64,000 nt of DNA, taken from contig JAXMOE010000001.1 of NCBI GenBank assembly GCA_034670025.1, positions 229,889 to 293,888 on the forward strand. The letters run 5' to 3'. Origin of the DNA: Chlorobiota bacterium. Its GTDB lineage: Bacteria > Bacteroidota > Ignavibacteria > Kapaibacteriales > UBA2268. Below are positions 1 to 64,000 of this stretch, piece after piece (positions within the stretch are counted from its first letter, which is position 1; each line of letters opens with the position of its first letter). The notes under the pieces were generated by a model that saw only the letters and a program-made list of their open reading frames with translations, searched no databases and was not told the origin of the DNA. A program made the position numbers and the translations under genes.

Positions 1-1
1 A

Positions 2-1276
2 GATAAAATTAGCTATGAAAGGAAAACAGATATAACAACCGTTGATTTTTTCTTGAATTTTAATCTTTTTCCTCGTTCACAAATTAATTACTATCTATTT
101 GTTGGTTACTCAGTACTTTCATTCCAAAATGAAGATATAGACAACAGTCCGCTTGATCCAGGTGGTGATAAAATACATTATAGAGATTTTAAAGATCAAG
201 ATGAATTTGATTTTCACTTAGTAGGTGGAATGGGAATAGATTTTTTTATTATTCGTAATCTTTCTTTAGGTGCATTTGCCTCTTATAGATTACTCAATAC
301 TGATATGATTGATGGTTATGCTCAAATCCCGCCAGGTGGTTCTACATCGAATACAGACGGAATAGCTGAAAGTGGGTTGAAGCTGTCCTACTATTTGTTT
401 AATGACAATGATCATGATTCAGATGGTTTGACTAATGAGCAAGAAGCAGCATTAGGTACAAATCCTTATAAGGCTGACACAGATGGAGATGGAATACCAG
501 ATAATTTGGAAATAGAACTGTATGGCTCTGACCCAACAAAAGTTGATAGTGATGGAGATGGAATGACAGACGGGGAAGAAGTTGCAAATTCGTCAAATCC
601 AAATAAAAGTGATTCTGATGGAGATGGAATTAGTGATTATGAAGAGTTAATGCTTTACAATTCTAACCCAAATGAAATTGATTCGGACAAAGATGGTTTG
701 ACTGACATCGAAGAAGTCCAAAAAGGTTCAAACCCAATGAATGGAGATACAGATGGAGATGGAATACCTGATTTGTTAGACAAGTGTCCATCAGTATTCG
801 GAATCAAATTATTAGATGGTTGTCCGCAAACAGAAGCTTTAGTAAAAGAAGTCCAAATTAGAGATACTGTTAGAATACAGTCACCACCTGATACTGTAAT
901 AATAGTCCAAGAAATTGAAAAAATAAAAAAAGGTGATACCTATAAACCAAAGGGTATTCACTTTATAACAGGTAGTGCTGAAATTAGGGTAGAATCAGAA
1001 CTGATATTAGATGATATTACAAATTGGTTAAACAGAAATGAGAGTATTTCAGTTGAAATCCAAGGTCATACCGATAAGGTTGGTAGCGAAAATGCTAATA
1101 TGAAATTATCAAAAGAAAGAGCTGAAGCCGTAATGTATTATCTTATAAAAAATGGTATTTCTCCGACAAGGTTGAAAGCAAAAGGATTTGGGGAAATGAA
1201 ACCTATTGATAATTCTGGAACAGATAAAGGCACTGCAAAAAATAGAAGAATTGAATTTAAGATAATGGAAAATTAA
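2..1276 (+). CDS. OmpA-family outer membrane protein with thrombospondin type-3 (DxDxDG) calcium-binding repeats; 5' end outside window
   Basis: Reading frame is open from position 2 with no stop before the listed Met at 53. Repeated DSDGDGxxD/DTDGDGIPD motifs. C-terminal OmpA peptidoglycan-binding signature (NRRIEF). Confidence 0.8.
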   Translation, partial: DKISYERKTDITTVDFFLNFNLFPRSQINYYLFVGYSVLSFQNEDIDNSPLDPGGDKIHYRDFKDQDEFDFHLVGGMGIDFFIIRNLSLGAFASYRLLNTDMIDGYAQIPPGGSTSNTDGIAESGLKLSYYLFNDNDHDSDGLTNEQEAALGTNPYKADTDGDGIPDNLEIELYGSDPTKVDSDGDGMTDGEEVANSSNPNKSDSDGDGISDYEELMLYNSNPNEIDSDKDGLTDIEEVQKGSNPMNGDTDGDGIPDLLDKCPSVFGIKLLDGCPQTEALVKEVQIRDTVRIQSPPDTVIIVQEIEKIKKGDTYKPKGIHFITGSAEIRVESELILDDITNWLNRNESISVEIQGHTDKVGSENANMKLSKERAEAVMYYLIKNGISPTRLKAKGFGEMKPIDNSGTDKGTAKNRRIEFKIMEN

Positions 1277-1288
1277 TAAGGTAAAAAA

Positions 1289-1319
1289 ATAGGAGATTTT
1301 TTATTAATCTCCTATTTTG
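1289..1319. terminator. bidirectional intrinsic terminator between OmpA-like gene and hslO
   Basis: Stem ATAGGAGATT / AATCTCCTAT with an A-run before and a T-run after. Confidence 0.6.
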
Positions 1320-1321
1320 AT

Positions 1322-2230
1322 TTAATTGCTATTAGCTAATGTAATTTCTTTTAGCTTCAAAAAGTCTTCTTCTTCCAACTCATATTTACTGTTGCAATAT
1401 TGGCAAATCAACTCATTTTCGTTGTTTACTTCCATTTCAGTAATTACTTTATTTGAAAAAGTCATTAAGCTACTTATAAATTTCTCTTTCGAACATCTAC
1501 AATAAAAATCAACTTGAGTTGAATCCATCACTTTATAATCAAAAGGTAATATTTCAGAGATAATTTCTTCTGGCATTTTGTCCTGAGCTAAAAGCTCCGA
1601 AAATCTGTTTAAGTTTTCAAGATTATTTACAACTTCCTTCAAATCTTCTTCTGTTGCACCAGGAAGAGCTTGTATCATTATGCCACCAGAATTTGTAATA
1701 TTACCATCATTATCAATGGCAACATCAAGAATTACGGAAGTGGGTATCTGTTCTGATTGAGTAAAGTAGTAAGCAATGTCAGTAGATATATCTCCTTTGA
1801 CAATCTCTATTATTCCTTGAGTTGGTTCTGCCTTGTTATAAAGTACCTTGTTAACTTTCAGCAAACCTAAGCCAATGAAATCTGCATTTTCTACTGAAGC
1901 TACATCTATATTTTCATCTTGAACAGCATAACCTCTTACTTCACCTACTTTTAGTGCTTCAGCAAATATTTTTTTTACAAAACCATTACTATTAGTTTCC
2001 AAAGAGACTCTTTCTTCTCCCTTTAGGGTAGAAGCAATCATAGAAGTGGCAGAAAGCAGTTTTGCTAATAAAGATGCAGGAACAAAACCTAATTCATGTT
2101 TTCTTTGTGCAGCTATAGCAGTATTAGTATTTTTAATTGCAATAGCACGAATTTGTTTGTCATTTGCCAATACTCTTACGACTCTATCTCTGAGTTTCAA
2201 CTCTCTTTTTATATCTTCTGCTGTTTTCAT
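1322..2230 (-). CDS. hslO: Hsp33 redox-regulated chaperone
   Basis: 302 aa. C-terminal zinc centre CRC...CQYC (CxC...CxxC). Hsp33-like N-terminal domain. Confidence 0.85.
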   Translation of the reverse strand: MKTAEDIKRELKLRDRVVRVLANDKQIRAIAIKNTNTAIAAQRKHELGFVPASLLAKLLSATSMIASTLKGEERVSLETNSNGFVKKIFAEALKVGEVRGYAVQDENIDVASVENADFIGLGLLKVNKVLYNKAEPTQGIIEIVKGDISTDIAYYFTQSEQIPTSVILDVAIDNDGNITNSGGIMIQALPGATEEDLKEVVNNLENLNRFSELLAQDKMPEEIISEILPFDYKVMDSTQVDFYCRCSKEKFISSLMTFSNKVITEMEVNNENELICQYCNSKYELEEEDFLKLKEITLANSN

Positions 2231-3390
2231 TTGAATGCCGGAATACCTGTAATATGTTGACCTAAAATTAGGGTGTGTATATCGTGAGTTCCTTCGTACG
2301 TATAAACAGATTCCAAATTGTTTGCGTGTCTCATGATTGGGTATTCACTCAATATTCCATTAGCGCCATGTATTTCTCTAGCTATTCTGGCTGAATCCAA
2401 TGCCATTTTAACATTGTTTCTTTTAGCAAATGATATATGTTCGGGTTTGAAATCTCCAGATTCCATTAATCGTCCTACTCTGTGTGCAATTAGCTGAGCT
2501 TTAGAAATTTCATCAAACATCCAGACCAATTTATCTTGAACTAATTGAAATCCACCGATTGGTTTGTCAAACTGTATTCTTGATTTTGCATAGTTAATTG
2601 ATGATTCATACACTTGCATAGCCGCTCCAATTGTCCCATAGGCAATACCAAATCTAGCTTGAGTAAGACAGCTAAGTGGTCCTTTTAGTCCATTGATGTC
2701 TAATCTGTTTGAATCTGGTACTTCTACATCTTGAAAAATTAATTCAGATGTAACTGATGCACGGAGCGAATGTTTATTTTTCATTTCAGGAGCAGAAAAC
2801 CCTTTCATTCCCTTTTCTACTATAAAGCCAGTAACTCTACCATCAAATTTTGCCCAAACAACAGCAACATCAGCTAATGAACCATTAGTGATCCACATCT
2901 TTGCCCCATTTAGCAAATATCCGCCATCTATTTTTTTTGCATTAGTTAACATTCCTGATGGGTTTGAACCGTGGTCTGGTTCAGTTAATCCAAAACAACC
3001 TATTGCTTCACCAGTTGCTAATTTGGGTAACCATTCTTGTTTCTTTTCTTCAGTAGCGTAAGCTTCAATTGGGTACATTACCAAAGAATTTTGAACAGAT
3101 GCAAATGAGCGGAGTCCACTATCACCACGTTCTAATTCTTGCATAGCCAAGCCATAAGTAGTGTAGTTTGCACCTGCACCACCATATTTTTCGGCTGTTT
3201 TAATTCCAAACATACCCAAATCACCTAACTTCTGAACCATATCCATAGGGAATGTTCCATCCATGTAGTGTTTTTCGATAATTGGCATTACTTCATCGTC
3301 CACAAACTCACGTACAGTTTGTCTAACCATTAACTCTTCAGAGCTATATAGCTCATCAATTCTAAAAAAATCTGTTCCTTGAAATGACAT
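2227..3390 (-). CDS. acyl-CoA dehydrogenase (glutaryl-CoA dehydrogenase-like)
   Basis: FGLTEPDHGSNP and WITNG motifs typical of ACAD-fold enzymes. 387 aa. Confidence 0.85.
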   Translation of the reverse strand: MSFQGTDFFRIDELYSSEELMVRQTVREFVDDEVMPIIEKHYMDGTFPMDMVQKLGDLGMFGIKTAEKYGGAGANYTTYGLAMQELERGDSGLRSFASVQNSLVMYPIEAYATEEKKQEWLPKLATGEAIGCFGLTEPDHGSNPSGMLTNAKKIDGGYLLNGAKMWITNGSLADVAVVWAKFDGRVTGFIVEKGMKGFSAPEMKNKHSLRASVTSELIFQDVEVPDSNRLDINGLKGPLSCLTQARFGIAYGTIGAAMQVYESSINYAKSRIQFDKPIGGFQLVQDKLVWMFDEISKAQLIAHRVGRLMESGDFKPEHISFAKRNNVKMALDSARIAREIHGANGILSEYPIMRHANNLESVYTYEGTHDIHTLILGQHITGIPAFK

Positions 3391-3541
3391 TTATTTTCTC
3401 TTTTAATTAGTATTTTTACAAACATAACGAAAAAATAGTAAATGAATTTCAATATAATGAGCTAATTACATTGTTCGTTATATAAATTTTCGTATTTTTG
3501 TAATACATTGTTGGGCCAAAGAGCCCATTTTTTATTTATTA

Positions 3542-5077
3542 ATGGTAATTCGAGAAATGGCAAGAAAAAAAGCCAAACATACAATTGATAAGAAAATGAT
3601 CATAGAAGCTTTTGCTGATATGGCCAAAACTAAGAATATTGATAGAGACCTATTGCAAGGTGTATTGGAAGAGACGTTGTCCATGATAGTGCGTAAAAAG
3701 TACGGAATGGAAGCAAATTTTGATATTATCGTAAATATGCAACAAGGTGATATAGAAATTTATATGATGCGTGATGTAGTGGAAGAGGTGGAAGATCCAG
3801 AATTAGAAATAAGTATGGAACAAGCTAATTTGCACGCGCAAGAGGGTGAAGAATATGAGCCAGGCGAAGAGTTTATCGAAGAGATTACTCTTGATAATTT
3901 GGCTGATAACTTTGGTAGAAGACTAATTGCCTTAGCTTCTCAAAACCTAAATCAGAAAATTAGAGATATTGAAAAAGACCAAATTTATAACGAATACGTT
4001 AATAAAATTGGTGATATAATTATTGGTGAAATTTATCAAGTAAGAAGAAACGACATTCTTGTTCTGCACAATAAGGTGGAAGTAAGAATGCCGAGAGATG
4101 AACAAATTCATGGTGAATCTTACAGATATAAGAAAAATCAAACTATCAAAGCTGTAATAAAGGACGTTAGACGTTCTTCTCATGGTGGTCACCCTGATAT
4201 TATTATCTCTCGTGCTTCCAAAGAATACTTATCTAGATTATTTGAGGTAGAAATACCAGAAATATATGACGGAATTATTCAGATTAAGGCAATTGAAAGA
4301 GAAGCTGGTGAAAGATCAAAAGTAGCAGTAATGTCATTTGATGACAGGGTTGACCCAGTTGGTGCCTGTGTTGGGATGAAAGGTATTAGGATTCACTCAA
4401 TAGTAAGAGAACTGAATAACGAAAATATCGATTTGATTGAGTGGTCGGACAACGACGCAGAGTACATCAAACGTGCACTTTCACCTGCTAAGATTAAGGA
4501 AGTCCAAATTGACGAAGAGACTAGAACTGCTAGTATTGTAGTTCCTGATGATCAAGTTAGTTTTGCTATAGGTAAGAGTGGTCAGAACGTTAGATTAGCA
4601 TCTAAAATTACTGGTTATAATATTACCCTCATCAAAGAAGGCGGCGAGGACATTGACCTTGATGAATTTAAAGTTGAATTTGGTGAAGAGTTATATGAAG
4701 AGTTAGTATCTATGAAAATAGAGACTGCTAGAGAATTCTTAGAAACTGCACCAGAAGAGTTACTCGAAATTGAAGAAATGAGCAAAGAAATGCTTTTAGA
4801 GCTTAGACAGATAATTCTTATTGAATTTGATGAAAGAGAAAGTAAAGATATGATTGCACGAATTCAAAATGCTCAGATTGGTTATATCAAAGAAGAAGAG
4901 TCTGAAATTAAAGTTGATGATGTAGTTGAATCTGCTGTCGAAACTGAGACCGAGACTGTTGTTGAAACAGAAACTACAGAAGAGTCGTCAGAAACTGAAG
5001 AAGTAGCTGAAAAAGTAGTTACTCCAGAAGAGACAACATCGCCAGAAGAAGAAAGTTCTTCGACTGACGAAAAATAG
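3542..5077 (+). CDS. nusA: transcription termination/antitermination factor NusA
   Basis: N-terminal NusA domain, S1 and KH regions, acidic C-terminal tail. True start may be the internal Met near 3596. Directly upstream of infB. Confidence 0.9.
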   Translation: MVIREMARKKAKHTIDKKMIIEAFADMAKTKNIDRDLLQGVLEETLSMIVRKKYGMEANFDIIVNMQQGDIEIYMMRDVVEEVEDPELEISMEQANLHAQEGEEYEPGEEFIEEITLDNLADNFGRRLIALASQNLNQKIRDIEKDQIYNEYVNKIGDIIIGEIYQVRRNDILVLHNKVEVRMPRDEQIHGESYRYKKNQTIKAVIKDVRRSSHGGHPDIIISRASKEYLSRLFEVEIPEIYDGIIQIKAIEREAGERSKVAVMSFDDRVDPVGACVGMKGIRIHSIVRELNNENIDLIEWSDNDAEYIKRALSPAKIKEVQIDEETRTASIVVPDDQVSFAIGKSGQNVRLASKITGYNITLIKEGGEDIDLDEFKVEFGEELYEELVSMKIETAREFLETAPEELLEIEEMSKEMLLELRQIILIEFDERESKDMIARIQNAQIGYIKEEESEIKVDDVVESAVETETETVVETETTEESSETEEVAEKVVTPEETTSPEEESSSTDEK

Positions 5078-5151
5078 TATTTGTATTATCTGTTTTGTTA
5101 ATAAGATAATAGATTAAGAAAAAGAATTAGAATTAAATAAAGCACGAATTT

Positions 5152-7809
5152 ATGGCTGTGAAAAAAATTAGATTATTTAAGATTGCTTCCGAAATTAATA
5201 TCGGAAAAGAGACTATTGTCGAGTATTTGCAATCTAAAGGGCACGATATCCAAAACAAACCAACTTCTATTTTGACGGAAGAGATGGTGGATGCTGTGCA
5301 CGATAAATTCAAAAAGGAAATGCAAGCAGCCGAAAGTCAAAGAAAAAAAATAAAGAAGCATAAAGATATTCGCGAAGAGACTAAACAATTAGTTGAAGAT
5401 AGAAAGAAAGAGCGTGAAGATCAAAAACAGGCTGAAGAAGAGAAAGTAGCAAAAGTAGAAGAAGAAGCTCAGCAAAATGAAGAAGCTGAAGCTGAGACAG
5501 TTGAAACTAAAACTGAGTCTTCTGAGATTTTAGAAACGGAAGAAGAAGTTGCTGAAACTGTAGCTGAAGAAAGTTCAGTAGAAAAAGAAGATAGTAGCCA
5601 ACCCGAACCTGAAGTTGAAAAAGCTGTTGAGCCAAATGCTGAAAAAGCTAAGAAGGAAGAAAGCAAACCAAAAGCTGTCAAAGAAGAAGCCGCTGATGAG
5701 ATAAAGGGGTTAAAAGTTGTTGGCAAAATTGAAATTAAAACTGAACCAAAACGCAAGAAAAGTAGAAAGAAAAAAACTGATGAAGGTTCGGATAGCAATA
5801 AGAAGAAAAGAAAACCACGCGAAATTAATATTAGTGCTTCTGCTAACAAAGACTCTAAGAAGCCAAGTTCTAGAAGAAAGAAAAAGTCGATAAGAGATTC
5901 GATATCAGAAGAAGATGTTCAGAAGGCAATCAAGAAAACGCTTGCTGGAATGGAAGATTCGAGTGGTAGTGCAAGACAAAAAACTAGATCGAAGAAAAAA
6001 ACTGAAAGACAAGAAAAAGAACAAGTCGCAGAAGAACAAAGAGCAATAGAAGCTCAGACTCTGAAACTTACGGAATACGTAACAACTTCCGATTTGAGTG
6101 AACAGATGGGAATTGACCTCAATGAAGTAATAGTTAAATGTATGGAACTTGGGTTGATGGTAACAATCAACCAAAGATTGGATAAAGATACTATTACTGT
6201 AATTGCGGATGATTATGGCTTTGAAGTAGAATTCGTTGATGAACAAACTTTAGAAGCAATTGAAGATATTCCAGACAAAGAAGAAGATTTGAAACCACGC
6301 CCACCAATTGTAACAATTATGGGTCACGTTGATCACGGTAAAACTTCACTTCTTGATTATATAAGAAGCGCAAATGTTGTAGCTGGTGAGTCAGGTGGAA
6401 TTACTCAGCACATTGGTGCTTATATGGTTGAGTCGGAAAATAAGAAAAGAGTAACATTCTTAGATACTCCTGGTCACGAGGCATTTACTGCTATGCGTGC
6501 CAGAGGTGCTCAAGTTACAGATATAGTTGTGCTTGTTGTAGCTGCTGACGATGATGTGATGCCTCAGACTAAAGAGGCAATTTCTCATGCAAAAGCTGCT
6601 GACGTACCGATTGTAGTAGCTATAAACAAAATGGATAAGCCAGCTGCAAACCCAGATAGAGTAATGCAACAGCTTTCTGAAGAAGGAGTATTGGTTGAAG
6701 ATTGGGGTGGTAAATACCAAACTGCCAAAATTTCAGCTAAGACTGGTGATGGTATTGATTCATTGCTGGAGAAAATTTCATTAGAAGCAGAGCTGTTAGA
6801 TCTTAAAGCAAATCCTGATAGGGTTGCTCGTGGTACTGTTGTTGAAGCACACTTAGACAAAGGTTTAGGACCTGTGGCTACAGTAGTAGTTCAAAAAGGT
6901 ACACTTAAGCAGGGTGATTCGTTTATCGCTGGTACAGTATGGGGTAGAGTTAGGGCTATGTTTGACGAAAGAGACAAGAATGTAAATGACATTGGTCCTT
7001 CGCAACCAGTTAAATTAATCGGTTTCAATAGTCTTCCTTCTGCAGGCGATGTGTTTATGGTTGTAAACTCTGATACGGAAGCAAGAAATGTTGCATCAGA
7101 AAGAAATGCTCTGAAAAGAGAGCAAGAAATGCGTCAGGTTAGACATACTACTTTAGATGATATATCGAACCAAATTCAGATTGGTGGTGTTGAGATATTG
7201 AACATAATATTGAAAGCTGATGTTTCTGGTTCTTTGGAAGCACTTTCTGACTCATTACAAAAGCTTTCGAGAAATGAAGTAAGGATTAATATCCTTCACA
7301 AAGGTGTTGGTGCTGTAACTGAAAACGATGTAAATTTAGCAATAGCATCTGGTGCTATCGTTATTGGTTTCCACGTTAATGTGCCTCCTGCAATTGAAAT
7401 ACTTGCGAAAGATGAAGATGTAGAAATTAGAAATTATGATATTATTTATGATTGTATAAATGATATTACTCAAGCGTTAGAAGGTATGCTTAAACCAGAA
7501 TTTAAGGAAGAAGTTACTGCTAATGTTGAAGTAAGACAAATGTTCAAAATTAGTAGAATGGGTACTATTGCTGGTTCTTACGTTCTCGATGGTAAGATTT
7601 CTAAATCAGACAATGTCAGAGTATTGAGAAATGGATTACCTGTATTTGATGGTAAAATTAAATCTCTGAAACGTGAGAAAGATGATGTAAGAGAAGTTAA
7701 GTCTAAGTTTGAGTGTGGTATAATGCTCGAAGGATTTAATGATTATATCATTGGTGATATTTTGGAAGCTTATAAGGAAGTAGAAGTAAAACGTAAATTT
7801 AAAGATTAA
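5152..7809 (+). CDS. infB: translation initiation factor IF-2
   Basis: Low-complexity K/E-rich N-terminus. G-domain GHVDHGKTSLLD, DTPGHEAF, NKMD. Confidence 0.97.
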   Translation: MAVKKIRLFKIASEINIGKETIVEYLQSKGHDIQNKPTSILTEEMVDAVHDKFKKEMQAAESQRKKIKKHKDIREETKQLVEDRKKEREDQKQAEEEKVAKVEEEAQQNEEAEAETVETKTESSEILETEEEVAETVAEESSVEKEDSSQPEPEVEKAVEPNAEKAKKEESKPKAVKEEAADEIKGLKVVGKIEIKTEPKRKKSRKKKTDEGSDSNKKKRKPREINISASANKDSKKPSSRRKKKSIRDSISEEDVQKAIKKTLAGMEDSSGSARQKTRSKKKTERQEKEQVAEEQRAIEAQTLKLTEYVTTSDLSEQMGIDLNEVIVKCMELGLMVTINQRLDKDTITVIADDYGFEVEFVDEQTLEAIEDIPDKEEDLKPRPPIVTIMGHVDHGKTSLLDYIRSANVVAGESGGITQHIGAYMVESENKKRVTFLDTPGHEAFTAMRARGAQVTDIVVLVVAADDDVMPQTKEAISHAKAADVPIVVAINKMDKPAANPDRVMQQLSEEGVLVEDWGGKYQTAKISAKTGDGIDSLLEKISLEAELLDLKANPDRVARGTVVEAHLDKGLGPVATVVVQKGTLKQGDSFIAGTVWGRVRAMFDERDKNVNDIGPSQPVKLIGFNSLPSAGDVFMVVNSDTEARNVASERNALKREQEMRQVRHTTLDDISNQIQIGGVEILNIILKADVSGSLEALSDSLQKLSRNEVRINILHKGVGAVTENDVNLAIASGAIVIGFHVNVPPAIEILAKDEDVEIRNYDIIYDCINDITQALEGMLKPEFKEEVTANVEVRQMFKISRMGTIAGSYVLDGKISKSDNVRVLRNGLPVFDGKIKSLKREKDDVREVKSKFECGIMLEGFNDYIIGDILEAYKEVEVKRKFKD

Positions 7810-7811
7810 TC

Positions 7812-8153
7812 ATGTCACTAAGAACAGAAAAAGTAGCTAGTTTGATCAAAGAAATTGTTTCAAAACCAATTTCTGATTTAGCTATTCAAAATAAAGCAGG
7901 TATGGGAACAGTTACATCTGTGAATGTCGCACCTGATTTACAGTTGGTTAAGATTAACATTAGCTGTTTTGCTGGTAAAACTACTCCCGAGGATTTTGTG
8001 AAATTCTTAGACAATAATAAATATATTATAAAGGATTTGATTGCCAAAGAAGCAAATTTGAGATTTGTTCCAGAAGTCAAATTCTACTTAGATGACACAT
8101 TAGACCAAATGGATAAAATACAGAATATTTTAGATAAGAGTAGAAAATCATAG
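7812..8153 (+). CDS. rbfA: ribosome-binding factor A
   Basis: 113 aa, RbfA-like N-terminus (RTEKVASLIKEIVS). Lies immediately downstream of infB. Confidence 0.9.
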   Translation: MSLRTEKVASLIKEIVSKPISDLAIQNKAGMGTVTSVNVAPDLQLVKINISCFAGKTTPEDFVKFLDNNKYIIKDLIAKEANLRFVPEVKFYLDDTLDQMDKIQNILDKSRKS

Positions 8154-8882
8154 ATGCTGTTCATAAAGAAAGACACTAAGATTAGTAAAGAAGAAATTCA
8201 GAAAGAAGCCCAAGAAAATGGGCTTTTTTTATATATAGATAAAGAGCAAGATTGGACTTCACACGACGTAGTAGCTAAGTTGAGAGGTATGCTCAAGATT
8301 AAGAAAATAGGGCACTCTGGAACTTTAGACCCTATGGCAACTGGGCTTCTGATTATAGCAGTTGGCAGGGGAGCAACAAAGCAAATATCCTCACTCCAAG
8401 CTATGAGCAAAGAATATGTGGCTACTATGAAAATTGGGGCAACCACTAAAACTGATGACGCTGAGGCTGAAGAAATGAATATTACAGATATAGGTAATGT
8501 TTCTGATGAAGATGTGAATGAAGCATTCAAAAATATGCAAGGTAAAATCAGTCAAACTCCTCCCATTTATTCTGCCAAAAAGATAAAAGGTCAGAAACTT
8601 TATCAATTGGCTCGCAAGAATATTGAAGTTGAAATAGAGCCCGTAGAAGTGGAATTATACATAAATGAGGTCACTAAAATTGATTTCCCGTTTATTGATT
8701 TCGATGTACATTGCTCCAAAGGTACTTACATAAGAGCAATAGCACGCGATATTGGGAAAGATTTAGGTGTGGGTGGATATCTCACTGGTTTAAGACGCAC
8801 ATTGATTGAACAACACAGCGTAGAGGATGCTCTTACTTTAACAGAATTACAAACAATGCTTGATGAAAATGAAAGTATATAG
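8154..8882 (+). CDS. truB: tRNA pseudouridine(55) synthase TruB
   Basis: GHSGTLDPMATGLL catalytic motif. Operon position. Confidence 0.92.
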   Translation: MLFIKKDTKISKEEIQKEAQENGLFLYIDKEQDWTSHDVVAKLRGMLKIKKIGHSGTLDPMATGLLIIAVGRGATKQISSLQAMSKEYVATMKIGATTKTDDAEAEEMNITDIGNVSDEDVNEAFKNMQGKISQTPPIYSAKKIKGQKLYQLARKNIEVEIEPVEVELYINEVTKIDFPFIDFDVHCSKGTYIRAIARDIGKDLGVGGYLTGLRRTLIEQHSVEDALTLTELQTMLDENESI

Positions 8883-9810
8883 AGATTTTGATAATATAGA
8901 TTTCAATCAGAATACCGTACTTACTATTGGTACTTTCGACGGTGTTCACAGAGGTCACAAGACCGTTCTTAATAGGTTGAATGAAATTGCTCATGAGAAT
9001 GACTTGCGTTCGGTAGTAATGACTATGGATCCGCATCCTCAGATAGTTTTGCAAAAGAGTGGCAGAAAGCCAATTTCTCTACTTACTAATATTAATGAAC
9101 GAGTGTCTGAGTTCAGGAAAGCTGAGATTGATGCCTGTGTAGTTATGACTTTCTCTTATGAGTTTTCACAAATACCGGCCGAGGAATTTATACGTGATTA
9201 TTTGGTAAAAAAAGTAGGGCTTAAGAAAATACTAATCGGGTATGACCACATGTTTGGAAAGGACAGAGATGGTGACCAATCACTTTTGGAAAAGTTAGGT
9301 GAGGAATTAGGCTTCACAGTAGAACGATTAGAGCCAATGCAAGATGATGACGTAATTATATCAAGTACAAAAATTAGAAAAGCTCTTATAAAAGGTGAGA
9401 TTGAACAAGCCAATGAAATGCTAGGATATGAATACAAACTGCAAGGTACAGTTGTTCATGGTGACAATAGAGGTAAGGATTTAGGATTTCCCACTGCCAA
9501 TATACTACCTCCAAACATAAGTAAACTTGTTCCTGGCAATGGTGTATATATAGTTTCTGCAGAAATTAACGGAAAGAGTTATTATGGAATGACGAATGTA
9601 GGAACAAGACCTACTTTCCACGATGCGGATGCAAGAAATATAGAAGTACACTTCCTTGATTTAGATAAAGATTTGTATGATAGAGAAATCACAATTCAGT
9701 TTTTGAAGTTTATTCGTAACGAAAAAAAGTTCAATGGGGCAGATGAATTGGTTACTCAAATCAATAAAGATAAGCAAATAGCAATAAAGTACATAAACAG
9801 TTTAAAATAA
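8860..9810 (+). CDS. ribF: bifunctional riboflavin kinase / FAD synthetase
   Basis: GTFDGVHRGH nucleotidyltransferase motif and a C-terminal riboflavin kinase domain. Overlaps truB by 23 nt. Confidence 0.92.
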   Translation: MMKMKVYRDFDNIDFNQNTVLTIGTFDGVHRGHKTVLNRLNEIAHENDLRSVVMTMDPHPQIVLQKSGRKPISLLTNINERVSEFRKAEIDACVVMTFSYEFSQIPAEEFIRDYLVKKVGLKKILIGYDHMFGKDRDGDQSLLEKLGEELGFTVERLEPMQDDDVIISSTKIRKALIKGEIEQANEMLGYEYKLQGTVVHGDNRGKDLGFPTANILPPNISKLVPGNGVYIVSAEINGKSYYGMTNVGTRPTFHDADARNIEVHFLDLDKDLYDREITIQFLKFIRNEKKFNGADELVTQINKDKQIAIKYINSLK

Positions 9811-9880
9811 ATTTTATATAATCAAATTAAATACTTAATTTTGTGTTTATTATAAAATCGGAAATCGGAGAGTTTAGAGT

Positions 9881-10147
9881 ATGGTTACTCAAGAAACAAA
9901 AGCAATGATTGTTAAAAAGTATGGTGATTCACCAACTGATTCTGGAAAGCCAGAAGTACAGGTTGCTTTATTAACAGCACGTATCATTGATTTAACAGAA
10001 CATATTAAAGTTAATAAGAAAGACGTTCACTCTAGAAGAGGACTAATCAGCTTAGTAAACAAGAGAAGAACTCTGCTGAACTATCTTTCGAACAAAGATA
10101 TTACAAGATATCGTACTATCATTGGCGAATTGAATCTAAGAAAATAA
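9881..10147 (+). CDS. rpsO: 30S ribosomal protein S15
   Basis: 88 aa, classic S15 sequence ([21 protein letters not shown]...). Confidence 0.95.
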
Positions 10148-10154
10148 TATTACA

Positions 10155-10182
10155 AGAAAACGGCCTCAAAGCCGTTTTCTTG
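10155..10182 (+). terminator. rpsO intrinsic terminator
   Basis: GAAAACGGC-ctcaaa-GCCGTTTTC hairpin followed by a T-rich tract. Confidence 0.75.
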
Positions 10183-10201
10183 TATAATGATAATATTACT
10201 T

Positions 10202-10304
10202 GCAGGTCATGTATATGAATACTCTGAATTTAGTAAAGCGTTCCTATTTGGTGGGAATTCTTTCTTAAGTTCAGAACTCGACATATACCGCCTGCTTTTT
10301 TTTA
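10202..10304 (+). promoter_or_regulatory. pnp leader: long imperfect hairpin (GCAGG...CCTGC) followed by a T8 run, 22 nt upstream of the pnp start codon
   Basis: Extended inverted repeat at 10202-10295, then TTTTTTTT at 10296-10303. Resembles the autoregulatory/attenuator hairpin known in the pnp leaders of other bacteria. Confidence 0.45.
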
Positions 10305-10326
10305 ATTAAATAATAGGTGTTTAATA

Positions 10327-12552
10327 ATGTCTTTGAACAACCCAATAACAGTTTCGGCCGAAATAGATGGCCAAACGTACACTTTAGAAACAGGTCGTTT
10401 CGCAAAATTTGCTAATGGTAATGTGATGATAAGTTGTGGTGACACAATGGTATTAGTCAATGCTATTGCATCTTCAAGAGAAATGGACGTAGATTTCTTA
10501 CCTCTAATGGTTGACTATCGCGAAAAAATGTATTCTTCAGGTAAAATACCTGGTGGATTTTTGAAGCGTGAAAGTCGTCCTTCTACTAAAGAAACTTTAG
10601 TTTCTCGTTTGATTGACAGACCATTAAGACCACTATTCCCAAAAGATTGGAGATACGACACTCAATTAATAGCTTGGGTAGTATCTGCTGAACCTGAAAT
10701 TGACCCTGAGAACATATCTGCTACTGGAGCTTCTGCAGCTCTTATGGTTTCAGATATTCCATTTAATGGTCCAGTATCGGAAGTTAGAGTAGCAAAAATA
10801 GATGGTAAACTGTCGATTAACCCTACTCCTGAGCAATTAGAAGTAGCTGATATTGATTACACTATTGCTGGTACTGACGAATCTATAATGATGGTAGAAG
10901 GTGAGAGTAATGAGATTAGTGAAGAAGAATTCTTAGAAGTTCTTGACTATGCTCACGAAAGAATTAAAGAGTTCAACAATCTTCAAAAAGAATTACAGAA
11001 GTTAGTTAACAAAGAAAAAATTGAAGTAGTTGAGAAGGAAATTCCTTCTGAAATATTCGACACTGTTAAAGAAGCTGTTTCTGAAAAAGTTAATGAGTAC
11101 GTAAACACTGTGACTACTAAGTCAGAAAGAAGTGCTACGAGAAATAAACTTAGTGATGAAGCAGTAGAAGCTGTGGAAGCAAAATTTGCTGACAACGATG
11201 AATACGGTGATAAATTAGTTAAGTATGCTAATAGTTCATTCTCAAAATTAGAGAAAGAACTAATGAGAGAAATGATTATCAAAGATGGTAAGCGTTTGGA
11301 CGGCAGATCTTTGACGGATGTAAGACCAATAGAAACTGAAATTGGTGTGTTACCAAGAGCTCACGGTTCTGCTCTTTTCACAAGAGGCGAGACTCAGAGT
11401 TTGACTTCAGTTACTTTGGGTACTGAACGTGATGAGCAAATGATTGATGGTTTGTTACCAAAACATTTCACTAACTTCTATTTGCACTATAACTTCCCAC
11501 CATTTAGCGTTGGGGAAACTGGTAGATATACTGGTTCTGGTAGAAGAGAAATTGGTCACGGTAACTTAGCAGAAAGAGCGATTAAGAAATTGATGCCAAG
11601 CAGCGAAGAGTTTCCTTACACAATAAGAATTGTTTCTGAGATATTAGAATCAAATGGTTCTTCATCTATGGCAACAGTTTGTGCTGGCTCTATGGCACTA
11701 ATGCACGCTGCTGTTCCTTTGAAAAAGCCAGTTGCAGGTATTGCAATGGGTTTAATCAAAGAAGGTGATGATGTTGCTATATTGACTGACATTCTTGGTG
11801 ACGAGGATTTCTTAGGCGATATGGACTTCAAGGTTGCTGGCTCTAAAGATGGTATCACTGCTTGTCAGATGGATATTAAGATTGCTGGTCTTTCAGTAGA
11901 TATTATGAAAAAAGCACTTAGCCAAGCTAAGGATGCAAGATTACATATTCTTGATGAGATGGATAAAACTATTACTGATAAGAATGAAGAACTTTCAGTT
12001 TATGCTCCAAGATTCACTACTTTACAAGTAGAGAAAGATGAGATTGGTGCTGTTATCGGTTCTGGTGGAGAAACTATCAGAGAAATTAGTAAAGAAAGTG
12101 AAGCAGAAATCAACATCAATGATGATGGTATTGTCACTATTTCTACTAATAACGATGAGAACGCTAAGAAAGCACTGGATATGATTAAGAAGATACTTGA
12201 GAAACCAGAAGAAGGTAAAGTTTATACTGGTATCGTAGATTCAGTAAGAGAAGGCCTGGGTGCTATCGTTGAATTTATGCCTAAGAAGAAAGGTCTTGTT
12301 CATATTTCTGAAATACAGTGGGAAAGAACTGAAAAAGTTGAAGACCACTTAGAAGAAGGGCAAGAAATCGAGGTTAAATTACTTGAAGCTACTAGAGATG
12401 GCAAATTCAAATTGAGTATGAGAGCTCTTCTTGAAAAGCCAGAGGGCTTTGTTGAAAGACCAAGAAGAACTGGCGGCGGTGGACGTGGCGGAGATCGTAG
12501 AAGAGACAGCCGCGACAACAGGGATAGAGGAAACAGGAACAATAGAGACTAA
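10327..12552 (+). CDS. pnp: polynucleotide phosphorylase
   Basis: Two RNase PH domains, KH and S1. C-terminal RG/RD-rich tail (RPRRTGGGGRGGDRRRDSRDNRDRGNRNNRD). Confidence 0.97.
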   Translation: MSLNNPITVSAEIDGQTYTLETGRFAKFANGNVMISCGDTMVLVNAIASSREMDVDFLPLMVDYREKMYSSGKIPGGFLKRESRPSTKETLVSRLIDRPLRPLFPKDWRYDTQLIAWVVSAEPEIDPENISATGASAALMVSDIPFNGPVSEVRVAKIDGKLSINPTPEQLEVADIDYTIAGTDESIMMVEGESNEISEEEFLEVLDYAHERIKEFNNLQKELQKLVNKEKIEVVEKEIPSEIFDTVKEAVSEKVNEYVNTVTTKSERSATRNKLSDEAVEAVEAKFADNDEYGDKLVKYANSSFSKLEKELMREMIIKDGKRLDGRSLTDVRPIETEIGVLPRAHGSALFTRGETQSLTSVTLGTERDEQMIDGLLPKHFTNFYLHYNFPPFSVGETGRYTGSGRREIGHGNLAERAIKKLMPSSEEFPYTIRIVSEILESNGSSSMATVCAGSMALMHAAVPLKKPVAGIAMGLIKEGDDVAILTDILGDEDFLGDMDFKVAGSKDGITACQMDIKIAGLSVDIMKKALSQAKDARLHILDEMDKTITDKNEELSVYAPRFTTLQVEKDEIGAVIGSGGETIREISKESEAEININDDGIVTISTNNDENAKKALDMIKKILEKPEEGKVYTGIVDSVREGLGAIVEFMPKKKGLVHISEIQWERTEKVEDHLEEGQEIEVKLLEATRDGKFKLSMRALLEKPEGFVERPRRTGGGGRGGDRRRDSRDNRDRGNRNNRD

Positions 12553-12579
12553 TTAGTAACTATTTGTTTATATTTTTAC

Positions 12580-12615
12580 AGGGATACTTAATTTATTTAA
12601 GTATCCCTTTTTTTA
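12580..12615. terminator. bidirectional intrinsic terminator (pnp / convergent DUF62 gene)
   Basis: Perfect 12-bp stem AGGGATACTTAA / TTAAGTATCCCT with a 5-nt loop and a T7 run. The stop codon of the minus-strand gene sits in the loop. Confidence 0.85.
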
Positions 12616-13369
12616 TTAATCTCACACTATCTCCAATACTTAATTTCATTCTATTATTTGTGTTATCATTCTTCATCCCTATTTCAATTGTGTTAAAACT
12701 ACCTGGGTAAGCAAATACAGTATTTTCGTTAGCTTCAGAGTAACTATCTGATGTATTCACTACTGTTCGATTACTAACTTCTAAGCTTTTGAGATTACCC
12801 AAATGACTATTCTCTATGTTAGTCACTATATTACCAAAGCTATCAATGTGAACTATTAGTCCCAGCACTTCACCTGACTTTTCAATTGCTTTGATACTAA
12901 GATATTTTAGATCCTTTTGTAATATTTCTTCTTCAATGACATTAGTATTATCTTTTGATAATTCCGCAGCAGAATATGTTATTAAATCCTCTGAATATTC
13001 TTTCCCTATATCTAAAATAGCAGATTTTAATTTATAAATCTGAGTGCTTCCACTGATGATTGGGGAGAGCAGACCATTGTCAGGAGCGATAAAATATTGA
13101 TTGTTATTTTTAGCAATTATAATATTCTTTTCTGTATTAATTTCAGGATCAACTAAACAGCAGAAAACCGAGTCATCTGCAAATTTTATGTAAGATTTGG
13201 AAAGTAAAAAAGCTGCGTTAACTATGTTTTGTTTCTCAACATTATGGTATAAATCTATATAATTTTTACTTTTTGTAATCTTATGAATCAATCCTTTGAC
13301 TAGCCCAATGTATATGCTTTCATTTCCGTAATCTGAAAGTAGAACTATTTGTCTCATATTTCGTATCAT
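12593..13369 (-). CDS. SAM hydroxide adenosyltransferase family protein (DUF62; chlorinase/fluorinase-like fold)
   Basis: LLSDYG...YIGLVKG...VFCCLVDPE...IAPDNGLL matches the DUF62 signature (SalL/FlA family). Confidence 0.75.
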   Translation of the reverse strand: MIRNMRQIVLLSDYGNESIYIGLVKGLIHKITKSKNYIDLYHNVEKQNIVNAAFLLSKSYIKFADDSVFCCLVDPEINTEKNIIIAKNNNQYFIAPDNGLLSPIISGSTQIYKLKSAILDIGKEYSEDLITYSAAELSKDNTNVIEEEILQKDLKYLSIKAIEKSGEVLGLIVHIDSFGNIVTNIENSHLGNLKSLEVSNRTVVNTSDSYSEANENTVFAYPGSFNTIEIGMKNDNTNNRMKLSIGDSVRLIKKGILK

Positions 13370-13413
13370 TAATTAGTACTTGTTGATTTATAATATAAAG
13401 AAAAGGTTTCAAA

Positions 13414-14097
13414 ATGAAAATCGGTGTTTTACTTTCGGGTTCTGGTGTATATGATGGTTCAGAAATACAAGAGGCAGTTTTTACATTATTAGCAATAGAG
13501 CAAAATGGGGCAGAGGCAGTGTGTTTTGCACCAGATAAGGAACAAGCACATGTAATAAACCACATTACTGGTGAAGAAATGGAAGGGCAATCCCGAAATG
13601 TTTTAGAAGAGTCAGCAAGAATAGCAAGAGGAAATGTCAAGTCTATTAATAAAACATCGATTGATGATTTTGATGCGTTAGTAATTCCAGGTGGATTCGG
13701 AGCCGCAAAAAACTTAAATGAGTGGGCTTTCAAAGGGCCTGACGGTGACATTGACAACGCTGTAAAAATGATAATAACTGATATGGTTAGGGCAAAAAAA
13801 CCAGTTGCAGCACTTTGTATGGGGCCCACTGTTGTTGCCAAAGCTCTGCAAGGTTCAGGAATTGGGACTAAACTTACAGTTGGTACAGACAAGGAAAATT
13901 CACCTTATGAAATTAAAGAAATAAGTGATGGTATGGAGTCATTGGGAGCAATGGCGGTTATGAAATCAGTTCGTGAAATTTGTGTTGATGAAGAGAATAA
14001 AATTGTTACTTCTCCTTGCTATATGATGGAAGCAAGCATAGAGGAAGTAAGGAAAAATGTTAAAGATACGGTTGATAAATTAATATCAATGGTTTAG
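13414..14097 (+). CDS. ElbB-like DJ-1/PfpI family protein
   Basis: MKIGVLLSGSGVYDGSEIQEAV... with conserved Cys in the ALCMGP context. 227 aa. Confidence 0.8.
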   Translation: MKIGVLLSGSGVYDGSEIQEAVFTLLAIEQNGAEAVCFAPDKEQAHVINHITGEEMEGQSRNVLEESARIARGNVKSINKTSIDDFDALVIPGGFGAAKNLNEWAFKGPDGDIDNAVKMIITDMVRAKKPVAALCMGPTVVAKALQGSGIGTKLTVGTDKENSPYEIKEISDGMESLGAMAVMKSVREICVDEENKIVTSPCYMMEASIEEVRKNVKDTVDKLISMV

Positions 14098-14100
14098 TAA

Positions 14101-16494
14101 TTAATTAGGTACTATTTGTGTTTTAAGCTCAAAATCAATATTTGGTTTTGGGCTTATACTCAATTTTAAATAACCACCATTGAGCCAAAGTTGTACCTGA
14201 TCACCATAATTAGGACTCATTGGGTCTCCTGAGTTCCCACCCGGGAAAATCATAAATACCAAACTATCGGACATATCAGTGATGAACCTCATAGAAGCAG
14301 AAATCAAAACATCGTTTGGTTTGTTGTAATTCATACCTGTGTTAAATAAAGTAGTATTATCTCCACCTAATCCTAATGGTTTTAAGCTGACGGCTGGTGA
14401 CATAAATTCATTATCGCTGAAGTAATGCTTCAACTTTAGCTGATGAACTTTACCGTAAGGCAGATTGCTAATTCCATCTATTCCATATTTATCTATTAGT
14501 TTGGAAATTGCTTTTCTGAATGCACGAACTATAATTATTTCTTTGTTCTCTATCTTTTCCGTTTCTACATTATTGAATAATGGGTGATTTTTCATTTCCA
14601 ATATTTCTAACATTAGTCTATCGGGGAAGTTTGATAGAAAAACATAATTATTGAATATTTCAGTACCTAATTCATCTTCTATTGTTTCTGCAACTAATTC
14701 ACGTTTGAAATAATTATATATCAATGGTGCATTTATATCTTTAGATAAAATGTTGTTCCATCGTGTTAGTTTATCTAATGCTTTGACCTCGTTACCATTC
14801 AATTTAGATTTTATTTTGTCTAATACTGGGAGTGTTAGTTTTTTGAATTTAAATGAATAAGGGGAAAGGTTATCTAATTGCATAAATTCAGAGTCTCGGA
14901 TAGTACTATTATCATTATTGCTTAGCATTTGTTTTATCCTCATAGCTCTTGAGTTTGGTTCCCAATTATTACTAATAAACTGATTGTACGAAAAGTAATT
15001 ATTGTTAGCCGAAAATACAAAGCCATCTTTTTGATTCACAACTTTCTCGCCCAATCCAATCAAGCTTTTTGTTCCTTCCCATCTGTATTCTTTTTCCCAA
15101 TGCGGGTTAAACACATTAGGATTTGTTTTATTCCGAATTGGAATATTCCCAGTTGGTAATCGTGCTATAGTGCCGCCCTTGTCAGCGTAGTGAAATGTTA
15201 GAGCAGGTGCGTTCCATTGCTTCAGAGCGTCTTTAAATTCATTATAATTTGTAGCTTTATTTACATTATACAAAGAAAGAATTTCATCAGATACAAGCTT
15301 GCTGGTCCAATCAAAGCAAATATCGTATTTATCAAAGAATGAATCATTAGTCGAATCATTGTTCCATATATGATTGTTAGATAAGACAGAGGACATCTCC
15401 GTTGCTCTTCTGTAGTACTGATGAGCTTCTTTATCTTTAATCTTAATTGTATCTCTGATGAATGTAAACTCTGTTTCTTCGCCGTCAGTTTTTACATAGT
15501 AATCATCATTTTTACCTTTTTTTACTAAGTACAAATCACAAACATCTGCCATTACATTAGTAATACCCCAAGTAATATCATCATTTCTGCCAACAATGCA
15601 TAGGGGAATGCCAGGAATACTATATCCAACTACGTTAATCTCATCGGATGTTATGTGCATCTGATACCATCGGGGGGGTATGCTAATTGGTAAGTGAGGG
15701 TCGTTAGCTAATATAGAATTTATACTATCGTTTTTTTTATAGTTTATTGCCCATGAGTTACTGCCAGTAGTTCCAAATCCAAAATCATTAATCATGCTTG
15801 CTACAAAGCTTGTGTCAAATTCAGGTAATTCTGCATCGGATATATTAATATTACTATTAGAGCCAGGTATAAAATAATTAGCTCTATTTTTTCCTAATTT
15901 CTGTGCTATTTGAGATAAAGCAAAGTCTGACCAAAAGCTAAAGCTCATTTCAAATGCGACTAATTTTGAAATTAATAGGCTATGATAAGGAGTCCAAGTT
16001 TCTGGGTAATAGTCAAGTGCTCCAAATTCAAATTGGAGTGCAGATTTGTTTTCTTTTACAAATGTATTAATTCCATCTGAATATCTCTGTAAGATACTGA
16101 TAGACTTTTCTGAAAGTGAATCTAATGATACCCTTGCATGCTTTTGCATATCAATAGACCTAAAGAATAAGTCTTGTTTGAAAGTTCTTTGCCCAAAAAT
16201 CTCAGAAAGACGACCTTCGGCTGCACGTCTCATTACATCCATTTGCCAAAGTCTATCTTTGGCATGGTAATAACCAATAGCAAAATATAAGTCATCTTCG
16301 CTGTTGGTTACTATGTGTGGAATACCATTAAAATTTTCATATACATTAATTTCATTTTTAATTGAATTAGTAGATACTTGATGAAAATCATCGAATATAC
16401 TTACTTTAGTAATCCAAAAAGAGAATATAATAATGGAAAATGATAATATTACAAAAGCAATAATTGTAGCTGGTATTTTTCTGAGATATGGCAA
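14101..16494 (-). CDS. penicillin acylase family Ntn-hydrolase (acylase/amidase)
   Basis: 797 aa, N-terminal membrane/signal segment. GSNSWAI is the beta-subunit N-terminal Ser-nucleophile motif of penicillin/AHL acylases. Confidence 0.8.
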   Translation of the reverse strand: MPYLRKIPATIIAFVILSFSIIIFSFWITKVSIFDDFHQVSTNSIKNEINVYENFNGIPHIVTNSEDDLYFAIGYYHAKDRLWQMDVMRRAAEGRLSEIFGQRTFKQDLFFRSIDMQKHARVSLDSLSEKSISILQRYSDGINTFVKENKSALQFEFGALDYYPETWTPYHSLLISKLVAFEMSFSFWSDFALSQIAQKLGKNRANYFIPGSNSNINISDAELPEFDTSFVASMINDFGFGTTGSNSWAINYKKNDSINSILANDPHLPISIPPRWYQMHITSDEINVVGYSIPGIPLCIVGRNDDITWGITNVMADVCDLYLVKKGKNDDYYVKTDGEETEFTFIRDTIKIKDKEAHQYYRRATEMSSVLSNNHIWNNDSTNDSFFDKYDICFDWTSKLVSDEILSLYNVNKATNYNEFKDALKQWNAPALTFHYADKGGTIARLPTGNIPIRNKTNPNVFNPHWEKEYRWEGTKSLIGLGEKVVNQKDGFVFSANNNYFSYNQFISNNWEPNSRAMRIKQMLSNNDNSTIRDSEFMQLDNLSPYSFKFKKLTLPVLDKIKSKLNGNEVKALDKLTRWNNILSKDINAPLIYNYFKRELVAETIEDELGTEIFNNYVFLSNFPDRLMLEILEMKNHPLFNNVETEKIENKEIIIVRAFRKAISKLIDKYGIDGISNLPYGKVHQLKLKHYFSDNEFMSPAVSLKPLGLGGDNTTLFNTGMNYNKPNDVLISASMRFITDMSDSLVFMIFPGGNSGDPMSPNYGDQVQLWLNGGYLKLSISPKPNIDFELKTQIVPN

Positions 16495-17511
16495 TTAGAA
16501 CCATCCATTAGATTTATACCAATCGTAAGTCTCTTTGAATCCTGCTTCTAAACTATGCTTTTGTTCGTAGCCAAAATCTTTCTTTGCTTTTTCAACTGAA
16601 CAAGTCCAATATTTTTGGATAAAATCTATGCTTTTCTCCGAATCAAATACAGGAGGATTTCCAGTAATTCTACCAATTAAGCCATTTACATTACCCATAA
16701 TCTTAACAATTGAGTGAGGGATTCTTAATTTTAAAATTTTATCTTTACCTGCTGATTTAGCCATTGCATTGATAATTGTAGTCCAATCATAGTAATTCTC
16801 TGAGCCAATGAAATAAGTTTCATTTACTGTATTGTCAGAAAATGCGGCATCAACAATTCCTCTACACAAATCCATTGAACTTATAATACTAACATACTTA
16901 TCGTCAAATCCGATTAGGGTGCCTATTCCTTTTTCAGCAGCTTTGAACATTGGCATAGTTGCAGAATCACGTGGCCCATAGACTGCTGGTGGTCTAACAA
17001 TTGTATAAGGAATTATTCCATTTTCAGCAATAATATAGTCTTCTGCCATTTTTTTACTTTTTCCATAAGAAGTAAGAGGGTTCATCTCACACAATTCGTC
17101 TGAGACTTCTTCCAAAGATTTAGAAGGACCAACAGCAGTTTGACTAGATACATGTAGAAATCTTTTAAGTTTAGGCGCATGTTTTTTGGCTGCCTCATAT
17201 AAGTTTTTTGTACCAGACAGATTTGCTCTTACAAAGTCTTCCATTGATTTCGCGGCAGTAAGGCCAGCTGAATGAATAATTACATCAACACCTTCAACTA
17301 TTTTCTCTAATGTTTGTATATCTGATAGCGAAGCCTCGACTAATTCAAAGCCCTTGTTTTCTACCCATCGTAAGTTGCTCGTTTTTCGTACTATACACAC
17401 AACTTCGTGTCCGCGTTCTTTTAGTATATCTGCTATATGACTACCTAAAAATCCAGTTGCACCTGTTACTAATACCCTCATATTACCTCTATCCAAATTA
17501 TTTTTGTACAA
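16495..17511 (-). CDS. NAD-dependent epimerase/dehydratase (SDR family)
   Basis: MRVLVTGATGFLGSHI Rossmann motif. The true start may be the internal Met at MRVLVTG. Confidence 0.85.
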   Translation of the reverse strand: MYKNNLDRGNMRVLVTGATGFLGSHIADILKERGHEVVCIVRKTSNLRWVENKGFELVEASLSDIQTLEKIVEGVDVIIHSAGLTAAKSMEDFVRANLSGTKNLYEAAKKHAPKLKRFLHVSSQTAVGPSKSLEEVSDELCEMNPLTSYGKSKKMAEDYIIAENGIIPYTIVRPPAVYGPRDSATMPMFKAAEKGIGTLIGFDDKYVSIISSMDLCRGIVDAAFSDNTVNETYFIGSENYYDWTTIINAMAKSAGKDKILKLRIPHSIVKIMGNVNGLIGRITGNPPVFDSEKSIDFIQKYWTCSVEKAKKDFGYEQKHSLEAGFKETYDWYKSNGWF

Positions 17512-17646
17512 AATTAGTTGTTTTATTTGAGTTGATTGTAAACATTGGATAAATTGCCAAGAATAAATGTTAAATCCAACATAACAAGTAGGTTACATTC
17601 AAATCAAGAAAGTGTTGTGTAAGAAACGTGCTAAAACATTGTAAAT

Positions 17647-18777
17647 TCAAAAGTTTTTCTTATTAAATTCTATTACTTCTTCAATTTCCTCTGCACTCAT
17701 TTTATTGATATAATGTTTTGATTGAGTTTGTATTGTATGACCAATTAATGAACGTACAACATTATCATTTAGAGTATAATCATTCATCATTTCATTTTCA
17801 ACTAACTTTCTTATTGCATGAAATTTTACTTCTTCTACGTTTTTTATTCCTAACATTTTCCTATAGTTATTAATATGCACTCCCATAATTCTTGACGTTT
17901 GGAGATTAAGCAAATTACTACTCTTAGAAAAACTCTTTTCATTAAACTCTAAGGCTTCTTTTAATAATGGTTCTAATTCAGGTCTAATGGAATAAGGGAA
18001 CTCTCTCCATGTATTATTTTTTCCGTCAATTAATAGTTTTTTAGGTTTGATGTGCCAAGGTTGCATCTTATATACTTCCCCAATCCGCATTCCTGTTATA
18101 CCAATAACTCTTAATACAAAATAAAGTTTAGTTGCTGACATTTTACTTTTGGGCTTACTACAATTGTCAATGTATTTACTTAACTCATGAACATATTTAT
18201 TTAGTTGATTCCTTGAACAAATTGTGAATTTGAATTTAGCTTTTTTAATTTTAATCCAAGGTTTAACAGGATTTGTTGTAATAATGTCAGATTCAATCCC
18301 AAATTTGAATATGGATCTCAATCGCTGAATAGAGGTGTTTATAGTTAAGTCCGAATAATTTTCTATCTCCTTCATTTCAAGAGCTCTTCTATTGACAAAT
18401 TTCGTGATTTCAACCATGTTGTCTAAATAAAAGTCATTATTATCGACAATCCTTTTGATAGAATTAAGAAAAGTTTCTTTAGTATTATCTTGTATGTGCT
18501 GAAACTTTAACTCTTTATATAGCAGAAACAGCTCAGAAAACTTATCAACTCTATTAGTATTAAATCCATTCTCACGATTGTAATATTCGCGAACTCTTTT
18601 ATCTAAGACTTGTATAGCAAAATCTTTGTTAGTTTTCTTCCAAGGTAAGTTCTTTATTGATTTCCTGTCACCAAATACATAGGTGTGGACATATCCATCC
18701 CTCTCAAAACAATAGACACCTTTTCTGTGATCAGGGTGATCCCATCGTCTTCCTTTCTTTTTTCTAGTCTTTCCCAT
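17647..18777 (-). CDS. tyrosine-type site-specific integrase
   Basis: 376 aa. C-terminal catalytic region (R...HAIRK...LIGHT...KHYI) typical of the phage integrase family, with an N-terminal SAM-like domain. Confidence 0.85.
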   Translation of the reverse strand: MGKTRKKKGRRWDHPDHRKGVYCFERDGYVHTYVFGDRKSIKNLPWKKTNKDFAIQVLDKRVREYYNRENGFNTNRVDKFSELFLLYKELKFQHIQDNTKETFLNSIKRIVDNNDFYLDNMVEITKFVNRRALEMKEIENYSDLTINTSIQRLRSIFKFGIESDIITTNPVKPWIKIKKAKFKFTICSRNQLNKYVHELSKYIDNCSKPKSKMSATKLYFVLRVIGITGMRIGEVYKMQPWHIKPKKLLIDGKNNTWREFPYSIRPELEPLLKEALEFNEKSFSKSSNLLNLQTSRIMGVHINNYRKMLGIKNVEEVKFHAIRKLVENEMMNDYTLNDNVVRSLIGHTIQTQSKHYINKMSAEEIEEVIEFNKKNF

Positions 18778-19174
18778 GGTTAGTTCTTTCTTTCAATTTT
18801 TCAGCAAATAATATTATAAATTCGTGTGACTCTTTCTCTTTTATTCGGGAGTTATCGGCTGTAAAAAAAGATAGTAATGTATTCAGTGTATCAGGGAACC
18901 AGTTGAAATCATTCAATAATTCTGGCATAGCAAAATGCCTCTCGATATATGAGAGAGTTGGGAATATAATAGAGCTATCTATCTTGCATTCCTCTAGAGT
19001 ATATAGTTCAAGTTGACAGAATTTATAGAATTTGTCAGCGTGTTCAAAAAGTGATGAGTACTCTATCAACACCTGATCAACATCCTTATCAGTGTTTGAC
19101 AGTACAATTCTTTCAGCAATTCTTAAACATCGAACTCTGAGTCTAATATTAATTTTGTTTTCTGACTGGAGCAA
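18764..19174 (-). CDS. hypothetical protein (between repressor and integrase, overlapping both)
   Basis: 136-aa ORF. The 14-nt and 26-nt overlaps suggest a co-transcribed leftward lysogeny operon. Confidence 0.45.
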   Translation of the reverse strand: MLQSENKINIRLRVRCLRIAERIVLSNTDKDVDQVLIEYSSLFEHADKFYKFCQLELYTLEECKIDSSIIFPTLSYIERHFAMPELLNDFNWFPDTLNTLLSFFTADNSRIKEKESHEFIILFAEKLKERTNHGKD

Positions 19175-19895
19175 AATCTTTAATCACTTTTTTAACAATA
19201 CCAAATATCTTAAAATCTTCTAAGTCACCAAGCTCTATATCTTCAGCATTCTTCGAATCTGACTTTAATAGGATGCTTCCATCCTTTTGATGACACAAGT
19301 GTTTCACAATTGGCATTCCATTTAAGGACCCCACAATTGTACAATCATAACTTGGTTTGCTGTTATAGACTTCAAATATAATTATATCACCCGAAGTCAG
19401 ACCAGCATCTTCCATTGAGTCACCATTTACATAGATTGCATCGTGTGAATCTTCATCTATATTCATACCTAAAGCTAACGGCATATATGTAGTTGGCAAA
19501 TCATTCAAATCAGTTAACGTCCCAGTCGCTGCACTTGCACTCATAATATGCAACTTAATATTTGCGAGCATCCCTTGAAATTGTTTTGGAACTCTATACA
19601 ACTCATCTTTCTTATCTGCAATGTAATCCTCATTTTTCTCTTTAGTCTTAATAGAACTTTTGCTAAGAGCCTCTTTATTAAATGGCTCACCTATTCCGTG
19701 TAAGTACCATTCAATATTAATGCCAGTTTCAGCCAATCTCCTTAATGCCGATTTGTTCTGATAAACTCTATCAGTATTAATGTATGTGTTTATAGTACCA
19801 GGTGAGACGCCTAGTATCTTTGCAAAAACAGTAGGGCTATGATAATGTTCATCAATGAAATCTCTTAGCCTTGATTGTGGTGTATCGCTCATCAT
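19149..19895 (-). CDS. CI/LexA-like phage repressor (N-terminal HTH plus C-terminal S24 peptidase domain)
   Basis: HTH (VFAKILGVSPGTINTYI). S24 signature (VNGDSMEDAGLTSGDIIIFE) with a downstream Lys. Divergent from the rightward early genes. Confidence 0.8.
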   Translation of the reverse strand: MMSDTPQSRLRDFIDEHYHSPTVFAKILGVSPGTINTYINTDRVYQNKSALRRLAETGINIEWYLHGIGEPFNKEALSKSSIKTKEKNEDYIADKKDELYRVPKQFQGMLANIKLHIMSASAATGTLTDLNDLPTTYMPLALGMNIDEDSHDAIYVNGDSMEDAGLTSGDIIIFEVYNSKPSYDCTIVGSLNGMPIVKHLCHQKDGSILLKSDSKNAEDIELGDLEDFKIFGIVKKVIKDFAPVRKQN

Positions 19896-19904
19896 TTACT
19901 CAAT

Positions 19905-20005
19905 TATTTAAGAAAAATATGAAAAATATTAAGAAAAGATTTGTTGTTCTTAAATAATTTATTAAATTCGTAAAGACAGAATAAGAATAAATAAGAAAAA
20001 CATAA
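19905..20005. promoter_or_regulatory. divergent lysogeny-switch control region with iterated TTAAGAA/TTCTTAA half-sites (operator array A)
   Basis: ATTATTTAAGAA at 19906-19917 is the exact reverse complement of TTCTTAAATAAT at 19948-19959. Extra TAAGAA copies at 19927, 19982 and 19992. Lies between the repressor gene and the first rightward ORF. Confidence 0.6.
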
Positions 20006-20030
20006 TCATTCACAATTAGAGGTCATACAA

Positions 20031-20252
20031 ATGCCAGCATATATAATCAAATCAGTTTCCATGGATAAAGATGCTTTTGATTACATCTGTGATGTGGTAG
20101 ATGGTAAAGATAAAGCTAGAAAAGACTTTTCAAAAGCTTTTAACTACACTATGCACAAACACATTGCAATGGAAAAAGAAATCATTGAACTTCGTAAGAA
20201 ACTATTACTGCAATCTGACGACCAGTCAGAAGTGAACTTAAGAAAAAATTAA
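20031..20252 (+). CDS. hypothetical early protein (Cro position)
   Basis: 73-aa ORF, the first rightward gene after the switch region. No recognisable HTH. Confidence 0.45.
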   Translation: MPAYIIKSVSMDKDAFDYICDVVDGKDKARKDFSKAFNYTMHKHIAMEKEIIELRKKLLLQSDDQSEVNLRKN

Positions 20253-20335
20253 GAAAATGCAAAGTAAAAAAACGAAGCATTTTAAGAACGGATAAGAAAG
20301 AGTTTAAGAATATATGAATATTGAAATAAGAAAAA
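20236..20335. promoter_or_regulatory. TTAAGAA repeat array (six copies in about 100 bp)
   Basis: (T)TAAGAA at 20238, 20249, 20282, 20293, 20304 and 20327, far above the chance expectation for this composition. Confidence 0.5.
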
Positions 20336-20520
20336 CGGAACGAAAGCAAAGAGCTATTAGACTTAATGATGCCGAAAAGGCTGACTTGCACACGGTAGCC
20401 AAGTCAATATTGGATTTAACGGAATCAGAAGCAGTAGCGATGATATTCACAGCAATAGCAGAAGAGTATCGAAAGAATAAAGACTCAGAAGAGATTAACA
20501 TAAAAATAAAAAAGGGATAG
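20314..20520 (+). CDS. hypothetical small protein
   Basis: 68 aa, co-directional with the early operon. An antisense ORF 20304..20564 also exists. Confidence 0.35.
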   Translation: MNIEIRKTERKQRAIRLNDAEKADLHTVAKSILDLTESEAVAMIFTAIAEEYRKNKDSEEINIKIKKG

Positions 20521-20601
20521 CTTTTGTAAGCTACCCCAAAGAGTTGCAATGAGTGGACGCTCATTTGCCATGTAAATTCACAACAAATATAAGGAGAAGT
20601 T

Positions 20602-20883
20602 ATGGAACTTCAAAATTATTTCCCCAGAGACGACATTAGAAGGAAAGCCGAAGATGTTGCAAAGTACATAGTAGAAGAGGTAAGACCTGACGAGAGGGAC
20701 GAGGCACTCTATTCAATTTTCTTAGAAGTAGAAAATGAATTGAGAAAAAAAGGAGATACATTCTCCTCTCAATTCACTTGTTCTGAACTTCTCGAAAAAC
20801 TATTTACAAAATCAAGAGACGGTCGCTATTTGGTAGCAGTTAAAGACGGCAGTTCAGTAAAACTACTAAGTCAAAATGCCTGA
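20602..20883 (+). CDS. hypothetical early protein
   Basis: 93-aa ORF in the early operon. Confidence 0.45.
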   Translation: MELQNYFPRDDIRRKAEDVAKYIVEEVRPDERDEALYSIFLEVENELRKKGDTFSSQFTCSELLEKLFTKSRDGRYLVAVKDGSSVKLLSQNA

Positions 20884-21145
20884 GATAATAGACAAATACA
20901 GACTTATGAGTATCACAGAAGCCTCAAAGGCCTTTAAGATATGTCGTGAGGAATTAACAAAATGTTTCCATAGAGGTCTCAAATACCAAAAGGTTGGTAC
21001 AAGGAAAAAAGTGTGCTGGCAGTGGTGGATTGACTACATGGAATCTGAAAATAATAATCAGCCAAAATCAAAACCTAAAAAAAGTAAGAAAAGTGGAATG
21101 TTCAAAATGGATAAGTCCACACGAGAATCAATTTATTCACTATAA
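20876..21145 (+). CDS. hypothetical protein, possible HTH/excisionase-like DNA-binding protein
   Basis: MSITEASKAFKICREELTK resembles HTH_17/AlpA-like helices. Basic C-terminus. Confidence 0.35.
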   Translation: MPEIIDKYRLMSITEASKAFKICREELTKCFHRGLKYQKVGTRKKVCWQWWIDYMESENNNQPKSKPKKSKKSGMFKMDKSTRESIYSL

Positions 21146-21159
21146 AGGAAATAAAAATT

Positions 21160-22188
21160 ATGCCATTAAATATAATAAAATCGAACGAAGAAATTAAAAT
21201 AAGTAGAGTAGTAGGATTAATCTACGGCTTTCCAGGGAGTGGTAAAACATCCACAGCAAACACATCTAATAATCCTGTCACACTTGACTTTGACAACGGT
21301 TCTCACCGTTCAGGATTTAGGAAAGACGTAATGCGTATAGATAGATGGGAAGACATCCAGTCAAATATGAAGTCATTTTTTAATGCAATAGAGACTTACG
21401 ACACAGTAGTTATTGATACAATCTCTACATGCTTAGATTATATAGGAGAATACTTAGTTAGAAATGACCCAAAACTCGGGAACAATAAACTAAGATATTA
21501 TGGAGCATTGAAAGATACATTTGGAAAGTTTGTACAGGCACTCAAAACAAACGGTAAAGATTTAATCTTTATTGCTCAAGTAAAAGAGAAAGAAGAAAAT
21601 GGTGTATCGGTAAAGAGACCTGATATAACTGGTGGTTCTTATGACATTGTTACTTCACTTTGTGACTTCATTGGCTACCAATACTATAAGGACAAAATCA
21701 GAGAATTAGATTTTGACCCAACTGAAGAATACATTGGTAAAAACCCTATGAGTTTCGATAAAGTAGATTTACCTAACTATGCTACTGAACCTGACTTTTT
21801 CTCACATAGAATAGAAGAAATTAAAGATAGGCTAGGGAATATCTCTCAAGAGCAAAAGGAAGCAGCAGACACGGTTAAAAATATAATATTGGAAATCAAA
21901 TCAGTTAAGACTGTAGATGATCTGAATACTGTTGTTAGTGATATCAAGAATGCTGGCCATCCAAAGCCGATTATTTCTCAAATTAAAAAATCAATATCTG
22001 ATAAGATGAATGAGATAGGTGCAAAACTCAATAAAGAATCTAATCTGTATGAGTTGGTTGAGGCTGATGCTAAAAAACCTACAAAAGCTAAAGAGAAAAA
22101 AGCACCAGAGCCAAGAGCCGAACATGCCGAAGAGGAAGTGCCTGCTAAGACGAATGAGACTAAGAAAGAAGAGGAGTCAGTATTTTGA
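21160..22188 (+). CDS. phage P-loop ATPase (Sak4/RecA-like AAA-family), K/E-rich C-terminal tail
   Basis: Walker A GFPGSGKTS near the N-terminus. 342 aa. Confidence 0.5.
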   Translation: MPLNIIKSNEEIKISRVVGLIYGFPGSGKTSTANTSNNPVTLDFDNGSHRSGFRKDVMRIDRWEDIQSNMKSFFNAIETYDTVVIDTISTCLDYIGEYLVRNDPKLGNNKLRYYGALKDTFGKFVQALKTNGKDLIFIAQVKEKEENGVSVKRPDITGGSYDIVTSLCDFIGYQYYKDKIRELDFDPTEEYIGKNPMSFDKVDLPNYATEPDFFSHRIEEIKDRLGNISQEQKEAADTVKNIILEIKSVKTVDDLNTVVSDIKNAGHPKPIISQIKKSISDKMNEIGAKLNKESNLYELVEADAKKPTKAKEKKAPEPRAEHAEEEVPAKTNETKKEEESVF

Positions 22189-22841
22189 TAAAGGTATCAG
22201 TATCAACACTCGACACATTTAATAAATATATCAATGGACATACCAATAGAGCAGGCAATTTAATGTACCCTGACGTAGAGAGTTTCCTTGAATATTTAGA
22301 TAGCGATTATGTATCTACTGCCAAAATGCAATATGGAACTGCTGTAGATGCAATCATTGAAAATCCTGATAAGTATTGGAATGCAAGGACTCGGGAATAT
22401 ATATATGATGGGATAGTAGTTCCTGAGGAATACATTTCTAAGATAACACCATTCTTTGATTATAACTTTCCATTTCAAGTAAGTGGTAAAACAGAATTTA
22501 AGATTGGCGACACAACGGTTATTCTTTCAGCAAGAGCAGACCAATTGCACGGACTTGACACAGTAGAATTTAAGACAGTCTGGAATGGTTATTCCTATGA
22601 AAAGTATGATAAATCAGTTCAATGGAAGTGCTACAACTTAATTTATGACACCCCTAGAGTGAGGTATGTAGTAGCTGATTCTAAAGTTAATTCAGGTGGA
22701 GATATAAAGCTTAAGAGTGTATATCAATTTTATCTCTATCGAGAATCAACACATTACTTAGAGATTAGCTCACTTTTATCACAGTTAGTTGACTTCCTAA
22801 TAACCCACAATCGAATCGAAAAAATGGAGAAAGCAGTATGA
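22185..22841 (+). CDS. hypothetical protein, possible PD-(D/E)XK-type nuclease
   Basis: ...SARADQL...VEFKT... arrangement compatible with a D...ExK motif. Located next to the ATPase as in Sak4 plus exonuclease modules. Confidence 0.3.
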   Translation: MIKVSVSTLDTFNKYINGHTNRAGNLMYPDVESFLEYLDSDYVSTAKMQYGTAVDAIIENPDKYWNARTREYIYDGIVVPEEYISKITPFFDYNFPFQVSGKTEFKIGDTTVILSARADQLHGLDTVEFKTVWNGYSYEKYDKSVQWKCYNLIYDTPRVRYVVADSKVNSGGDIKLKSVYQFYLYRESTHYLEISSLLSQLVDFLITHNRIEKMEKAV

Positions 22842-23131
22842 CAACATCAAACATTACAGAAGACCATAAATTCTTTCTTGTCACTTTTGGATGTGTTGCA
22901 TGCCCCGGTGCACAATACAGGGTAAGATATGGGAAAGTACAAACAGAGGTAGGGGATTATTTAGATATAAGACCTTATGACGAACCGAATAGAATATTCA
23001 GGATAAGAAAAAAAGATGCTTATGACACTTTGGACGAAGCGAAACATAAAGCATTATCATTAATAGAATCTAATACAGTAACGGCTAAATCAGTATTAGA
23101 CTCATCAGTACAATTATTAAAATTTAATTAA
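22838..23131 (+). CDS. hypothetical protein
   Basis: 97-aa ORF with 4-nt coupling overlaps to its neighbours. Confidence 0.4.
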   Translation: MTTSNITEDHKFFLVTFGCVACPGAQYRVRYGKVQTEVGDYLDIRPYDEPNRIFRIRKKDAYDTLDEAKHKALSLIESNTVTAKSVLDSSVQLLKFN

Positions 23132-23143
23132 GGAGAAATAGCC

Positions 23144-24421
23144 ATGCAAATTCAAAAAATTAACATTCGTTCCGTTTTAGGAATAGAAGAATTCGAACTA
23201 TTCCCAAACAAGGTAAATAAAATATCTGGTAAGAATGGGAAAGGAAAGACATCAATAATAGAAGCTATCAAAACCGCCCTCGGTGGTGGTAATGATGCTG
23301 AGTTAATTCACAAGGGAGAAGACGAGGGAGAGATAGTCATCATATTTGACAATAATATGCATCTGAAAAGGAGAATCCGTGGACCCAAAGCAGGTATATT
23401 CGAACTCCATGATTCAGATGGAAGAGAAATCAAATCACCTCAAAAACAACTAAACAAACTCTACGATGCTATAGCTGTTAATCCTGTAGAGTTTATCAAT
23501 GTAAAAGATAAGGAGAGAGTAGAATTATTACTCGAAGCACTTCCAGTTGACTTAAACTTAGAAGAATTGTTATCTTATATAATCAGTGAGATTGATTTAC
23601 TAGGAACAGCTAAGGATAAGCGTGAGAGCTTGCAAGATGTTTATGAAAGGAAATACACAAACGCACTTGAATTTATTGATGATATTCTGAAAGAATTATC
23701 TGACGAAAGGAGATATTTAAAGCGTTCACTAGACCAAGCAAAAGCAACAATAGAACCACTCTCACAATCAATAGTGGAGTTGGATATAGATGAGGATGAG
23801 GTCAAAGAAGAGATTGCACAAATCAATGAAAAACTTGAAAAAGCATCAGATCAATTCAATAGAAACTTATCTGAAATCCAAGAAGAGTATGATAAAGCAG
23901 TTGAAAAATTACGTGATAAAAAAGAAAAGTCAACAGACGAGCTTAAAGACAGATATAGCAACTTTAAGAGTGAGAAAACCAATGCAAGAACTTCCTTGCA
24001 GGAGAAGTTAGATACTTCGGCCGCACTCTTAAAAACAAAAGAAGAGCTAGAGAATCAAAAGAACAAAGCTAAGACTTTAGAAAAACAATGGGATGACCAA
24101 CAGACCTCTATTCAGAACTTAAGAGATTACAAATCCACTCTACTAAAATCAATACCAATTGATGGATTAGAACTCAACGACGGAGTAATATATAGAGGTG
24201 GAGTGCCTTATTCCAAACTAAATAAAGCACAACAGTTAGAAATAGCAATTGAGGTTGCTAAGCTTAGAACCAAAGACATCGGTGTTATATGTGTAGATGG
24301 AATTGAAATACTTGACTCCGACAGTCAAAAATTACTATTCGAGAAGTTTGAAAACTCTGGACTACAATTCTTCCTAACAGAAGTATCAGATAATGAAGAA
24401 TTAGAAATAACAACGGATTGA
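23144..24421 (+). CDS. SMC/SbcC/RecF-like ATPase (AAA_23-type), recombination/replication
   Basis: N-terminal Walker A GKNGKGKTS, long coiled-coil middle, C-terminal Walker B/D-loop (VICVDGIEILD). Confidence 0.55.
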   Translation: MQIQKINIRSVLGIEEFELFPNKVNKISGKNGKGKTSIIEAIKTALGGGNDAELIHKGEDEGEIVIIFDNNMHLKRRIRGPKAGIFELHDSDGREIKSPQKQLNKLYDAIAVNPVEFINVKDKERVELLLEALPVDLNLEELLSYIISEIDLLGTAKDKRESLQDVYERKYTNALEFIDDILKELSDERRYLKRSLDQAKATIEPLSQSIVELDIDEDEVKEEIAQINEKLEKASDQFNRNLSEIQEEYDKAVEKLRDKKEKSTDELKDRYSNFKSEKTNARTSLQEKLDTSAALLKTKEELENQKNKAKTLEKQWDDQQTSIQNLRDYKSTLLKSIPIDGLELNDGVIYRGGVPYSKLNKAQQLEIAIEVAKLRTKDIGVICVDGIEILDSDSQKLLFEKFENSGLQFFLTEVSDNEELEITTD

Positions 24422-24430
24422 GGAAGGATA

Positions 24431-24682
24431 ATGGCATTTATAAATATTGACATTAACATTGATGAATACATAGATGAAGTTTCTGATGACTCACTCCTAA
24501 GGGAAGTGAAGCGAAGAAATAAGCAAGCTAATAGTTTATTTAACAGACTTGATGAAGATACTGAATTTCCTATTAAAATAAATGGTATGGATGATGAGAT
24601 AAAGAAAGATATTCTCATAAAGTGGCTTGGTGAAAATTTCAAAAGATTATCTATAACTGAATTTGAACAAAAATTTAATTGA
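24431..24682 (+). CDS. hypothetical protein
   Basis: 83-aa ORF. Confidence 0.35.
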   Translation: MAFINIDINIDEYIDEVSDDSLLREVKRRNKQANSLFNRLDEDTEFPIKINGMDDEIKKDILIKWLGENFKRLSITEFEQKFN

Positions 24683-24693
24683 GATAGATCTAT

Positions 24694-25659
24694 ATGAAAC
24701 TACGTAAATACCAAGAGGATGTAAAGTCCAAGATACGAGAATCGTTCCGAAAGGGCAATCAGAGTGTAATGCTCCAATTGCCCACAGGAGCAGGGAAGAC
24801 GGTATCGTTTGTGAACATAGCAAAAGATGTTATTGACAATGGGAAAAAGGTATTGATACTGGTCCACCGATTAGAATTAATTAATCAAACATTTGATAAA
24901 TGTCTTAGACATCATATGCAAGTTTCTGTCATTCATTCATCACATGTTTATAAGAAATACTGTCCACTACAAATTGCATCAGTAGCAACATTAGCGAATA
25001 GAGTTAGAGGTAAGAAGTCCAAAACACTTCCTGAAAATGTAGATTTAATTATAATAGATGAAGCTCATCACGCAACTGCAAACAGTTGGAGAGATATTCT
25101 TAAGTTCTATCCTGAGGCAAAAGTGTTAGGAGTAACTGCCACACCTATTCGAGCAAATGGTGAAGGCTTTGAAGATTTATTTGATGAATTGATTGTTGGT
25201 GTAACTCCAAAATATCTAATCGAAAACGGATATTTAGCTAAGCCAAGACTGTTTGTTAATCCATTGAGGTTCGACCTTTCACAAGTTAAAGTGAAGTCAA
25301 CAGGAGATTATAACGAAAGGGATTTGGTAAATAGCTATGAGCAGTCAACCACTTACGGAGACCTTATAAAAACATGGAGAGACAAAGCACTCGATATGAA
25401 AACGGTTGTGTTTGGAATTAACATTGACCATGTTAAGAAAATTGTCGAAGCATTTAATGAAGAGGGAATACCTGCAGTCCACTTGTCATCTGACTTTGAT
25501 ACTAGAACAAGGAATAGAGTAATCAAAGACTTCATAGTAAAGGATAGCTACCAGTACGGTGATATGACCGAAGACGAGAAAGCGGAATTAGATGCTACAT
25601 TCTACATTCTCACAAACGAACTGTTGAACCTCAATCAAGCAATGGAGGTAAAGCAATGA
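24694..25659 (+). CDS. SF2 DEAD/DEAH-box helicase domain protein
   Basis: Motif I LPTGAGKT, motif II IIIDEAHH, motif III TATP. Confidence 0.65.
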   Translation: MKLRKYQEDVKSKIRESFRKGNQSVMLQLPTGAGKTVSFVNIAKDVIDNGKKVLILVHRLELINQTFDKCLRHHMQVSVIHSSHVYKKYCPLQIASVATLANRVRGKKSKTLPENVDLIIIDEAHHATANSWRDILKFYPEAKVLGVTATPIRANGEGFEDLFDELIVGVTPKYLIENGYLAKPRLFVNPLRFDLSQVKVKSTGDYNERDLVNSYEQSTTYGDLIKTWRDKALDMKTVVFGINIDHVKKIVEAFNEEGIPAVHLSSDFDTRTRNRVIKDFIVKDSYQYGDMTEDEKAELDATFYILTNELLNLNQAMEVKQ

Positions 25660-26006
25660 AAAACAAAGAGAAACAAGAGCTACTTGAGAAAATAGACTCT
25701 TTAACAAACAACAACACTGCACTACAATTTGCATACACCGAGCTAAAAGCAAAGTATGATAAAGTTGCTTGGGTGAATGGAGCAACCAAATTTGTTTCCT
25801 TCCTAGAGTATTCTAAGCTAGAAGCTAAATACCACAAAGAATGTTTTAAAAACAGAAAACAAGAAAAGTCCATAGTCAGATTAGAAAGTGCAGAAAAAAT
25901 ACTTAAGAATAGGAATGAGAAACTAGAACAATTGATTCATGAGCTAAGAGGATATAAAGGCCCAATAGTTCTTGATAGAACTCATTCATACAGCCAAGAA
26001 GAATAA
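25656..26006 (+). CDS. hypothetical coiled-coil protein
   Basis: 116-aa ORF overlapping the helicase stop. Confidence 0.4.
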   Translation: MKNKEKQELLEKIDSLTNNNTALQFAYTELKAKYDKVAWVNGATKFVSFLEYSKLEAKYHKECFKNRKQEKSIVRLESAEKILKNRNEKLEQLIHELRGYKGPIVLDRTHSYSQEE

Positions 26007-26010
26007 TACA

Positions 26011-26056
26011 GCAGACTTAATCTCTCTCATTTCAGGATACACTGCTAACACCCTGC
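26011..26056. repeat. direct repeat copy 1 (about 45 bp; partner at 36511-36556)
   Basis: GCAG..TCTCTCTCATTT..CAGGAT.ACAC.GCTAACA shared with 36511-36556 at roughly 85% identity. Confidence 0.55.
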
Positions 26057-26082
26057 TGATTTACGTCAGTGGGGTTTTTTTT
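26051..26082 (+). terminator. intrinsic terminator ending the early operon
   Basis: CCCTGCTGA / TCAGTGGGG stem (with G-U wobbles) and a T8 run. Confidence 0.6.
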
Positions 26083-26162
26083 AGGAAAGTAGAAACAGAC
26101 AATAAAGAACTATAATTATTAAATGATATTCTTGTTACACTTTAAGATGTTGAATAAAAAAT

Positions 26163-26184
26163 TCTTAAATTTGTTTCTAAATTA
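26163..26184 (+). promoter_or_regulatory. third copy of the TTCTTAAAT-N7-TAAATT motif, 30 bp upstream of the OMP moron gene
   Basis: TTCTTAAATTTGTTTCTAAATT versus A TTCTTAAATAATTTATTAAATT and B TTCTTAAATTATTTACTAAATT. Confidence 0.45.
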
Positions 26185-26213
26185 TAATATTATTAATTAA
26201 TCTTTGAGTTAAA

Positions 26214-26840
26214 ATGAAAAAATCAGTATTACTGTTATTTTTAGGACTATTCATATCTGGTTCTACTTTATGTGCAAAATTCGACTTAGGAGCCTTAAAT
26301 GGTATTCATATGACTGATGCTGAATTTGAACCAAGTAGACCACTATCAAAGACTCTTTATGCTATTCCTCAGTTTGGATTATTTGCTAAATATAGTTTGA
26401 ATCATAACTTAAGTATTCAATCATCACCTTCAATTACGTCGAAGAAAATCGTTGCAAATCAAATTATAAATATTGAACTAACATCTGAGTTTATCGAAAT
26501 TCCAATCCTATTAAGCTATGAATTTGATTTTGGACTGTTTAGGCCTTATGTTTTTGTTGGCCCTAATATTGGAATAATTGTAAACCCGAAATCAACTACA
26601 TACTTTAATGGTAAAGTGGAAGAAGATATTAGTGAAGATGTAGCAGATATTGAATATGCAATTAAAGGTGGTCTAGGCTTAGAACTTGAATTTGAAACTT
26701 TTTCGTTCTTCGGACAAGCATATCTGAACTATGGTCTAAATGACTTATATACACCGCCAAGTGGTATCACTTTCCCAGAAGATGTTTACTTAAGAACATA
26801 TGGTATTCAAGCGGGAATTTCATTCCCTCTTCTTAAATAA
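26214..26840 (+). CDS. small outer-membrane beta-barrel protein (OmpX/Ail/Lom-like), signal peptide
   Basis: N-terminal signal peptide, alternating amphipathic beta-strands, aromatic-rich C-terminus. 208 aa. Confidence 0.6.
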   Translation: MKKSVLLLFLGLFISGSTLCAKFDLGALNGIHMTDAEFEPSRPLSKTLYAIPQFGLFAKYSLNHNLSIQSSPSITSKKIVANQIINIELTSEFIEIPILLSYEFDFGLFRPYVFVGPNIGIIVNPKSTTYFNGKVEEDISEDVADIEYAIKGGLGLELEFETFSFFGQAYLNYGLNDLYTPPSGITFPEDVYLRTYGIQAGISFPLLK

Positions 26841-26867
26841 TTTAGAATCAAAATTATCTCCTTTCAA

Positions 26868-26896
26868 GCCCTGCTTTTTAAGTGGGGTTTTTTTTA
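26868..26896 (+). terminator. intrinsic terminator after the OMP gene
   Basis: CCCTGCT-ttttta-AGTGGGG stem and a T8 run. Confidence 0.5.
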
Positions 26897-26950
26897 TACC
26901 GAAAAATAGTCTGATTGCCCATTGAACTATAAGTTCAGTGAGCCCCTAAA

Positions 26951-27568
26951 ATGCTTACATATTTGCTAAAGATTTATATTGGGAGTAAGTTGCTATATGT
27001 TAAACTATTACTCCAAGGAGGAGTTATGAGAAGGTTCTGTTTAAAAATGTTTGTTCTATTCATTCTTATGGGTCTACAAACTGTAATTGCTAAGGAAAAA
27101 ATTGACGACCCATTTGATTTAGATGAAATTATAAAAATAATCAATATTAGCTTAGATAAAGTTTCTGAAGAAGTTGATTTAGTAAAAGCTGAGATTGTTT
27201 TATCTAGAAGTTTTTCAGATAAGTTTAATGGTGGTTTTAGTTTCTTTTGGTCATCAAAAAAAGACTGGCAAGAAGATAACAACTCCACTTTAACTTTTAC
27301 ATATGAACCCAGTAGTACAAAAGGTGGACAAAAGAATCTTTCAGACAACCTTAATAGATCTGTATTAAATGCAGTTGGGCTTTGGAAAAAATCTAAATTA
27401 AAAATTGATGGGTTAAAGAATACTTATTATACGGTAGATGTGAAGTTTATGCTTAGTGAAGATGCTAAACATGGGCTTAACCTAGAGCTTTTTGGTGTTG
27501 AATTAGCTGCCTCTGATAACAGTATTGTAAAATCCTCCCACTCTGTGAAATTAACATTCAAGAAGTAA
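26951..27568 (+). CDS. hypothetical secreted protein (likely true start at MRRF... near 27026, with signal peptide)
   Basis: Signal-peptide-like MRRFCLKMFVLFILMGLQTVIA. Confidence 0.5.
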   Translation: MLTYLLKIYIGSKLLYVKLLLQGGVMRRFCLKMFVLFILMGLQTVIAKEKIDDPFDLDEIIKIINISLDKVSEEVDLVKAEIVLSRSFSDKFNGGFSFFWSSKKDWQEDNNSTLTFTYEPSSTKGGQKNLSDNLNRSVLNAVGLWKKSKLKIDGLKNTYYTVDVKFMLSEDAKHGLNLELFGVELAASDNSIVKSSHSVKLTFKK

Positions 27569-27657
27569 ATAATTAATACCACTATTCGGTTATACTAGAA
27601 TAGAAATATTTCAACCGTGATTAGTAATTCTAATAAACACATAAACAAGGAGCAAAT

Positions 27658-28749
27658 GTGGACATCGTAAAAATGAAAAAATTATTTAACAAAATTCTTG
27701 AATCTACATATGGGATAACAGAATGGAATCCTGGGAATTTATTTGTATTCGAGGGAAAAGAAGTTCCAAAAGATATGAACGGATTCGAAACACTCAGTGA
27801 TCAATTTCAATCAGACGCTTCTCTTCAACAAAAATGCTTTACAAGTAATATAGAAGTGAGTACAGCAGGAAAACTCTTTACAGTAAGCACTTATGTAATA
27901 CAAGTAAAGTGGTATGAATTAATGGCGGGGTATGCAGTTTATAGACCAGTCAGATGGTTTAGCATAAATATTGTTTTTGATGAAGAGACAAATATTATTC
28001 CAAAATCAAGCACTATCAAGATGTATGAAGATGGGAAGGAGGTAGAAGATATGAAAATACCTTTGCCTCCTCTCCCAGGGGTTTTAGGTAACGCTATTGA
28101 GATAGCAAGTTGGGGAGCTGAGTTTATAGAATGGATAAAAGAGTATTTACCAGATGATTGGGGGGCACTAGGTCTTGCTGTTAGTGAAATAGCTGAGATA
28201 ATTAGTATGGCAATAAGTACTGCAGACTCTATTCTTGATGGAGAAACTAATTTAGAATTACTTATAGAAAATAGTCTTTTAATGTCCACTACACTCTCTA
28301 CAACATATAATTTTGAACCTGACGGAGCTCACGGTTATTGCTACATAGACAAATGGAATGAAAAAGGAGAAGATGCTCGGATATATCAGCCTAGGATAAT
28401 TGCAGGTGCAGCTAGCTGGACTATGTTGTTAAAGACTGATAGAATGAGATCTTGGGTCTATAATGATGACCACTTGATTTTATCTATTACTGGTGATTAC
28501 AAAGGGAATATACTCGGAGTCATGGCATCATGGAAGTTCGTTGATGAAGATCCAGAGGAAGGCGAATTTTCAAAATCTACAGAAGAGGAGGGACAGAATT
28601 GTTTAGATGTGTGGCAAGCAGAAGTTAGGAACTATTTGGGAAGCCCTGTCCCAAAAGAATTTACTCAGTGGTATGTAGAAACAGTTCTACGTCCTTGGTT
28701 AGATACAATATATTCACTAGGTATAAAAGAACCTGATAATCCAAAATAG
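27658..28749 (+). CDS. hypothetical protein (363 aa)
   Basis: Long ORF with no recognisable motif. Confidence 0.5.
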   Translation: MDIVKMKKLFNKILESTYGITEWNPGNLFVFEGKEVPKDMNGFETLSDQFQSDASLQQKCFTSNIEVSTAGKLFTVSTYVIQVKWYELMAGYAVYRPVRWFSINIVFDEETNIIPKSSTIKMYEDGKEVEDMKIPLPPLPGVLGNAIEIASWGAEFIEWIKEYLPDDWGALGLAVSEIAEIISMAISTADSILDGETNLELLIENSLLMSTTLSTTYNFEPDGAHGYCYIDKWNEKGEDARIYQPRIIAGAASWTMLLKTDRMRSWVYNDDHLILSITGDYKGNILGVMASWKFVDEDPEEGEFSKSTEEEGQNCLDVWQAEVRNYLGSPVPKEFTQWYVETVLRPWLDTIYSLGIKEPDNPK

Positions 28750-28772
28750 ACATTTGATTATTATTAAATAAC

Positions 28773-28806
28773 CCTACTAGCCTTTTTTTGGTTAGTGGGG
28801 TTTTTT
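28773..28806 (+). terminator. intrinsic terminator after the moron cassette
   Basis: CCCTACTAGCC / GGTTAGTGGGG stem and a T6 run. Confidence 0.55.
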
Positions 28807-28856
28807 ATTGTTTCTACTATACCCTTCCTCTATCAATCCAATACTCAAACATATTT

Positions 28857-28960
28857 TTTAAGAAAATAATAAGAAAAACCTTGTTATTCTTAAATTATTT
28901 ACTAAATTAGTAAGAACAAATAAGACGGAATAAGAAAATCAATATGAAAAATAAGAAAGA
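28857..28960. promoter_or_regulatory. operator/promoter array B: second copy of the switch-region module with iterated TAAGAA half-sites
   Basis: 28870-28940 aligns at about 80% identity with 19930-20001. TAAGAA copies at 28859, 28871, 28911, 28930 and 28950. Confidence 0.55.
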
Positions 28961-29090
28961 GAGTTTGGATTTAGACAAGTTTGATTTGGGAATTGAGCTC
29001 CGAAAGCTTCAAAGGTCATTGTTATTATCTGACTTAATAATGCCATTAGTGTTAATTGTTCTTGTTCTTATTGGGTATCATTTGATATGA
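28944..29090 (+). CDS. small hydrophobic protein (48 aa), not in the ORF track
   Basis: ATG immediately after array B. The C-terminal hydrophobic stretch LIMPLVLIVLVLIGY looks transmembrane. Its stop overlaps the next ATG (ATGA), suggesting translational coupling. Confidence 0.35.
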   Translation: MKNKKESLDLDKFDLGIELRKLQRSLLLSDLIMPLVLIVLVLIGYHLI

Positions 29091-29575
29091 TGAAGATAAA
29101 TGATTTCTCAAAGAAGTATGATTATCCAATCAGGGCAATCCGATATTTCTTAGAAACCAAGTTGACAAAAGGAAAACATTTCTACGTCAGAGGAGGTAGG
29201 TTAGTTTTACCTGAAAAGACTCAGGAGTTAATTCACAATAGATTTAAAGCACGTAGAGATTACCCAATTTCTTACAGACGGATTAATAATGAGTTCGGAT
29301 ATATAATTGAAGAGTTGAAAGACTTCACTATCGAAAACCAAGACTACATAATGGTCGGTAAGCTCTATCACTTCTCAAATGAGGGATATAGTAAAGTAGT
29401 TCGATACAGTCAGGGCGAGAGGTTTAAGGAAACCCCCAAGAGAATAACTGAAACAATTCCCTCGGTAGGAGTAACAAGGATGAACAACTTCTCCGAAATG
29501 ACAAAAAGGGAAAAAGAACATTGGGCTGACAATGTTAGACTAACGAAAGAAGCAAGAGAGTTAATATTCAAATAG
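29087..29575 (+). CDS. hypothetical protein
   Basis: 162-aa ORF. Confidence 0.45.
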   Translation: MMKINDFSKKYDYPIRAIRYFLETKLTKGKHFYVRGGRLVLPEKTQELIHNRFKARRDYPISYRRINNEFGYIIEELKDFTIENQDYIMVGKLYHFSNEGYSKVVRYSQGERFKETPKRITETIPSVGVTRMNNFSEMTKREKEHWADNVRLTKEARELIFK

Positions 29576-29584
29576 AGGAATTAA

Positions 29585-30013
29585 ATGGCATCAGAGTTAA
29601 TACCAAACATCACACGAGACCAGATAGTAAGAGCTGGACTGGACATTGTAATAGTATCAGGAAAGAATAACAGCAGTTTTAATGTTGGAGACAAACTCTA
29701 TTTGAGAGCATCAAACGGAGCAAAGCCACAGGAGAAGGTATTCAACGAGATGGCAGAGAATGATGAATATGACGAATACAACAGGGATGATAATGAGGAT
29801 GTATTCGCCACAATCGAGAAAGTGACAAAGTTTCAAGTATCTACTTACAACAAAGAGAAAAAGCAGTATGATATATTCATCAATGATGTTTATTTATCCC
29901 TAACAAAACAGCAAACATTCTTAAGCGAGCAAGGATTTACAGTAGATGCATTCTTAGACAGATTTGGTAAGAGTGGTATGTTCAACGGTTATCTAATCAA
30001 ATTTGCATTATGA
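29585..30013 (+). CDS. hypothetical protein
   Basis: 142-aa ORF. Confidence 0.45.
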   Translation: MASELIPNITRDQIVRAGLDIVIVSGKNNSSFNVGDKLYLRASNGAKPQEKVFNEMAENDEYDEYNRDDNEDVFATIEKVTKFQVSTYNKEKKQYDIFINDVYLSLTKQQTFLSEQGFTVDAFLDRFGKSGMFNGYLIKFAL

Positions 30014-30312
30014 AGTTAGACATTTCAAATAAGATTTCTGAAAAAATAGAACTATCGGATTTAAGTTCTGATCTGCAGTATTTAGCAGAAGTGATTGGGC
30101 TTGATTTGGTAAGGAAGTTAATAGTTCAAATGGGTGGTACAGGAAATCCAATTTATATTCCTGACACCTCTTCCTTTGACAAAGCAATACATAAAATGGT
30201 GGAAGATGACTTCCCCGGAAAGCATTTAAGAGATATTTCCTATGACACAGGAATATCATTAAGAAGATTAAAGAGTATCAATAAAAAATATAAGAAAGAA
30301 CACAGTTCGTAA
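30010..30312 (+). CDS. Mor/C-family phage transcriptional activator
   Basis: LAEVIGLDLVRKLIVQMGGTGNPIYIP (GG..iYIP motif) and a C-terminal HTH (RDISYDTGISLRRL). About 100 aa. Confidence 0.5.
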   Translation: MKLDISNKISEKIELSDLSSDLQYLAEVIGLDLVRKLIVQMGGTGNPIYIPDTSSFDKAIHKMVEDDFPGKHLRDISYDTGISLRRLKSINKKYKKEHSS

Positions 30313-30355
30313 AACAACTCTAAAACGGACTGTAGCAAGGTGTTGGAATGCACCT

Positions 30356-30658
30356 ATGTCCATCAGGGGAATTCCATCTCTCTCAAAGACGATTCCCCTG
30401 TATTATAAAAATACAGGAATAGAAATGAATGATGAACAATTACAAGAGTTAATTAGTGAAAAGTCTGACAAGCTCATAGCTAAACTGGAATGGCATGATA
30501 CACTCGATGTACAGAATGCAGTAAGGAAGGCATACAAGCAAGGGTTTAAGGATGGTGTAGATTATACCCATGAAAGCCAAAAGGCTATGGTTAAGGAAGA
30601 AGTTAAGCCCAAGACGAGTAAGAGTAAGAAGACAAGTAAAACTAAGAAGAAGAAATAA
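30356..30658 (+). CDS. hypothetical basic protein
   Basis: 100-aa ORF with a Lys-rich C-terminus. Confidence 0.4.
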   Translation: MSIRGIPSLSKTIPLYYKNTGIEMNDEQLQELISEKSDKLIAKLEWHDTLDVQNAVRKAYKQGFKDGVDYTHESQKAMVKEEVKPKTSKSKKTSKTKKKK

Positions 30659-30890
30659 CGGCACTGGTAGCACAGTTATCCCATATAGTAATAGTTGCTG
30701 TGCTACTGGATGTCGGTTTTAATTAAAAACCATACTCAAATGAGTGAAGAATACACAAGAAGGGCAGGTAATGCTGGGGGTGAACTTAATGCACCCTAAG
30801 CCCCCATAGTTGGGTATGGTAATATTTAACAGCAAAGGTAGTACGGACTCCATATAGAAATTAAATGTTGATAACAATATACATTATACA

Positions 30891-30928
30891 AGTGGGGGTT
30901 TATTGTTTAGTTCCCCCACTGTTTTTTA
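30891..30928 (+). terminator. intrinsic terminator
   Basis: AGTGGGGG / CCCCCACT stem with a 14-nt loop, followed by GTTTTTT. Confidence 0.6.
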
Positions 30929-30952
30929 AAACAAAGAAATAGGAAATAGAAA

Positions 30953-31414
30953 ATGAGTGAAGAGAAAGTAAGAGAATACCCATACATCGGAGTACATCCC
31001 AAAGGTATGTGGGTACTATTCAGTAAAAAGAATACTGGTGTACTGTTAAATGATTGTACTGATGTAGACGAAGAGTTGAAGGCAACGACAGAGTCAAAGA
31101 AGTGGATAGAAGAAGAATTTACTTTAGCTGACTTACCTACAGTAGATGAGGAAGTGTTAGAACAACTAAATTCCGACAATGAGATAATTGTTAAAGACGA
31201 TGCAAGAGATTGGATATATGCACCATTCAAATTTGTAGCGGGCGGTTCAGCCAAAGGAGTTGAATTAACAACCTACGCACTGCAAACAGACAAAGGTACA
31301 ACGGTCTTAACTGTAGCCAAAAACACAGAATCAGGAAAGCTATCTACAAGCATTGTGTTTATTCCAGAAGCAAGGATTATAACACATGATGACGGTACTA
31401 AGTCAATCAAATAG
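30953..31414 (+). CDS. hypothetical protein
   Basis: 153-aa ORF. Confidence 0.45.
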   Translation: MSEEKVREYPYIGVHPKGMWVLFSKKNTGVLLNDCTDVDEELKATTESKKWIEEEFTLADLPTVDEEVLEQLNSDNEIIVKDDARDWIYAPFKFVAGGSAKGVELTTYALQTDKGTTVLTVAKNTESGKLSTSIVFIPEARIITHDDGTKSIK

Positions 31415-31420
31415 AATTTT

Positions 31421-31493
31421 AATCCACCCTTGTTCGCTCATGCGACCTTTCCCCCAGGAACTAAAAGCATATTCCTCTGACAAGGGTGGGATT
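31421..31493. repeat. inverted repeat AATCCACCCTTG / CAAGGGTGGGATT with a 48-nt loop
   Basis: 12/13-bp near-perfect stem immediately after the stop codon at 31414, at the left edge of the AT-rich island. Confidence 0.45.
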
Positions 31494-31737
31494 GATAAAA
31501 GAATTCAACTTTTCGTTATAATATAGAGCCTACAGTATCTGACATTTAAACCTCTAAACATCCAAAAAAACAAAAGCTTTAAGTGTTGCTCTAAAAGTTC
31601 AACGAGCCAATTAAATAAAGCAAATCTTGTAAATAGTTTTATTTTTACATAATTTAATCTGTTAAACGTAAACTAACAGTTTACAACCGTATAAAATTAT
31701 TGTTTAATTTGACTAATAATCATTACGTGGAGTTTAG

Positions 31738-32520
31738 ATGAGTTTAAAAAAGTTCATTAATTATGAATATACTTTAAGACCCAAAAATCTTGCAAATGTT
31801 ATTGATTCGCATATGGATCATATTTATGAAGGCTTTCTACAAAGATCTATATTGTCTTTAAATGGAATGGGAACCGATAAATTTAAGATTACTGTCAAGA
31901 TAATGGATGATAATATTTACGCAATTAGAATAAGACGTAAATATCAAAAAGGAAGCATAGAAAGTTCTATAATTATATTCAATTTAAACCCTGGCTCAAA
32001 CACTATTTCTATTAGTAAGAGCGAAGATTTTTTAACTAATGGTATCTTATTAAGAGTAGTCATAGTCTTGTTGAGTAAAAAACTAAATAAGAATGGATTA
32101 AAAATAGAGACAAGAGAAATAAAAATTACTAAAGACTTTTGGGAAATAGTAAAAGGCAAAGAGGACAGGATAAAAGAATTAAAGTTTGAATATAAAAGTG
32201 CAAATCTAAAAGGATCCTCAAAAGCAATTCCAACAAAATTAAGAATGTTATTCGAAATGCTTGGAGATAATTCAAATAGCATATCAATGAACGCTCCAAG
32301 GGGCTTCACTTTAAAAAGTGTTAATAAATTCAATAAAATATTAAATCCACTTGTTACTTTTTCTAAAACTTCAAACTCAAATATTCTTATTAAATTTATT
32401 GATGAAAAAAAGTTCTATAACACTTCAAAGAATTATTCAGTTACTATTTATGATAATTTCAATTTTGATAAAATTGGTGATGATACAGAATCAAATTTTA
32501 ATTTAGAAATTCTATCTTAA
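31738..32520 (+). CDS. hypothetical protein, AT-rich orphan (260 aa)
   Basis: N/K/I-rich composition unlike the flanking phage genes. Isolated between a 320-bp AT-rich leader and a terminator. Confidence 0.5.
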   Translation: MSLKKFINYEYTLRPKNLANVIDSHMDHIYEGFLQRSILSLNGMGTDKFKITVKIMDDNIYAIRIRRKYQKGSIESSIIIFNLNPGSNTISISKSEDFLTNGILLRVVIVLLSKKLNKNGLKIETREIKITKDFWEIVKGKEDRIKELKFEYKSANLKGSSKAIPTKLRMLFEMLGDNSNSISMNAPRGFTLKSVNKFNKILNPLVTFSKTSNSNILIKFIDEKKFYNTSKNYSVTIYDNFNFDKIGDDTESNFNLEILS

Positions 32521-32596
32521 AATTCTATTTAGATAAATATTATTTTTAATTTTGTATTCGAATCTGGCTCAACAGGCAGATTTAGAATGTAGTAAT

Positions 32597-32628
32597 TAGG
32601 AACACATGTAAATGTGTTCCTAATTTTT
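32597..32628. terminator. bidirectional intrinsic terminator
   Basis: AGGAACACAT-gtaa-ATGTGTTCCT perfect 10-bp stem with a T-run after. Confidence 0.7.
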
Positions 32629-32644
32629 CAACTACAATACTACA

Positions 32645-33391
32645 CTAGTCACAACATGATTCAATAGAATATAACTCGAGAACTTCATCTTGAGAAAGAA
32701 CTTTGTTAAAAAATGCAATGTCATCAATAGATCCATTAAAATACTTTCCAATTATTATATCACCACCATTAACTGGATTAATAACTTCTTGAGTTATACT
32801 AGTCTGTGTATCCATTAGTTTACCATTTTGATAGAGTGACATTGTTTTAATATCGAAGTCACATGTTGCAACTACGTGATACCATTGATTTAGCGAATTT
32901 TGATCAGAGTTGTCCCAAACAGAATGCATGTTATTAAAAAAGGTTACTTTATTTATATCATATACACCTAATGACATTACTCTATTTGTAGCAGGAGTTT
33001 TATTGTCTTTGTCACCTCTAGCAACTAGGACTTCATATTGTCCTTGATTATTGATAGTATGTTTATACCAAAGAGAAATAGAGTACTTTCTCAACCCATT
33101 TAAAAAATTAGGAGACGTCATGTACAGATAGTTTGGAGAAGTATCGCTAAATTTATAAGCACAATTTTCTCCACCCTCTCTACCTTCAGTTGGTTCCGCA
33201 TTGTTCTCATTAGTTAAATCATTACTAGACTTAAAATCCTCTATACTGGAATTACTAAAAGGGTAGTAGGCAATCAAATTATCTTCTAAAGAAGCTGGAA
33301 TACAAACTTTATTAGTTGGGTCAGTTCCATTATCTTCTTTCTTGCATGAGAAAGCTAGAAGTAGTATTATAGTTAGAAAAAAATATTTCAT
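32645..33391 (-). CDS. lipoprotein with LamG-like (concanavalin A-like lectin) domain
   Basis: Lipobox LLAFSC after the signal peptide. LWYKH...WYHVVATCD...LYQNGKL...FNGSIDDIAFFNKVLSQDEV is a LamG jelly-roll signature. Confidence 0.65.
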   Translation of the reverse strand: MKYFFLTIILLLAFSCKKEDNGTDPTNKVCIPASLEDNLIAYYPFSNSSIEDFKSSNDLTNENNAEPTEGREGGENCAYKFSDTSPNYLYMTSPNFLNGLRKYSISLWYKHTINNQGQYEVLVARGDKDNKTPATNRVMSLGVYDINKVTFFNNMHSVWDNSDQNSLNQWYHVVATCDFDIKTMSLYQNGKLMDTQTSITQEVINPVNGGDIIIGKYFNGSIDDIAFFNKVLSQDEVLELYSIESCCD

Positions 33392-33590
33392 TTGAATCCT
33401 TCATGTATGTTAAAAAATGTATTAGAATAAACACAAAACTAGTAGTTTAGTTACATTTTATATCGAGTTTATAAATCTGATAACTTCTCTTTATGTTTAC
33501 TAAATACGTCCGACTGCATCGCTCCCTTATTAAAAGCTCATAAATTCTTAAAATATTGATATACTTTACTTTAAAATCTGATAGAAGTTA

Positions 33591-35579
33591 TTAAGACTTT
33601 ACTACTTCTTTCAGCACTTCACTTAAGTCCATTAAAGTAAAAGGTTTGGGGATAAAGTGTGTTAGTCCAATCTTATTCAAATCTGATATGTCTTTACTCT
33701 CGGTAAAACCAGAAGTAACAATTATATTTATTTCACTATTTAGCTCTTTCAGCTTTTTATAGCATTCTTTACCGTTCATTTGTGGCATAATCATATCTAG
33801 AATAACTAGGTCAATTTCATCAGATTTACTTTTAAATAACTCAATTCCTTTTATCCCATCTTCAGCAAGTAATACTTTAAACCCTAGCTTTTCTAAAAGT
33901 ATTTTTGTCGTTACTCTGATTATTTCTTCATCATCTATTACTAGAATGGTTTGATTTCCAGCTATTAATTCATTATTGTTATTTACTTCACTATCTAATT
34001 TAGCATTCTCAGATAAAGGTAATAGTACATTGAATGTAGTACCTATGTTTAATTCACTATATACAACTATCTCACCACAATGCTCCTTAACAGCCCCTTG
34101 CACTGATGACAACCCTAAACCTGTACCTTTACCTCTTTGCTTAGTTGTAAAAAAGGGATCGAATACTTTTTTAGCTACTTCTTTTGTCATGCCGTGGCCT
34201 GTGTCATTGATAGAGATAAGAACATAATGACCTGGCTCAACGTTTAAATATGAATGTTCTAAATCTTGCTTAGAATAAAATTTAGACTTTGTTGCAATGC
34301 TCAATGTGCCTCCATTTGGCATCGCGTCAAAAGCATTAATAAAAAGGTTAATAAAAATGTTCTGTATTTGAGATTTATCCCCTTTTATAATGAAATCATT
34401 ATCTGAAACTTTAAAATCAAAAATTATATTTTTATTAATTCGACTAGAAACTAATTCAAGAGAAACGTTGATTTCATCAATCAAATTTAATTCTATAGAT
34501 TGGAACTTACCTTTTCTTGAGTAATCAAGTAATTTTTTAATTAATTCTGCGGCTCTATTACTCGCATTTTCTATGATACCTAAAGCTTTCAATGAATGTT
34601 TATTAAGACCTTCATCGTACTTCATTAATTCAACAGAATTAAGAATACCAGTTAGAACATTATTAAAATCGTGAGCAACTCCTCCTGCTAACAATCCAAC
34701 CGCTTCCATTTTCACTTTTTGAGCTAACTGTGCCTCAATTTCTTTCCTCTTTGTTATATTGTTTATCTTAATAATAACATCATGTTTAACATCCGCCTCC
34801 ATTGGAAAAACTTTTACTTCATAAAAATTTAGTTTATTATTCTTTGTAGCCTGTTCTTCGAATGAAAAAGTAGTATTGTTTTTTATACATTCTTGGATTC
34901 TAATTTTATGATCTTTTAATAAATCAAAATAATTGAATAAATATTTTCCTAAAACTTCTTTATCGTCATTTTTTGTTAATAATCTTCTACCAAACTTGTT
35001 TATTAATGTAATTTCAAATTGGTCATTAATCCCAATTAATGTCGATGGCATTGAATTAATTACACCTTCTAAATACATAGTTAATCTTTCCACTTCGTTT
35101 TGATTCTTAAGTTCTTCTGTTACATCTCTTAAAACTGCAAAGCTCATTCTTTCATTTAACAGTATTGCGGATAGTTTCATATTTAATATTTTACCAGATT
35201 TATGAATAAATTCATAGTCAACTTCATCTAGGTACTTTTGTTCATAAAAAAGTGGTAATATTTCACTAATAGCTTTTTCTTTACTTTTTGTTGTTAAAAA
35301 ATCAGTAGATTTCTTACCAATAACCTCATGTTGTTCGTATCCTAGACCCTTTAACCAATAGTCACTAACATCAATTATATGACCCGACTCATTTATTGAA
35401 TGAAAAATTGCAGGGATTTTCTTCAACACATCAAATTGTTTAGAATTTTCTACACTAGAACATTCATCAAGCTCATTTGATAAAATTTCAAAAACAGTTT
35501 TTGAAATAGCTTCGTCGTCAAAAAGAATTTTAATCTTTTCCTTAAAAGTATTTATTGTTCCGTTGTCCATAATTCTCAA
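33591..35579 (-). CDS. hybrid sensor histidine kinase/response regulator with PAS domains
   Basis: H-box AHDFNNVL, ATPase N/G boxes (DTGHGM, GTGLGL), C-terminal receiver (LVIDDEEIIR...DLVILDMIMP). Confidence 0.85.
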   Translation of the reverse strand: MRIMDNGTINTFKEKIKILFDDEAISKTVFEILSNELDECSSVENSKQFDVLKKIPAIFHSINESGHIIDVSDYWLKGLGYEQHEVIGKKSTDFLTTKSKEKAISEILPLFYEQKYLDEVDYEFIHKSGKILNMKLSAILLNERMSFAVLRDVTEELKNQNEVERLTMYLEGVINSMPSTLIGINDQFEITLINKFGRRLLTKNDDKEVLGKYLFNYFDLLKDHKIRIQECIKNNTTFSFEEQATKNNKLNFYEVKVFPMEADVKHDVIIKINNITKRKEIEAQLAQKVKMEAVGLLAGGVAHDFNNVLTGILNSVELMKYDEGLNKHSLKALGIIENASNRAAELIKKLLDYSRKGKFQSIELNLIDEINVSLELVSSRINKNIIFDFKVSDNDFIIKGDKSQIQNIFINLFINAFDAMPNGGTLSIATKSKFYSKQDLEHSYLNVEPGHYVLISINDTGHGMTKEVAKKVFDPFFTTKQRGKGTGLGLSSVQGAVKEHCGEIVVYSELNIGTTFNVLLPLSENAKLDSEVNNNNELIAGNQTILVIDDEEIIRVTTKILLEKLGFKVLLAEDGIKGIELFKSKSDEIDLVILDMIMPQMNGKECYKKLKELNSEINIIVTSGFTESKDISDLNKIGLTHFIPKPFTLMDLSEVLKEVVKS

Positions 35580-35681
35580 TTTGTTTTAATAATACTCATT
35601 ATCCATAAAAAAATAATTATTCTGTTTCATTACTGCTGGTTTGTAATAGATACTTGTGAAAAGAGCTCTCTACCACTTACC

Positions 35682-35906
35682 CTATCTCTCATAGTCGTGA
35701 CAAACTTTTCCAGAGCAAAGCCAATCTGTCGAGAATCCTTGTTTAAATAGTCTTAAACTAATTTTTTGTAGATCATTGTCGTTGTTTAGATATTTATTTA
35801 GTGACTGATGCGAAATACCAATCTTCATAGCAAATTCAGATTTAGTTAGCCTTGTAATACTAAATAATTTAGTAAATCTAGAAAGTATATCTCTGTCGTT
35901 CTTCAA
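35682..35906 (-). CDS. XRE-family HTH DNA-binding protein
   Basis: LTKSEFAMKIGISHQSLNKYL is a helix-turn-helix. Confidence 0.5.
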   Translation of the reverse strand: MKNDRDILSRFTKLFSITRLTKSEFAMKIGISHQSLNKYLNNDNDLQKISLRLFKQGFSTDWLCSGKVCHDYER

Positions 35907-36106
35907 AATTTAAATAAAAATAATTAACGTAAAAGTTCAGTGAGCTAAGATAATGATATTTTTTGGATATATTTATTGGCGTAAAAGTTCAATGAGGATA
36001 CTTTTTTTTATTTCTATTTTTAAACCATTAAAAATTCTATAAAATTTGGTAACAAAATGACAATTATCTAAAATTATTTTAAAAATGTGCTTATTTAGAG
36101 GTTTAG

Positions 36107-36304
36107 ATGAAAAGAGAAGAAATTTGCAAAATATTAAATAGAATTGATGAAACTAGTAGTATTGACTTAAATGATGATCTTGAATATAAATTTTACAAAG
36201 TCTATAACGGTTTGCTTTTTATAGAAACATTTCCATTAACAAAAAACCATAGTAGTATATTAAGACTCACTAACAGAGGTAAAGAATTAATTAGGCATAA
36301 CTAA
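36107..36304 (+). CDS. hypothetical small protein
   Basis: 65-aa ORF in an AT-rich region. Confidence 0.25.
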   Translation: MKREEICKILNRIDETSSIDLNDDLEYKFYKVYNGLLFIETFPLTKNHSSILRLTNRGKELIRHN

Positions 36305-36510
36305 GCATATTGAACAGGAGTAGTTATGTCAACAATAAGCATTACTAATTATATTTTTGATTTTTTTAAAGCCCAACGATATTATGTGATAATAAATAGG
36401 CTGTTCTTTAAAATAGAAATTTAACTCTGTTCCGATAAGTATATCAGATATAGGAGTTATAATTGATATATATTCAAATAACACGAGCAAGCCTACTAAT
36501 ATGCATCATA

Positions 36511-36556
36511 GCAGTGCCCATCTCTCTCATTTATCAGGATTACACCGCTAACATAC
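36511..36556. repeat. direct repeat copy 2 (partner of 26011-26056)
   Basis: See copy 1. Confidence 0.55.
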
Positions 36557-36661
36557 TTTCAACTTGCTCTGTTCTAAAACAACTCTTGTAGCACAGCAAA
36601 GTTAAATAAAACGAGATTATAATTCAAGATATTTGTCAATATCTATTCAGTTAGCTATATT

Positions 36662-37198
36662 GTGTTTCTACTTAACTACTATGGGAAATCAAACTTGAAA
36701 ACTTTACTATTAATTTTATCTACTGTAATACTTCTTTCATGCTCCAATGATGACAAATCGACTACTGAACCTACTGTCCAAGGTAATCTTTACTGTTCAG
36801 ATGTTGACATTATGCCTGACGGCTTAGAAGACACTTACGTAAGAATAGTTGGTGTGCTGCCGAACCCAGATGGTGATGATGACTATAATGAACAGTTTAG
36901 AGTGAAGTCATTCTTACTAGATAGTAATGTTGATATTGGGAGTTACTATATTCTTGATGATGAGGATGTAAGATGGGATCTCGATGAGTTGGAGTCCTCT
37001 ATTGATTACATTGAGACTGATAATTGTAGAACGATAACTTACACCTCTGACAAAGTAGCTCAACTACTTAATTCTGGTGATGTGATTTATCTTTATAATA
37101 AGGATGAAGTTCTCATTCAGACTGTTTCTTTTGGGGCTGTTGGGTCTGGGGAGTGGGTGGATTTCTTTTATAATTATTCAGTGATTCCGGGTGCATAA
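36662..37198 (+). CDS. lipoprotein, possibly lamin-tail-domain (LTD)-like
   Basis: Lipobox ILLSCSNDD. YVRIVGVLPNP...GSYYILDDED pattern resembles LTD (EFVEL-N-P...DLSGW-L). Confidence 0.4.
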   Translation: MFLLNYYGKSNLKTLLLILSTVILLSCSNDDKSTTEPTVQGNLYCSDVDIMPDGLEDTYVRIVGVLPNPDGDDDYNEQFRVKSFLLDSNVDIGSYYILDDEDVRWDLDELESSIDYIETDNCRTITYTSDKVAQLLNSGDVIYLYNKDEVLIQTVSFGAVGSGEWVDFFYNYSVIPGA

Positions 37199-37213
37199 AT
37201 TAAGAGGTTTAAA

Positions 37214-37438
37214 ATGAGAAATATAAGTAAAGAAAATCTAGTTAAATATTTGAAAGAGATTGACGAGAAAGGTCAATTTGCAGCTGACACTATAGAGAAA
37301 AGAGTGTTTTTAAATACAGGGTTCAAGTATTTTAACAGTAAAGACTTTGAAAAATCAACAGCTTTTCATGGTGCTGAATACCAAGGGGGATTGTCTTTAA
37401 CGGAATATGGTAAAAGTATATTAGAAGAAAGTGATTAA
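37214..37438 (+). CDS. hypothetical protein (first gene of a three-gene AT-rich operon)
   Basis: 74-aa ORF, 15 bp after the lipoprotein gene. Confidence 0.4.
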   Translation: MRNISKENLVKYLKEIDEKGQFAADTIEKRVFLNTGFKYFNSKDFEKSTAFHGAEYQGGLSLTEYGKSILEESD

Positions 37439-37453
37439 ACCTAGTTAGATTTT

Positions 37454-37936
37454 ATGATGTTAACTGATAAAAATGTTGAAACCCTATTAAATTCTCCTAA
37501 AAAATTAAACTTATTTTTTGAGGATTTATTTCAAAAACCCAAGCAAAAATTCGGTCACACTGAATTTGAATTTGATTTTTTTGATGAAAGTGATATTAAG
37601 TTTGGTTTAAAGCTAAGAATTAATAATTCAAATAAATCAAATTTTTCAGCTATTTTAGGCTTTTATTCAGATGGTAATAATTATAATATTCTTACTAGAT
37701 ATAATGGTAATTCTCATTGGCATAAAAACTTACTACACAATTCACCTGATTTCAAAGATTTTCACATTCATATCGTCAAAGAAGAATATGTACAAAGCCC
37801 CAAAATACGTAGAAATGAAAGTTATGCAGAACCTACCGATAGATATGACAATTTTAGATCTGCTACTATTTGTTTAATTAAGGATTGTAATATAACTTTG
37901 AAAGGTGAAATCGAACCAGAACTATTTAATGAGTAA
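37454..37936 (+). CDS. hypothetical protein (160 aa), His-rich motifs HWHKN / HIHIV
   Basis: ORF overlapped at its 3' end by the next gene. Confidence 0.45.
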   Translation: MMLTDKNVETLLNSPKKLNLFFEDLFQKPKQKFGHTEFEFDFFDESDIKFGLKLRINNSNKSNFSAILGFYSDGNNYNILTRYNGNSHWHKNLLHNSPDFKDFHIHIVKEEYVQSPKIRRNESYAEPTDRYDNFRSATICLIKDCNITLKGEIEPELFNE

Positions 37937-38729
37937 AAGTCTTAACATATTAAAATCTATAAGAGAAAATATTTCATCTGAAATTGAGATTATAAGTGAT
38001 GGCGTAGATAGCTATGAAGTCATTACTCCGTTCTATTTTGATGATGGGGATATGTATACTATTAGACTTGAAAAGTCAACCTTTAATAACTGGTATTTCA
38101 CTGACGAAGGAAATACATTTATGCGATTAAGCTACGAAATGGATGTAAATAATCTGACTAAAGAAGGTAGAAGATTTGAAATTGTTAATTCAGTTGTTAA
38201 TTCACTAGATATTCAAAACTCTGATGGAGAATTAATATCAAATGTACAAAATGAGGAATATGGTAAATCATTATATAATTTGATTCAATGTATAACTAGA
38301 ATTAATGACATATCTTTTTTAAGTAGAGAGAATGTTAAATCTACTTTTATTGAAGATTTTAAATCTTTTATTAATAGTGAACTTAAGGATAAACACTTTG
38401 AATTTGATCATCATATACCTAAATATGATATTGGAAAGAAGTACCCTGTTGACTGCATGATAAACAGTGTCCCCAATAAGAAACCTCTTTTTCTTTTTGC
38501 AATAAATAGTGATAGTAAATGTAAAGATGTTACTATAAATATTCTTCAATATCAAAAGTGGGACATTGCTTTTAAACCAATTGCAATATTCGAAGACCAA
38601 ACTAATATCAGTAGAAACGTGCTTGCTAGATTCTCTGATGTTGGCGAAAAACAATATTCGAGCCTGTATTCAAACAAGGAAGGTTTAGCGAAACAATTTA
38701 AAGAATTTTATAACATTCAAAATTTTTAA
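37905..38729 (+). CDS. hypothetical protein (274 aa)
   Basis: ORF with a 32-nt overlap onto the preceding gene, consistent with an operon. Confidence 0.45.
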   Translation: MKSNQNYLMSKSLNILKSIRENISSEIEIISDGVDSYEVITPFYFDDGDMYTIRLEKSTFNNWYFTDEGNTFMRLSYEMDVNNLTKEGRRFEIVNSVVNSLDIQNSDGELISNVQNEEYGKSLYNLIQCITRINDISFLSRENVKSTFIEDFKSFINSELKDKHFEFDHHIPKYDIGKKYPVDCMINSVPNKKPLFLFAINSDSKCKDVTINILQYQKWDIAFKPIAIFEDQTNISRNVLARFSDVGEKQYSSLYSNKEGLAKQFKEFYNIQNF

Positions 38730-38920
38730 TTTTATGGTTCTTTAAACCATATAAAACCATCACATTAATTGCCATCTTTTTTGAACGATTATTACATTTT
38801 AAATCTCACAATAATTTGTAAATAATTTTCCAAGAACCACTCCATTTATTGCAACCCTTACCTACTAACCTCCAAAATCGGTAAATCTTACAAACTTATT
38901 CTCATTCTTTAATTTTACCC

Positions 38921-38962
38921 TATAAAAAAAAAGCCCAACTATAAAAGTCAGGCTTTAGAATT
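38921..38962 (-). terminator. probable intrinsic terminator for the minus-strand repeat-protein gene
   Basis: AAAGCC...GGCTTT stem followed (on the minus strand) by a T9 run. Confidence 0.4.
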
Positions 38963-38978
38963 AAAATCTAATTAAAAT

Positions 38979-40874
38979 TTACATTACAACTAAAGTTACC
39001 AATCCTGTTCCATCTAAAGTATTAGTCCCTGTACTTGTTGGATTATTTTGTATCTGTATTTTAAGTGTACCAGCAGTATTTGTAACAATAGTACCTATAA
39101 ATCTATAAGGCGTAGATAAAACAGAAGAATTTAAATCTTCAAAATTAGTTGCATCATAGCCAAAATCTCCATCAAAAAAACCAGAAGTAAAAGTACCAGT
39201 GTAGTTAATCCTAGTGTCAATTTTCCCAGATCCAGTTTCATTAACTTGGAAATAGCCAAAAAGTTGATATACGGTATTTGCAGCTAAAGTGAATTCAATT
39301 CCTGTATCTTGATATGTACTACTTAACGTTAAACTGTTAGGTGTATCAGTAGATGCTGTAGCTCCACCACCACCACCTGCAACTGTAGCCCAGCTTAAAT
39401 TAGTTCCATCAGTTGTTAAATATCTACCAGAATTACCTGATTGTGACGGTAAATTACCTTGCTTTCCATCTAACTGAGTTTGTACATTTGAAGTTACAGA
39501 ATTAATAAATTGAAGCTCAGTGCTTGTTACCGAACCGTCTGCTAATTTTGTTGCATCTATTGCAGCACCTGCTTTTATGTCTGAATTTTCAATATTTGTG
39601 ATAGTGTTATTATCTGCATCTATTGATTTATTTGTTAAAGTCTGTGTATCTGTACTACCAACTACGTCTCCCGTTGGTACTGCTTTAACTGCAGTTACTG
39701 CACTAGTTCCATTTCCCTGTAGAAAATTACCAGTTGCTAAAGTTGTTGCTCCTGTACCACCATTTGTAACTGACAAAGTTCCACTTACTGAGTTAGCATC
39801 TCCTAATGGCAATGAACCATAAACAGCAGCTGTTCCTGCTGTGCCACTTGAAAGTAATACTTGATTAGCAGTTGCTGAAGAGTTTACTTCTAAGTTAGTA
39901 GCATTTGATAAGATAGTGCTAGACCCACCTGCGTTTAATGTATTTGTAGCAAAAGATAAACCATTACCAGCTGTTATAGTTGCTTGTTTGCCGTCTAGTT
40001 GTGTTTGTACGTTTGAGGTTGTTGAATTAATATACTGAAGTTCAGTACTTGTTACAGATCCATCAGCTAACTTAGTCGCATCAATTCCAGCATTGGATTT
40101 AATATCTGCATTCTCAATATTAGTTATTGAGTTATTATCTGCATCTATTGATTTATTTGTTAAAGTCTGTGTTGCTGTTGTACCCACTAAATCCCCTGTA
40201 GGTAAACCAGTTGTGGCAGATAATAGACCTGAAGAATTTGCAGATACAATTCTATTGCCTGTGCCTGTTAGAGAACTTACAGTAACATTTGTGGGTGTCA
40301 ACGATAATGCATCTGTACTATTTACACTAATTACACCTGTATTTGCACTATAACTTAGCTCCATTTCTGTATTATTCAATTCTCCATTGTCTGGACCTAT
40401 GTGTAGGGTGCTACCGCCTACATAAACATCATCCCATCTGTTATCATCTGCTCCAATAGTACCGTTAAGTGTTTGTGGGTTAAAATTACCACTATTGTCT
40501 AACACCGTCGCTTCAGCCTGTATTAATATTAACTGGTCATATCTTTTTTGAGAAAATAATGTACCATTTACATAAATATCTAATAATGTAAATGTATTGA
40601 TTACAGAAGCATTAATTCCTGACCAGTCGCCTGTAGACCCACCCGCTGGGTAATCGTTTACGTTAACTATTACTATTCCATTATCGTTTGGTGCTAGACT
40701 GAAAGTCTCCCCTCTAAATAACAATGTATTACTGGTATAGTCTTTTAGTTCAATATAAACGTTCTGTGCAGCTGTGTTATTAGTGTAATAAGCTACTTTA
40801 GATGGCTCTAATCCATAAGATGTCAAAGAGCAAATAAGTAAGATTAGAACAGTTATAAGTTTGAATTGATTCAT
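38979..40874 (-). CDS. secreted tail-fibre-like repeat protein with signal peptide and two tandem ~140-aa repeats
   Basis: Signal peptide MNQFKLITVLILLICSLTSYG. Repeated block ...TQTLTNKSIDADNN(S/T)ITNIEN(A/S)DIK...IDATKLADGSVTSTELQ(Y/F)IN...NVQTQLDGKQ. G/T/S/N-rich. Confidence 0.6.
   Translation of the reverse strand: MNQFKLITVLILLICSLTSYGLEPSKVAYYTNNTAAQNVYIELKDYTSNTLLFRGETFSLAPNDNGIVIVNVNDYPAGGSTGDWSGINASVINTFTLLDIYVNGTLFSQKRYDQLILIQAEATVLDNSGNFNPQTLNGTIGADDNRWDDVYVGGSTLHIGPDNGELNNTEMELSYSANTGVISVNSTDALSLTPTNVTVSSLTGTGNRIVSANSSGLLSATTGLPTGDLVGTTATQTLTNKSIDADNNSITNIENADIKSNAGIDATKLADGSVTSTELQYINSTTSNVQTQLDGKQATITAGNGLSFATNTLNAGGSSTILSNATNLEVNSSATANQVLLSSGTAGTAAVYGSLPLGDANSVSGTLSVTNGGTGATTLATGNFLQGNGTSAVTAVKAVPTGDVVGSTDTQTLTNKSIDADNNTITNIENSDIKAGAAIDATKLADGSVTSTELQFINSVTSNVQTQLDGKQGNLPSQSGNSGRYLTTDGTNLSWATVAGGGGGATASTDTPNSLTLSSTYQDTGIEFTLAANTVYQLFGYFQVNETGSGKIDTRINYTGTFTSGFFDGDFGYDATNFEDLNSSVLSTPYRFIGTIVTNTAGTLKIQIQNNPTSTGTNTLDGTGLVTLVVM
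39470..40250. repeat. intragenic tandem DNA repeat (two ~260-bp copies about 520 bp apart)
   Basis: 40-bp identical core TATTATCTGCATCTATTGATTTATTTGTTAAAGTCTGTGT at 39613-39652 and 40131-40170, with about 75% identity in the flanks. Confidence 0.7.
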
Positions 40875-41040
40875 TCAATTTACCTCTATTAATTAAATTA
40901 TGATTTGTTTATTGATGCAATTTATAATTATTATTTTAAGCAAACAATAATAATGAAGTCCTGTTAATAATACCTATTACTGGCTATATTAAAATCAACT
41001 ATTATTTTTTCATTGTCATTTCTGGTCTGTTTTTATGATT

Positions 41041-41051
41041 CCCCCCCCCCC
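41041..41051. repeat. C11 homopolymeric tract (G11 on the minus strand)
   Basis: Eleven consecutive C in an otherwise AT-rich genome, about 170 bp upstream of the minus-strand repeat-protein gene start (40874). Confidence 0.9.
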
Positions 41052-41067
41052 GTGCAAAATTATTACA

Positions 41068-41847
41068 TTAGTTTCCTAATACATTCTTTGCTTTTATCGA
41101 TTCAATTTTATTCATAATTAAGTCAAAATCAGCTTCATTCTTAATCTGACTCCATTCAGAGATAAGTAAATCATATTCATTTGAAGTAGTATAGGGTTTA
41201 ATATAAGCCATATTCTTATTGAACTCCCTAATGTCAAATGAAATCGCAGCGTCTATATAAAAATTGACTAACATAAATAATATTAACACTAAGCTTGGTA
41301 AAGAGAATTTAATGATTGATCTTGCTGATTGAATTTTAAAATTAGTTAACAGATTTTCTATAACTTTTTTATCAGACTCAATTTCATTTTGAATCTTTTC
41401 TATTTCTTTGCTAATATTTTCAGGGTCTACTTTAGAGGGTTTTTCCTTGCTGGAATCGTCTATGCTTGCCAATAGCACTTCTGTTCTCGATTCTAGTTTT
41501 ATATTTTCATGCAACAAATTTTTGATAAGCTCAACTTTTCTATCTTTAGTGTTTTCTAAGTTATCTATGAAGAGTGCTAAAATCATAGATAGTGCAACTA
41601 TCATTAGTATACTAGTGGTTCGACTGAACATATAAAGATCTTGACTAGAGACTCGTTTATAGTAATGTTGAATAAAACTATCACTAATATCCATTAATAT
41701 ATTAACGACGTAAGGACCAATAATTGATAGTACCCACAATATTCCTGCTGTAAGTAAGGTAATAAACAAGCTGTATGCTATTTTTTTCATAGTAAATAAT
41801 TCTTTCCAAGATGTGTCCTTGTTTGTCATCCTATATCTCCTTGTCAT
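41068..41847 (-). CDS. hypothetical integral membrane protein with central coiled-coil
   Basis: Hydrophobic segments at both ends and a charged coiled-coil middle. Confidence 0.5.
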   Translation of the reverse strand: MTRRYRMTNKDTSWKELFTMKKIAYSLFITLLTAGILWVLSIIGPYVVNILMDISDSFIQHYYKRVSSQDLYMFSRTTSILMIVALSMILALFIDNLENTKDRKVELIKNLLHENIKLESRTEVLLASIDDSSKEKPSKVDPENISKEIEKIQNEIESDKKVIENLLTNFKIQSARSIIKFSLPSLVLILFMLVNFYIDAAISFDIREFNKNMAYIKPYTTSNEYDLLISEWSQIKNEADFDLIMNKIESIKAKNVLGN

Positions 41848-41933
41848 GTTTAATTAATGATATCCAATTTATAAATTATATTTATAAACATAGAATATTC
41901 CAATGTCAAAATAAACTATTTTTTAACAAGTTT

Positions 41934-42482
41934 TCAAAACAACTGACTCTCAATTTCCTCAATTATCTCTATTATATCGTCATCAGTTAGAGTAAGAAAC
42001 GGTGAAGCAGGCACGTCCATTTCACGTGTGTGTGCCTTAACTTCATATTCTTTCCCTGCTTTTGTTTTCCTCAAGTGCTGAACTACACTAACCTTACCTT
42101 GAAACCCAAAGTTGTGAGCAGCCCCATAAGGAGAAGTCATTTTGATAGATATTTGGTCTTTCCCATAAGGAGTAACATTTACAGAATCACGCATATTTGC
42201 AGATCGATCCAAAGTCCTTTTTAGCGGATTTATCCCTCTACGTTTATAGTCTTTTATAGTACTCTTTGCTAGTGGTTTCCATCTACTATTACCACCTGAG
42301 AACAAATCTACAGAGCTTGAACTGCCATCCCATCTTCCATAGCTAGAAAAGTTCTTGTCTATTGCTGACTCTATTATTTCAGCAATAGTTCCAAGCAAGG
42401 GAGTGATGTTTGAATACTTCTTTTGCACTTCGGCATAAACAGCATTCATTTTGTCAATTAATTCTTTCCTTTCTAAGTCCAT
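41934..42482 (-). CDS. phage virion morphogenesis protein (Mu G-like position/size)
   Basis: 182 aa, immediately downstream of the F-like gene as in the Mu head module. Confidence 0.45.
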   Translation of the reverse strand: MDLERKELIDKMNAVYAEVQKKYSNITPLLGTIAEIIESAIDKNFSSYGRWDGSSSSVDLFSGGNSRWKPLAKSTIKDYKRRGINPLKRTLDRSANMRDSVNVTPYGKDQISIKMTSPYGAAHNFGFQGKVSVVQHLRKTKAGKEYEVKAHTREMDVPASPFLTLTDDDIIEIIEEIESQLF

Positions 42483-43837
42483 TACAAAATCTCATTTAGT
42501 GTTATAATTAATTGTTCAATCTCGTCTTCTACCTTTACAACCTTGAATAATTTATTCCTTCCAATTATTCTATTACTATCATTCTCTGACAGATCACTAA
42601 TATCTACAGCGTTTTTACTATTATATTTCAGTACTAAGTTACCAGATCCTTGACTATCTGAACCAATAATATAATTTCGCTCTTCAATAACTTCATCAAC
42701 AGAATACTTCTTTTTCAACTTACTAAATTCAGAAGGTGCTACGGACTTAGTTTGATATATGTAACCATTTCTGCCAGTAGGAGATTTAACAGCTTTATCA
42801 ATAGCAGTATCAAGAACCTTTTTATATCCAGTTAATATTTTCCCAGAGCTACCACCTGCAGACTTTAACATCTCTTGCATCTTTTCTGTTGTAATTGCAT
42901 TCAGAGAAGACTTTTCTTCTTTAGATAGGTTCTTGTGTGCATTCCGCTTTGTCTTATCTCCTGCTGTCTTCTCCATTGACGATTTGAGTATTGTAGAACG
43001 TTTGGCATTGCTCAAATCCTTTTTTGTGTATTTTGTCTTTGATTTTAATAGCTCTCTTGCCTGTTCCCTCAATTCTCTGGAATACTTCTTCATGTCTTTT
43101 TCAAAGTCCGTGCCTCTAGGGTCAAACTTATCCATTGCATCCAAATCTATCTGAGGAACATTCTTGTCTAGCTTCAAGTCTTTCAATGCTTGACCTACAG
43201 ATTCTACTTTACCACCCATGTTCTTTAATTGCCTTTCTGATAATGACCTCATACGGCAATGACAACCAAATCCATTAGGTGGATATATCCGATGAATCTC
43301 AGGGTCATCAGCTCTAAATATCTTACCTTCTAACTTTTCATGAGTCTTCCTCTTCGTATCCCTTTCTTTTTGCATATAAAGCAAATAAGGTCTGGACTTA
43401 CTCGCTTTCATTTGTTGCTTAAACCTTGCCTGCTGTTGTGCTACCCTGATATTGGTTCGGAGAATTAAGTTTAATCTACTTTCAGAACCTAACTGAATTG
43501 TTTTCATTTCTCCAGTCTTTGGGTCTTTGATTGTCTGCTTCCCCCACCAACCTTTTTTTTGAAGTATCGGTATTAATCCCTCTTTGAACTCCTTAACGGA
43601 TTTCCCAGAGGATTTGAAGTCTTCTATTGCCTTGAAAATATCATCAAGCAAATCTAATTGAGAAACCTTTGCAACTGTGAACGCTTTGGCGTGAGCTTCA
43701 CCGCTAATAGAATCATATCTATCAGTGATGAGCTTACTCTCGCCTTTCTTCCTCAGTGCATCAAGTCCTTTGTCAGCACCTTTGTCTCCGACTTTCTTTA
43801 GTGCATCTGCTAATGTATTTGATAATAGCTTAGGCAT
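42482..43837 (-). CDS. phage head morphogenesis protein (Mu F / SPP1 gp7 family)
   Basis: Conserved ...RADDPEIHRIYPPNGFGCHCRMRS (NCRC motif) and a basic C-terminal half. Confidence 0.7.
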   Translation of the reverse strand: MPKLLSNTLADALKKVGDKGADKGLDALRKKGESKLITDRYDSISGEAHAKAFTVAKVSQLDLLDDIFKAIEDFKSSGKSVKEFKEGLIPILQKKGWWGKQTIKDPKTGEMKTIQLGSESRLNLILRTNIRVAQQQARFKQQMKASKSRPYLLYMQKERDTKRKTHEKLEGKIFRADDPEIHRIYPPNGFGCHCRMRSLSERQLKNMGGKVESVGQALKDLKLDKNVPQIDLDAMDKFDPRGTDFEKDMKKYSRELREQARELLKSKTKYTKKDLSNAKRSTILKSSMEKTAGDKTKRNAHKNLSKEEKSSLNAITTEKMQEMLKSAGGSSGKILTGYKKVLDTAIDKAVKSPTGRNGYIYQTKSVAPSEFSKLKKKYSVDEVIEERNYIIGSDSQGSGNLVLKYNSKNAVDISDLSENDSNRIIGRNKLFKVVKVEDEIEQLIITLNEIL

Positions 43838-45276
43838 TATATTTCCTCTGACACCTGTGTAACAGCAATCATATCAGATATTAATTCCTCTAATTCAGTT
43901 GTGTCAAGGTTTGCATTTACTTCTAAAATACTCTCTTTAATCTCTTCAAATGATTTACCTTTGTTAATCATATTAATGATTGGCTCTACAGTTTTCTGGA
44001 ATTTATCAGCTATTGTGTCTTCTATTTCACTCTGTGCTGAGAAGTTGTTCATAGGTCCAGTTGGTGGAGCGGTCTCCACATTTGATATTTCAAATTCTGA
44101 ATCTTGAAGAGAGTAAGTCTTCTTGATATACTCTTTAGTAAATTCAACCCCTAACCCTTTCAATATTGTATCAGTTTCAGCCTGTGCTTTTATTTCGGAA
44201 GTCTGACCTTTAGCAATTAATTTATAAACAGGGATTTCAGCTTCTTCAACCTTCCCAAAATTTATATGTACCATTTTAGTAATAATATCATTCATATTCC
44301 CAACTACAAGTTTTGCATCTGAGTCTCGAATGATATTTATAGATTGAGTAATCTGTTCTCTGTTTCCCAAAGCTCCTGCAACACTATCTACAGCCGATGA
44401 ATGTGATAAAATAGCTTTAGCAATCTGTTTATCACATACCTCTATGAATCCTTTATATATCTCACTCGAAGATGAGTCATTTCCTTTTATTACAAGAACA
44501 TCATCAGTACCAGGTATTGCACCTGTTCCATCTTGGAATAGTCCATCTAATGCAGAAGTCATTTCGTTAACTTCTTCCTTAGAAGCACTGTAGCTTTCAT
44601 CTTTAGCATTTTTACCAACTAACCCTAACAAGTGTATCATACCATATTTCTCAACAAACTTTGCAAAGAATTTAAGACCTGCCTTTTTAAACATAACGGG
44701 CCAATAACATTTTTTGAAAACAGCATTTCCATAAGGGTTTAAATATGTTGGATAGTTCTGAACTACGGTAAACTTCTGTTTGGAAAGTATTTTACCTTCT
44801 GCTCCGTGCCCTTTCCCTAAAAATCTTAGTCTGTTATTTGTGTCGAATGTAAACCAATGAGGAGGCTTCCCAACAGCACTCGAAATGTATTTATATCCAT
44901 TAGCATCTTCGAGCCAAATTAATTCCATTACAGAGTAACCATAGGCAATAGCATCAAGCATCTCACCAATGGTTTTTTCCATATCCCATTTCTTGATTAC
45001 ATTATTGACAAATTGGAATATATCATCTCTGGTCTTACTTGGATCAAGTTCCCAATCCATTGATTTTACATTATCCTTCCTTAACTGCAAAGCTGCGGAA
45101 ACTTGGTCGTCAATATCCAAGTCATAATATGCAGATAAATTTCTGTTTAAATTCTTTAATACTATATCTGGATTTGGCAACGAACCAAAAATAGAGCTGT
45201 ACGCATTCATATCTTTTGCCTCAGCATCAACTCCAAATATCTCTTTTGCTAATAATTCTTTATTTATATCACCCAT
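43837..45276 (-). CDS. phage portal protein (Mu gp29/DUF935-like)
   Basis: 479 aa, between the large terminase and the F-like gene. Acidic C-terminus. Confidence 0.6.
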   Translation of the reverse strand: MGDINKELLAKEIFGVDAEAKDMNAYSSIFGSLPNPDIVLKNLNRNLSAYYDLDIDDQVSAALQLRKDNVKSMDWELDPSKTRDDIFQFVNNVIKKWDMEKTIGEMLDAIAYGYSVMELIWLEDANGYKYISSAVGKPPHWFTFDTNNRLRFLGKGHGAEGKILSKQKFTVVQNYPTYLNPYGNAVFKKCYWPVMFKKAGLKFFAKFVEKYGMIHLLGLVGKNAKDESYSASKEEVNEMTSALDGLFQDGTGAIPGTDDVLVIKGNDSSSSEIYKGFIEVCDKQIAKAILSHSSAVDSVAGALGNREQITQSINIIRDSDAKLVVGNMNDIITKMVHINFGKVEEAEIPVYKLIAKGQTSEIKAQAETDTILKGLGVEFTKEYIKKTYSLQDSEFEISNVETAPPTGPMNNFSAQSEIEDTIADKFQKTVEPIINMINKGKSFEEIKESILEVNANLDTTELEELISDMIAVTQVSEEI

Positions 45277-46712
45277 TACATGAACCCTTCAGTTATTGAT
45301 TTTTTATTTGTCTTTTTAGGAGAACTGTAGCGTTTAGCCCCTTTGTTCATAGTCTTAATTATCTTCATTAATATTTGTATTGCAATTGAGTATACATCTA
45401 CTTGGTCGTCGTGCTTACCACTTGGAAACCTTGCCAACTCATTAATAAAATCAGTATTCCAACTCATACCTTTAGGCAGATAAACAATTTTATTTTCTAG
45501 TGGGCTTGATACCATATTAGCTCTAACTACCTTGTTCATTGTTTTAACAGACTTTATAGGTATACGGTACTGGTATGGTAAAACTTGTAGTAAAGACTGA
45601 CCACTCCCTGCATCCTCTACATACAATTTATCTGGTTCCCAATAATTGTATAACCTGACAGCATTTTTCTCCAAATTATTAAAGTCAATTTTCTTTCTAA
45701 ATACATCTAATAAATAATAGTGATGCTCATCAATACCAATTGTTAAGCACACAGAAAAATCGTTCGTCTCACTTTCTTTAAAAGCTGTATCCCATACCTG
45801 AATGACGAAGTCTAAGCCCTTTCTCTTTACAACTGGCTTTTCATTATAGTATTGCCAATTGCTTGGGTCAAAGATAATTGAGTTTGTAAGAACTGGCTTT
45901 TGTTGGTATAGTGAAGTGAAGAAACTACCTTGAACTTCTTTCTGCTCTTCTATATACTCTTCATCAAATCTTTGTGGCCACAAAACATCACCTTTCTTTC
46001 TCCCTAAAACATCATCCTCTTCTGCAATAGCAGGAAAGTTTACTACCTCCCAACTATCAGGGTATGTTTCTTGCAAATAGCCTGCAATGTCATCATAATG
46101 CCATCTGGTCATTACAACTATCACAATCCCATTCGGAGATAATCTGGAAAAAGCTGTCGATGCAAACCAATTCTTCATTGACTCCCTGTAAGTAGGGGAA
46201 AAAGCTTCTTCGTGATTCTTAATCAAGTCATCAATTATAAGTAAATCAGCTCCCTTACCAGTAATAGACCCTTTCCAACCGTGAGCTTCCACACCGCCAC
46301 TATGTCTTGATATTTCCCAACTTGATTTTGACTTAGTGCTTTTACTTACATCTAAACCAAATAGATTTTTACCGTGTTCTAAGAACAAATCTCTAGTCCA
46401 ACCGCCATACTTATTAGCAAGGTCAGATGAGTGCATAGTAATAAATACCTTTTTATTCGGATTATTACCCAAATACCAAACAGGAAAATACCTACAAATC
46501 AATTCTGATTTTCCGTGTCTCGGGGGCATATTTATAATTATACGTCTCTTTTTTTTTGCGACTGCATCCAATAGTATATTATTCACATAAAGCAAATGTT
46601 TTGCTAAATGGTACTTCCCACCTGACATATAATAAGCCATAGAGATAGGAGTACCAGTAGCAAATTCAACACTATTAGTCACGGATTTCGTCAAGATTCT
46701 GTTTGCCCTCAA
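45276..46712 (-). CDS. phage terminase large subunit
   Basis: N-terminal ATPase (PRHGKSE Walker A-like). C-terminal RNaseH-like nuclease region (VEDAGSGQSL). Confidence 0.65.
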   Translation of the reverse strand: MRANRILTKSVTNSVEFATGTPISMAYYMSGGKYHLAKHLLYVNNILLDAVAKKKRRIIINMPPRHGKSELICRYFPVWYLGNNPNKKVFITMHSSDLANKYGGWTRDLFLEHGKNLFGLDVSKSTKSKSSWEISRHSGGVEAHGWKGSITGKGADLLIIDDLIKNHEEAFSPTYRESMKNWFASTAFSRLSPNGIVIVVMTRWHYDDIAGYLQETYPDSWEVVNFPAIAEEDDVLGRKKGDVLWPQRFDEEYIEEQKEVQGSFFTSLYQQKPVLTNSIIFDPSNWQYYNEKPVVKRKGLDFVIQVWDTAFKESETNDFSVCLTIGIDEHHYYLLDVFRKKIDFNNLEKNAVRLYNYWEPDKLYVEDAGSGQSLLQVLPYQYRIPIKSVKTMNKVVRANMVSSPLENKIVYLPKGMSWNTDFINELARFPSGKHDDQVDVYSIAIQILMKIIKTMNKGAKRYSSPKKTNKKSITEGFM

Positions 46713-47376
46713 CTTCTTTTAAAATCTTATTGAAGTGTTCTCTCATCTTATCACTTTCTGCTATCACATTCCCTATTCGTTTCTTAGCTTCTTCGTCTTC
46801 ACCAAATCTATTTTCAATAATCTCACCTGCTAAACCGAGAATATTTCTCTCTGTATTAATTAGGTTAATCATGTGTTTCGATGAATCTTTTGTCATCTCA
46901 AATAACTCAGCAACTGTAAGGTCTTCTAGTTCTTTTAAATTATACTTCATATTACCAGCTTCATCAGTAGTGTACAGCTTCTTGTGCAAAGCCAATTTCG
47001 CTAATGAAATTAACTTCTGATATGATTGCAACTCTAATAAATGAGATTTTTCCCTAGACTCCAATGCTTTTTTCTTGGCTTCCATTGTTGCTTCAAGTTC
47101 AATTTTTTGAAGCTCAACAACCCGTTCTTTCCATTGATATTTATCCCTCCAAACATATAAGTGCTGTTTGGATTTAAGGCCCAGTTTATCCTTAACCATG
47201 TCCATATTCCGCTTAGGTCCTAAATCTCTAAATATTTCCCAAGCTTGATATGCCTTATCAGATTCATCTTCCAATCTAAGCAATACGCTATTATCTTTTA
47301 TCATCGGGTCCCCATGCTTTACTGAAACTATGGTCTTTGATAATCTTTTCTTTTGGAATACCTTCCGAAATTCCAA
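46675..47376 (-). CDS. putative terminase small subunit / DNA-binding packaging protein (start uncertain)
   Basis: Directly upstream of and overlapping the terminase large subunit gene. Listed start overlaps the upstream gene by 86 nt; an internal Met is the likely start. Confidence 0.35.
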   Translation of the reverse strand: MEFRKVFQKKRLSKTIVSVKHGDPMIKDNSVLLRLEDESDKAYQAWEIFRDLGPKRNMDMVKDKLGLKSKQHLYVWRDKYQWKERVVELQKIELEATMEAKKKALESREKSHLLELQSYQKLISLAKLALHKKLYTTDEAGNMKYNLKELEDLTVAELFEMTKDSSKHMINLINTERNILGLAGEIIENRFGEDEEAKKRIGNVIAESDKMREHFNKILKEVEGKQNLDEIRD

Positions 47377-47806
47377 GCTTTACAACTTCCTCTTCTTCCA
47401 TTTGAAGTCTTCTCATTATTTCTTGTACCGGAACACCGCCTTTTATCATATCCCCAACAATCTTTGACATCTTAAAAACACCGTGAGTTCCTTTGGCTCT
47501 GTTGTGCCTAATGGTACTCATCTGCTGTGAAGTTAAATCTGTAGGGTTCGTAGTTGTAACAGGAATCTTACCACCATCCCTTTCTTTTATTCTCTTATCG
47601 TCCGATGCAAGCCAACGGTGATAACCATCAACAATCGTATTATCATTATTTTTTACTATTGGTTGAGTCCATCCGTCTTCCAGAATTGAAATTACTAATA
47701 GTTCAAAATCATATTTGGTCATAGAGTTTGGGTTGTAATTGTTTGGGTTTAATGTGTCTCGATCTACCCATTCAATATTATCTATTGGTTGTTTGAAATT
47801 ACTCAT
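47291..47806 (-). CDS. ParB-like nuclease domain protein (IbrB-like)
   Basis: DGYHRW motif of the ParB/Srx fold. 4-nt ATGA overlap with the upstream PAPS-reductase-like gene. Confidence 0.65.
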   Translation of the reverse strand: MSNFKQPIDNIEWVDRDTLNPNNYNPNSMTKYDFELLVISILEDGWTQPIVKNNDNTIVDGYHRWLASDDKRIKERDGGKIPVTTTNPTDLTSQQMSTIRHNRAKGTHGVFKMSKIVGDMIKGGVPVQEIMRRLQMEEEEVVKLGISEGIPKEKIIKDHSFSKAWGPDDKR

Positions 47807-48939
47807 TCTGTTACCTCAGGTTTCTTACCTTTCTTAAATTTCATTGTAGCTGACTTACGTTTTTTAAAGTCCCCTCTAATAGCACAGTCACATAAGAACT
47901 TCCAACTACAACCAGTCTCGTGATGCGGTTTGCTATCTGGGATTTTGTCATTAGTGTCCTTGTAGTGTAGTCTGATAGAGTCATTTATACCTTTCTGAAC
48001 TATTGACTTGTAAGGCTCTTCATATCCAGTCATTATTACCTCATAGTAATCTTCCCATTTGTCGTAAGCAGGAGGTAATACTTTTCCTGTATATAATCCA
48101 ACATTCGAGTACCTAAGGGCAGTTCTCGCTCCTCTTACTCTATCTTGCATCTTCCCCCAAAGTGCGTGGTCTATTAATTGGTATTCTCCAATCCCCCGAA
48201 GTGGCTCTTCACCAAAAGCATTACTTACTCTTTGTTTCAAGAACCTATTATGATAACCTGGTATCTTATCCAAAGCATCGTAATATCTATTATAATCCCA
48301 ATTGAATTTTTGAATCCCAGACCAAACATCTTCACTAGTCCAATCATAGACAGGGTGAGCTATATGAATATTCCCATATCGATGTGCAATGTAATTATCT
48401 GACTTCTTTCTAAGGACAGCCATTCTTCTTCTTAAACTTTCCTGAGCTCTAATTCCAGTTAGAAAGCAAACATTACCATTGAAGTCCTGATACATCTCAT
48501 CACAGAATTGTGGCATTGTTAGACCAGGTTTAAATCTTCTATGAGTTGTGATTGCATTTTCTGGCATATCTCTACACCATAACGGTTTCTTAGATGGTTC
48601 CCAAGGATACCACCACGGCTCATTATTACTACAAGCGTTTCTATGCTTAACAGGAATGCAATACCATTTGAAATCAATATCAGGATTGTTGGATATTCTT
48701 TCTACATACTCAATAGTCTGACTTGTAATTGCTTCTTCATCAATATATACAACCTCTAAGGGCAACTGCTTAAGCTCTTTTGCAACGACAAGAGCAAGGT
48801 TTAACACAACCGTAGAATCTTTTCCACCAGAAAAAGATACTACTACCTTGTCAAATCTATTGAAGCAATCTCTTATTCTTAGCCTTGATTCATCTAATAC
48901 ATTGGTTGTATAGACGATTTGCTTATGTGATAAACCCAT
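47803..48939 (-). CDS. PAPS reductase-like PP-loop ATPase (IbrA/DUF3440-like)
   Basis: PP-loop VVSFSGGKDSTV. C-terminal Cys cluster (CSWKFLCDC). Confidence 0.65.
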   Translation of the reverse strand: MGLSHKQIVYTTNVLDESRLRIRDCFNRFDKVVVSFSGGKDSTVVLNLALVVAKELKQLPLEVVYIDEEAITSQTIEYVERISNNPDIDFKWYCIPVKHRNACSNNEPWWYPWEPSKKPLWCRDMPENAITTHRRFKPGLTMPQFCDEMYQDFNGNVCFLTGIRAQESLRRRMAVLRKKSDNYIAHRYGNIHIAHPVYDWTSEDVWSGIQKFNWDYNRYYDALDKIPGYHNRFLKQRVSNAFGEEPLRGIGEYQLIDHALWGKMQDRVRGARTALRYSNVGLYTGKVLPPAYDKWEDYYEVIMTGYEEPYKSIVQKGINDSIRLHYKDTNDKIPDSKPHHETGCSWKFLCDCAIRGDFKKRKSATMKFKKGKKPEVTE

Positions 48940-49811
48940 TATCCTACCTCATCTAAAAATTGTTTAGCAGTTGTTATAAGTGTAGATGCAAATTCAACAG
49001 TCTTTGGCTCAAATTCATATATCTCAGCCCAAGTATGTTTAAATGTGTTGTCTTTAATATCTTGCGAATGTCTTTTACGTCTAGCCCAAGGGTGAGTGCC
49101 TAAATAGAATGGTCTTTTCAAGTTATAAAAAGGGGGCAACTCCAAATTGTAATAATGTATCAAAGCCAAAACTTCTTCATGCGACCAATCAGAAATAGGA
49201 GAGTATCTTGTTATTCCTTTAGCGTTAGTGTAAATATTACTACCACCTGTACCAACATAATTATTGTCCGCCGTCCTTCTTCCCAAAAGGATAATATCTA
49301 ATTCATATTCTTTAAAGTAAATATCCTGTGCTCTTTGTTGCACTTGTCTATACCATATAGAACCGTACTTAGAGTTATCAGGGAAAAGCATTTCAGGATG
49401 ATTAGATAACCATTCTAAGTCTTGTCCAGTGTTGATTATCGAAATATCCATTGGGGAATTAGAATTCAGCCAATCCAAAAAGAATGAATACTCAAGATTA
49501 GTCAAGCCAATCATAGATTTTTTAATACCAACAATATCAGTTATGTACTTCAATGTAATTGAGTCTTTCCCACCGCTCCAAGCAATGGCTACGTTCTTAT
49601 CATGAACAATTCTTATCATTTCATTTGCAGTTTCTTCAATTCTCCTATCAATATGGTCTTTGCTAACAAACTCTTGAGGGTTGTTGAACACCGCTAAGAA
49701 TTTATCTCTTTCGTCTTGTGACTTCAATTGGGCTTTCCTTGGTAATACTTTTCTATTCATATCACACCGTCCTAATGTCTTTAAGGTTCTTAGCAGATAC
49801 ACCATTGACAA
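48939..49811 (-). CDS. PAPS reductase-like PP-loop ATPase (second copy)
   Basis: PP-loop IAWSGGKDSIT. Confidence 0.6.
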   Translation of the reverse strand: MSMVYLLRTLKTLGRCDMNRKVLPRKAQLKSQDERDKFLAVFNNPQEFVSKDHIDRRIEETANEMIRIVHDKNVAIAWSGGKDSITLKYITDIVGIKKSMIGLTNLEYSFFLDWLNSNSPMDISIINTGQDLEWLSNHPEMLFPDNSKYGSIWYRQVQQRAQDIYFKEYELDIILLGRRTADNNYVGTGGSNIYTNAKGITRYSPISDWSHEEVLALIHYYNLELPPFYNLKRPFYLGTHPWARRKRHSQDIKDNTFKHTWAEIYEFEPKTVEFASTLITTAKQFLDEVG

Positions 49812-50508
49812 TAGTTCTATTAATCATTGGGTGCTCTTCATCTACTGGACCATAGTCCGATGTCGGATGAAAAGCAACTACTCTCATTTCGTCAGTTGTA
49901 GTCTCAAAAGAGTGCGTACCAGTCAATGCGTATATTCCACCTTGTTGTTTTTTCTTCCCCTCTTCGTGAATGATAAATACCTGCCCTGGTACTAAATCAA
50001 TCTTTCCCCATGGTGTGATGCACTTACCTTTTCCGCTCACTATCATACCAACTCTTTTGTCAGGATGGGTATGTTGTGTCTGTGATATTCCTTTTGGGAA
50101 GTATAAAAGATTAAAACAAGGATTTCCTTTCATTACTGGTGGTATCAAAAGTGAATCTGTGCAACCATCAATATATTTTAATCTCCCTTTGTGTTCTAAC
50201 TTTCCACCTATGTGGAAGAAGCCATTGTATTTTATACTCTGTATAACTATACCATTTCCACCGATTACTTCTACCTTATTAGGTACGGAAGCGTACATTT
50301 CGGACTTCAATGTAAATTCTCCTTCCTCTGTTTTAATCAAAGCTTCTCCGCTGTGATTAAATATAAAGAAAGTGTCTCCCTCCGATTCTAATGCTAACGG
50401 TTTGCTCTCAACATAACCGAATAGTTTCGTAGGGTTCTTATTGTCTGAATCATTAAACAGTAATTCTGTTTTTGTTAATTCAAACGGACTGTAGCTTGGA
50501 TTCATCAT
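49762..50508 (-). CDS. cupin-fold protein
   Basis: HTHPD...G metal-site-like motif and beta-rich composition. 248 aa. Confidence 0.45.
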   Translation of the reverse strand: MMNPSYSPFELTKTELLFNDSDNKNPTKLFGYVESKPLALESEGDTFFIFNHSGEALIKTEEGEFTLKSEMYASVPNKVEVIGGNGIVIQSIKYNGFFHIGGKLEHKGRLKYIDGCTDSLLIPPVMKGNPCFNLLYFPKGISQTQHTHPDKRVGMIVSGKGKCITPWGKIDLVPGQVFIIHEEGKKKQQGGIYALTGTHSFETTTDEMRVVAFHPTSDYGPVDEEHPMINRTIVNGVSAKNLKDIRTV

Positions 50509-51169
50509 AATGCTCCATAATTTTAATTAAACATTCAGGAGTGCTATTGGAATTGATAACACTCTTTGCTCTATTTATAATATCTGTAATTTTTGCTCTG
50601 TCTTTTTCTTTCATCAAACAACTGAAAAGTACATTGTCATCCTCAGTAATTTTTAATTTGTTTTCCTTATCCTTGTCATCGGGGTAGCTTTTCTCGACTT
50701 CATCAGGGAAGTTCATATCTGGGACATCAACTTCTTTTGATAGTTCAATCATTGATTTATCGACTGTATCCATATCATTCATCTTCTGGAATATTGCCAA
50801 ATGATCTTCATTATTTCCTAGCTCTACTATCTCTGTAGGGGAAAATAGTTTTGCCAATTTTTCTTCATTCCACTTCCCTGCAATATTTTGATTTAGTCTA
50901 TAATTCAGTCTTTTGAACTGCTCGTAGTTTAGCTTTTTGGTCGATCTCTTGATGTCAACTTCCTTGTCTCCGAGCTCAATTAGACATTCTAAAGTTTTGT
51001 GACCACCACAAATTGTATAGTTTTTATTCGTGACTATCACACCTGCAAACCCAAATTCATTGAAGCTTTCCTTCAAGTATTTGACGTTTTCTTCATCCGT
51101 ATCTCGTGGATTGTCTTTCCACGGTTTGAGCTTTTCTATACTAACTCTTTCCGTTACCCACTTAATCAT
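50480..51169 (-). CDS. ParB-like nuclease domain protein (second IbrB-like)
   Basis: KLKPWKDNPR (ParB box II NPR) and a GGH motif. Confidence 0.65.
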   Translation of the reverse strand: MIKWVTERVSIEKLKPWKDNPRDTDEENVKYLKESFNEFGFAGVIVTNKNYTICGGHKTLECLIELGDKEVDIKRSTKKLNYEQFKRLNYRLNQNIAGKWNEEKLAKLFSPTEIVELGNNEDHLAIFQKMNDMDTVDKSMIELSKEVDVPDMNFPDEVEKSYPDDKDKENKLKITEDDNVLFSCLMKEKDRAKITDIINRAKSVINSNSTPECLIKIMEHYDESKLQSV

Positions 51170-51344
51170 ATCTCACCTTTTATTTTATGAACTGTAGCAA
51201 TAGTTAGCAATTTAATAATCAATGTTCGCAAACCTCTTTGTTGTCAGCGTTGCAAACTGCAAAGCAGACAGCATTGCTATTGTGTTGGCAGTCTTTATTG
51301 TGGCGTGGAGTGGCTATATCTGAAATTGCATATATCAAATAATA

Positions 51345-52445
51345 ATGGATTACAATATGTGGATTACAGTATTTAAAGCAGGAACTCATAAAAACAACGC
51401 TGGTGTAGAGCAAGAATACACAGAAGCGGATTTACATGAGATTGCGAATACATACAATAATCAGCCTGTTAATGATAAGCATACAGCTCCTTTAGTACCA
51501 GGAGACCATGAGAAGATTCATTTCTCCGATGGTGAATTGATGATTAAACCAAGTATGGGTTGGGTAGAAAAGTTAAAAGTGGATGGGCAAAATCTACTTG
51601 CTAAGATTGACCCAACAGCGAAATTTACAGAAGCTGTCAAAGGTAAGTATTACCAGAAACTCTCAATATCTGTAAAGGCTAATAAGCTATTAGACCACAT
51701 TGCTTTGCTCGGCTCAGTAAAGCCTGCACTTAAAGGTTTACCTGATATGCAATCCTCTTTTACTATGAATGTAAAAGATTTAAGTGATGTCGATTCTTAT
51801 GAATTTTCAGCCGAAGAGCCTGCTTCACCGAAGAAAGAAGAGCCAAAACCTAAAGATAATTACGAAGAACCAAAACCAAATTTAAACAATAACCAAACAG
51901 GTGAAATAATGTTAATGACATTAGATACAGTAAAAATGATTGAATGGGTGAAAGCTGAATTCGGTGATGAAACAGCTACAAAAATGCAAGAAAAACTTCC
52001 AGAATTCAAAGGTAAGGAAGAAGAGCCGAAAGAAGGAGAAGAACCTAAGCCAGCCGAAGAGCCAAAGCCACAAGGTGATTTCTCCGAGAAGAGCAACAAA
52101 GAGTTGACAGCAATGCAAAACAAAATTGATGCTTTAGAAGCTAAAAACAGAATGCACGAATTTAGTGAGTTCCATGGGACTACTAATGTACCAGTTGGTT
52201 TAAAAGCTACTGCACTCAACGTGTTGGAAATAGCTCACAACGCTGAAACTTCTAACTTCTCAGTTCAGGATGAGAACGGCAAGGATAATACTCCTACTGC
52301 AGTCGTGAAGTCATTTATGAAAGCGTGGCCAGAATCGGTTAAGCTTGGAGAAAGTGAAGATGTCAACGGTTCTAATTTCTCTGAACCTGGTAAAGCGGAA
52401 GAAATTTCTTCTGCGACTGAATCTTTTAACAAGAAAAGAAAATAA
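51345..52445 (+). CDS. putative prohead protease/scaffold protein (Mu gpI-like position)
   Basis: 366 aa. C-terminal PK/E-rich scaffold-like repeats (EEPKPK...). Precedes the decoration-like and capsid genes. Confidence 0.4.
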   Translation: MDYNMWITVFKAGTHKNNAGVEQEYTEADLHEIANTYNNQPVNDKHTAPLVPGDHEKIHFSDGELMIKPSMGWVEKLKVDGQNLLAKIDPTAKFTEAVKGKYYQKLSISVKANKLLDHIALLGSVKPALKGLPDMQSSFTMNVKDLSDVDSYEFSAEEPASPKKEEPKPKDNYEEPKPNLNNNQTGEIMLMTLDTVKMIEWVKAEFGDETATKMQEKLPEFKGKEEEPKEGEEPKPAEEPKPQGDFSEKSNKELTAMQNKIDALEAKNRMHEFSEFHGTTNVPVGLKATALNVLEIAHNAETSNFSVQDENGKDNTPTAVVKSFMKAWPESVKLGESEDVNGSNFSEPGKAEEISSATESFNKKRK

Positions 52446-52478
52446 AATAAAAATTAATTTTTAAATGGAGGTCTCATT

Positions 52479-52850
52479 ATGGGACAAAATGATTTAGGTG
52501 TATCTCAAGTAGATTCACAATCAATAGAAGACATTATAGCTGGAGACGAACTCACTCCTATTAGTGTTCCTGCTGTTTTAACAGCAGGAACTACTTATAA
52601 GAGAGGGCAAGTTTTAGCACTTAATTCAAGTACAAATAAGTATGTGAAATTTGATGCTGACGGCTCTAATGGAACTGATAAGATTGACGGCATTTCAGTT
52701 GAAGATGTTGACGCTTCTTCTGCTGACGTAAAATCAACTGCATACATTATCGGAATATTCAATAAAGCTGCCTTAGTAACTGCTGAAACATTCTCAGCAG
52801 GAGTTCACAACTCAAACGGTTTAATCATTATTAAGGAGCTAGAAGACTAA
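52479..52850 (+). CDS. putative head decoration protein
   Basis: 123 aa, between the scaffold and major capsid genes (lambda D position). Confidence 0.35.
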   Translation: MGQNDLGVSQVDSQSIEDIIAGDELTPISVPAVLTAGTTYKRGQVLALNSSTNKYVKFDADGSNGTDKIDGISVEDVDASSADVKSTAYIIGIFNKAALVTAETFSAGVHNSNGLIIIKELED

Positions 52851-52851
52851 G

Positions 52852-53910
52852 ATGGCTATAAGTTTATATGATTCACGATCGTTGACCGCAGCAGTCAACA
52901 AAATTATCCCATTAAATACTCAACTATTTCAATTGTTGGGTTTCAAGAATGAAGTGCATAGCACAGATTTCATTGATTGGGAAGTAATTTCAGATGAAAG
53001 AAGAATTGCTCAATTCGTTGCTCGTGATGCTTCCGAGGCAAAACCAGTAAGCAAGAGCAGTAGAACAGTTAACTCCATTAGAATCCCAAGAACTTGGGAG
53101 AAAATGGTTTTCACAGCACAGCAACTTAAAGACATCAACGAGCTTGGTAATCTTTATGGAGCTTCTGCTAAAGAAAAAGACGATGCAGTCAACGAAAGAA
53201 TACTTGAAGAAGTTGATAGACTTCATGCAAGAGCTGTTAGAAGAAGATTGCAGATGTTGGCATCTACACTGGATACTGGCAAAATTGTAATTGATCAAGA
53301 CGATTATCAAGCGACAATTGAATCAGGTATGGTTACAAATACACTTGCCAATGGCGGTCACATTGTTGACGTTTCTGGCTCTGTGGATTGGTCATCTTCT
53401 ACCTCTTCAATCGACACACTTGTTCACCAAATGAGACAAACAATGTCCAAACGTGGTAAGCAAGCGAAAGTATGTATTATGGGAACAGAAGCTTCTGTTG
53501 GCTTTATGGCTAATGAGAAAGTTAGAAAAGTGTTAGACAATAACAATGTCCAAGCAGGTAGATTAAGTTTGAACTCTGCACAAGATTCATCTTTAATACC
53601 AATTGGTTCATTCTACGGTATTGACTTCTACGAGTTCTCAGAAGAATACAAGAACGACGCAGGGAACATTGTACCAATGATTGGCTCGAAGAAAGCAATT
53701 TTTGTTGACCCATCATCAGACAACAAGATTCATACTGCTCCTGTTCATAGAATTGAAGGTACTTCATTTGTTTCAAATCAAGCTGAATACTTCATTGATT
53801 CTTATGTAGAGAAGAAACAAACATTGACTTGGGAATTAGAACAAAAAGCTATTCCACAAATCAAAGATGTTGACTCTGTACTATCACTAACGGTAGTATC
53901 TGGAAGTTAA
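52852..53910 (+). CDS. phage major capsid protein (lambda E / Mu T-like)
   Basis: 352 aa, immediately after the decoration-like gene. Synteny protease/scaffold, decoration, capsid. Confidence 0.6.
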   Translation: MAISLYDSRSLTAAVNKIIPLNTQLFQLLGFKNEVHSTDFIDWEVISDERRIAQFVARDASEAKPVSKSSRTVNSIRIPRTWEKMVFTAQQLKDINELGNLYGASAKEKDDAVNERILEEVDRLHARAVRRRLQMLASTLDTGKIVIDQDDYQATIESGMVTNTLANGGHIVDVSGSVDWSSSTSSIDTLVHQMRQTMSKRGKQAKVCIMGTEASVGFMANEKVRKVLDNNNVQAGRLSLNSAQDSSLIPIGSFYGIDFYEFSEEYKNDAGNIVPMIGSKKAIFVDPSSDNKIHTAPVHRIEGTSFVSNQAEYFIDSYVEKKQTLTWELEQKAIPQIKDVDSVLSLTVVSGS

Positions 53911-53913
53911 TCA

Positions 53914-54345
53914 ATGTTTTGTACTGTTAACGATATCAAAACTCCTGAGGGCTTCTTAACTGAAGAAGTCCTCGCGGAGTTAACAACTGAAAAAGGTGAA
54001 GCTATTCAAGTCAGAAATGACAGGGTAGAAACACTAATAGTTGACAGAACGGCATTTATCAATAACCACTTAAGAGATAGGTATTCACTTCCAATTCAGA
54101 GTAACGAGACAATAACTAAGATTTGTGTCAAATTAGTTACCTACGATTTGAAGAAGATGAGATTAGGAACAAGGTTGAAAGCACCTTACAACAGTTTTGA
54201 AAAGGAAGCAATATCTGAGCTGAATGAGATTAAGAAAGGTTCTGTTCAATTAGATGTAGAGACTAGCAGTTCAAGACCACCTTATTCAATAGTGAAAAAC
54301 AAGAAAAGAGAATTTACAGACGAGTTACTAGGTAAAATGCCATGA
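53914..54345 (+). CDS. hypothetical head-tail joining/completion protein
   Basis: 143-aa ORF after the capsid gene. Confidence 0.35.
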   Translation: MFCTVNDIKTPEGFLTEEVLAELTTEKGEAIQVRNDRVETLIVDRTAFINNHLRDRYSLPIQSNETITKICVKLVTYDLKKMRLGTRLKAPYNSFEKEAISELNEIKKGSVQLDVETSSSRPPYSIVKNKKREFTDELLGKMP

Positions 54346-54773
54346 CAGATGAAAACGCACTTGTAGAAAAGATTATAGAGAAACTCGATGCAGAGATTAA
54401 TCCAGTGATTAGCTCTGTTAAGCAAAACAACTATAAGGTTGAAGCTTTTCCAGAAAAGCCAACGGTATATGAGCTTAATCATCCGAATGGTGCTGTATTA
54501 GTCAGAATGGGTAACTATAGACCAAGTCTTTTAAACGGTAACAAGCAAAGTGATTTTACTGATGTTGTAATAACTCTATTAGCGAATGGACTCAAAGGAG
54601 ATATAGGAGTGTATTCGCTAACAGAGATTACACGAACAGCAATGGAATCTGTATTCCATGGTGGTGGTAGGTTCTATATTACAGGAGCTACACCCCCAGA
54701 CATTTTCCAAGACGATATATGGACTAGGGATTTAACTTTTACTCTCCCTGGTGTTCATATAGTAGGTATGTGA
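54342..54773 (+). CDS. hypothetical head-tail joining/completion protein
   Basis: 143-aa ORF, overlaps the upstream gene by 4 nt. Confidence 0.35.
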   Translation: MTDENALVEKIIEKLDAEINPVISSVKQNNYKVEAFPEKPTVYELNHPNGAVLVRMGNYRPSLLNGNKQSDFTDVVITLLANGLKGDIGVYSLTEITRTAMESVFHGGGRFYITGATPPDIFQDDIWTRDLTFTLPGVHIVGM

Positions 54774-55540
54774 TTGTGTTAGAGTCAGGGCTATTAAAAG
54801 AAATAGTAATATTCTTAACTGCCTTAATCGGACTTGTTGTCGCTATAATGGGTGTTTGGAAGCTTCATAAAGAATATAAGATACGAAGTGAAGAACGGAA
54901 TAGGAAACTTGAAGAAGAGCAGAGAAAACGAAAGCGAAAGGAATTAGAAGAAGCTGAAAAAATTAGATATCAGCTTGAAGTTGAAAGGCGAAGAGTTGCC
55001 GCCTTAGAATTTAAAATAGCTTTATATGAAGCCGCCTATTTCAAAGATTTGAATAGGCAGGAATTAGAAAAACTAAAGCTCGAAATTCATGCACCTCGTG
55101 TTCTTTTACTTAGTACAGCAAATGGTGGTGGTTTGCCTAATCCATCTGGACCATTATATATAACGGCAATTGATGAAGCTCCTGATTCTGATATGCCATC
55201 AGTGCTTGAGCGTATTCAAGGTGTTAGGACTGATAAGCATTATGAGAAATTGATAATGCAGTTAATTGACAATGGCTTTGTGGAGGTTAAAACCTCCGAA
55301 CTGCCCGATTGTGTACTAAGAGATTATTACTTAAGTGATGGGATAGAGTACGCTATAGTATTTGCTGTAGCACCTTTATCGGACAAGTTTGTGTATTTGA
55401 GTGTAGCGTGGACTATTGATATGAGTAATGAGTTTGAAATGTTCAAATCATTCATCAGGGCTAGAGCAACTAACATTGAGCACAATTTGAATAAAAATTT
55501 AGTGGTTGGTCAACCAGATAAGGAAGAAAAAGATGTATAA
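54770..55540 (+). CDS. membrane-anchored coiled-coil protein (possible lysis-associated protein)
   Basis: N-terminal TM helix (IVIFLTALIGLVVAIMGVW), charged coiled-coil, globular C-terminus. Overlaps the M15 peptidase gene. Confidence 0.4.
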   Translation: MIVLESGLLKEIVIFLTALIGLVVAIMGVWKLHKEYKIRSEERNRKLEEEQRKRKRKELEEAEKIRYQLEVERRRVAALEFKIALYEAAYFKDLNRQELEKLKLEIHAPRVLLLSTANGGGLPNPSGPLYITAIDEAPDSDMPSVLERIQGVRTDKHYEKLIMQLIDNGFVEVKTSELPDCVLRDYYLSDGIEYAIVFAVAPLSDKFVYLSVAWTIDMSNEFEMFKSFIRARATNIEHNLNKNLVVGQPDKEEKDV

Positions 55541-55943
55541 ATATTCTGAAAGAAGTAGAAAAAATTACAACGAATTGCACCCTGATTTGCAGTTGATTTT
55601 AGACCATGCAATAAAGGTGGTAGATCATTCTGTAATTGAAGGACACAGACCAATTGAAGAGCAACTAATTGCATTCAATGAGGGCAATAGTAAAGTGAGG
55701 CGTGGGAAGCATAATGAACTCCCATCACTGGCAGTTGACGTGCAACCTTATCCACTATCTTCTAATAAAAGAGAAAAACGAGAGCAGTTCTATTGGTTGT
55801 GTGGTATTCTATATGGAATCGGTAAAGCTCTTTATGCAGAAGGGAAAATCACACACGATGTGAGATTTGGTGGAGATTGGGATAAAGATGGTGACATAAC
55901 AGATAATGGATTTGATGACTTATACCATTTAGAATTGATATGA
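55506..55943 (+). CDS. peptidase M15 family endolysin (L-alanyl-D-glutamate peptidase-like)
   Basis: H...KHNELPSLAVDV resembles the zinc-binding H/D residues of the VanY/M15 fold. 145 aa. Confidence 0.6.
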   Translation: MVNQIRKKKMYKYSERSRKNYNELHPDLQLILDHAIKVVDHSVIEGHRPIEEQLIAFNEGNSKVRRGKHNELPSLAVDVQPYPLSSNKREKREQFYWLCGILYGIGKALYAEGKITHDVRFGGDWDKDGDITDNGFDDLYHLELI

Positions 55944-56569
55944 TACAAATAAGCACAGCAAAAATAGTCAAACAAAAATTTAATTTAAAAAGAGGTTTTA
56001 CAATGCCAACAGCAATACAGAAGTTAGAAAACAAGTACGGAATAGACAGTCTATTAGCAATCAATAATGAAACAGAAAACATTGTCAAAGTAATAATTGA
56101 GAAGCTCTCCGATGGTTTTCAGCTTACAGATGGTTTCGCAGCATTCTCATTAATCTCACCCTTGAAAACAGTGGGTGATAATTGGGCTCAGGCAAAGTTA
56201 GAATACAGTGATTTAATTCCAACTGAAACAGCTACTGTTTTATCAGACCTTACAGAAAGAGGTCTAAAATTAGCAGGACTAGATTTAAACGATACTGGCA
56301 AGCGTGGTATTGATGACTTGATGATAGTCCTTACTTACGTTGCTGACCTATATGATTTAATCAATGACAAATTAGCAGACGGTTACCAACCAAAGGACTT
56401 AGAATCAACCCCTGAGGTAGCTCACATTATGGTGAAAATCTTTGGTCACTTAGAAGCTGTTACTCTTGACGTAAAAGACTTGAGCGGAAGAGAATACTCA
56501 GAAGCAGTTCACTACTTAGCTTTGAGAATACATAGTGCATTAGCAAAACCGAGATTGCAAAGTGCCTAA
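55940..56569 (+). CDS. hypothetical structural protein
   Basis: 209-aa ORF. Confidence 0.4.
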   Translation: MIQISTAKIVKQKFNLKRGFTMPTAIQKLENKYGIDSLLAINNETENIVKVIIEKLSDGFQLTDGFAAFSLISPLKTVGDNWAQAKLEYSDLIPTETATVLSDLTERGLKLAGLDLNDTGKRGIDDLMIVLTYVADLYDLINDKLADGYQPKDLESTPEVAHIMVKIFGHLEAVTLDVKDLSGREYSEAVHYLALRIHSALAKPRLQSA

Positions 56570-56807
56570 GTGGTTAAACATAATATGGGTACTCCTGCCT
56601 AAAAAGTACATTGGACGATTAGTCTTAGATGGTTTGATGTACTTAGCATTGCAAACTGAAACAAAAATTGATGATGAATTTTTAATGAATGTAGAAAAAT
56701 GGCTAATCAAAGAAGGTATTTTAGACCCCAAGACGGTGGAGACTATCAAAACGAAGCATCAAAAGGGTATAAAGAAAACAAAGATTTCGACGACCGACCA
56801 GACGTAG
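56562..56807 (+). CDS. hypothetical small protein; overlaps a -1 frame ORF (56699..56947)
   Basis: 81-aa ORF. The overlapping 82-aa ORF starts inside it. Confidence 0.3.
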   Translation: MPKWLNIIWVLLPKKYIGRLVLDGLMYLALQTETKIDDEFLMNVEKWLIKEGILDPKTVETIKTKHQKGIKKTKISTTDQT

Positions 56808-56915
56808 GTCAAAAAGGCATAACAATCAAATGGTCTTGGATTAAGGAACTATATAATTTCCTAATACAAGGTAAGAAAAACAGAATTGAAAGACACAGAA
56901 AAAGGGTAGAGAAAA

Positions 56916-58220
56916 ATGGGAATACAGACGTTTCCAGAGAAAAATAGTAATAATGTTAGCGGTGCTTCAGGCGGTCTCCAAGGTACTTGGAACGCTTCAA
57001 CAAACGCACCTGCATTAGCAAATACTGATACAGGTAAAACTGGTGTAATGTATCAAGTTAGTGTTGGTGGAACTGTTGATTTTGGAGCTGGTAATATAAC
57101 ATTTGAAGCTAAAGATATTGTTGTGAATAATGGTGTTATCTGGGACAAGATAGATGCTACAGATGCAGTCCACAGTGTAAATGGGAATACTGGTGCTGTT
57201 AATTTAGATGCTGATGATATTGATGATACTTCGACTACAAAGAAGTTTACAACTACTACTGAAAAAAGTAAACTATCGGGCATTGCAGAAAATGCAACTG
57301 CAAACCCGAATGCCTTTGATAAAACATCTGACAATACCGATGACTTAACTGAAGGTGCATCTAATAAGTTTTTGTCAACAGCTGTTCAAAATCAAATTTC
57401 AAGTTTAGAATTGCAATCCGCTAATCAATTTGTTAGTGTTTGGAAAACTGATAACACAGGTTTTTCAAATGATGACCAAATAAAGCTACCTCTAATATCA
57501 GATGGTAACTACGACTTTTTAGTAGACTGGGGAGACGGTTCACAAGATAGAATTACAAGCTGGAATCAAGCTGAAGGAACTCACACATATTCCAGTATTG
57601 GAACATATACAGTAACCATAAGTGGAGAATGTGACGGTTGGGAGTTTGGTAATTCAGGAGCAAAAGATTTACAGAAAATTATTGAAATCAAGAATTGTGG
57701 ATGTCTGAATGTAAGTACTGACTTAGCATTTTATGGATGTAAAAAATTGATTTTTACCTCAAATGATGAACTAAAAGTTGTAGGGCTGACTAATGCAGGT
57801 GCAATGTTTAGACTTTGTGAGTTGACTGAAAAAGTTCCATACTTTGATTTTAGTAACATCACATCAGCACGATATATGATGTATGAGTGCAAAGCTCTAA
57901 CAAGTGTACCTTTTTACAATACAAGTTCCTTAGCAGATGCTACAGCAATGTTGGAACGTACTTATATGCTAACAGAAATCCCATTGTTTAATTTTAGTGC
58001 GTTGACAAATGGTACTAACTTCCTAAAGTCAACAGGAGCGAATGCTGGTGGTTTCTCGACACAAAACTATTCAGACTTATTAATTTATTGGGATACTCTT
58101 TCTCTTCAGAATGGTGTAAATATGTATGTCAATTCAGAATATAACAGTGACGGATCTACAGCTAAATCTAATATAGTATCAAATCATAGTTGGAACTTCA
58201 CAGATGCAGGATTAGAATAA
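56916..58220 (+). CDS. tail fibre protein with BspA-type leucine-rich repeat C-terminal domain
   Basis: N-terminal NLDADDIDDTSTTKKFTTTTEKSKLSGIAENATAN tail-fibre signature. C-terminal repeats (GCLNVSTDLAFYGCKKL..., FSNITSARYMMYECKALTSVP) of the BspA/DUF285 type. Confidence 0.5.
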   Translation: MGIQTFPEKNSNNVSGASGGLQGTWNASTNAPALANTDTGKTGVMYQVSVGGTVDFGAGNITFEAKDIVVNNGVIWDKIDATDAVHSVNGNTGAVNLDADDIDDTSTTKKFTTTTEKSKLSGIAENATANPNAFDKTSDNTDDLTEGASNKFLSTAVQNQISSLELQSANQFVSVWKTDNTGFSNDDQIKLPLISDGNYDFLVDWGDGSQDRITSWNQAEGTHTYSSIGTYTVTISGECDGWEFGNSGAKDLQKIIEIKNCGCLNVSTDLAFYGCKKLIFTSNDELKVVGLTNAGAMFRLCELTEKVPYFDFSNITSARYMMYECKALTSVPFYNTSSLADATAMLERTYMLTEIPLFNFSALTNGTNFLKSTGANAGGFSTQNYSDLLIYWDTLSLQNGVNMYVNSEYNSDGSTAKSNIVSNHSWNFTDAGLE

Positions 58221-58687
58221 TGAATACTATTAAAGCAAAAGAAAAAACCTATTGGATATTAGACGATAAACACGGCATACTTGAAAAAGGGCAAGAGTTA
58301 GCGAGTAAAACAAAGCCGTTTTCAACCACTAATAAAAACGAATGGCTAAAAAAGTTAGGTGTTAGTTCTGAAAAAGAATTAGAGGACAACGAAGCAAGTG
58401 AGTTAGAAGATTATAAAATTCAGAGTTTAAAAGATAGATTGATTGACAAAGTCAAGAGCGTAGTATCAAAGCGACTTTCAGCTACTGATTACATGGTAAT
58501 AAGACACTTAGGACAAAAAGCATTAACAGACAAAGGTAAATTAGCAAAGACTAAACTATCCGATACCGAATATGATAACTTAGAACTTGTAAGAGAAGCA
58601 TTAAGAGATTGGAGCAACGAAAAAGAAGCTGAAATTAACAGCAAAACAAAGATTGAAGAATTAAAGAAAATTAAAGTGGAATACTAA
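58190..58687 (+). CDS. hypothetical protein
   Basis: 165-aa ORF. Confidence 0.4.
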   Translation: MELHRCRIRIMNTIKAKEKTYWILDDKHGILEKGQELASKTKPFSTTNKNEWLKKLGVSSEKELEDNEASELEDYKIQSLKDRLIDKVKSVVSKRLSATDYMVIRHLGQKALTDKGKLAKTKLSDTEYDNLELVREALRDWSNEKEAEINSKTKIEELKKIKVEY

Positions 58688-58688
58688 A

Positions 58689-59063
58689 ATGTTAGAATTT
58701 GATTTAAGTGAGGCAATACCAACAGCAGAGTGGAATAGCTACGGTACATTCTCAAAGAGAAGTCCAAAGCTCACTTCTCTCCAAATCCAATGGCACGGAT
58801 TAGCAGGAACACTCAATGGAACTTTGCAGTTAGAAATATCAAATAAGGTATCAAGAGGTAGCGGTGAAGAAGACGAGTTTGTCACTCAAATCCCATTGAA
58901 AGATGAAAATGGAGACCCATTGACATTGGATTCAGCAAGCAATAAAGATAATTGCAAGATAGTAATGATAGAAGTACCACACGCAGGATGGAGACTAATA
59001 GTTGACAAAGGTGGTATTACAGCAGGAACATTAAAAGCATTAATGATAGAACCAAGTGAGTAA
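58689..59063 (+). CDS. hypothetical protein
   Basis: 124-aa ORF. Confidence 0.4.
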   Translation: MLEFDLSEAIPTAEWNSYGTFSKRSPKLTSLQIQWHGLAGTLNGTLQLEISNKVSRGSGEEDEFVTQIPLKDENGDPLTLDSASNKDNCKIVMIEVPHAGWRLIVDKGGITAGTLKALMIEPSE

Positions 59064-60312
59064 CACAAGATACATAAAGGGAGTTGATGTTTCTTCTACT
59101 GATGTAGAGGATGAAGTATTGATTCCATTTAATAGTTTGGGTGGGGCAACTCCACGTAACCAACTGTTAAACTCAAATTTCGATATTTGGCAAAGGTGTT
59201 CAAGTAGAATTAGTATCACTAATAGAAGTAGAACAGATGACGTTGCAACTGTAGTAACTGAATTTGAACACGGGTACGACACAGGAGATAGAGTTCAAAT
59301 ATCGCACATGAGTGACACCGAATACAACCAAACTGATGTGTTAGTAACAGTCGTTGACGAAACAACATTTACTTATGAATGTGCAGGTGTGGACGAGTCA
59401 ACAACAGCTGAGTCTACAGGGCATACAACGTTACTGACAAGGTTGTCATTAACAGTTGAAGATCAAGCTTTTATAGCCGATAGGTGGGTTGGATTAGTTA
59501 GTTCAGGTCAATTAATAGTTAGTTATGACGATGGAGTCAATATAGAACAAACTAACACCGCTTATTCAGGTTTAGTACAGGTGATTCCGAGTAGGTATAG
59601 AACAGGTTCTACATTCTCAATATCGTTAAAAGCCAAAGCAAGTACAGGAACTCCGAAAGTTAGAATTGCATTATTAGAATGGGACGGCACAACAGATAAT
59701 ATTGATTTCACAGTAGTTGACACTTGGAGTTCAGACCCTACATTAGAGACTGATTGGAGCTATGCGGGGAAAAGCGACCAAGTAACGATGACATCGAGTT
59801 ATCAAACTATAAGCAAAGAGAATATAACAGCGACTGGAAATAATATTGCTTTTGTTGTATTCACAGAGAATGTTGGAGATACTGGGAAACTACAAATCAA
59901 AGAATGTCAACTTATTGAAGGTGATTCTATTGCAGACTATGTAAGCCCGATAGTTGAATTAGAAATAAACGAATGTAGAAAATTCTACCAAAAAAGTTAT
60001 GAATACAGCACACCTGCAGGAGTAATTTCTGAAAAAGGGAAGCTGGAATTAGCAACATCATTTGGTGTATCAAACGGCAATATAGTCGGAACTGTTTTTA
60101 TTGATAGAATGTACAGACAGCACTCAGTTACTTTCTATAGCTCCCAAGAGCCACCAGAAGAGAACCATTGGGTAGTGTCAACAGGAGTAAATGTAGATAT
60201 AACTGCCTCTAATGAGGGTGAAGGTAGCTTTGCTATTGTAAACGATAGTGGCTTTTCTATATCAACTTCCAGTTTAGGTGGACATTACGTTTGTGAAATT
60301 GACTCTATATAA
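59056..60312 (+). CDS. hypothetical tail/receptor-binding protein
   Basis: 418-aa ORF. Confidence 0.45.
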   Translation: MSNTRYIKGVDVSSTDVEDEVLIPFNSLGGATPRNQLLNSNFDIWQRCSSRISITNRSRTDDVATVVTEFEHGYDTGDRVQISHMSDTEYNQTDVLVTVVDETTFTYECAGVDESTTAESTGHTTLLTRLSLTVEDQAFIADRWVGLVSSGQLIVSYDDGVNIEQTNTAYSGLVQVIPSRYRTGSTFSISLKAKASTGTPKVRIALLEWDGTTDNIDFTVVDTWSSDPTLETDWSYAGKSDQVTMTSSYQTISKENITATGNNIAFVVFTENVGDTGKLQIKECQLIEGDSIADYVSPIVELEINECRKFYQKSYEYSTPAGVISEKGKLELATSFGVSNGNIVGTVFIDRMYRQHSVTFYSSQEPPEENHWVVSTGVNVDITASNEGEGSFAIVNDSGFSISTSSLGGHYVCEIDSI

Positions 60313-60358
60313 AATAGAAATACAAATTACTTAAAATTAATTAAAAGAGGTAGCTAAA

Positions 60359-61330
60359 ATGGCTCAACAAATAGCAGCAAAAAGAACATTAGTATCAGGT
60401 ATTCCAGCGGCATGGTTGCTTGGTGTAATATTCAATTCATTCAGCGGAAAAGTAGGAACTGGTGGTATTGACGACACAGTTACAACTATCCCATTGTCAG
60501 ACGATTCAGGTATATTAAAAGATGGCTCTACAATCCAAATAGGTTCGGAGCAAATAACAGTTGGAGCTTATGATTCTGACAACAATCAACTAACAGGATG
60601 TACGCGTGGTGCAAACAGTACTACTGCGGCCGCACACTCAGTTGGTGATGGTATTGTTGTTCTTTCAGGTGGTGTCCAGATAGCGGAAGCTGACTTTAAC
60701 ACAGATGAATCAAATGATTATCCGCGTTTTGGGTTTGATAACTTAGGTAAAGGCTCAGATTTCACAGCATTCTTACCATCTAATGCGGAATCAGGTGGTG
60801 GAGAGAATGTAGAAATAACATTAGCGGATAATACAATAATGTCACACCCTAAAAATAGTAAGAAATACAAGTTAACAGATGGAACTGAAATCACATCTGT
60901 TGAAAGTGATTCTAACAATACCAACTTAGGTAAAGTGAAATTAGTGGTAACTGGTGGTGATGTAGAATCAGCAACACTAACAGCTTTTGAGAAAAAGTTA
61001 ATTGATATTCCGAACCAAGTATTCCTGATTGCTGTTCCAAGAGGTTGGAATGCAAATTCAGAAGGTACAACTGTTGATGGTTGGGTATATATGACGGCAA
61101 AAAGAAGCACAGATTACACAGGTGTCCAAGATACTGGCGATGTTACTTTAGAATTCAATTCTTACAAGTTACCCGGAACAGAAGCTGAACATCAGTCAGC
61201 ATTTACTGGCATTTCTTGGGGTGCATTGACAACTACTGGTTTGAAGCAAAACTTCACTCCACCAACATTGACTAATGATGAAGCAACGAAATTAGGAAAA
61301 GGCGAAATTGTGCTAAAGGCAGCAGCATAA
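60359..61330 (+). CDS. hypothetical tail protein
   Basis: 323-aa ORF, G/T/S-rich. Confidence 0.45.
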   Translation: MAQQIAAKRTLVSGIPAAWLLGVIFNSFSGKVGTGGIDDTVTTIPLSDDSGILKDGSTIQIGSEQITVGAYDSDNNQLTGCTRGANSTTAAAHSVGDGIVVLSGGVQIAEADFNTDESNDYPRFGFDNLGKGSDFTAFLPSNAESGGGENVEITLADNTIMSHPKNSKKYKLTDGTEITSVESDSNNTNLGKVKLVVTGGDVESATLTAFEKKLIDIPNQVFLIAVPRGWNANSEGTTVDGWVYMTAKRSTDYTGVQDTGDVTLEFNSYKLPGTEAEHQSAFTGISWGALTTTGLKQNFTPPTLTNDEATKLGKGEIVLKAAA

Positions 61331-61414
61331 TAAGGAAGTATAGCTCCTAGCTCAATCCAGATAGCAGGCAGAAATTATAAACCCTGTCTGCTATTTTTAT
61401 ATAAAGGAAATTAG

Positions 61415-63925
61415 ATGATATTTGTCCAAGAAGCCATATACCAAGACCATATTTTCGGTAAGCAAGTTGTAAGATTTGTTGTTGCCGATCAATATGATAA
61501 TCTTTTCAAAACCGATGCTCAAATAGTGTCGGATTTGGGTATTAGTAGTGAGAATTTCAGAACAAGTATTTTTAACTTAGGAAATACTAAAGAGTCTTTG
61601 AAAAAAGAAGAAGGTTCTTTTTCAATGAGTGAGCTTGGGTTTAAGGTTACTACATCTGCAATTCAAACTACTACTGATAAAAGAGCTTTTTATTTCTGCC
61701 TCCATGCCAATAACTTTAGAAAGCATAGATATTGTGCAACCTTCCTTTATACTTTAGGTTCTACATTCGATGAATCAGATAGAACCTTTACAGGTAAAAT
61801 TACCTCTACAATTTCAGGGAGTGAACACGATTGGATAGGGGCATTGCCTTGGGATTCAGAAATTGATGCTGATATGGAAGTTGATTTCAAAGCATTGCAA
61901 TTTGATTTATCGGTTATGTCGCAATGTTTTTTAGACAAGCCTATCTTATTACCAGATGGGACGGAAACGGATTCTATCTATGACAGACTAACAGAAATAG
62001 ACGGTGGGGACGGAGACATTGAGAGTAACTTCAAGCACAAGCCTTGTTATATTCACCAAATAGGGGATGATGACTTTATAATGTACACAACTCCAATGGG
62101 AACTATCTACGATACTCTAATGATGCTCTTAGATAAGACATCTGAAGTTCTAACCGAAATGATTGGGACGACATTCTCATTTAGTATAGCGGAAACAGAT
62201 TTAGGGTTCAGCGTTGGGACTGCTTATTATGAATTAGAGAGTAAATTCTATGTGAAAAATGTTAAAACAGATGGTACTCTTAGAAAGGTATTCATAGCAC
62301 CACCTGAATCATTAAATTATAAATACAATGCTTATATCAATAGTTCACTATTGAAGCCTGTCTTCGGAACTGGTACAGATATTCACACAGATCACGCTAC
62401 TATGCCTGAAGCTTACAGATTCCAAGAGCCCAATTCATTCCTTGCTACTGGTAACATCACCTCTCTTTTAGCTGAGATTGCTCGCTCATTGGGTTGTGTA
62501 GTCATAACTAGGTTTAATTCGGGAACTGAAATAGAAATTGAATTTGTATCCAAAAACTCACTTTCAATTTCATCTAACGTTTATATGGTAGGGGTCAACA
62601 GTTCCAGTTTCGACTCCTCATCTATTGCACTAGAAAACAGTACTAAATATTACGCTGAAGCAAATAGGTTAATACTAGAAGGTGGCCCCGACTCAGAAGT
62701 TGCTGGTGATGAAAGGAACACTTATAAATACCAACTATTTGATAAAAGTTCTCCTGACTACTATGAAAACTTCACCCCGACACCTGCATTATATGATTTC
62801 AAAAATAATATCAAAACAGACTCATTAGTTGAATATAAGAGATTATTGCTATCTACCTCTTGGTCTATACTTCAGCAAAGGGCCGTAGGCAAGAGTGTTA
62901 CTTCAATTCCTATCAATATCGGGGTTCTTTCTTTCACTCCATATCATAATATTCCATATTCCGAATATTACTCTCCTAGTGAATTCAGTAATAGGGGACA
63001 TCGGAATTACCTACATTCGGGTATATACGTCAAGACTACCCCACAAGATATTCTTCAGAGTACTCTACTTGGTGGCTCAACTGAAGTATGGGCTCCTGCT
63101 ACTAATATTGTAATTAATAGGAGCGGTGATAATCTTCGATATGAAACTCTATCTGACTACATTACAAGCCTTACAGCTAGTGATAAGTTATACTATGAGA
63201 ATACGCGTAAGGTTACTACTCCATCTTGGAACGGATTCTCGGCTAACTCAGATGGTAGTAGTCCAATTTGGGAAAATTTAAAGATTGGTAAAAAGATACC
63301 ACTAAAAATTAAAACTTTAGAATATGATTCTGTTGAAGATGAGTGGAATGAGGTTTGGTCTCCTGTTTCAACTTGGTCGATAGTTAGTATTGAGCGTTCA
63401 ATGAACAAACCTGAAACTGTAATAGAGTTAGTTGACGAATCTATATCAAGTATCTATGGTAATTATGATTCAGGCAAAGGAACATCACAAGTACAAGGGA
63501 CAGTTAATGAAAGTCCATTAAGAAATGGTACTGTTGGTGGAGAAATAAGTGATACTTGGATATTCGAATGTAATGAGACGATTAAAGCTGACTATGCTAT
63601 TGCACTACGAGATGATGGCAAGATAGAAAAATTCCAACCTCTAAAGAGTGAACACTACAATAAGTTTATAGGAATAGCAAAAGAAGACGGAATCAATGGT
63701 AATGTAATTAGAGTTCAAACGGGTGGAATTGTTGTATTAGAAAATTCAACGATCGATGTAAACAAATCTGTATTTGTCAGATATGCAACTGGTACAAATG
63801 CTAACATTTCACAAACAATCTTAGAAAGTAAAACAGTAGATGAGGATATGATATTTAGACTATGTAGGAAGCCACTCAATGATAAAGCATTCAGATTAGA
63901 GCCGGAGTATATGATTTATGGCTAA
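61415..63925 (+). CDS. large tail/baseplate structural protein
   Basis: 836-aa ORF. Confidence 0.5.
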   Translation: MIFVQEAIYQDHIFGKQVVRFVVADQYDNLFKTDAQIVSDLGISSENFRTSIFNLGNTKESLKKEEGSFSMSELGFKVTTSAIQTTTDKRAFYFCLHANNFRKHRYCATFLYTLGSTFDESDRTFTGKITSTISGSEHDWIGALPWDSEIDADMEVDFKALQFDLSVMSQCFLDKPILLPDGTETDSIYDRLTEIDGGDGDIESNFKHKPCYIHQIGDDDFIMYTTPMGTIYDTLMMLLDKTSEVLTEMIGTTFSFSIAETDLGFSVGTAYYELESKFYVKNVKTDGTLRKVFIAPPESLNYKYNAYINSSLLKPVFGTGTDIHTDHATMPEAYRFQEPNSFLATGNITSLLAEIARSLGCVVITRFNSGTEIEIEFVSKNSLSISSNVYMVGVNSSSFDSSSIALENSTKYYAEANRLILEGGPDSEVAGDERNTYKYQLFDKSSPDYYENFTPTPALYDFKNNIKTDSLVEYKRLLLSTSWSILQQRAVGKSVTSIPINIGVLSFTPYHNIPYSEYYSPSEFSNRGHRNYLHSGIYVKTTPQDILQSTLLGGSTEVWAPATNIVINRSGDNLRYETLSDYITSLTASDKLYYENTRKVTTPSWNGFSANSDGSSPIWENLKIGKKIPLKIKTLEYDSVEDEWNEVWSPVSTWSIVSIERSMNKPETVIELVDESISSIYGNYDSGKGTSQVQGTVNESPLRNGTVGGEISDTWIFECNETIKADYAIALRDDGKIEKFQPLKSEHYNKFIGIAKEDGINGNVIRVQTGGIVVLENSTIDVNKSVFVRYATGTNANISQTILESKTVDEDMIFRLCRKPLNDKAFRLEPEYMIYG

Positions 63926-64000
63926 TCACATTTATTTATATTATACCAACTCATATCCACGACCAGATGATGGTGATTTAATTGGTGCTGCACCAGGTGG
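63918..64000 (+). CDS. hypothetical protein, 3' end outside window
   Basis: ATG at 63918 overlapping the preceding stop. Reading frame open to the window edge. Confidence 0.3.
   Translation, partial: MANHIYLYYTNSYPRPDDGDLIGAAPG

What the first reader, a model, noticed from the sequence alone, without database searches (positions are those of the whole stretch)
17647..64000. Mosaic temperate phage (over 46 kb) inserted next to the pnp region, not at a tRNA
The region after the epimerase gene is a complete-looking prophage, but its architecture is unusual. It has a tyrosine integrase and an S24 repressor, whereas the head module (terminase, DUF935 portal, F-like NCRC protein, G-like protein) and a Mor-family activator are Mu-like. 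The head genes are split between the two strands. No tRNA or obvious att repeat is present at the left junction (17512-17646). This combination is not a textbook lambdoid or Mu-like layout.
Basis: partly seen in the sequence, partly recalled or inferred. Interest (0 to 1): 0.5.

Follow-up and report, generated by a model that had tools for sequence, protein, structure and literature searches.

The report
Integrase prophage with split Mu-like head
This is a real but fairly ordinary prophage of an uncultured Ignavibacteriota bacterium: it belongs to an undescribed phage lineage already present in metagenomes, sits at a fixed non-tRNA site, runs about 7 kb past the window, and has lost the replication genes its relatives carry.

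Summary
From about 17545 to the window end lies a prophage. It has a tyrosine integrase, an S24 repressor, a Sak4/SMC-like early operon and a weak Mor-like activator. It has Mu-type TerL, portal, F and G genes on the minus strand, and a protease, lambda-type D/E capsid genes, Mu gp36/gp37, an endolysin and tail genes on the plus strand.

It is one element, not two. Metagenomic relatives (55-91% aa identity) show the same gene order, including the divergent late operons.

Relatives define the ends:
- The tape-measure gene is the last phage gene. It is followed by a PTS-EIIA (ptsN-like) gene.
- One contig joins the tape-measure gene to the integrase, which is an attP junction.
- Three prophage-free genomes place the epimerase next to ptsN.

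The crossover core is TTGGATA (17545-17551). It lies in the epimerase/ptsN intergenic region, with no tRNA. Three prophage lineages use this site. The prophage should end near 71 kb, for a total of about 53.5 kb.

It is not "complete-looking". The SNF2 helicase is cut at residue 280. The replication initiator and DnaB module of relatives is replaced by 3.3 kb of outer-membrane and secreted-protein genes. No transposase is present.

Verdict: new member of a known kind, low to moderate interest.

The parts
17545..17551 (.). attL crossover core TTGGATA. The sequence up to 17556 is equally compatible with host or phage origin.
   Evidence: In one relative's prophage, attL (L023) and attR (L021) share exactly TTGGATA, flanked by host sequence on one side and phage sequence on the other. 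The attB of prophage-free L008-L010 carries the same core. The extended core pattern occurs once in the window.
17552..17646 (.). Phage P' arm of attL, with a CGTGC-type motif at 17621-17631 that is a candidate integrase arm site.
   Evidence: This stretch is homologous to the P' arms of L025 and L023. Pairs of CGTGCAA repeats spaced 11 bp apart lie next to the int stop codon and again just after the tape-measure stop codon in relatives. Arm-site function is inferred.
17647..18777 (-). Tyrosine integrase.
   Evidence: PF00589, 4e-9. The conserved active-site residues (Arg, His-x-x-Arg, His, Tyr) are visible in the translation. Homologues of 60-74% identity were found; the three looked up (P0001, P0002, P0005) each lie at the edge of a related prophage.
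18764..19174 (-). Conserved 136-aa gene between the integrase and the repressor; function unknown.
   Evidence: 65-66% identical in all relatives at the same position. No family hit.
19149..19895 (-). LexA/CI-type repressor with an S24 autopeptidase domain.
   Evidence: PF00717, 3e-13. The GDSM serine motif and a downstream lysine are visible.
19896..20030 (.). Divergent switch region with a 24-nt inverted repeat (19894-19917 / 19944-19967); candidate operators.
   Evidence: the repeat finder. Operator function is inferred.
20031..25534 (+). Early operon. It holds small genes 20031-20252, 20314-20520, 20602-20883 and 20876-21145; Sak4-like AAA_24 21160-22188; 22185-22841; 22838-23131; SMC-like AAA_23 23144-24421; 24431-24682; and the N-terminal 280 residues of an SNF2/ResIII helicase from 24694.
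   Evidence: Pfam and PHROG 124 Sak4-like, 1.7e-37. The operon is colinear with relatives. Helicase homology to the 470-aa relatives stops at residue 280, which is window 25533/25534.
25535..28814 (+). Replacement segment: the out-of-family tail of the helicase ORF, a 116-aa ORF, an outer-membrane beta-barrel protein 26214-26840, a 205-aa signal-peptide protein 26951-27568, and a 363-aa protein 27658-28749.
   Evidence: blastn against contig2 gives sharp breakpoints: window 24694-25534 = contig2 6772-7612, and window 28815-30820 = contig2 13025-15051. The displaced 5.4 kb in relatives encodes the helicase C-terminus, a Lin1244_N initiator, DnaB or a Toprim-DnaB primase-helicase, and an HSDR_N nuclease. 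The outer-membrane protein matches OMP_b-brl_2 at 7e-15.
28815..31414 (+). Conserved middle cluster: 29087-29575, 29585-30013, Mor-like late activator 30010-30312, 30356-30658 and 30953-31414.
   Evidence: 55-71% identical and colinear in contig2 13297-16534. The Mor-like protein scores Pfam 7e-4 below cutoff and PHROG 836 1.9e-6. A PDB sequence search gave no Mor hit.
31738..38729 (.). Variable cargo region with low GC (0.28-0.29). Genes: 260-aa ORF 31738-32520(+); LamG lipoprotein 32645-33391(-); hybrid PAS histidine kinase/receiver 33591-35579(-); small HTH 35682-35906(-) with upstream repeats at 35923-35996; lipoprotein 36662-37198(+); DUF6978 37454-37936(+); DUF1828 37905-38729(+).
   Evidence: Pfam, composition, PADLOC PDC-M24B 6.8e-21. 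Only 36662-37198 and a fragment at 35706-35885 have homologues in relatives. The rest is specific to this copy.
38979..51169 (-). Leftward late operon, listed in transcription order: ParB 50480-51169, cupin-like 49762-50508, PAPS-reductase-like 48939-49811, PAPS_reduct+DUF3440 47803-48939, ParB 47291-47806, TerS 46675-47376, TerL 45276-46712, Mu-type portal 43837-45276, Mu F 42482-43837, G-like 41934-42482, membrane protein 41068-41847, and a secreted fibre-like protein 38979-40874.
   Evidence: Pfam and PHROGs. The stretch 41934-51169 is colinear with 54-91% identity in L001-L003. The last two genes are specific to this copy.
51170..51344 (.). Intergenic region between the two divergent late operons; a candidate bidirectional late control region.
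   Evidence: 77% mean column identity across four phages, with repeated CAGTCTGCATTG-like units. The sigma-70 scan found nothing above chance. Function is inferred.
51345..64000 (+). Rightward late operon, cut by the window end. Genes: protease/scaffold 51345-52445; decoration D 52479-52850; capsid E 52852-53910; Mu gp36 53914-54345; gp37 54342-54773; membrane protein 54770-55540; endolysin 55506-55943; 55940-56569; fibre-like 56916-58220; 58190-58687; 58689-59063; fibre-like 59056-60312; tail-tube-fold protein 60359-61330; 836-aa protein 61415-63925; and the first 27 codons of the next gene from 63918.
   Evidence: Pfam and PHROGs. The operon is colinear in L007, L021 and L022. The AF2 model of 60359-61330 has pLDDT 90 and hits siphophage tail-tube proteins. 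63918-63998 matches the start of the 149-aa gene of L007.

Best explanation
The region is the left ~46.5 kb of a prophage of about 53.5 kb. The phage is a long-tailed, probably non-contractile temperate phage, and the host is an Ignavibacteriota-type bacterium.

Integration. A tyrosine integrase recombined the phage attP with a 7-bp core (TTGGATA). The core lies in the short divergent intergenic region between an NAD-dependent epimerase gene and a PTS-EIIA (ptsN-like) gene, downstream of the nusA-infB-pnp cluster. The integrase therefore lies at the left end. The tape-measure gene, about 7 kb beyond the window, lies at the right end next to ptsN.

Regulation and gene expression. Lysogeny is held by a LexA-like S24 repressor, transcribed divergently from an early operon that encodes Sak4-type recombination functions. 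A small Mor-like activator in a conserved middle cluster is the candidate switch for late expression. Late expression starts from one conserved intergenic region and runs in two directions. Leftwards it covers the ParB/PAPS-reductase genes, the terminase, the Mu-type portal, F and G. Rightwards it covers the protease, the lambda-type D/E capsid, connectors, lysis and tail genes. This layout is a lineage trait.

State of this copy. It has suffered a replacement that truncates its SNF2 helicase and removes the replication initiator and replicative helicase found in relatives. It also carries copy-specific cargo: an outer-membrane protein, secreted proteins, a hybrid histidine kinase and a candidate defence pair. 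It is therefore probably replication-impaired, that is, cryptic or dependent on host or helper functions.

What is shown and what is inferred. Shown: gene content, colinearity with relatives, the ends and the core, the missing module. Inferred: SOS inducibility, Mor-driven bidirectional late transcription, arm-site function, loss of viability.
For: One element:
- The early genes and the structural genes lie on the same two IMG/VR contigs, in the same order as in the window.

Ends:
- In L021, a 1.03-Mb host contig, the tape-measure gene is followed after 156 bp by a PTS_EIIA_2 gene (8.8e-40) and by a 1191-aa ORF read from its sequence as 2-oxoglutarate dehydrogenase E1.
- Prophage-free genomes L008-L010 show the synteny infB...pnp...acylase-epimerase. 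In them the same ptsN-like gene lies directly beside the epimerase.
- In L022 the tape-measure stop codon is followed after 222 bp by the integrase gene, which is the attP junction.

Same site in relatives:
- L023/L024 and L025/L026 show integrase | ~160 bp | epimerase | penicillin amidase | DJ-1 | pnp.

Core:
- attL, attR and attB comparisons define TTGGATA.
- The core pattern is unique in the window.

Not a transposable phage:
- All ORFs of at least 80 aa in the region except two (25656-26006, 56699-56947) were scanned against Pfam. No DDE transposase or MuB-like protein was found.

Missing replication module:
-.

Tail type:
- A tube-fold protein.
- A 1791-aa tape-measure protein in relatives.
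- No sheath hit in PHROGs or Pfam.

Host:
- Record titles read 'Chlorobiota bacterium', 'Ignavibacteriota bacterium' and 'Candidatus Kapaibacterium'.
Against: - The right end of this particular copy was not seen. Its position and its attR are extrapolated from relatives.
- The source contig, an NCBI contig of 1,014,554 bp that holds a 100% identical 836-aa protein, could not be retrieved.
- Replication impairment rests on comparison only. The unannotated genes in 25656-28749 or elsewhere could supply a non-homologous function, or the phage could rely on host replication. The structural genes that have counterparts in relatives align over their full length without visible frameshifts.
- The Mor assignment is weak.
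- The tube-fold protein could be a distal-tail protein rather than the major tail protein. TM-scores were low (0.2-0.3) despite high probabilities.
Confidence: 0.85

Rival explanations
1. Two adjacent elements. An integrase-bearing island or satellite (17.6 to ~31.5 kb) lies next to a separate integrase-less structural cluster (39 to 64+ kb), such as a tailocin, a GTA-like element or a second prophage. Host genes, including the histidine kinase, would lie in between.
For: There is a low-GC stretch at 31-39 kb. It holds a hybrid histidine kinase, lipoproteins and genes on both strands. No homologues of most of these genes are found in relatives.
Against: Both modules lie on the same contigs, in the same order, in at least three relatives. 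attR follows the tape-measure gene and attL follows the integrase in the same host locus. L022 joins the tape-measure gene directly to the integrase. The Mor cluster and gene 36662 on either side of the cargo are conserved phage genes. The att core occurs only once in the window.
Confidence: 0.04
2. A Mu-like transposable phage that inserted at random near pnp.
For: The portal, F, G, gp36 and gp37 are Mu-type. The nearest cultured relatives of the portal are the transposable phages BcepMu and phiE255, at 33% identity. A Mor-like protein is present.
Against: No MuA/rve or MuB-type protein appears in the Pfam scans, which covered all but two of the ORFs of at least 80 aa. A tyrosine integrase lies at the element's edge. 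Three prophage lineages use the identical insertion site with the same 7-bp core. An attP junction exists. The capsid is lambda E/D-type.
Confidence: 0.01
3. A fully functional, inducible prophage. The segment after the helicase breakpoint would simply be an alternative module, and the phage would replicate with host factors or with unrecognised genes.
For: The integrase, repressor, terminase, portal, capsid, lysis and tail genes are full length compared with relatives. The ORF after the breakpoint ends in a tidy 4-bp overlap with the next gene. Middle regions of this lineage are highly variable. Headful-type terminases tolerate shorter genomes (general knowledge).
Against: All four relatives with this region carry a 470-aa helicase or its same N-terminal part. 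The window ORF loses the Helicase_C half at a sharp DNA breakpoint. Relatives follow the helicase with a Lin1244_N initiator plus DnaB or a primase-helicase. In the window that position holds a beta-barrel outer-membrane protein and signal-peptide proteins, with no replication-family hit.
Confidence: 0.35

Closest known systems
Uncultivated viral genomes IMGVR_UViG_3300026516_000184 (62.2 kb; untrimmed form in JGI contig Ga0209573_1000008), IMGVR_UViG_3300037565_000147 (59.1 kb) and JGI contig Ga0163101_100031 (60.6 kb)
   Same: Same gene order from the integrase and repressor through the early operon, the Mor cluster, the leftward packaging/portal operon and the rightward capsid/tail operon. 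Amino-acid identity is 54-91%. The first one, the only one of the three whose host flanks were seen, sits at the same epimerase|ptsN integration site.
   Different: The relatives are 6-9 kb longer. They keep the full 470-aa helicase and an initiator plus DnaB or primase-helicase module. They lack the histidine kinase, LamG, outer-membrane protein and fibre-like 38979-40874 cargo. None of them is described in the literature that I could search.
[quoted passage not shown]
   Same: The portal (PF06074), F (PF04233), G-like, gp36 and gp37 are shared, as is the order TerS-TerL-portal-F-G. A Mor-like small activator is present. The best cultured portal hits are BcepMu and phiE255, at 33% identity.
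   Different: There is no transposase, and integration is site-specific through a tyrosine integrase. The capsid and decoration proteins are lambda E/D-type rather than Mu gpT-type. The portal block is inverted relative to the capsid block. The members of the group described in PMC5488378 still carry transposases.
Lambdoid temperate phages (lambda)
   Same: A tyrosine integrase lies next to an att site that has a short core and candidate arm sites. The repressor is an S24 self-cleaving type, divergent from an early operon. The head uses decoration protein D and capsid protein E families.
   Different: The portal and head-morphogenesis genes are Mu-type. The late genes lie in two divergent operons. 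The tape-measure gene is the last gene before attP. The recombination and replication genes are unrelated (Sak4, SMC-like, SNF2).
Stenotrophomonas phage StM171 (MZ611865) and similar cultured siphophages with Mu-type portals
   Same: No transposase is annotated in this genome, yet it has TerL, a Mu-type portal and Mu F. The packaging block is separated from the protease-capsid block by reverse-strand genes. The portal is 25% identical.
   Different: In StM171 both blocks are on the same strand, and no integrase is annotated. The relationship is only distant.

Membership tests
Site-specific (integrase-type) temperate tailed phage | A tyrosine recombinase gene at the edge of the element | tested here: met
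   PF00589, 4e-9 at 17647-18777. It lies 95 bp from the att core. Catalytic residues are visible in the translation.
Site-specific (integrase-type) temperate tailed phage | An att core duplicated at both ends, with an empty attB in related genomes | tested here: inconclusive
   This is met for a 72%-identity relative: attL in L023, attR in L021 and attB in L008-L010 all carry TTGGATA. For the window copy only attL is visible, because attR lies beyond 64000.
Site-specific (integrase-type) temperate tailed phage | A circular or attP form that joins the two prophage ends | tested here: met
   L022 shows tape-measure stop, then 222 bp, then the integrase. This is a relative, not this copy. A tandem prophage would give the same junction.
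Site-specific (integrase-type) temperate tailed phage | A complete set of virion and lysis genes | tested here: inconclusive
   TerS, TerL, portal, protease, capsid, connectors, endolysin, fibres and a tube-fold protein are present. The tape-measure gene and three neighbouring genes are expected outside the window.
Mu-like transposable phage | A DDE transposase (MuA) and a MuB-type ATPase | tested here: not met
   No such family appears in the Pfam scans, which covered all but two of the ORFs of at least 80 aa between 17647 and 63925.
Mu-like transposable phage | Near-random insertion sites | tested here: not met
   The same intergenic site and core are used in the window and in two further prophage lineages.
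Mu-like transposable phage | A Mu-type head module (portal gp29, F gp30, G, gp36, gp37) | tested here: met
   PF06074 8e-69, PF04233 1e-14, PF05069 4e-8, PF07030 2.5e-15, PF09646 1.7e-7.
Mu-like transposable phage | A Mor/C-family late activator | tested here: inconclusive
   Pfam Mor scores 7e-4, or 20 bits against a 24.9-bit cutoff. PHROG 836 scores 1.9e-6. No PDB sequence match to Mor was found.
Lambdoid phage | Lambda-type capsid genes (D and E) | tested here: met
   PF02924 6e-14 and PF03864 4e-35.
Lambdoid phage | A lambda-like single-direction late operon and a lambda-type portal | tested here: not met
   The late genes are divergent from 51170-51344, and the portal is Mu-type.
Defective (cryptic) prophage | Loss or truncation of genes that intact relatives carry | tested here: met
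   The helicase is cut at residue 280 of 470. The initiator and the DnaB/primase-helicase module are absent, with sharp breakpoints at 25534 and 28815. Whether this abolishes growth is not testable here.
Phage satellite (PICI-like) | A small integrase/repressor/replication island without its own virion genes | tested here: not met
   The integrase module is contiguous with a full structural module inside one att-bounded element.

The most novel reading that the evidence does not exclude
The prophage represents an undescribed genus- or family-level lineage of Ignavibacteriota/Kapaibacteria siphophages. In this lineage the morphogenesis gene order, usually highly conserved, is stably rearranged: the packaging/portal block is inverted against the capsid block, and fibre-like, tube-fold and large tail genes come before a terminal tape-measure gene. 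In addition, this copy would be a prophage on its way to domestication. Its replication module has been exchanged for envelope and signalling cargo (an outer-membrane protein, a hybrid histidine kinase and a LamG lipoprotein) under a prophage-borne HTH regulator.
Probability: 0.3. Interest if true: 0.4.

Novelty: new member of a known kind. Interest (0 to 1): 0.27.

Why it matters
The searches here found no cultured phage (INPHARED) and no paper describing a prophage of this kind for Ignavibacteriota/Kapaibacteria. This locus and its metagenomic relatives therefore give a defined phage lineage for the phylum, with a mapped attB, a 7-bp core and candidate arm sites. That is useful for prophage annotation and host assignment of IMG/VR contigs. 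It may also help in building integration tools for a phylum with few genetic tools.

The conserved bidirectional late region and the inverted packaging block are a small, clean example that morphogenesis gene order can be stably rearranged. Nothing here challenges current understanding of temperate phages.

Tried and rejected
- Megablast of both halves against 50,697 phage records found no match. There is no close cultured relative.
- Exact look-ups of the 836-aa protein to extend the window failed. A 100% identical protein exists on an NCBI contig of 1,014,554 bp. The cluster look-up gave no accession.
- A genome-contig scan with the 836-aa protein found nothing. The second scan, with the epimerase, gave the prophage-free relatives instead.
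- The hypothesis of two elements or a satellite was considered because of the low-GC, host-like stretch at 31-39 kb. It was rejected on colinearity in relatives and on the att and attP junctions.
- Mu-like transposition was rejected (no transposase, fixed site).
- I first placed the end of host homology at 17569. Comparison of attL and attR from one relative showed that 17552-17569 is phage sequence that merely resembles attB. The core was corrected to 17545-17551.
- The AlphaFold model of the 836-aa protein had pLDDT 45, and its Foldseek hits were not significant. It was discarded.
- PDB sequence searches for the Mor-like, 323-aa, 836-aa and 179-aa proteins gave nothing.
- The BFVD fold search for the 323-aa protein returned mostly unnamed viral structural proteins and added little.
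- The sigma-70 promoter scan of the late intergenic region was at chance level.
- Literature searches for Ignavibacteria prophages and for Mu-like heads combined with integrases found nothing specific. [quoted passage not shown]

Full report
**What is in the window.**

The window has about 33-37% GC and no tRNA gene. Positions 1-17481 are chromosomal. By ORF sizes and order they appear to be nusA, infB, rbfA, truB, ribF and rpsO. Then come pnp (10327-12552), a SAM_HAT gene, a DJ-1/PfpI gene, a penicillin-amidase-like gene (14101-16494) and an NAD-dependent epimerase (16495-17481/17511, minus strand). The evidence is ORFs, Pfam, and Pfam labels on the syntenic genes of relatives.

Everything from about 17545 to the window end is phage:
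- Tyrosine integrase 17647-18777(-).
- A conserved 136-aa gene.
- S24 repressor 19149-19895(-).
- A rightward early operon with a Sak4-like AAA_24 protein, an SMC-like AAA_23 protein and an SNF2/ResIII helicase.
- A conserved cluster of five small genes (29087-31414) that includes a weak Mor-like activator (30010-30312).
- A variable, low-GC cargo stretch (31.7-38.7 kb).
- A leftward operon: ParB, cupin, two PAPS-reductase-like genes, ParB, TerS, TerL, Mu-type portal, Mu F, G-like, a membrane protein and a secreted fibre-like protein (51169 down to 38979).
- A rightward operon from 51345: protease/scaffold, lambda-type decoration protein D, lambda-type capsid protein E, Mu gp36, gp37, a membrane protein, endolysin, fibre-like proteins, a 323-aa protein and an 836-aa protein.

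Two qualifications apply. The Mor call is weak: Pfam 7e-4 is below cutoff, while PHROG 836 gives 1.9e-6. The capsid genes are lambda-type rather than Mu-type.

**One element or two?**

The low-GC stretch holds a hybrid histidine kinase and lipoproteins, so I tested whether the integrase module and the structural module are separate elements. They are not.

Scans of IMG/VR with the portal, the AAA_24 protein, the 836-aa protein and the 162-aa middle gene all land on the same two contigs (62.2 and 59.1 kb) plus fragments. tblastn of all window proteins shows the same order and orientation throughout, at 54-91% identity. This includes the divergent arrangement of the packaging/portal operon and the capsid/tail operon.

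The 'split head module' is therefore a stable trait of a phage lineage, not a local rearrangement. The 175-bp region between the two operons (51170-51344) is 77% conserved across four phages and contains repeated CAGTCTGCATTG-like units. I take it, by inference, to be the bidirectional late control region. The Mor-like protein is the candidate activator.

**The ends and the integration site.**

A genome scan with the epimerase found three prophage-free relatives. Their record titles read 'Chlorobiota bacterium' and 'Ignavibacteriota bacterium', and their epimerases are 75-90% identical. They share the synteny infB...pnp...acylase-epimerase. In them the epimerase is followed directly, in divergent orientation, by a 152-aa gene and a ~1190-aa ORF. 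No tRNA is nearby.

A metagenome scan with the tape-measure protein of one relative gave two decisive loci.
- In L021, a 1.03-Mb host contig, the 1791-aa tape-measure gene is the last phage gene. After 156 bp comes the same 152-aa gene, which is PTS_EIIA_2 (8.8e-40). After that comes a 1191-aa ORF, read from its sequence as 2-oxoglutarate dehydrogenase E1.
- In L022 the tape-measure stop codon is followed after 222 bp by the integrase, the 136-aa gene, the repressor and the early operon. This is the attP junction of a circular, concatemeric or tandem form.

Look-ups of integrase homologues showed that this relative (P0002) and a further lineage (P0001, from several samples) have integrase | ~160 bp | epimerase | amidase | DJ-1 | pnp. 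A 60%-identity integrase in a Candidatus Kapaibacterium contig sits at a different site.

Aligning attL (L023) and attR (L021) of one prophage with attB (L009) gives the following:
- Host left arm: ...CTATAAGA
- Shared core: TTGGATA
- Host right arm: AATTGTAAAAAAAAAATGACACC-ATG (ptsN start)

The phage arms resemble attB for another dozen bases on each side.

In the window the core is at 17545-17551. It lies 63 bp upstream of the epimerase start. Positions 17552-17646 form the phage P' arm. The extended core pattern occurs once in the window, so attR is not inside it.

Pairs of CGTGCAA repeats 11 bp apart lie next to the integrase stop codon and just after the tape-measure stop codon in relatives. 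The window keeps AAGAAACGTGC at 17621-17631. These are candidate arm-type integrase sites. This is an inference, consistent with weak Int_N hits on the relatives' integrases.

The window ends 27 codons into the homologue of the 149-aa gene. In relatives, 7.0 kb follow the 836-aa gene. The prophage should therefore end near 71.1 kb and measure about 53.5 kb.

Integration splits the ~95-bp divergent promoter region of the epimerase and ptsN. ptsN ends up downstream of, and co-oriented with, the phage tail operon. Any effect on expression is inference.

**Is it intact?**

No, at least not like its relatives. The helicase is 470 aa in each of the three relatives where the gene is complete. A fourth contig ends inside the gene but matches the same N-terminal part. 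The window ORF is 321 aa, and homology stops at residue 280.

At DNA level, window 24694-25534 matches contig2 6772-7612, and homology resumes at window 28815 = contig2 13025. The displaced 5.4 kb in relatives encodes the helicase C-terminal half, Lin1244_N-type initiator proteins, DnaB (or a Toprim-DnaB primase-helicase in the other relative) and an HSDR_N nuclease.

In the window that position holds 3.3 kb instead. It encodes a coiled-coil ORF, an outer-membrane beta-barrel protein, a signal-peptide protein and a 363-aa protein with no replication-family hit.

The second variable region (31.7-41.9 kb) is also copy-specific. It holds a leftward block of an HTH gene, a PAS/HisKA/HATPase/receiver hybrid kinase and a LamG lipoprotein. 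Two 22-nt repeats lie upstream of the HTH gene, and a third copy lies at 26921. It also holds a DUF6978/DUF1828 pair that matches the PADLOC candidate PDC-M24B, and a secreted fibre-like protein with an internal 222-nt duplication.

All the structural genes that have counterparts in relatives are full length. I therefore rate 'replication-impaired or cryptic prophage' at about 0.55-0.6, and 'still fully functional' at about 0.35.

**Virion type.**

No sheath family was detected. The 323-aa protein (60359-61330) is 85-88% identical in relatives. It gave an AlphaFold model with pLDDT 90. Its best PDB matches are siphophage tail-tube and tail-tip proteins: T1 tube 9l0f_G at 3.8e-4, FCWL1, Chi, YSD1, T5 pb6 and lambda V. 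TM-scores were low because of an extra N-terminal domain that is widespread in phage fibres.

Together with a 1791-aa tape-measure protein, this indicates a long non-contractile tail. The 836-aa protein could not be modelled (pLDDT 45).

The gene order is fibre-like genes, then the tube-fold protein, then the 836-aa protein, then 149/179/177-aa proteins, then the tape-measure gene as the last gene before attP. This order is unusual, and I could not assign the roles securely.

**Comparison with known systems.**

No nucleotide-level relative exists among 50,697 phage records. The portal's best cultured relatives are the transposable phages BcepMu and phiE255, at 33% identity. The capsid protein's best relatives are Vibrio phages, at 24%.

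The element works like a lambda-type integrating temperate phage (integrase, att core, S24 repressor) with a Mu-type packaging/portal set. It is not a member of the transposable Mu-like phages. Transposase and MuB are absent, and insertion is site-specific.

Mu-type portals in non-transposing siphophages are already known among isolates. In Stenotrophomonas phage StM171 the TerL-portal-F block is even separated from the protease-capsid block by reverse-strand genes. The published 'Mu-like head phage group' concerns phages that carry transposases. I found no paper that describes this lineage or any Ignavibacteria prophage of this kind.

**Verdict.**

The region is a genuine, single, site-specifically integrated prophage of an undescribed but metagenomically recurrent lineage. 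It is truncated by the window and probably replication-impaired.

It is a new member of a known kind. Interest is low to moderate (0.27). Its main value is as a well-delimited reference prophage and att site for Ignavibacteriota.

Noticed in passing
window 35682-35996 and 26921-26943: A 74-aa HTH ORF on the minus strand gives a PHROG repressor hit. It aligns only to residues 9-68 of a 178-aa protein in relative L001 and ends soon after. Two 22-nt repeats (ATTnnCGTAAAAGTTCArTGAG) lie just upstream of it, and a third copy lies upstream of the 26951 gene. They may be operators that link the two cargo regions.
   Followed up: partly
window 32645-35579 (minus strand): A hybrid PAS-HisKA-HATPase-receiver histidine kinase and a LamG-domain lipoprotein lie inside the prophage, downstream of the HTH gene. 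They are absent from all relatives examined. A sensor kinase as prophage cargo is uncommon.
   Followed up: partly
window 37454-38729: An overlapping DUF6978 + DUF1828 gene pair. The DUF1828 protein matches the PADLOC candidate defence family PDC-M24B (6.8e-21). Both proteins have PHROG families of unknown function.
   Followed up: partly
window 47291-51169 (minus strand): Five genes head the packaging operon: ParB, cupin-like, PAPS-reductase-like, PAPS_reduct+DUF3440 and ParB. From memory, the last pair resembles IbrA/IbrB. The block is conserved in every relative. It could be a DNA-modification or packaging-accessory module, but its function is unknown.
   Followed up: no
window 51170-51344: The noncoding region between the divergent late operons is 77% conserved across four phages. 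It holds three or so CAGTCTGCATTG-like repeats and an invariant TTGAACTGTAGCAAT block next to the ParB start codon.
   Followed up: partly
window 38979-40874: A secreted 631-aa fibre-like protein, specific to this copy, lies at the end of the leftward operon. It has an internal 222-nt duplication (39458-39679 / 39983-40204, 79% identical).
   Followed up: no
L006 13695-14075 (relative contig1): A stand-alone 126-aa Mu F-like domain, 40% identical to part of the window's F protein, lies in the relative's middle region. It is far from that phage's own F gene.
   Followed up: no
window 12593-13369: The host SAM_HAT (SAM hydroxide adenosyltransferase family) gene between pnp and DJ-1 is only 45% identical in the closest relative L008. 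No homologue was detected in L009, and no such gene is called in L023, although the flanking genes are 78-96% identical. This is a variable spot in otherwise conserved synteny.
   Followed up: no
L028/L029 6001-7128: A 60%-identity integrase, with a related repressor and an early gene, lies in a Candidatus Kapaibacterium contig. It sits next to a glycosyltransferase gene rather than the epimerase. More distant members of the lineage therefore use another attB.
   Followed up: partly

Follow-up and report, generated by a model that had tools for sequence, protein, structure and literature searches.

The window analysed here, a stretch of 64 kb, comprises a Bacteroidota-type chromosome and a prophage. 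At the left end of the prophage, a leftward operon starts with the gene of a CI-like repressor, followed by ORF136 and an integrase gene, and the early lytic genes are read in the opposite direction from the promoter PR (Table 1). The repressor matched Pfam Peptidase_S24 (PF00717, 3.4e-13) and the transcriptional repressor family phrog_4 (1.3e-23). The AF2 model of its N-terminal domain has five helices (pLDDT 76-91), with residues 21-28 and 32-40 forming the helix-turn-helix and 32-40 the recognition helix, and a Foldseek search with this domain returned P22 c2 (3jxb, rmsd 2.1 A over 69 columns), 186 CI and CapH. HMM alignment to UmuD placed the catalytic dyad at Ser160 (GDSM) and Lys198 (IVKHL versus TVKKL, UmuD Lys97); at the position of Lys198, the Kapaibacterium relative L011 has Arg. 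The repressor linker carries a conserved motif, S-A-A-T-G, at residues ~121-125, and neither an Ala-Gly nor a Cys-Gly cleavage dipeptide was found in it. A megablast of positions 17500-30500 against a phage DNA collection gave 0 matches.

Table 1. Features of the prophage control regions and of the host promoters used for comparison (window coordinates).
Feature	Position	Strand	Details
Host nusA promoter	3471-3500		same type as PR and P2; TTG-N19-TATTTTTG
Host rpsO promoter	9836		same promoter type; TAATTTTG
CI-like repressor gene	19149..19895	-	248 aa; N-terminal Cro/C1-type HTH and C-terminal S24 autopeptidase
Leftmost long site	19900..19914	-	reads TTCTTAAATAATTGA; matches the spacer site at 14/15 positions
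Upstream hexamers	19918..19935	+	U2 TATGAA 19918-19923 (one mismatch); U1 TAAGAA 19930-19935
PR core promoter	19940..19970	+	TTTG 19940-19943; 19-nt spacer; -7 TAAATTCG 19963-19970
Leader hexamers	19982..19997	+	D1 19982-87 and D2 19992-97; 10 bp apart, sense
ORF1	20031..20252	+	73 aa; first PR gene, Cro position
Intra-operon array	20239..20332	+	six sense TAAGAA; spans ORF1 stop, ORF1-ORF2 spacer and ORF2 start
ORF2	20314..20520	+	68 aa; conserved
Third 22-bp core	26162..26183	+	TTCTTAAAT-N7-TAAATT; upstream of OMP beta-barrel gene (26214-26840)
Isolated PR spacer 15-mer	26830..26844	+	verbatim; covers OMP stop codon, just before its terminator
Intrinsic terminator	28770..28802	+	end of the upstream unit
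P2 upstream hexamers	28859..28875	+	TAAGAA at 28859 and 28870; 11 bp apart
P2 core promoter	28881..28910	+	TTG 28881-83; 19-nt spacer; -7 TAAATTAG 28903-10
P2 leader hexamers	28911..28957	+	TAAGAA 28911, TAAGAC 28921, TAAGAA 28931, TAAGAA 28952

The nearest named relative of the host is Ca. Kapaibacterium (Bacteroidota), the flanks of related prophages encode T9SS Por_Secre_tail and DUF4835 domains, and Shine-Dalgarno (SD) sequences are absent from the host genes. The sigma-A consensus of Bacteroidota is -33 TTTG / -7 TAnnTTTG (PMC9723704). Judged by sequence, PR and the second early promoter, P2, appear to be of this -33/-7 type and not of the sigma-70 -35/-10 type: both cassettes have the TTG-N19 spacing to the -7 box, their -7 boxes each score 7/8 against TAnnTTTG, and in all relatives the box reads TAwwTT[AC]G. 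A sigma-70 reading was given up because the host is Bacteroidota-like; a scan for such promoters was not enriched (46 matches versus 49.6 expected).

The PR cassette is intergenic and adjoins the divergent repressor gene. Its leftmost long site is 5 bp from the repressor start codon and holds a direct hexamer, U3 (TAAGAA, 19909-19914, + strand); U3, U2 and U1 follow one another at spacings of 9 and 12 bp, which are the same in the related phages L004 and L009. The promoter lies 45 bp from the repressor start codon, with hexamers both within and flanking it. In its spacer, an inverted copy, TTCTTA (19947-52), is contained in the 15-mer TTCTTAAATAATTTA (19947-61), and the dyad TTAAGAA-N11-TTCTTAA (19929-19953) is centred on the -33 element. 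Downstream, D1 and D2 precede an SD-like AGAGG and the ORF1 ATG at 20031. A promoter for the repressor gene was looked for and no convincing one was found; the conserved AATGCAAAGTAAAAA, considered as a leftward -7 box or PRE-like promoter, was dropped because it lacks a -33 element and misses TAnnTTTG by one base.

An earlier note on this DNA had described iterated TTAAGAA/TTCTTAA half-sites here, repeated 9 kb downstream. All the strings that it listed are present, several of them displaced by 1-3 bp. Thus, a 12-mer, ATTATTTAAGAA, and its exact reverse complement, TTCTTAAATAAT, occupy 19903-19914 and 19947-19958 (given there as 19906-19917 and 19948-19959), and the flanking TAAGAA copies start at 19909, 19930, 19982 and 19992 on the + strand, with TTCTTA at 19947. 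A second cluster has six TAAGAA, starting at 20239, 20250, 20283, 20293, 20305 and 20327 (noted span 20236-20335). The downstream cluster has five (28859, 28870, 28911, 28931 and 28952), plus TTCTTA (28887) and TAAGAC (28921, one mismatch). The duplication of ~70 bp is real as well, since 19930-20001 and 28870-28940 share 58/72 positions (80.6% identity); for a 42-nt core the PR/P2 pair scored 35/42, and the next best ungapped match in the window 27/42. The motif TTCTTAAAT-N7-TAAATT occurs with zero mismatches at 19947, 26162 and 28887 and with one mismatch on the minus strand at 19893-19914, that is, 4 matches in the window versus 0.15 expected, and the 15-mer of the PR spacer is identical at 19947 and 26830.

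That the density exceeds chance was borne out by local dinucleotide shuffles of the three A-rich regions (n=2000), which yielded 0.41-0.53 copies versus 5, 6 and 6 observed, with 0/2000 reaching the observed number. On both strands the window has 123 TAAGAA/TTCTTA, or ~1 per 520 bp, and at least four hexamers per 120 bp are found at three places only in the 64 kb (19909-19997, 20239-20332 and 28859-28957); the largest cluster has 7, versus at most 5 in whole-window dinucleotide shuffles. A chance origin of the clustering is excluded. The arrays are 2.3 kb from the prophage end, and for this reason their identity as integrase arm sites was ruled out.

The reading as palindromic half-site pairs did not hold. 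Most copies are direct repeats phased by one helical turn: neighbouring hexamers are 9-12 bp apart, or multiples of this, with a best-fitting period of 10.3-10.5 bp, and the orientation pattern is > > > < > > in the window and in most relatives, the sole inverted copy of each cassette being in the promoter spacer. CI, LexA and the Bacteroidota LexA-like dimers use dyad-symmetric sites (PMC8565304), and dyad-symmetric operators suited to a symmetric dimer were not found in the window. Its one dyad, TTAAGAA-N11-TTCTTAA, measures 17 bp centre to centre, or ~1.6 helical turns, an awkward fit for a symmetric dimer.

A run of A directly follows every hexamer (TAAGAAAA, TACGAAAA, TAATAAAA, TAGTAAAA). 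Since the words sit in A-tracts, intrinsic curvature may act independently of protein, and the arrays could then be a promoter architecture of phased A-tracts forming curved, UP-element-like DNA, the 70-bp copy being a duplicated strong promoter. The period of ~10.5 bp would suit this, as would the upstream copies, which are placed where the proximal UP element lies in E. coli. However, the host promoters in the window are without such arrays, positions 3-4 of the word change alike at 5-6 sites per lineage, including the inverted copy of the spacer and those of the leader, and the change follows the recognition helix of the repressor (see below). We therefore consider such a protein-independent architecture very unlikely as the explanation.

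P2, the downstream copy of the cassette, had been placed in front of a second operon, and it indeed heads a separate transcription unit: the terminator just upstream ends the preceding unit, and transcription from P2 therefore has to start independently. Equivalent terminators are present in L015 and L016. The P2 spacer holds its inverted TTCTTA (28887-92) inside TTCTTAAATTATTTA (28887-28901), the leader spacings are 10, 10 and 21 bp, and the last leader hexamer is inside ORF48 (start 28944). The small operon behind P2 includes a Mor-like activator, and homologous P2 modules, each with the word of its own phage, are found in L012, L015, L016, L017 and L018. The P2 copy comes shortly after the replication genes (helicase, primase/DnaB_C in relatives). 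This position, the shortness of the direct repeats and their helical phasing would also fit iterons of a replication origin, or a partition or packaging site, bound by an initiator or a ParB-like protein. Against this, the cassette holds a complete promoter, stands at two or three transcription-unit starts and precedes unrelated genes in relatives; it is the repressor N-terminal domain that covaries with the word and no initiator does; and the 6-bp units are much shorter than typical iterons. We regard an iteron function as extremely improbable.

Control of at least three promoters had been proposed. For PR and P2 this is well supported, but for the copy at the OMP gene it is unproven: the core there overlaps a perfect -7 box, TAAATTTG (26166-73), and no flanking hexamer array was found around it. 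A third promoter module such as those of L012 and L017 has no equivalent in the window at 30659-30952 or 31415-31737, and the genes downstream of the L012 and L017 modules have no homologue in the window.

The second cluster had been attributed to the switch itself. The six copies are there, but they lie inside the PR operon, between two genes and not at a promoter; no recognisable promoter was found at 20239-20332. The first of these genes, ORF1, is conserved, with positions 37, 42, 43, 48 and 49 differing between operator classes, and because of these class-specific columns some of the sites could belong to it, alone or jointly. It had no match in Pfam, PHROGs or PDB profiles, and its single-sequence AF2 model, one long helix, is uninformative. 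ORF2, 60-79% identical across phages, is almost without operator-class-specific columns and does not covary with class; searches of the same three resources found no family or fold. A by-eye impression that both are ribbon-helix-helix proteins was unsupported by these profiles and, for ORF1, by the AF2 model. The covariation of the array is only partial, in that L001 and L019, despite the other words of their switches, keep TAAGAA in the hexamers closest to the start of ORF2; the unchanged word leads us to think that a different protein or function may use this part, or that it may be a relic of recombination.

All copies in the transcribed parts are sense (11 sense / 0 antisense, versus 15 / 11 in other early genes), which raises the question of an action in mRNA, either as an A-rich unstructured translation enhancer or as the site of an RNA-binding protein. 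The PR leader RNA is indeed unstructured (folding z = -0.28), and ORF2 is without SD; A-rich, SD-less initiation regions are reported to be favoured in Bacteroidota mRNAs (PMC6847099). Nevertheless, ORF1 has its SD-like AGAGG, an Rfam search gave no relevant family, and the untranscribed copies upstream of the -33 element and in the spacer covary with those of the leader, so that we hold a role in mRNA to be highly improbable. An RNA element in the ORF1-ORF2 spacer was likewise rejected, its one A/U hairpin being weak (z = -2.5) and not retained in relatives.

Most informative for the identity of the sites are the related phages. Eight independent relatives keep the cassette column for column, and the word changes at all sites together. 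The window and L004, L006, L008 and L009 have 4-5 TAAGAA in PR; L001 has 0 TAAGAA and 5 TA[CT]GAA, with the dyad TTATGAA-N11-TTCATAA; L010 and L011 have 5-6 TAATAA; and L019 has 5 TAGTAA and, alone among them, a one-turn dyad, TAGTAA-N5-TTACTA. At P2, the spacer word is TTCGTA in L012, a phage of the L001 type, and TTCTTA in L015, L016 and L018, and a fifth word, AATATTTAAT, which is outside the helix comparison, fills the same slots in L017. Within at most 20 kb per relative, clusters of the phage's own word were found only at PR, the ORF1-ORF2 junction and P2, plus one further module in two phages, and the cassette heads unrelated genes. Further loci found in scans of genome and metagenome contigs all belong to known classes, and an L001-type phage was the only find in viral contigs.

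The word changes in step with the recognition helix of the repressor. TAAGAA pairs with G-T-[LI]-N-[ST]-Y, TA[CT]GAA with S-T-L-N-T-Y, TAATAA with G-S-L-N-G-Y and TAGTAA with G-A-L-N-N-Y, a comparison of four operator classes of which three have 1-2 phages each. The repressor of L010 is a mosaic: in the N-terminal domain it has 80% identity to that of L011, a phage with the same word, and in the C-terminal domain 79-85% to those of TAAGAA phages and 56% to that of L011. The word thus tracks the N-terminal domain and not the whole protein. On the basis of this covariation, we believe that the TAAGAA words are probably repressor operators at two promoters, PR and P2. The repressor/Cro operator system of the earlier note is strongly supported in its first half, as repressor operators common to more than one promoter. 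Its Cro partner is not: ORF1 is in the right position, without a recognisable fold or family.

Alternatively, the arrays, or the intra-operon array and some switch sites, could be bound mainly by an early lytic protein, either ORF1 as a Cro analogue or ORF2. The position of ORF1 and its several columns that differ by operator class speak for the former, and the persistence of TAAGAA next to ORF2 in L001 and L019 fits a conserved binder such as ORF2. Yet the N-terminal segments of ORF1 and ORF2 are identical in L004 (TAAGAA) and L010 (TAATAA) although the L010 intra-operon array is TAATAA, neither protein shows a DNA-binding family or fold, and the L010 mosaic ties the word to the repressor N-terminal domain. 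Binding mainly by ORF1 or ORF2 seems to us rather unlikely, and it is partly compatible with repressor operators, since Cro and CI share operators in lambdoid logic.

For binding, its stoichiometry and cooperativity, and for SOS induction, we infer the following course. (T)TAAGAA(A) would be the recognition unit of the CI-like repressor, and PR would drive ORF1 and ORF2 together with the replication genes, P2 the small operon of the Mor-like activator. Both promoters have one and the same promoter-operator cassette, which consists of 2-3 direct hexamers before the -33 element, one inverted in the spacer and 2-4 direct in the leader, at a spacing of ~10.5 bp. In the lysogen, repressors joined via their C-terminal domains would fill the sites cooperatively along one face of ~90 bp, blocking RNA polymerase at the -33 element, spacer and start site of PR and P2. 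DNA damage would lead to RecA-stimulated self-cleavage (Ser160/Lys198), parting the DNA-binding from the oligomerisation domain; cooperativity would be lost, and PR and P2 would both fire. The array at 20239-20332 would offer the repressor further sites downstream of PR, where it could halt read-through as a roadblock or take part in cooperative binding or looping. Added repressor binding is the most likely role of this array, and it is the least certain step of the scheme.

The repressor operators proposed here are best compared with systems already known. The locus resembles the lambdoid CI/Cro/OR-OL switches (lambda, P22 c2, 434) in that an HTH + S24 repressor is divergent from the early lytic promoter, multiple operators overlap that promoter and are reused at a second early promoter kilobases away, and operator and recognition helix co-vary among heteroimmune relatives. 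In lambdoid phages each control region has three operators, pseudo-palindromes of 14-18 bp to which symmetric dimers bind; here, in contrast, a mainly head-to-tail word of 6-7 bp is spaced by 9-12 bp, with 5-7 words per region between about -60 and +30, both promoters resemble the Bacteroidota -33/-7 kind, and there is no recognisable Cro homologue.

In phage P2, repressor and integrase are in one operon, as is the case here. Directly repeated operators that differ between heteroimmune relatives are also shared with phages P2, WPhi and P2 Hy dis, whose C operators are direct repeats varying in sequence, spacing and placement with respect to the promoter (PMC1904268, PMC1904263). Phage P2 C is a small repressor without S24 that is not SOS-cleavable and acts at two convergent promoters (PMC1904263); unlike it, the present system has an S24 repressor, a divergent arrangement and longer arrays that are reused at a second promoter.

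The stoperators of Cluster A phages (L5 gp71, TipsytheTRex) are asymmetric sites at promoters and in short intra-operon intergenic spaces, oriented with transcription (PMC9283540). The same trait was observed here, as 11/11 transcribed copies are sense and six of the asymmetric sites lie within an operon, at the ORF1-ORF2 junction. The repressors of this family are monomeric and pair an HTH with a 'stoperator' domain, without S24; that of L5, with two DNA-binding domains, recognises a site of 13 bp scattered over more than 20 positions (PMC9283540). Here, by contrast, 6-bp words, presumably read by a CI-type HTH + S24 repressor, form tight clusters, which occur only at three places in the window and at their counterparts in relatives; they are not dispersed as more than 20 single sites.

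For the non-canonical LexA of Bacteroidetes, also a CI-like HTH + S24 protein, a phage-repressor origin has been argued; such proteins are chromosomal SOS regulators for which EMSA showed the palindromes GGA-N5-TCC or CTAA-N5-TTAG (PMC8565304). The present repressor shares with them the phylum-level host group and the domain make-up, but it is prophage-encoded, and the word presumed to be its site is unrelated and mostly repeated head to tail. Direct repeats read by an S24 repressor have a precedent in alphaproteobacterial LexA, whose SOS box, GTTC-N7-GTTC, has an 11-bp period (PMC8565304), although that protein has a winged-HTH N-terminal domain, only two repeats per box and a host regulon, not phage immunity. 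This kind of system is well known, and its repeat layout is unusual.

A more far-reaching combination is possible, and we put it forward only tentatively. A CI-type repressor would read a 6-bp word as helically phased head-to-tail arrays rather than dyads, coating ~90 bp at each early promoter; the sense intra-operon array would be an orientation-dependent, stoperator-like roadblock to elongation; bases 3-4 of the word and helix residues 33, 34 and 37 would form an immunity code; and the cassette would be a portable unit set before different operons and accessory genes.

Few lysogeny switches have been characterised in Bacteroidota, and none in the Kapaibacterium-like lineage, as far as the literature found goes, which was limited to chromosomal LexA-like regulators. 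The locus offers a complete testable model, with a defined repressor, two promoters of the phylum type and natural specificity variants (TAAGAA, TAYGAA, TAATAA and TAGTAA) that pair with changes of two or three recognition-helix residues, and it can be used for studying the evolution of immunity specificity and the action of an S24 repressor on direct-repeat arrays. Genetic tools for Bacteroidota could also draw orthogonal repressor/promoter pairs from it and, if the intra-operon array does block elongation, stoperator-like control would reach beyond the mycobacteriophages.

The hexamer TAAGAA (inverted, TTCTTA) occurs 123 times in the 64 kb window, and a background count run on this window found at least four copies per 120 bp at three places only (see table): the rightward early promoter PR, which diverges from the repressor gene, the junction of the first two PR genes (ORF1 and ORF2), and P2, a second early promoter about 9 kb downstream. 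The largest cluster held seven copies, whereas whole-window dinucleotide shuffles never gave more than five. In the three A-rich regions, 5, 6 and 6 copies were observed versus 0.41-0.53 in local dinucleotide shuffles, none of which (0/2000) reached the observed count. The above-chance density claimed in the earlier note is borne out by these shuffles, and the clustering is real and not an artefact of composition. The strings listed there were all present, with coordinates about 1-3 bp off (the inverted 12-mers lie at 19903-19914 and 19947-19958), and its recurrence of about 70 bp at about 80% was recovered as 58/72 matches (80.6%) between 19930-20001 and 28870-28940. The 42-nt core of this PR/P2 pair matched at 35 of 42 positions, as against 27 of 42 for the next best elsewhere in the window. 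With one mismatch at most, TTCTTAAAT-N7-TAAATT gave four matches (0.15 expected) and, with two at most, TTCTTAAATWATTTA gave 15 (3.8 expected); exact copies of the latter start at 19947, 26830 and 28887, and a mirror copy with one mismatch lies at 19900-19914. Same-strand neighbours were spaced by 9-12 bp or multiples (21-23, 32-33, 41-44, 50-52), with a best-fitting period of 10.3-10.5 bp.

Features of the prophage switch region and their coordinates in the window
Feature	Coordinates	Remarks
Integrase	17647-18777	leftward operon
Repressor	19149-19895	248 aa, Peptidase_S24 domain; leftward operon with integrase and ORF136
Cluster 1, TAAGAA/TTCTTA	19909-19997	PR
PR upstream hexamers	19909, 19918, 19930	TAAGAA, TATGAA, TAAGAA
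PR -33 element	19940	TTTG
PR inverted hexamer	19947	TTCTTA, within 19-nt spacer
PR -7 box	19963	TAAATTCG
PR leader hexamers	19982, 19992	TAAGAA, then SD-like AGAGG
ORF1 start	20031	ATG, 3' of SD-like AGAGG
Cluster 2, TAAGAA/TTCTTA	20195-20310 by density count; array proper 20239-20332	ORF1-ORF2 junction
AAGTTCA[GA][TC]GAGC	26931-26943, 31595-31607, 35933-35945, 35985-35997	plus strand; upstream of accessory/unassigned genes
Intrinsic terminator	28770-28802	directly 5' of P2 cassette
Cluster 3, TAAGAA/TTCTTA	28859-28957	P2
P2 upstream hexamers	28859, 28870	TAAGAA
P2 TTG	28881	
P2 inverted hexamer	28887	TTCTTA
P2 -7 box	28903	TAAATTAG
P2 leader hexamers	28911, 28921, 28931	TAAGAA, TAAGAC, TAAGAA
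P2 first ATG	28944	further TAAGAA at 28952, downstream of ATG
Mor-like activator	30010-30312	P2 operon; Pfam 7e-4, phrog_836 1.9e-6

The elements of the cassette (promoter plus surrounding hexamers) follow the same order at P2 as at PR, and the P2 operon comprises a small membrane ORF, several unassigned ORFs and the Mor-like activator. The sites are mostly head-to-tail, with a single inverted pair 17 bp apart centre to centre. The earlier reading of the repeats as a repressor/Cro operator system stood in essence for two promoters, and had to be amended on site symmetry, promoter type, the nature of the second cluster and the number of controlled promoters, which it had put at three or more. 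Just 5' of the P2 hexamer array, a C-rich box, CTATACCCTTCCTCTATCAA (28812-28836), is out of keeping with the surrounding AT-rich DNA and is kept in three related phages (L012, L015 and L018); a second regulator of P2 may bind there.

A search of 5.8 billion proteins found just 12 members of this rare repressor family, and switch regions were compared in eight distinct relatives. Gene order and cassette are kept column for column in all eight, and the word varies among phages and at all sites of one phage together. The PR region carries four or five TAAGAA in the window and in L004, L006, L008 and L009, whose own word this is. It carries none in L001, L010 and L019, which have five copies each of TA[CT]GAA, TAATAA and TAGTAA, respectively, and one in L011, together with six TAATAA. 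The dyad at the -33 element, TTAAGAA-N11-TTCTTAA, becomes TTATGAA-N11-TTCATAA in L001. P2 obeys the same rule, its spacer holding TTCGTA in an L001-type phage (L012) and TTCTTA in L015, L016 and L018, while in L017 a fifth word, AATATTTAAT, occupies the same slots. Over up to 20 kb per relative, clusters of the own word are confined to PR, P2 and the junction of ORF1 with ORF2, bar two phages with one extra promoter module each (L012:7810-7900 and L017:13520-13640), which carries the phage's own word and precedes unrelated genes without homologues in the window. Since the extra modules stand before unrelated genes, the cassette looks like a portable promoter-operator unit.

The N-terminal 70 residues of the repressor were modelled with confidence (pLDDT 76-91) as a five-helix Cro/C1-type HTH (helices 21-28 and 32-40) that superposes on the N-terminal domains of P22 c2, 186 CI and CapH. 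The recognition helix, taken as residues 32-40, varies between word classes: G-T-[IL]-N-[ST]-Y with TAAGAA, S-T-L-N-T-Y with TAYGAA, G-S-L-N-G-Y with TAATAA and G-A-L-N-N-Y with TAGTAA. The strongest single evidence on the word-reading protein is the mosaic repressor of L010. In the N-terminal domain it shares 80% identity with L011 (also TAATAA), only 61-69% with the L004-L009 phages and 53% with the window; in the C-terminal domain it shares 79-85% with TAAGAA phages and 56% with L011. By this mosaic, the word follows the N-terminal DNA-binding domain. Class-specific columns were almost absent from ORF2 and numbered several in ORF1, so that ORF1, for which no recognisable family or fold was found, may play a Cro-like role at the same sites.

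The C-terminal domain aligns with UmuD, with Ser160 and Lys198 both in place; an AG/CG cleavage site in the repressor and a promoter for its gene were looked for and not found. In L011, L014 and L021 (a Ca. Kapaibacterium relative), an Arg is aligned with Lys198, the presumed catalytic S24 Lys, and the precomputed Pfam annotation of the repressor lists no S24 domain; the repressor of this relative may be non-self-cleaving.

The prophage starts near 17600, and its rightward early genes run from 20031 on. The repressor, ORF136 (no family match) and integrase genes (17647-19895, minus strand) overlap stop-to-start and form one leftward operon in all relatives; the integrase would therefore share a transcript with the repressor, an arrangement that resembles the co-transcription of both in phage P2. 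The left 17.5 kb are host chromosome (nusA, infB, rbfA, truB, ribF, rpsO, pnp, penicillin amidase, epimerase). Host genes are without Shine-Dalgarno sequences, and TTG-N19-TATTTTTG and TAATTTTG lie upstream of nusA and rpsO; the sigma-A -7 consensus of Bacteroidota is TAnnTTTG (PMC9723704). Host flanks of the relatives encode T9SS Por_Secre_tail and DUF4835 domains, and the sole named repressor homologue belongs to Candidatus Kapaibacterium (Bacteroidota). By these sequence features together, the host is Bacteroidota-like.

The intra-operon array extends from the end of ORF1 across a 61-nt spacer into the start of ORF2; a search for a promoter in it found none. All 11 transcribed hexamer copies are in sense orientation, whereas in other early genes 15 copies are sense and 11 are antisense. 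The array is TAATAA throughout in L010; TAAGAA persists at the two hexamers closest to the ORF2 start in L001 and L019 despite other switch words, and the L019 spacer also holds its own TAGTAT/TTACTA pair. The retained TAAGAA leaves the array explained only in part: it may be left over from recombination in these two phages, or the array may serve a second function. Right after the ORF1 stop, AATGCAAAGTAAAAA (20256-20270) is near-invariant in relatives except L011, while the neighbouring hexamers vary; an initial interpretation of it as a leftward -7 box was abandoned. The ORF2-ORF3 spacer (20506-20604), conserved in all relatives, contains two hairpins (20514-20537 and about 20547-20570), with compensatory changes at four base pairs when 7 phages are compared, and the first hairpin, with its T-run, reads on the minus strand as a leftward intrinsic terminator. 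This element could act in nut-like antitermination or as a barrier against leftward transcription into the switch.

Before the beta-barrel OMP gene, a core copy (26162-26183) matches at 15/15 specified bases and overlaps a perfect -7 box (26166-73), without a flanking array; it is an unproven, candidate repressor site only. The 15-mer TTCTTAAATWATTTA recurs verbatim over the OMP stop codon (26830-26844), a statistically unlikely copy (about 0.003 per window by chance, as a post hoc iid estimate). A second intergenic repeat, AAGTTCA[GA][TC]GAGC, unrelated to TAAGAA, gave four matches versus 0.6 expected; another regulator may bind it, or it may form part of middle/late promoters. An accessory block within the prophage (32645-41000), whose genes lie largely on the opposite strand and are missing from the relatives examined, includes a lectin/Laminin_G_3 protein, a small HTH_3 protein, DUF1828, DUF6978 and a hybrid PAS histidine kinase/response regulator (33591-35579).

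As to repressor binding, its stoichiometry and induction, we infer that the S24 repressor would bind the hexamers cooperatively along a single face of the DNA, between about -60 and +30 at both PR and P2, occluding the -33 element, spacer and start site, and that RecA-stimulated self-cleavage would free both promoters. The sense-oriented array would most likely offer the repressor further sites downstream of PR, serving as a roadblock or cooperative partner; this role would parallel that of stoperators, whose orientation also follows transcription (PMC9283540). Palindromes are the sites bound by characterised CI and LexA proteins and by the LexA-like proteins of Bacteroidota (PMC8565304), whereas the sites here are mostly head-to-tail. 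Alphaproteobacterial LexA reads the direct repeat GTTC-N7-GTTC (cited in the introduction of PMC8565304), and direct repeats also serve P2-type C repressors (PMC1904268). The system is very probably a CI-type immunity switch, familiar in kind but with an unusual operator grammar, in an unstudied host lineage.

Follow-up and report, generated by a model that had tools for sequence, protein, structure and literature searches.

A probable prophage cargo region of high AT content carrying a candidate defence gene pair related to PDC-M24

Described accessory regions and candidate defence systems

The accessory or 'moron' genes of prophages include rexAB, sieB, bor and lom of phage lambda and the contents of the defence hotspots of P2/P4-like phages. 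Within the window analysed here, a stretch of DNA of 64 kb, an AT-rich island resembles such regions: it is unrelated to virus construction, lies between functional modules, differs in composition from its surroundings, carries its own promoter-like or terminator signals, holds cargo of the defence and surface-protein type, and corresponds to a position at which a relative has other genes. It differs from them in its large size (about 10.5 kb and 11 genes, ~31415-41933), in its location at a convergent operon junction rather than beside the repressor or the attachment site, and in encoding a full hybrid histidine kinase, an uncommon feature. The explanation that we regard as probable is that an integrated temperate phage keeps its cargo ('moron') genes in this stretch, which is mosaic in make-up and has two adjacent genes, termed A and B, as a candidate defence pair. 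Passenger genes of three or more kinds would make up the mosaic, and the virus would need none of them for its construction or replication. The island is ordinary in kind; A-B is a little-studied gene pair within it and is worth testing.

PDC-M24, a cassette of two genes with 153 instances in RefSeq, is itself a candidate system, that is, a prediction; the proposal rests on copies that lie within BREX, DISARM or type I restriction-modification loci (Payne et al., bioRxiv 10.1101/2024.01.29.577857). No experiment on PDC-M24, DUF6978 or DUF1828 was found in the searchable literature. In HipAD/DS-6, a validated two-gene defence system, a protein with DUF3037 and DUF1829 partners a HipA kinase (DefensePredictor; PMC13092281), implicating DUF1829 from the DUF1828/DUF1829 Pfam neighbourhood in defence. 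B, in contrast, has DUF1828 only, with no match to DUF1829 or DUF3037 at E<=0.01 in Pfam, and its partner A is no kinase; the likeness is one of Pfam neighbourhood. The island pair shares with PDC-M24 the two-gene arrangement in which a small gene lies upstream of, and on the same strand as, the gene for a ~258-aa DUF1828 protein. Unlike PDC-M24, it is prophage-borne and is predicted to be co-transcribed with a lipoprotein gene and a small gene, orf74.

The A-B gene pair

Gene A (37454..37936, + strand) encodes a DUF6978-like protein of 160 aa with an invariant His/Asn cluster, in which H90, N92, H104 and H106 are invariant and H88 and E95 are present in at least 90% of members. Gene B (37929..38729, + strand) encodes a protein of 266 aa, in which DUF1828 forms the N-terminal part and a predicted restriction-endonuclease-like (PD-(D/E)xK) fold the C-terminal part. 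The ATG of B overlaps the stop codon of A (ATGAGTAA), and the two genes are predicted to be translationally coupled. The pair is the sole defence-catalogue match in the island or its flanks, being assigned by PADLOC to the candidate PDC-M24: B matches both PDC-M24B models (6.8e-21 and 7.6e-12), and A matches PDC-M24A at only E = 0.008 and falls below the Pfam gathering score for DUF6978. The subfamily of A is divergent, with just 6 of 74 members matching PDC-M24A. A sequence-only reading of this DNA had expected defence or lysogenic-conversion cargo and had proposed searches of defence catalogues and profiles; these returned the one PDC-M24 candidate pair, and the kinase and surface proteins described below are plausible conversion cargo.

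Structure prediction gave a confident, rigid fold for A, for which no solved structural relative was found, and for B an N-terminal secretion-chaperone-like domain fused to a restriction-endonuclease fold. The structural neighbours of the modelled C-terminal half of B are type II restriction endonucleases of the PspGI/AgeI/NgoMIV/Cfr10I kind and the nuclease domains of Can2 and NucC. Sequence identity to these is just 7-13%, the catalytic residues of B are putative, and the nuclease fold is joined to a CesT/Spa15/DUF2170-like domain and not to a DNA-recognition or CARF domain; in addition, unlike the type II enzymes, B has no cognate methyltransferase in the island. D175 is invariant and D195-x-K/R197 is conserved, whereas position 209 is Gln in the island copy and Glu in 53 of 54 relatives, a further difference from the PDC-M24 family. 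The equivalent Glu is catalytic in enzymes of the Cfr10I/NgoMIV type; if Glu at position 209 is catalytic, the island copy of B may be impaired.

In all eight loci first examined, four of which are IMG/VR viral contigs, a homologue of A is positioned immediately upstream of B on the same strand, although one of the eight (L036) retains just a C-terminal remnant of A; among informative metagenome loci, A precedes B in 68 of 75. The nearest neighbours of the pair in 51 metagenome loci are mostly restriction-modification genes (N6_Mtase 11, Eco57I 9, MmeI_Mtase 9, HsdM_N 6, Methylase_S 5, N6_N4_Mtase 4, ResIII 3 and HSDR_N 2), in addition to Peptidase_M78, AAA_21, RVT_1 and PLDc_2, a setting that fits the 'guilt-by-embedding' rationale of PDC-M24. 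The pair lies directly 3′ of the cI/S24 repressor gene in phita81A, a temperate phage of Pseudomonas, and in a prophage of Vicinamibacteria; the position directly after cI is that of rexAB in phage lambda.

From these folds and contexts, we propose that A-B is a divergent member of the candidate system PDC-M24, in which B would act as a PD-(D/E)xK nuclease effector and its chaperone-like N-terminal domain would either restrain the nuclease or sense a phage protein. A would be the obligate partner of B, serving as a regulator or as a second catalytic or metal-binding subunit, and the pair, expressed from the prophage, would shield the lysogen from other phages. Such a role in defence is plausible. 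A possible but unlikely alternative is that A-B, instead of being an immune system in itself, serves as an addiction or toxin-antitoxin module, or as an accessory or regulatory factor for restriction-modification systems, and would only stabilise the prophage. It would account for a small, overlapping operon that combines a nuclease-like protein with a small partner, for the frequent embedding of the pair among methyltransferase and specificity genes, and for the toxin-antitoxin neighbours PIN/MazE and Unstab_antitox in locus L037, and it accords with a searchable literature in which no phage-challenge data on the pair were found. However, the invariant His/Asn residues and rigid fold of A suggest an enzyme or metal site over a labile antitoxin, and the pair recurs in phage immunity operons directly after cI, a place typical of exclusion systems. 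The alternative also overlaps with the defence reading, since many validated defence systems are toxin-antitoxin-like.

Setting, composition and extent of the island

The prophage carries an integrase and an S24 repressor at 17.6-19.9 kb of the window, followed by early genes on the + strand that encode a Sak4-like protein, an SbcC-like protein and a helicase; this early operon ends at 31414. The packaging/head genes (TerS, TerL, portal, Mu-F-like minor head protein and Neck1) run on the - strand from 51169 to 41934, where Neck1, the last conserved gene of this operon, ends; the protease, major head and tail genes are on the + strand, with tail and fibre candidates at 56.9-63.9 kb. The island occupies the convergent junction of the early/replication operon (+) and the packaging/head operon (-), as in the sequence-only reading, which had placed it between early and structural modules.

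Between 31450 and 38950 the GC content is 0.285 (28.5%), compared with 0.345 in the host part of the window (1-17511), 0.338 in the left prophage and 0.358 in the right prophage. The other 7.5-kb windows outside the island (n = 415) have a mean GC of 0.349 (sd 0.0128, minimum 0.324), placing the island about 5 sd below them; across the full 64 kb, GC is lowest in the 7.5-kb window that begins at 31501. Median GC3 is 0.214 for the 11 ORFs in 31415-41933 versus 0.286 for the 61 other ORFs (Mann-Whitney one-sided p = 1.4e-4), and the intergenic spacers of the island have a GC of 0.195-0.307; thus, the AT shift is present in both coding sequence and spacers. These results bear out the earlier description of the region as very AT-rich relative to the host operon and the flanking phage genes, composition being non-uniform in 400-nt bins, in 7.5-kb windows and in GC3.

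The boundaries were scanned as GC in 400-nt bins. GC drops from 0.39 to 0.265 at ~31500 and remains at 0.22-0.33 per bin from ~31500 to 39100, with one exception of 0.355 over the lipoprotein-178 gene; it is back up at 0.35-0.375 in the body of the gene for a 631-aa repeat protein, is down again to 0.27-0.28 at 40700-41900 and recovers at 41900. The GC3 of the repeat-protein gene (0.169) is the second lowest among island ORFs, and its GC2 is high (0.47) because Gly, Ala, Thr and Ser are abundant. The right edge of the span originally given, 31450-38950, is an artefact that comes from using total GC: codon composition and comparison with a related phage lineage make the repeat-protein gene a member of the island and set its right boundary at ~41933.

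The sole related phage lineage, found on many contigs, some apparently complete at 60.5 kb, shares 54-91% amino-acid identity and is colinear from the head genes to Neck1. After Neck1, the related phage has one 221-aa gene and then at once the convergent early genes, whereas the window has 10.5 kb. The repeat-protein gene was not found in the related phage, and its 221-aa gene is unrelated to the gene at the same position in the window, which encodes a membrane/coiled-coil protein of 259 aa (41068..41847, - strand, 29% GC) without a Pfam, PHROG or PADLOC match and is the last non-syntenic gene ahead of Neck1. This comparison supports the accessory nature of the island; with one relative lineage, whose early region is unrelated, it shows the right-hand synteny breakpoint alone and not an insertion between conserved flanks. 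Close homologues of island genes also occur in unrelated contexts.

The low GC might instead be the intrinsic amino-acid and codon make-up of the genes, the region being an old, stable part of the phage lineage and not foreign cargo. Homologues elsewhere are equal in composition (the orf260 homologue has a GC of 0.23 and the repeat-protein homologues 0.35-0.37) and reside in genomes of 30-33% GC, such that the low GC of the island may be partly intrinsic to its genes; the integrase gene of the same prophage has a GC of just 0.296, and the comparison covers one related phage lineage. We nevertheless consider this explanation improbable, because GC3, on which protein sequence imposes little constraint, is reduced in 10 of the 11 island genes, the sharp edges at 31500 and 41900 fall where synteny ends, the genes are found in other mobile and chromosomal contexts, and promoter-like or terminator signals accompany each block of the island.

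Surface proteins, kinase and non-coding elements

In the Pfam and PHROG searches, no island ORF fell into an ordinary phage structural or replication family above a weak level, and none had a phage-core function in PHROG. The two findings named beforehand as evidence against a cargo region, uniform composition and ordinary phage structural or replication matches, were therefore absent from the composition and profile analyses. Of the orphan genes that the initial description mentioned, those that lack any family match are just four ORFs: orf260, orf65 (36107..36304, + strand, from the gene call in L034), lipoprotein-178 and orf74, none of which matched Pfam, PHROG, PADLOC or NCBIfam. Two of them, orf260 and lipoprotein-178, have homologues elsewhere.

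The first of these, orf260 (31738..32520, + strand, 260 aa, 25% GC, function unassigned), is the only island ORF that lacks both a signal peptide and a family match; tblastn against 50,697 phage records gave no match, and one homologue (68% identity) was identified in a Chlorobiota MAG (L058). A LamG/concanavalin-like lipoprotein of 248 aa (32645..33391, - strand) has a signal peptide, the lipobox ...LLAFSC and a match to Pfam Laminin_G_3 at 1.9e-18. Lipoprotein-178 (36662..37198, + strand, lipobox ...ILLSC) heads a tightly packed four-gene operon on the + strand, with 15-nt spacers to the next genes; orf74 (37214..37438, + strand) lies 15 nt upstream of gene A and is not conserved at other loci that carry A-B. 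The 631-aa secreted protein (38979..40874, - strand) has a signal peptide and two ~70-aa repeats (...TLTNKSIDADNN.ITNIE...). In L058, homologues of orf260, lipoprotein-178 (62% identity) and the repeat protein (44% and 37%) lie side by side within 5 kb. In a different integrative element (L040), which carries an Arm-DNA-binding integrase, DUF3987 and HTH_17, homologues of the LamG lipoprotein (87.5%) and the repeat protein (75%) adjoin each other, 3.6 kb apart, in the order and orientation of the island. Judging from these homologues, orf260, the LamG lipoprotein, lipoprotein-178 and the repeat protein form a set that recurs together in other genomes and another mobile element; it would travel jointly between genomes and mobile elements of related bacteria, and most likely alters the cell surface of the lysogen.

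It is very unlikely that the repeat protein, the LamG protein and their neighbours instead belong to the virion as tail fibre or receptor-binding proteins, encoded where the head/neck operon ends. This reading is suggested by the position of the repeat-protein gene, downstream of Neck1 on the same strand, and by weak PHROG matches of the repeat protein ('virion structural protein', 2.7e-4) and the LamG protein ('minor tail protein', 6.2e-4). However, both proteins are marked for secretion, one by a signal peptide and the other by a lipobox; the places where their homologues occur are the integrase/DUF3987 element and a chromosomal region devoid of virion genes; the related phage, equipped with the same set of head, neck and tail genes, lacks both proteins; and the tail and fibre candidates of the prophage lie elsewhere.

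The island also encodes a soluble hybrid sensor histidine kinase (33591..35570, - strand) with the Pfam domain order PAS-PAS-HisKA-HATPase_c-REC and a length of 659 aa, counted from the ATG at 35570 as in the gene call of L034. Its best NCBIfam similarity, under the cut-offs, is to CckA-type kinases, and its best match in 50,697 cultured-phage records has at most 29% identity. Its HisKA-HATPase-REC core matches phrog_5982, a group without assigned function, at 1.7e-87, indicating that some phage genomes do encode histidine kinases. Upstream on the same strand is the gene for a small XRE-type helix-turn-helix protein of 74 aa (35682..35906, - strand; Pfam HTH_3 2.5e-4, under the gathering score; phrog_2328 transcriptional repressor 9.7e-6). 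Unlike phage sensor kinases of phrog_5982 and related groups, the kinase has no phage-encoded partner: no cognate output regulator was found among the island ORFs, so it would need a host phosphorelay.

The left edge of the AT-rich region is marked, as first noted for 31421-31493, by an inverted repeat with the arms AATCCACCCTTGT (31421-31433) and ACAAGGGTGGGATT (31480-31493), which continue with bulges to form an imperfect hairpin at ~31414-31506 (+ strand), directly 3′ of the stop codon of the last early gene. Its predicted RNA fold has -26.8 kcal/mol (z = -2.5 versus shuffles), with no T run after it and no Rfam match; as the window holds no second copy, it was rejected as a terminal repeat of the island. 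Despite the sharp edges, this hairpin, and the presence of the LamG and repeat-protein genes in an integrative element elsewhere, it is hardly credible that the island is a separate transposon or integrative element inserted into the prophage, because no integrase, transposase or recombinase was found among its ORFs, no flanking direct or terminal inverted repeats beyond chance-level short matches, and no tRNA gene.

An intrinsic-terminator-like hairpin (38930..38956, - strand) of 11 pairs followed by TTTTTTT lies directly 3′ of the repeat-protein gene and closes the - strand transcription unit. A C11 homopolymer (41041..41051), which reads G11 on the coding strand and precedes the start codon of this gene by 167 nt, is the sole G or C run of at least 8 in the 64 kb, and no such run lies upstream of the repeat-protein homologues. 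The motif TAAAAGTTCAnnGAG occurs twice, 52 nt apart, at 35930..35996 in a divergent spacer of 19.5% GC, and again at 31592-31606 and, with one mismatch, at 26928-26942; all copies are on the + strand upstream of + strand genes, and none of 100 shuffles reached these four matches. A conserved non-coding element (36472..36661) precedes the lipoprotein-178/orf74/A/B operon and includes a promoter-like box, TTGTCA-17-TATATT, at 36633-36661. It has no Rfam match; its long-range stem shows 2 compensatory changes, and in the minus-strand fold the count is 6 of 30 pairs. The otherwise unrelated early region of the related phage (L043) contains an intergenic gap with 68-72% identity to the element, and this placement of the same element before unrelated genes suggests a reusable expression slot for swapped cargo.

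A cargo region at a convergent operon junction

The host genes of the window (1-17511; PNPase, SAM hydroxide adenosyltransferase, penicillin amidase and epimerase) are followed by a prophage that opens with genes for a tyrosine integrase (17647-18777, minus strand) and an S24 repressor (19149-19895, minus strand). Early genes on the plus strand (20.6-31.4 kb), including those for a Sak4-like annealing protein, an SbcC-like protein and a helicase, lie to the left of the AT-rich island, and packaging and head genes on the minus strand (51169 down to 41934), encoding ParB-like proteins, two PAPS-reductase-like proteins, TerS, TerL, a Mu-type portal, a Mu-F minor head protein and Neck1, lie to its right; the two operons thus converge on the island, which occupies the junction between them. 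Genes for the protease, the major head protein and the tail are located on the plus strand from 51345, and no tRNA gene was identified in the window. The island is thus positioned inside the prophage between recognisable functional modules, and no integrase or transposase family was detected among its ORFs and no terminal repeats were found, which argues against a self-mobile island. Matches of two early genes to Cas3d and PDC-S26 were dismissed as weak (14-18 bits).

The sequence-only reading had placed a very AT-rich island at 31450-38950, and the drop in composition was borne out: GC is 0.285 in this interval, and the 7.5-kb segment of lowest GC in the whole sequence starts at 31501. GC is 0.345 in the host genes and 0.338 and 0.358 in the left and right parts of the prophage, while the 415 segments of 7.5 kb outside the interval have a mean of 0.349 (sd 0.0128, minimum 0.324). 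In 1-kb bins, GC is 0.267-0.295 across 32-39 kb versus 0.31-0.40 elsewhere in the window, and the island as a whole stands at 0.285-0.296 versus 0.35 for the rest. The median GC3 of the 11 ORFs within 31415-41933 is 0.214, versus 0.286 for the 61 other ORFs (one-sided Mann-Whitney p = 1.4e-4), indicating that more than AT-rich spacers alone accounts for the drop.

At the left edge, GC falls abruptly from 0.39 to 0.265 at approximately 31500 (400-nt resolution). The inverted repeat described at 31421-31493 is present, directly after the last early gene's stop codon, as part of a longer imperfect hairpin (approximately 93 nt, z = -2.5). This hairpin lacks a T-tail, is without a match in Rfam and occurs only once in the window; the Rfam search of 30.5-42.5 kb as a whole also gave no match. 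Its single copy rules it out as one of a pair of terminal repeats, and the hairpin is best read as a 3′ end structure of the early operon rather than as the terminal repeat of an element. As to the right edge, the composition is indeed low up to the repeat-protein gene, but the island does not end at 38950: total GC recovers at approximately 39.1 kb, which explains the earlier limit, whereas the codon-level limit lies further right, at approximately 41.9 kb. The repeat-protein gene (38979-40874) has a GC3 of 0.169, the second lowest among the island ORFs after gene A of the two-gene pair (0.168), and its raised total GC is attributable to repeats rich in Gly, Ala, Thr and Ser (GC2 0.47). A second dip (0.27-0.28) spans 40700-41900, across the gene for a 259-aa membrane protein, and the lasting rise occurs at 41900 (400-nt resolution).

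A related phage lineage was reached via a 90%-identity TerL cluster and comprises many contigs, several of approximately 60.5 kb; the window proteins are present on a 1.01-Mb NCBI contig and in two Logan assemblies. This phage is colinear with the window through the head genes to Neck1 (54-91% amino-acid and approximately 75-77% DNA identity). Beyond Neck1 the similarity ends, and the relative carries one 221-aa gene, showing no similarity to the 259-aa membrane protein, followed at once by the convergent end of an unrelated early operon, such that approximately 10.5 kb in the window (31415-41933) corresponds to approximately 0.7 kb in the relative. The non-core genes of the island are accordingly replaced, in a comparison that covers one relative lineage and in which the right flank alone is common to both; since the left flanks differ, a mosaicism breakpoint is seen and a clean insertion is not demonstrated. 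A megablast search of 20000-44900 against 50,697 phage records gave no match, and IMG/VR searches with the last early gene and with a 363-aa early gene found nothing. Searches with Neck1 and with the DNA pattern of a conserved non-coding element each recovered the one related phage again and nothing else, and a search of genome contigs with the minor head protein yielded distant relatives alone, from Proteobacteria and other groups and with 37-47% identity over a part of its length, too distant to be of use for synteny. The whole region is a typical prophage cargo region, in which the promoter and terminator signals are consensus-sequence matches. Prophage cargo regions are a source of many bacterial immune systems and of virulence and surface-modifying genes, and the island bears this pattern out in a little-studied bacterium of low GC, apparently from the Bacteroidota/Chlorobiota group.

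Immediately ahead of the genes for the terminase, two adjacent PAPS-reductase-like genes and two ParB-like genes (47803-49811, minus strand) form a block that is unusual in front of packaging genes and possibly has a role in DNA modification. The block is kept in the related phage (54-91% identity), where one PAPS-reductase-like gene carries DUF3440.

Surface proteins, kinase and non-coding elements

The island had been described as carrying orphan genes with no recognisable phage function. The second part of this view holds, in that no core PHROG function was identified among the island ORFs; however, four of the genes, encoding orf260, the LamG lipoprotein (32645-33391, minus strand; Laminin_G_3), lipoprotein-178 and the secreted 631-aa repeat protein, recur elsewhere and thus represent a set rather than random ORFans. 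In the window, the set occupies 31738-33391, 36662-37198 and 38979-40874. A 678-kb metagenome contig (L040; 7103-10747) contains homologues of the repeat protein (75%) and the LamG lipoprotein (87.5%) 3.6 kb apart, in the order and orientation found in the window, on an element with an Arm-DNA-binding integrase, DUF3987 and HTH_17. In a Chlorobiota MAG (L058/L059; 3264-8015 in L058), homologues of lipoprotein-178 (62%), orf260 (68%) and the repeat protein (44% at the N-terminus, 37% at the C-terminus) lie within 5 kb. The combinations and arrangements of the members differ between the L040 element and the MAG chromosome, and their recurrence suggests a set of functionally linked, horizontally moving surface proteins that would alter the envelope of the lysogen. 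Orf260 itself gave no match in any family library and none in phage records. Compared with L040, the 5.6 kb between the LamG and repeat-protein genes appears to be an extra layer of nested cargo, made up of the genes for the kinase, the HTH protein, orf65, lipoprotein-178, orf74, A and B. The L040 set is also close to a different, TPR-type histidine kinase.

The kinase of the island (33591-35570, minus strand) is a cytoplasmic PAS-PAS-HisKA-HATPase-REC hybrid, with Pfam matches to HisKA (3.1e-9), HATPase_c (1e-19), Response_reg (8.3e-22) and PAS_9 (7.3e-17) in one chain. Its real start is the ATG at 35570, not a TTG; it matches phrog_5982 at 1.7e-87 and has at most 29% identity to anything in cultured-phage records. 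Its PADLOC match to PD-T4-6 was dismissed, being weak (1.4e-4) and confined to the receiver-domain region. Since no output regulator is encoded nearby, the kinase probably taps a host phosphorelay, and together with the recurring surface-protein set it is a candidate for phage-driven change in host signalling and the cell surface.

A small XRE-type HTH protein is encoded at 35682-35906 (minus strand), and the divergent spacer beside its gene (35907-36106, 19.5% GC) contains two copies of TAAAAGTTCAnnGAG (35930-35944 and 35982-35996). Further copies are located at 31592-31606, upstream of orf260 at the island edge, and, with one mismatch, at 26928-26942 in the early region. All four (TTG-N4-)TAAAAGTTCAnnGAG copies are on the plus strand upstream of plus-strand genes, and four matches were not attained in any of 100 shuffles; a phage regulator may bind at these sites, or the motif may be a promoter element of an unusual type.

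A non-coding element of approximately 190 nt (36472-36661) shows 68-72% identity to a sequence in the related phage (L043 16736-16942, reverse strand), and the genes on either side are unrelated; lipoprotein-178 has no similarity to the gene 3′ of the element in that phage. A long-range stem (36479-36490 with 36563-36573) shows two compensatory changes, 6 of the 30 pairs of the minus-strand fold are compensated, and a conserved TTGnnA-17-TATATT box lies 3′ of the element, which may be a small RNA or regulatory element heading a swappable cargo slot. The genes for lipoprotein-178, orf74, A and B follow one another so closely (spacers of 15 nt; A and B overlap by 8 nt) that they form one operon. 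Orf65 and orf74 show no mutual similarity.

Directly after the repeat-protein gene, a strong terminator-like hairpin (38930-38956, minus strand) closes the convergent minus-strand unit. A C11 homopolymer (41041-41051), which reads G11 on the coding strand, is located 167 nt upstream of the repeat-protein gene. No other run of G or C in the 64 kb (35% GC) reaches 8, and the tract is absent upstream of the L040 and L058 homologues; it may serve as a slipped-strand switch for phase variation, or else be an oddity of the assembly.

Family, linkage and neighbours of the A-B pair

Comparison with defence-system catalogues, as had been proposed for the island, identified a single match across the island and its flanks, namely the pair formed by gene A (37454-37936, plus strand; 160 aa) and gene B (37929-38729, plus strand; 266 aa). 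B matches PDC-M24B through PDLC04539 (6.8e-21) and PDLC04540 (7.6e-12, profile positions 25-224 of 256), Pfam DUF1828 (PF08861; 76.7 bits where the cut-off is 22, over residues 41-133 of the 274-aa ORF) and phrog_5059. A matches PDC-M24A weakly and over its N-terminal half only (E = 0.0079, 14.1 bits), with no match at 1e-3, and remains below the cut-off of Pfam DUF6978 (PF22398; 24.7 versus 29.6 bits), although this match is full length (1-133 of 133, E 3.2e-5). DUF6978 is matched by 41 of the 74 members of A's subfamily, which supports homology of A to the wider family, and A is best treated as a divergent relative of DUF6978. A also matches phrog_27326 at 1.4e-19. PDC-M24, a cassette of two genes found 153 times in RefSeq, is one of 145 predicted phage defence candidates that were identified through genes lying inside BREX, DISARM or type I restriction-modification loci (10.1101/2024.01.29.577857). 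The pair is a probable divergent member of this predicted candidate system. The searchable literature yielded no experimental work on PDC-M24, and neither the division of the two proteins into domains nor the statistics on linkage and neighbourhood appear in it.

Homologues of B were found in several phyla (141 word-indexed matches, approximately 40-50% identity) and at no fewer than 530 metagenome loci. A word-indexed search with protein A recovered only A itself, and an exhaustive HMMER search identified 463 cluster representatives at E<=1e-3, nearly all of them stand-alone proteins of approximately 160 aa. In the window, A lies directly upstream of B on the same strand, and the same arrangement was found in all eight loci first examined, four of which are IMG/VR viral contigs and one of which (L036) contains only a C-terminal remnant of A. 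Among 80 metagenome loci, A is upstream of B in 68; five of the remaining 12 have less than 100 nt of upstream sequence, and exclusion of these gives 68 of 75 informative loci. A-B is a conserved, translationally coupled operon. The other seven loci (L072, L077, L081, L085, L088, L101 and L128) have enough upstream sequence and a B homologue with no A homologue, and B may have another partner at these loci. A cassette FAM_01408>>FAM_00065 is also given in the PADLOC supplement (10.1101/2024.01.29.577857).

The pair keeps company with restriction-modification and phage immunity genes. The commonest Pfam families among the 102 closest neighbouring ORFs (51 metagenome loci) were N6_Mtase (11 ORFs), Eco57I and MmeI_Mtase (9 each), HsdM_N (6), Methylase_S (5), N6_N4_Mtase and Peptidase_M78 (4 each), ResIII, TaqI_C and DUF1016 (3 each), and AAA_21, RVT_1, PLDc_2 and HSDR_N (2 each). 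In the Pseudomonas temperate phage phita81A, cro is followed on the opposite strand by cI, an 84-aa gene, and A-like and B-like genes, and A aligns with the phita81A partner protein at an hhalign probability of 99.9%. In a Vicinamibacteria prophage, the pair lies 3′ of an S24 repressor gene; here (L038/L039, 6774-8617), A and B are followed on the same strand by genes for a 186-aa protein and a 428-aa RNase_T-family exonuclease, and this four-gene arrangement may be an extended variant of the A-B system.

Predicted fold and role of the A-B pair

The C-terminal half of B is predicted to adopt the alpha/beta core of restriction endonucleases, consistent with membership of the PD-(D/E)xK group, and the models thus describe a nuclease-type fold joined to a chaperone-like domain. 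Conserved motifs of the N-terminal domain include FDDGD and SDEGHT. In the C-terminal domain, D175 is invariant, D195 and K/R197 are each present in 51 of 54 sequences, and E222-x-Q224 and R234 are also conserved. A carries a conserved histidine cluster. Profile searches with A and B against PDB sequences gave nothing significant, and a search of a viral structure library with A returned one weak, uncharacterised match.

We infer that B would act as an effector nuclease, that its N-terminal domain, A or both would hold it inactive until a phage cue arrives, and that expression of the pair by the prophage would exclude other phages. A role of the pair in defence is an even call given its catalogue match, its conserved linkage and its neighbourhood of methylase, restriction and phage-repressor genes. 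The coupled two-gene arrangement and the frequency of modification genes among the neighbours could also be expected of a toxin-antitoxin or of a restriction-modification accessory, roles that we consider unlikely for a pair that also occurs beside phage repressor genes. Returning to defence, a broader picture, held tentatively and somewhat short of probable, is that the DUF6978-DUF1828 pair is a widespread two-gene immune system of several bacterial phyla and of temperate phages, consisting of a restriction-endonuclease-fold effector fused to a secretion-chaperone-like sensor and a small histidine-cluster protein with no relative of solved fold, and that temperate phages use it, some within the cI operon, to exclude competitors. 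Here it would occupy a reusable expression slot headed by the conserved structured non-coding element, beside a possibly phase-variable (G11) surface set and a phage-borne hybrid kinase.

With its defined gene boundaries, confident models and conserved operon, the island offers a compact test case for the predicted PDC-M24 system, and conserved residues of both proteins are open to mutation (D175, D195, K197 and E/Q209 of B; H90, N92, H104 and H106 of A). Should the pair prove to act in defence, the known range of immune systems would gain a new effector-sensor architecture together with a new fold for a small protein. Residue 209, on the helix after the D-x-K motif, is a glutamate in 53 of 54 B sequences, and the window copy, which has a glutamine (codon 38553-38555), is the sole exception; the substitution may reflect loss or change of catalytic activity, and the copy in this prophage may be weakened.
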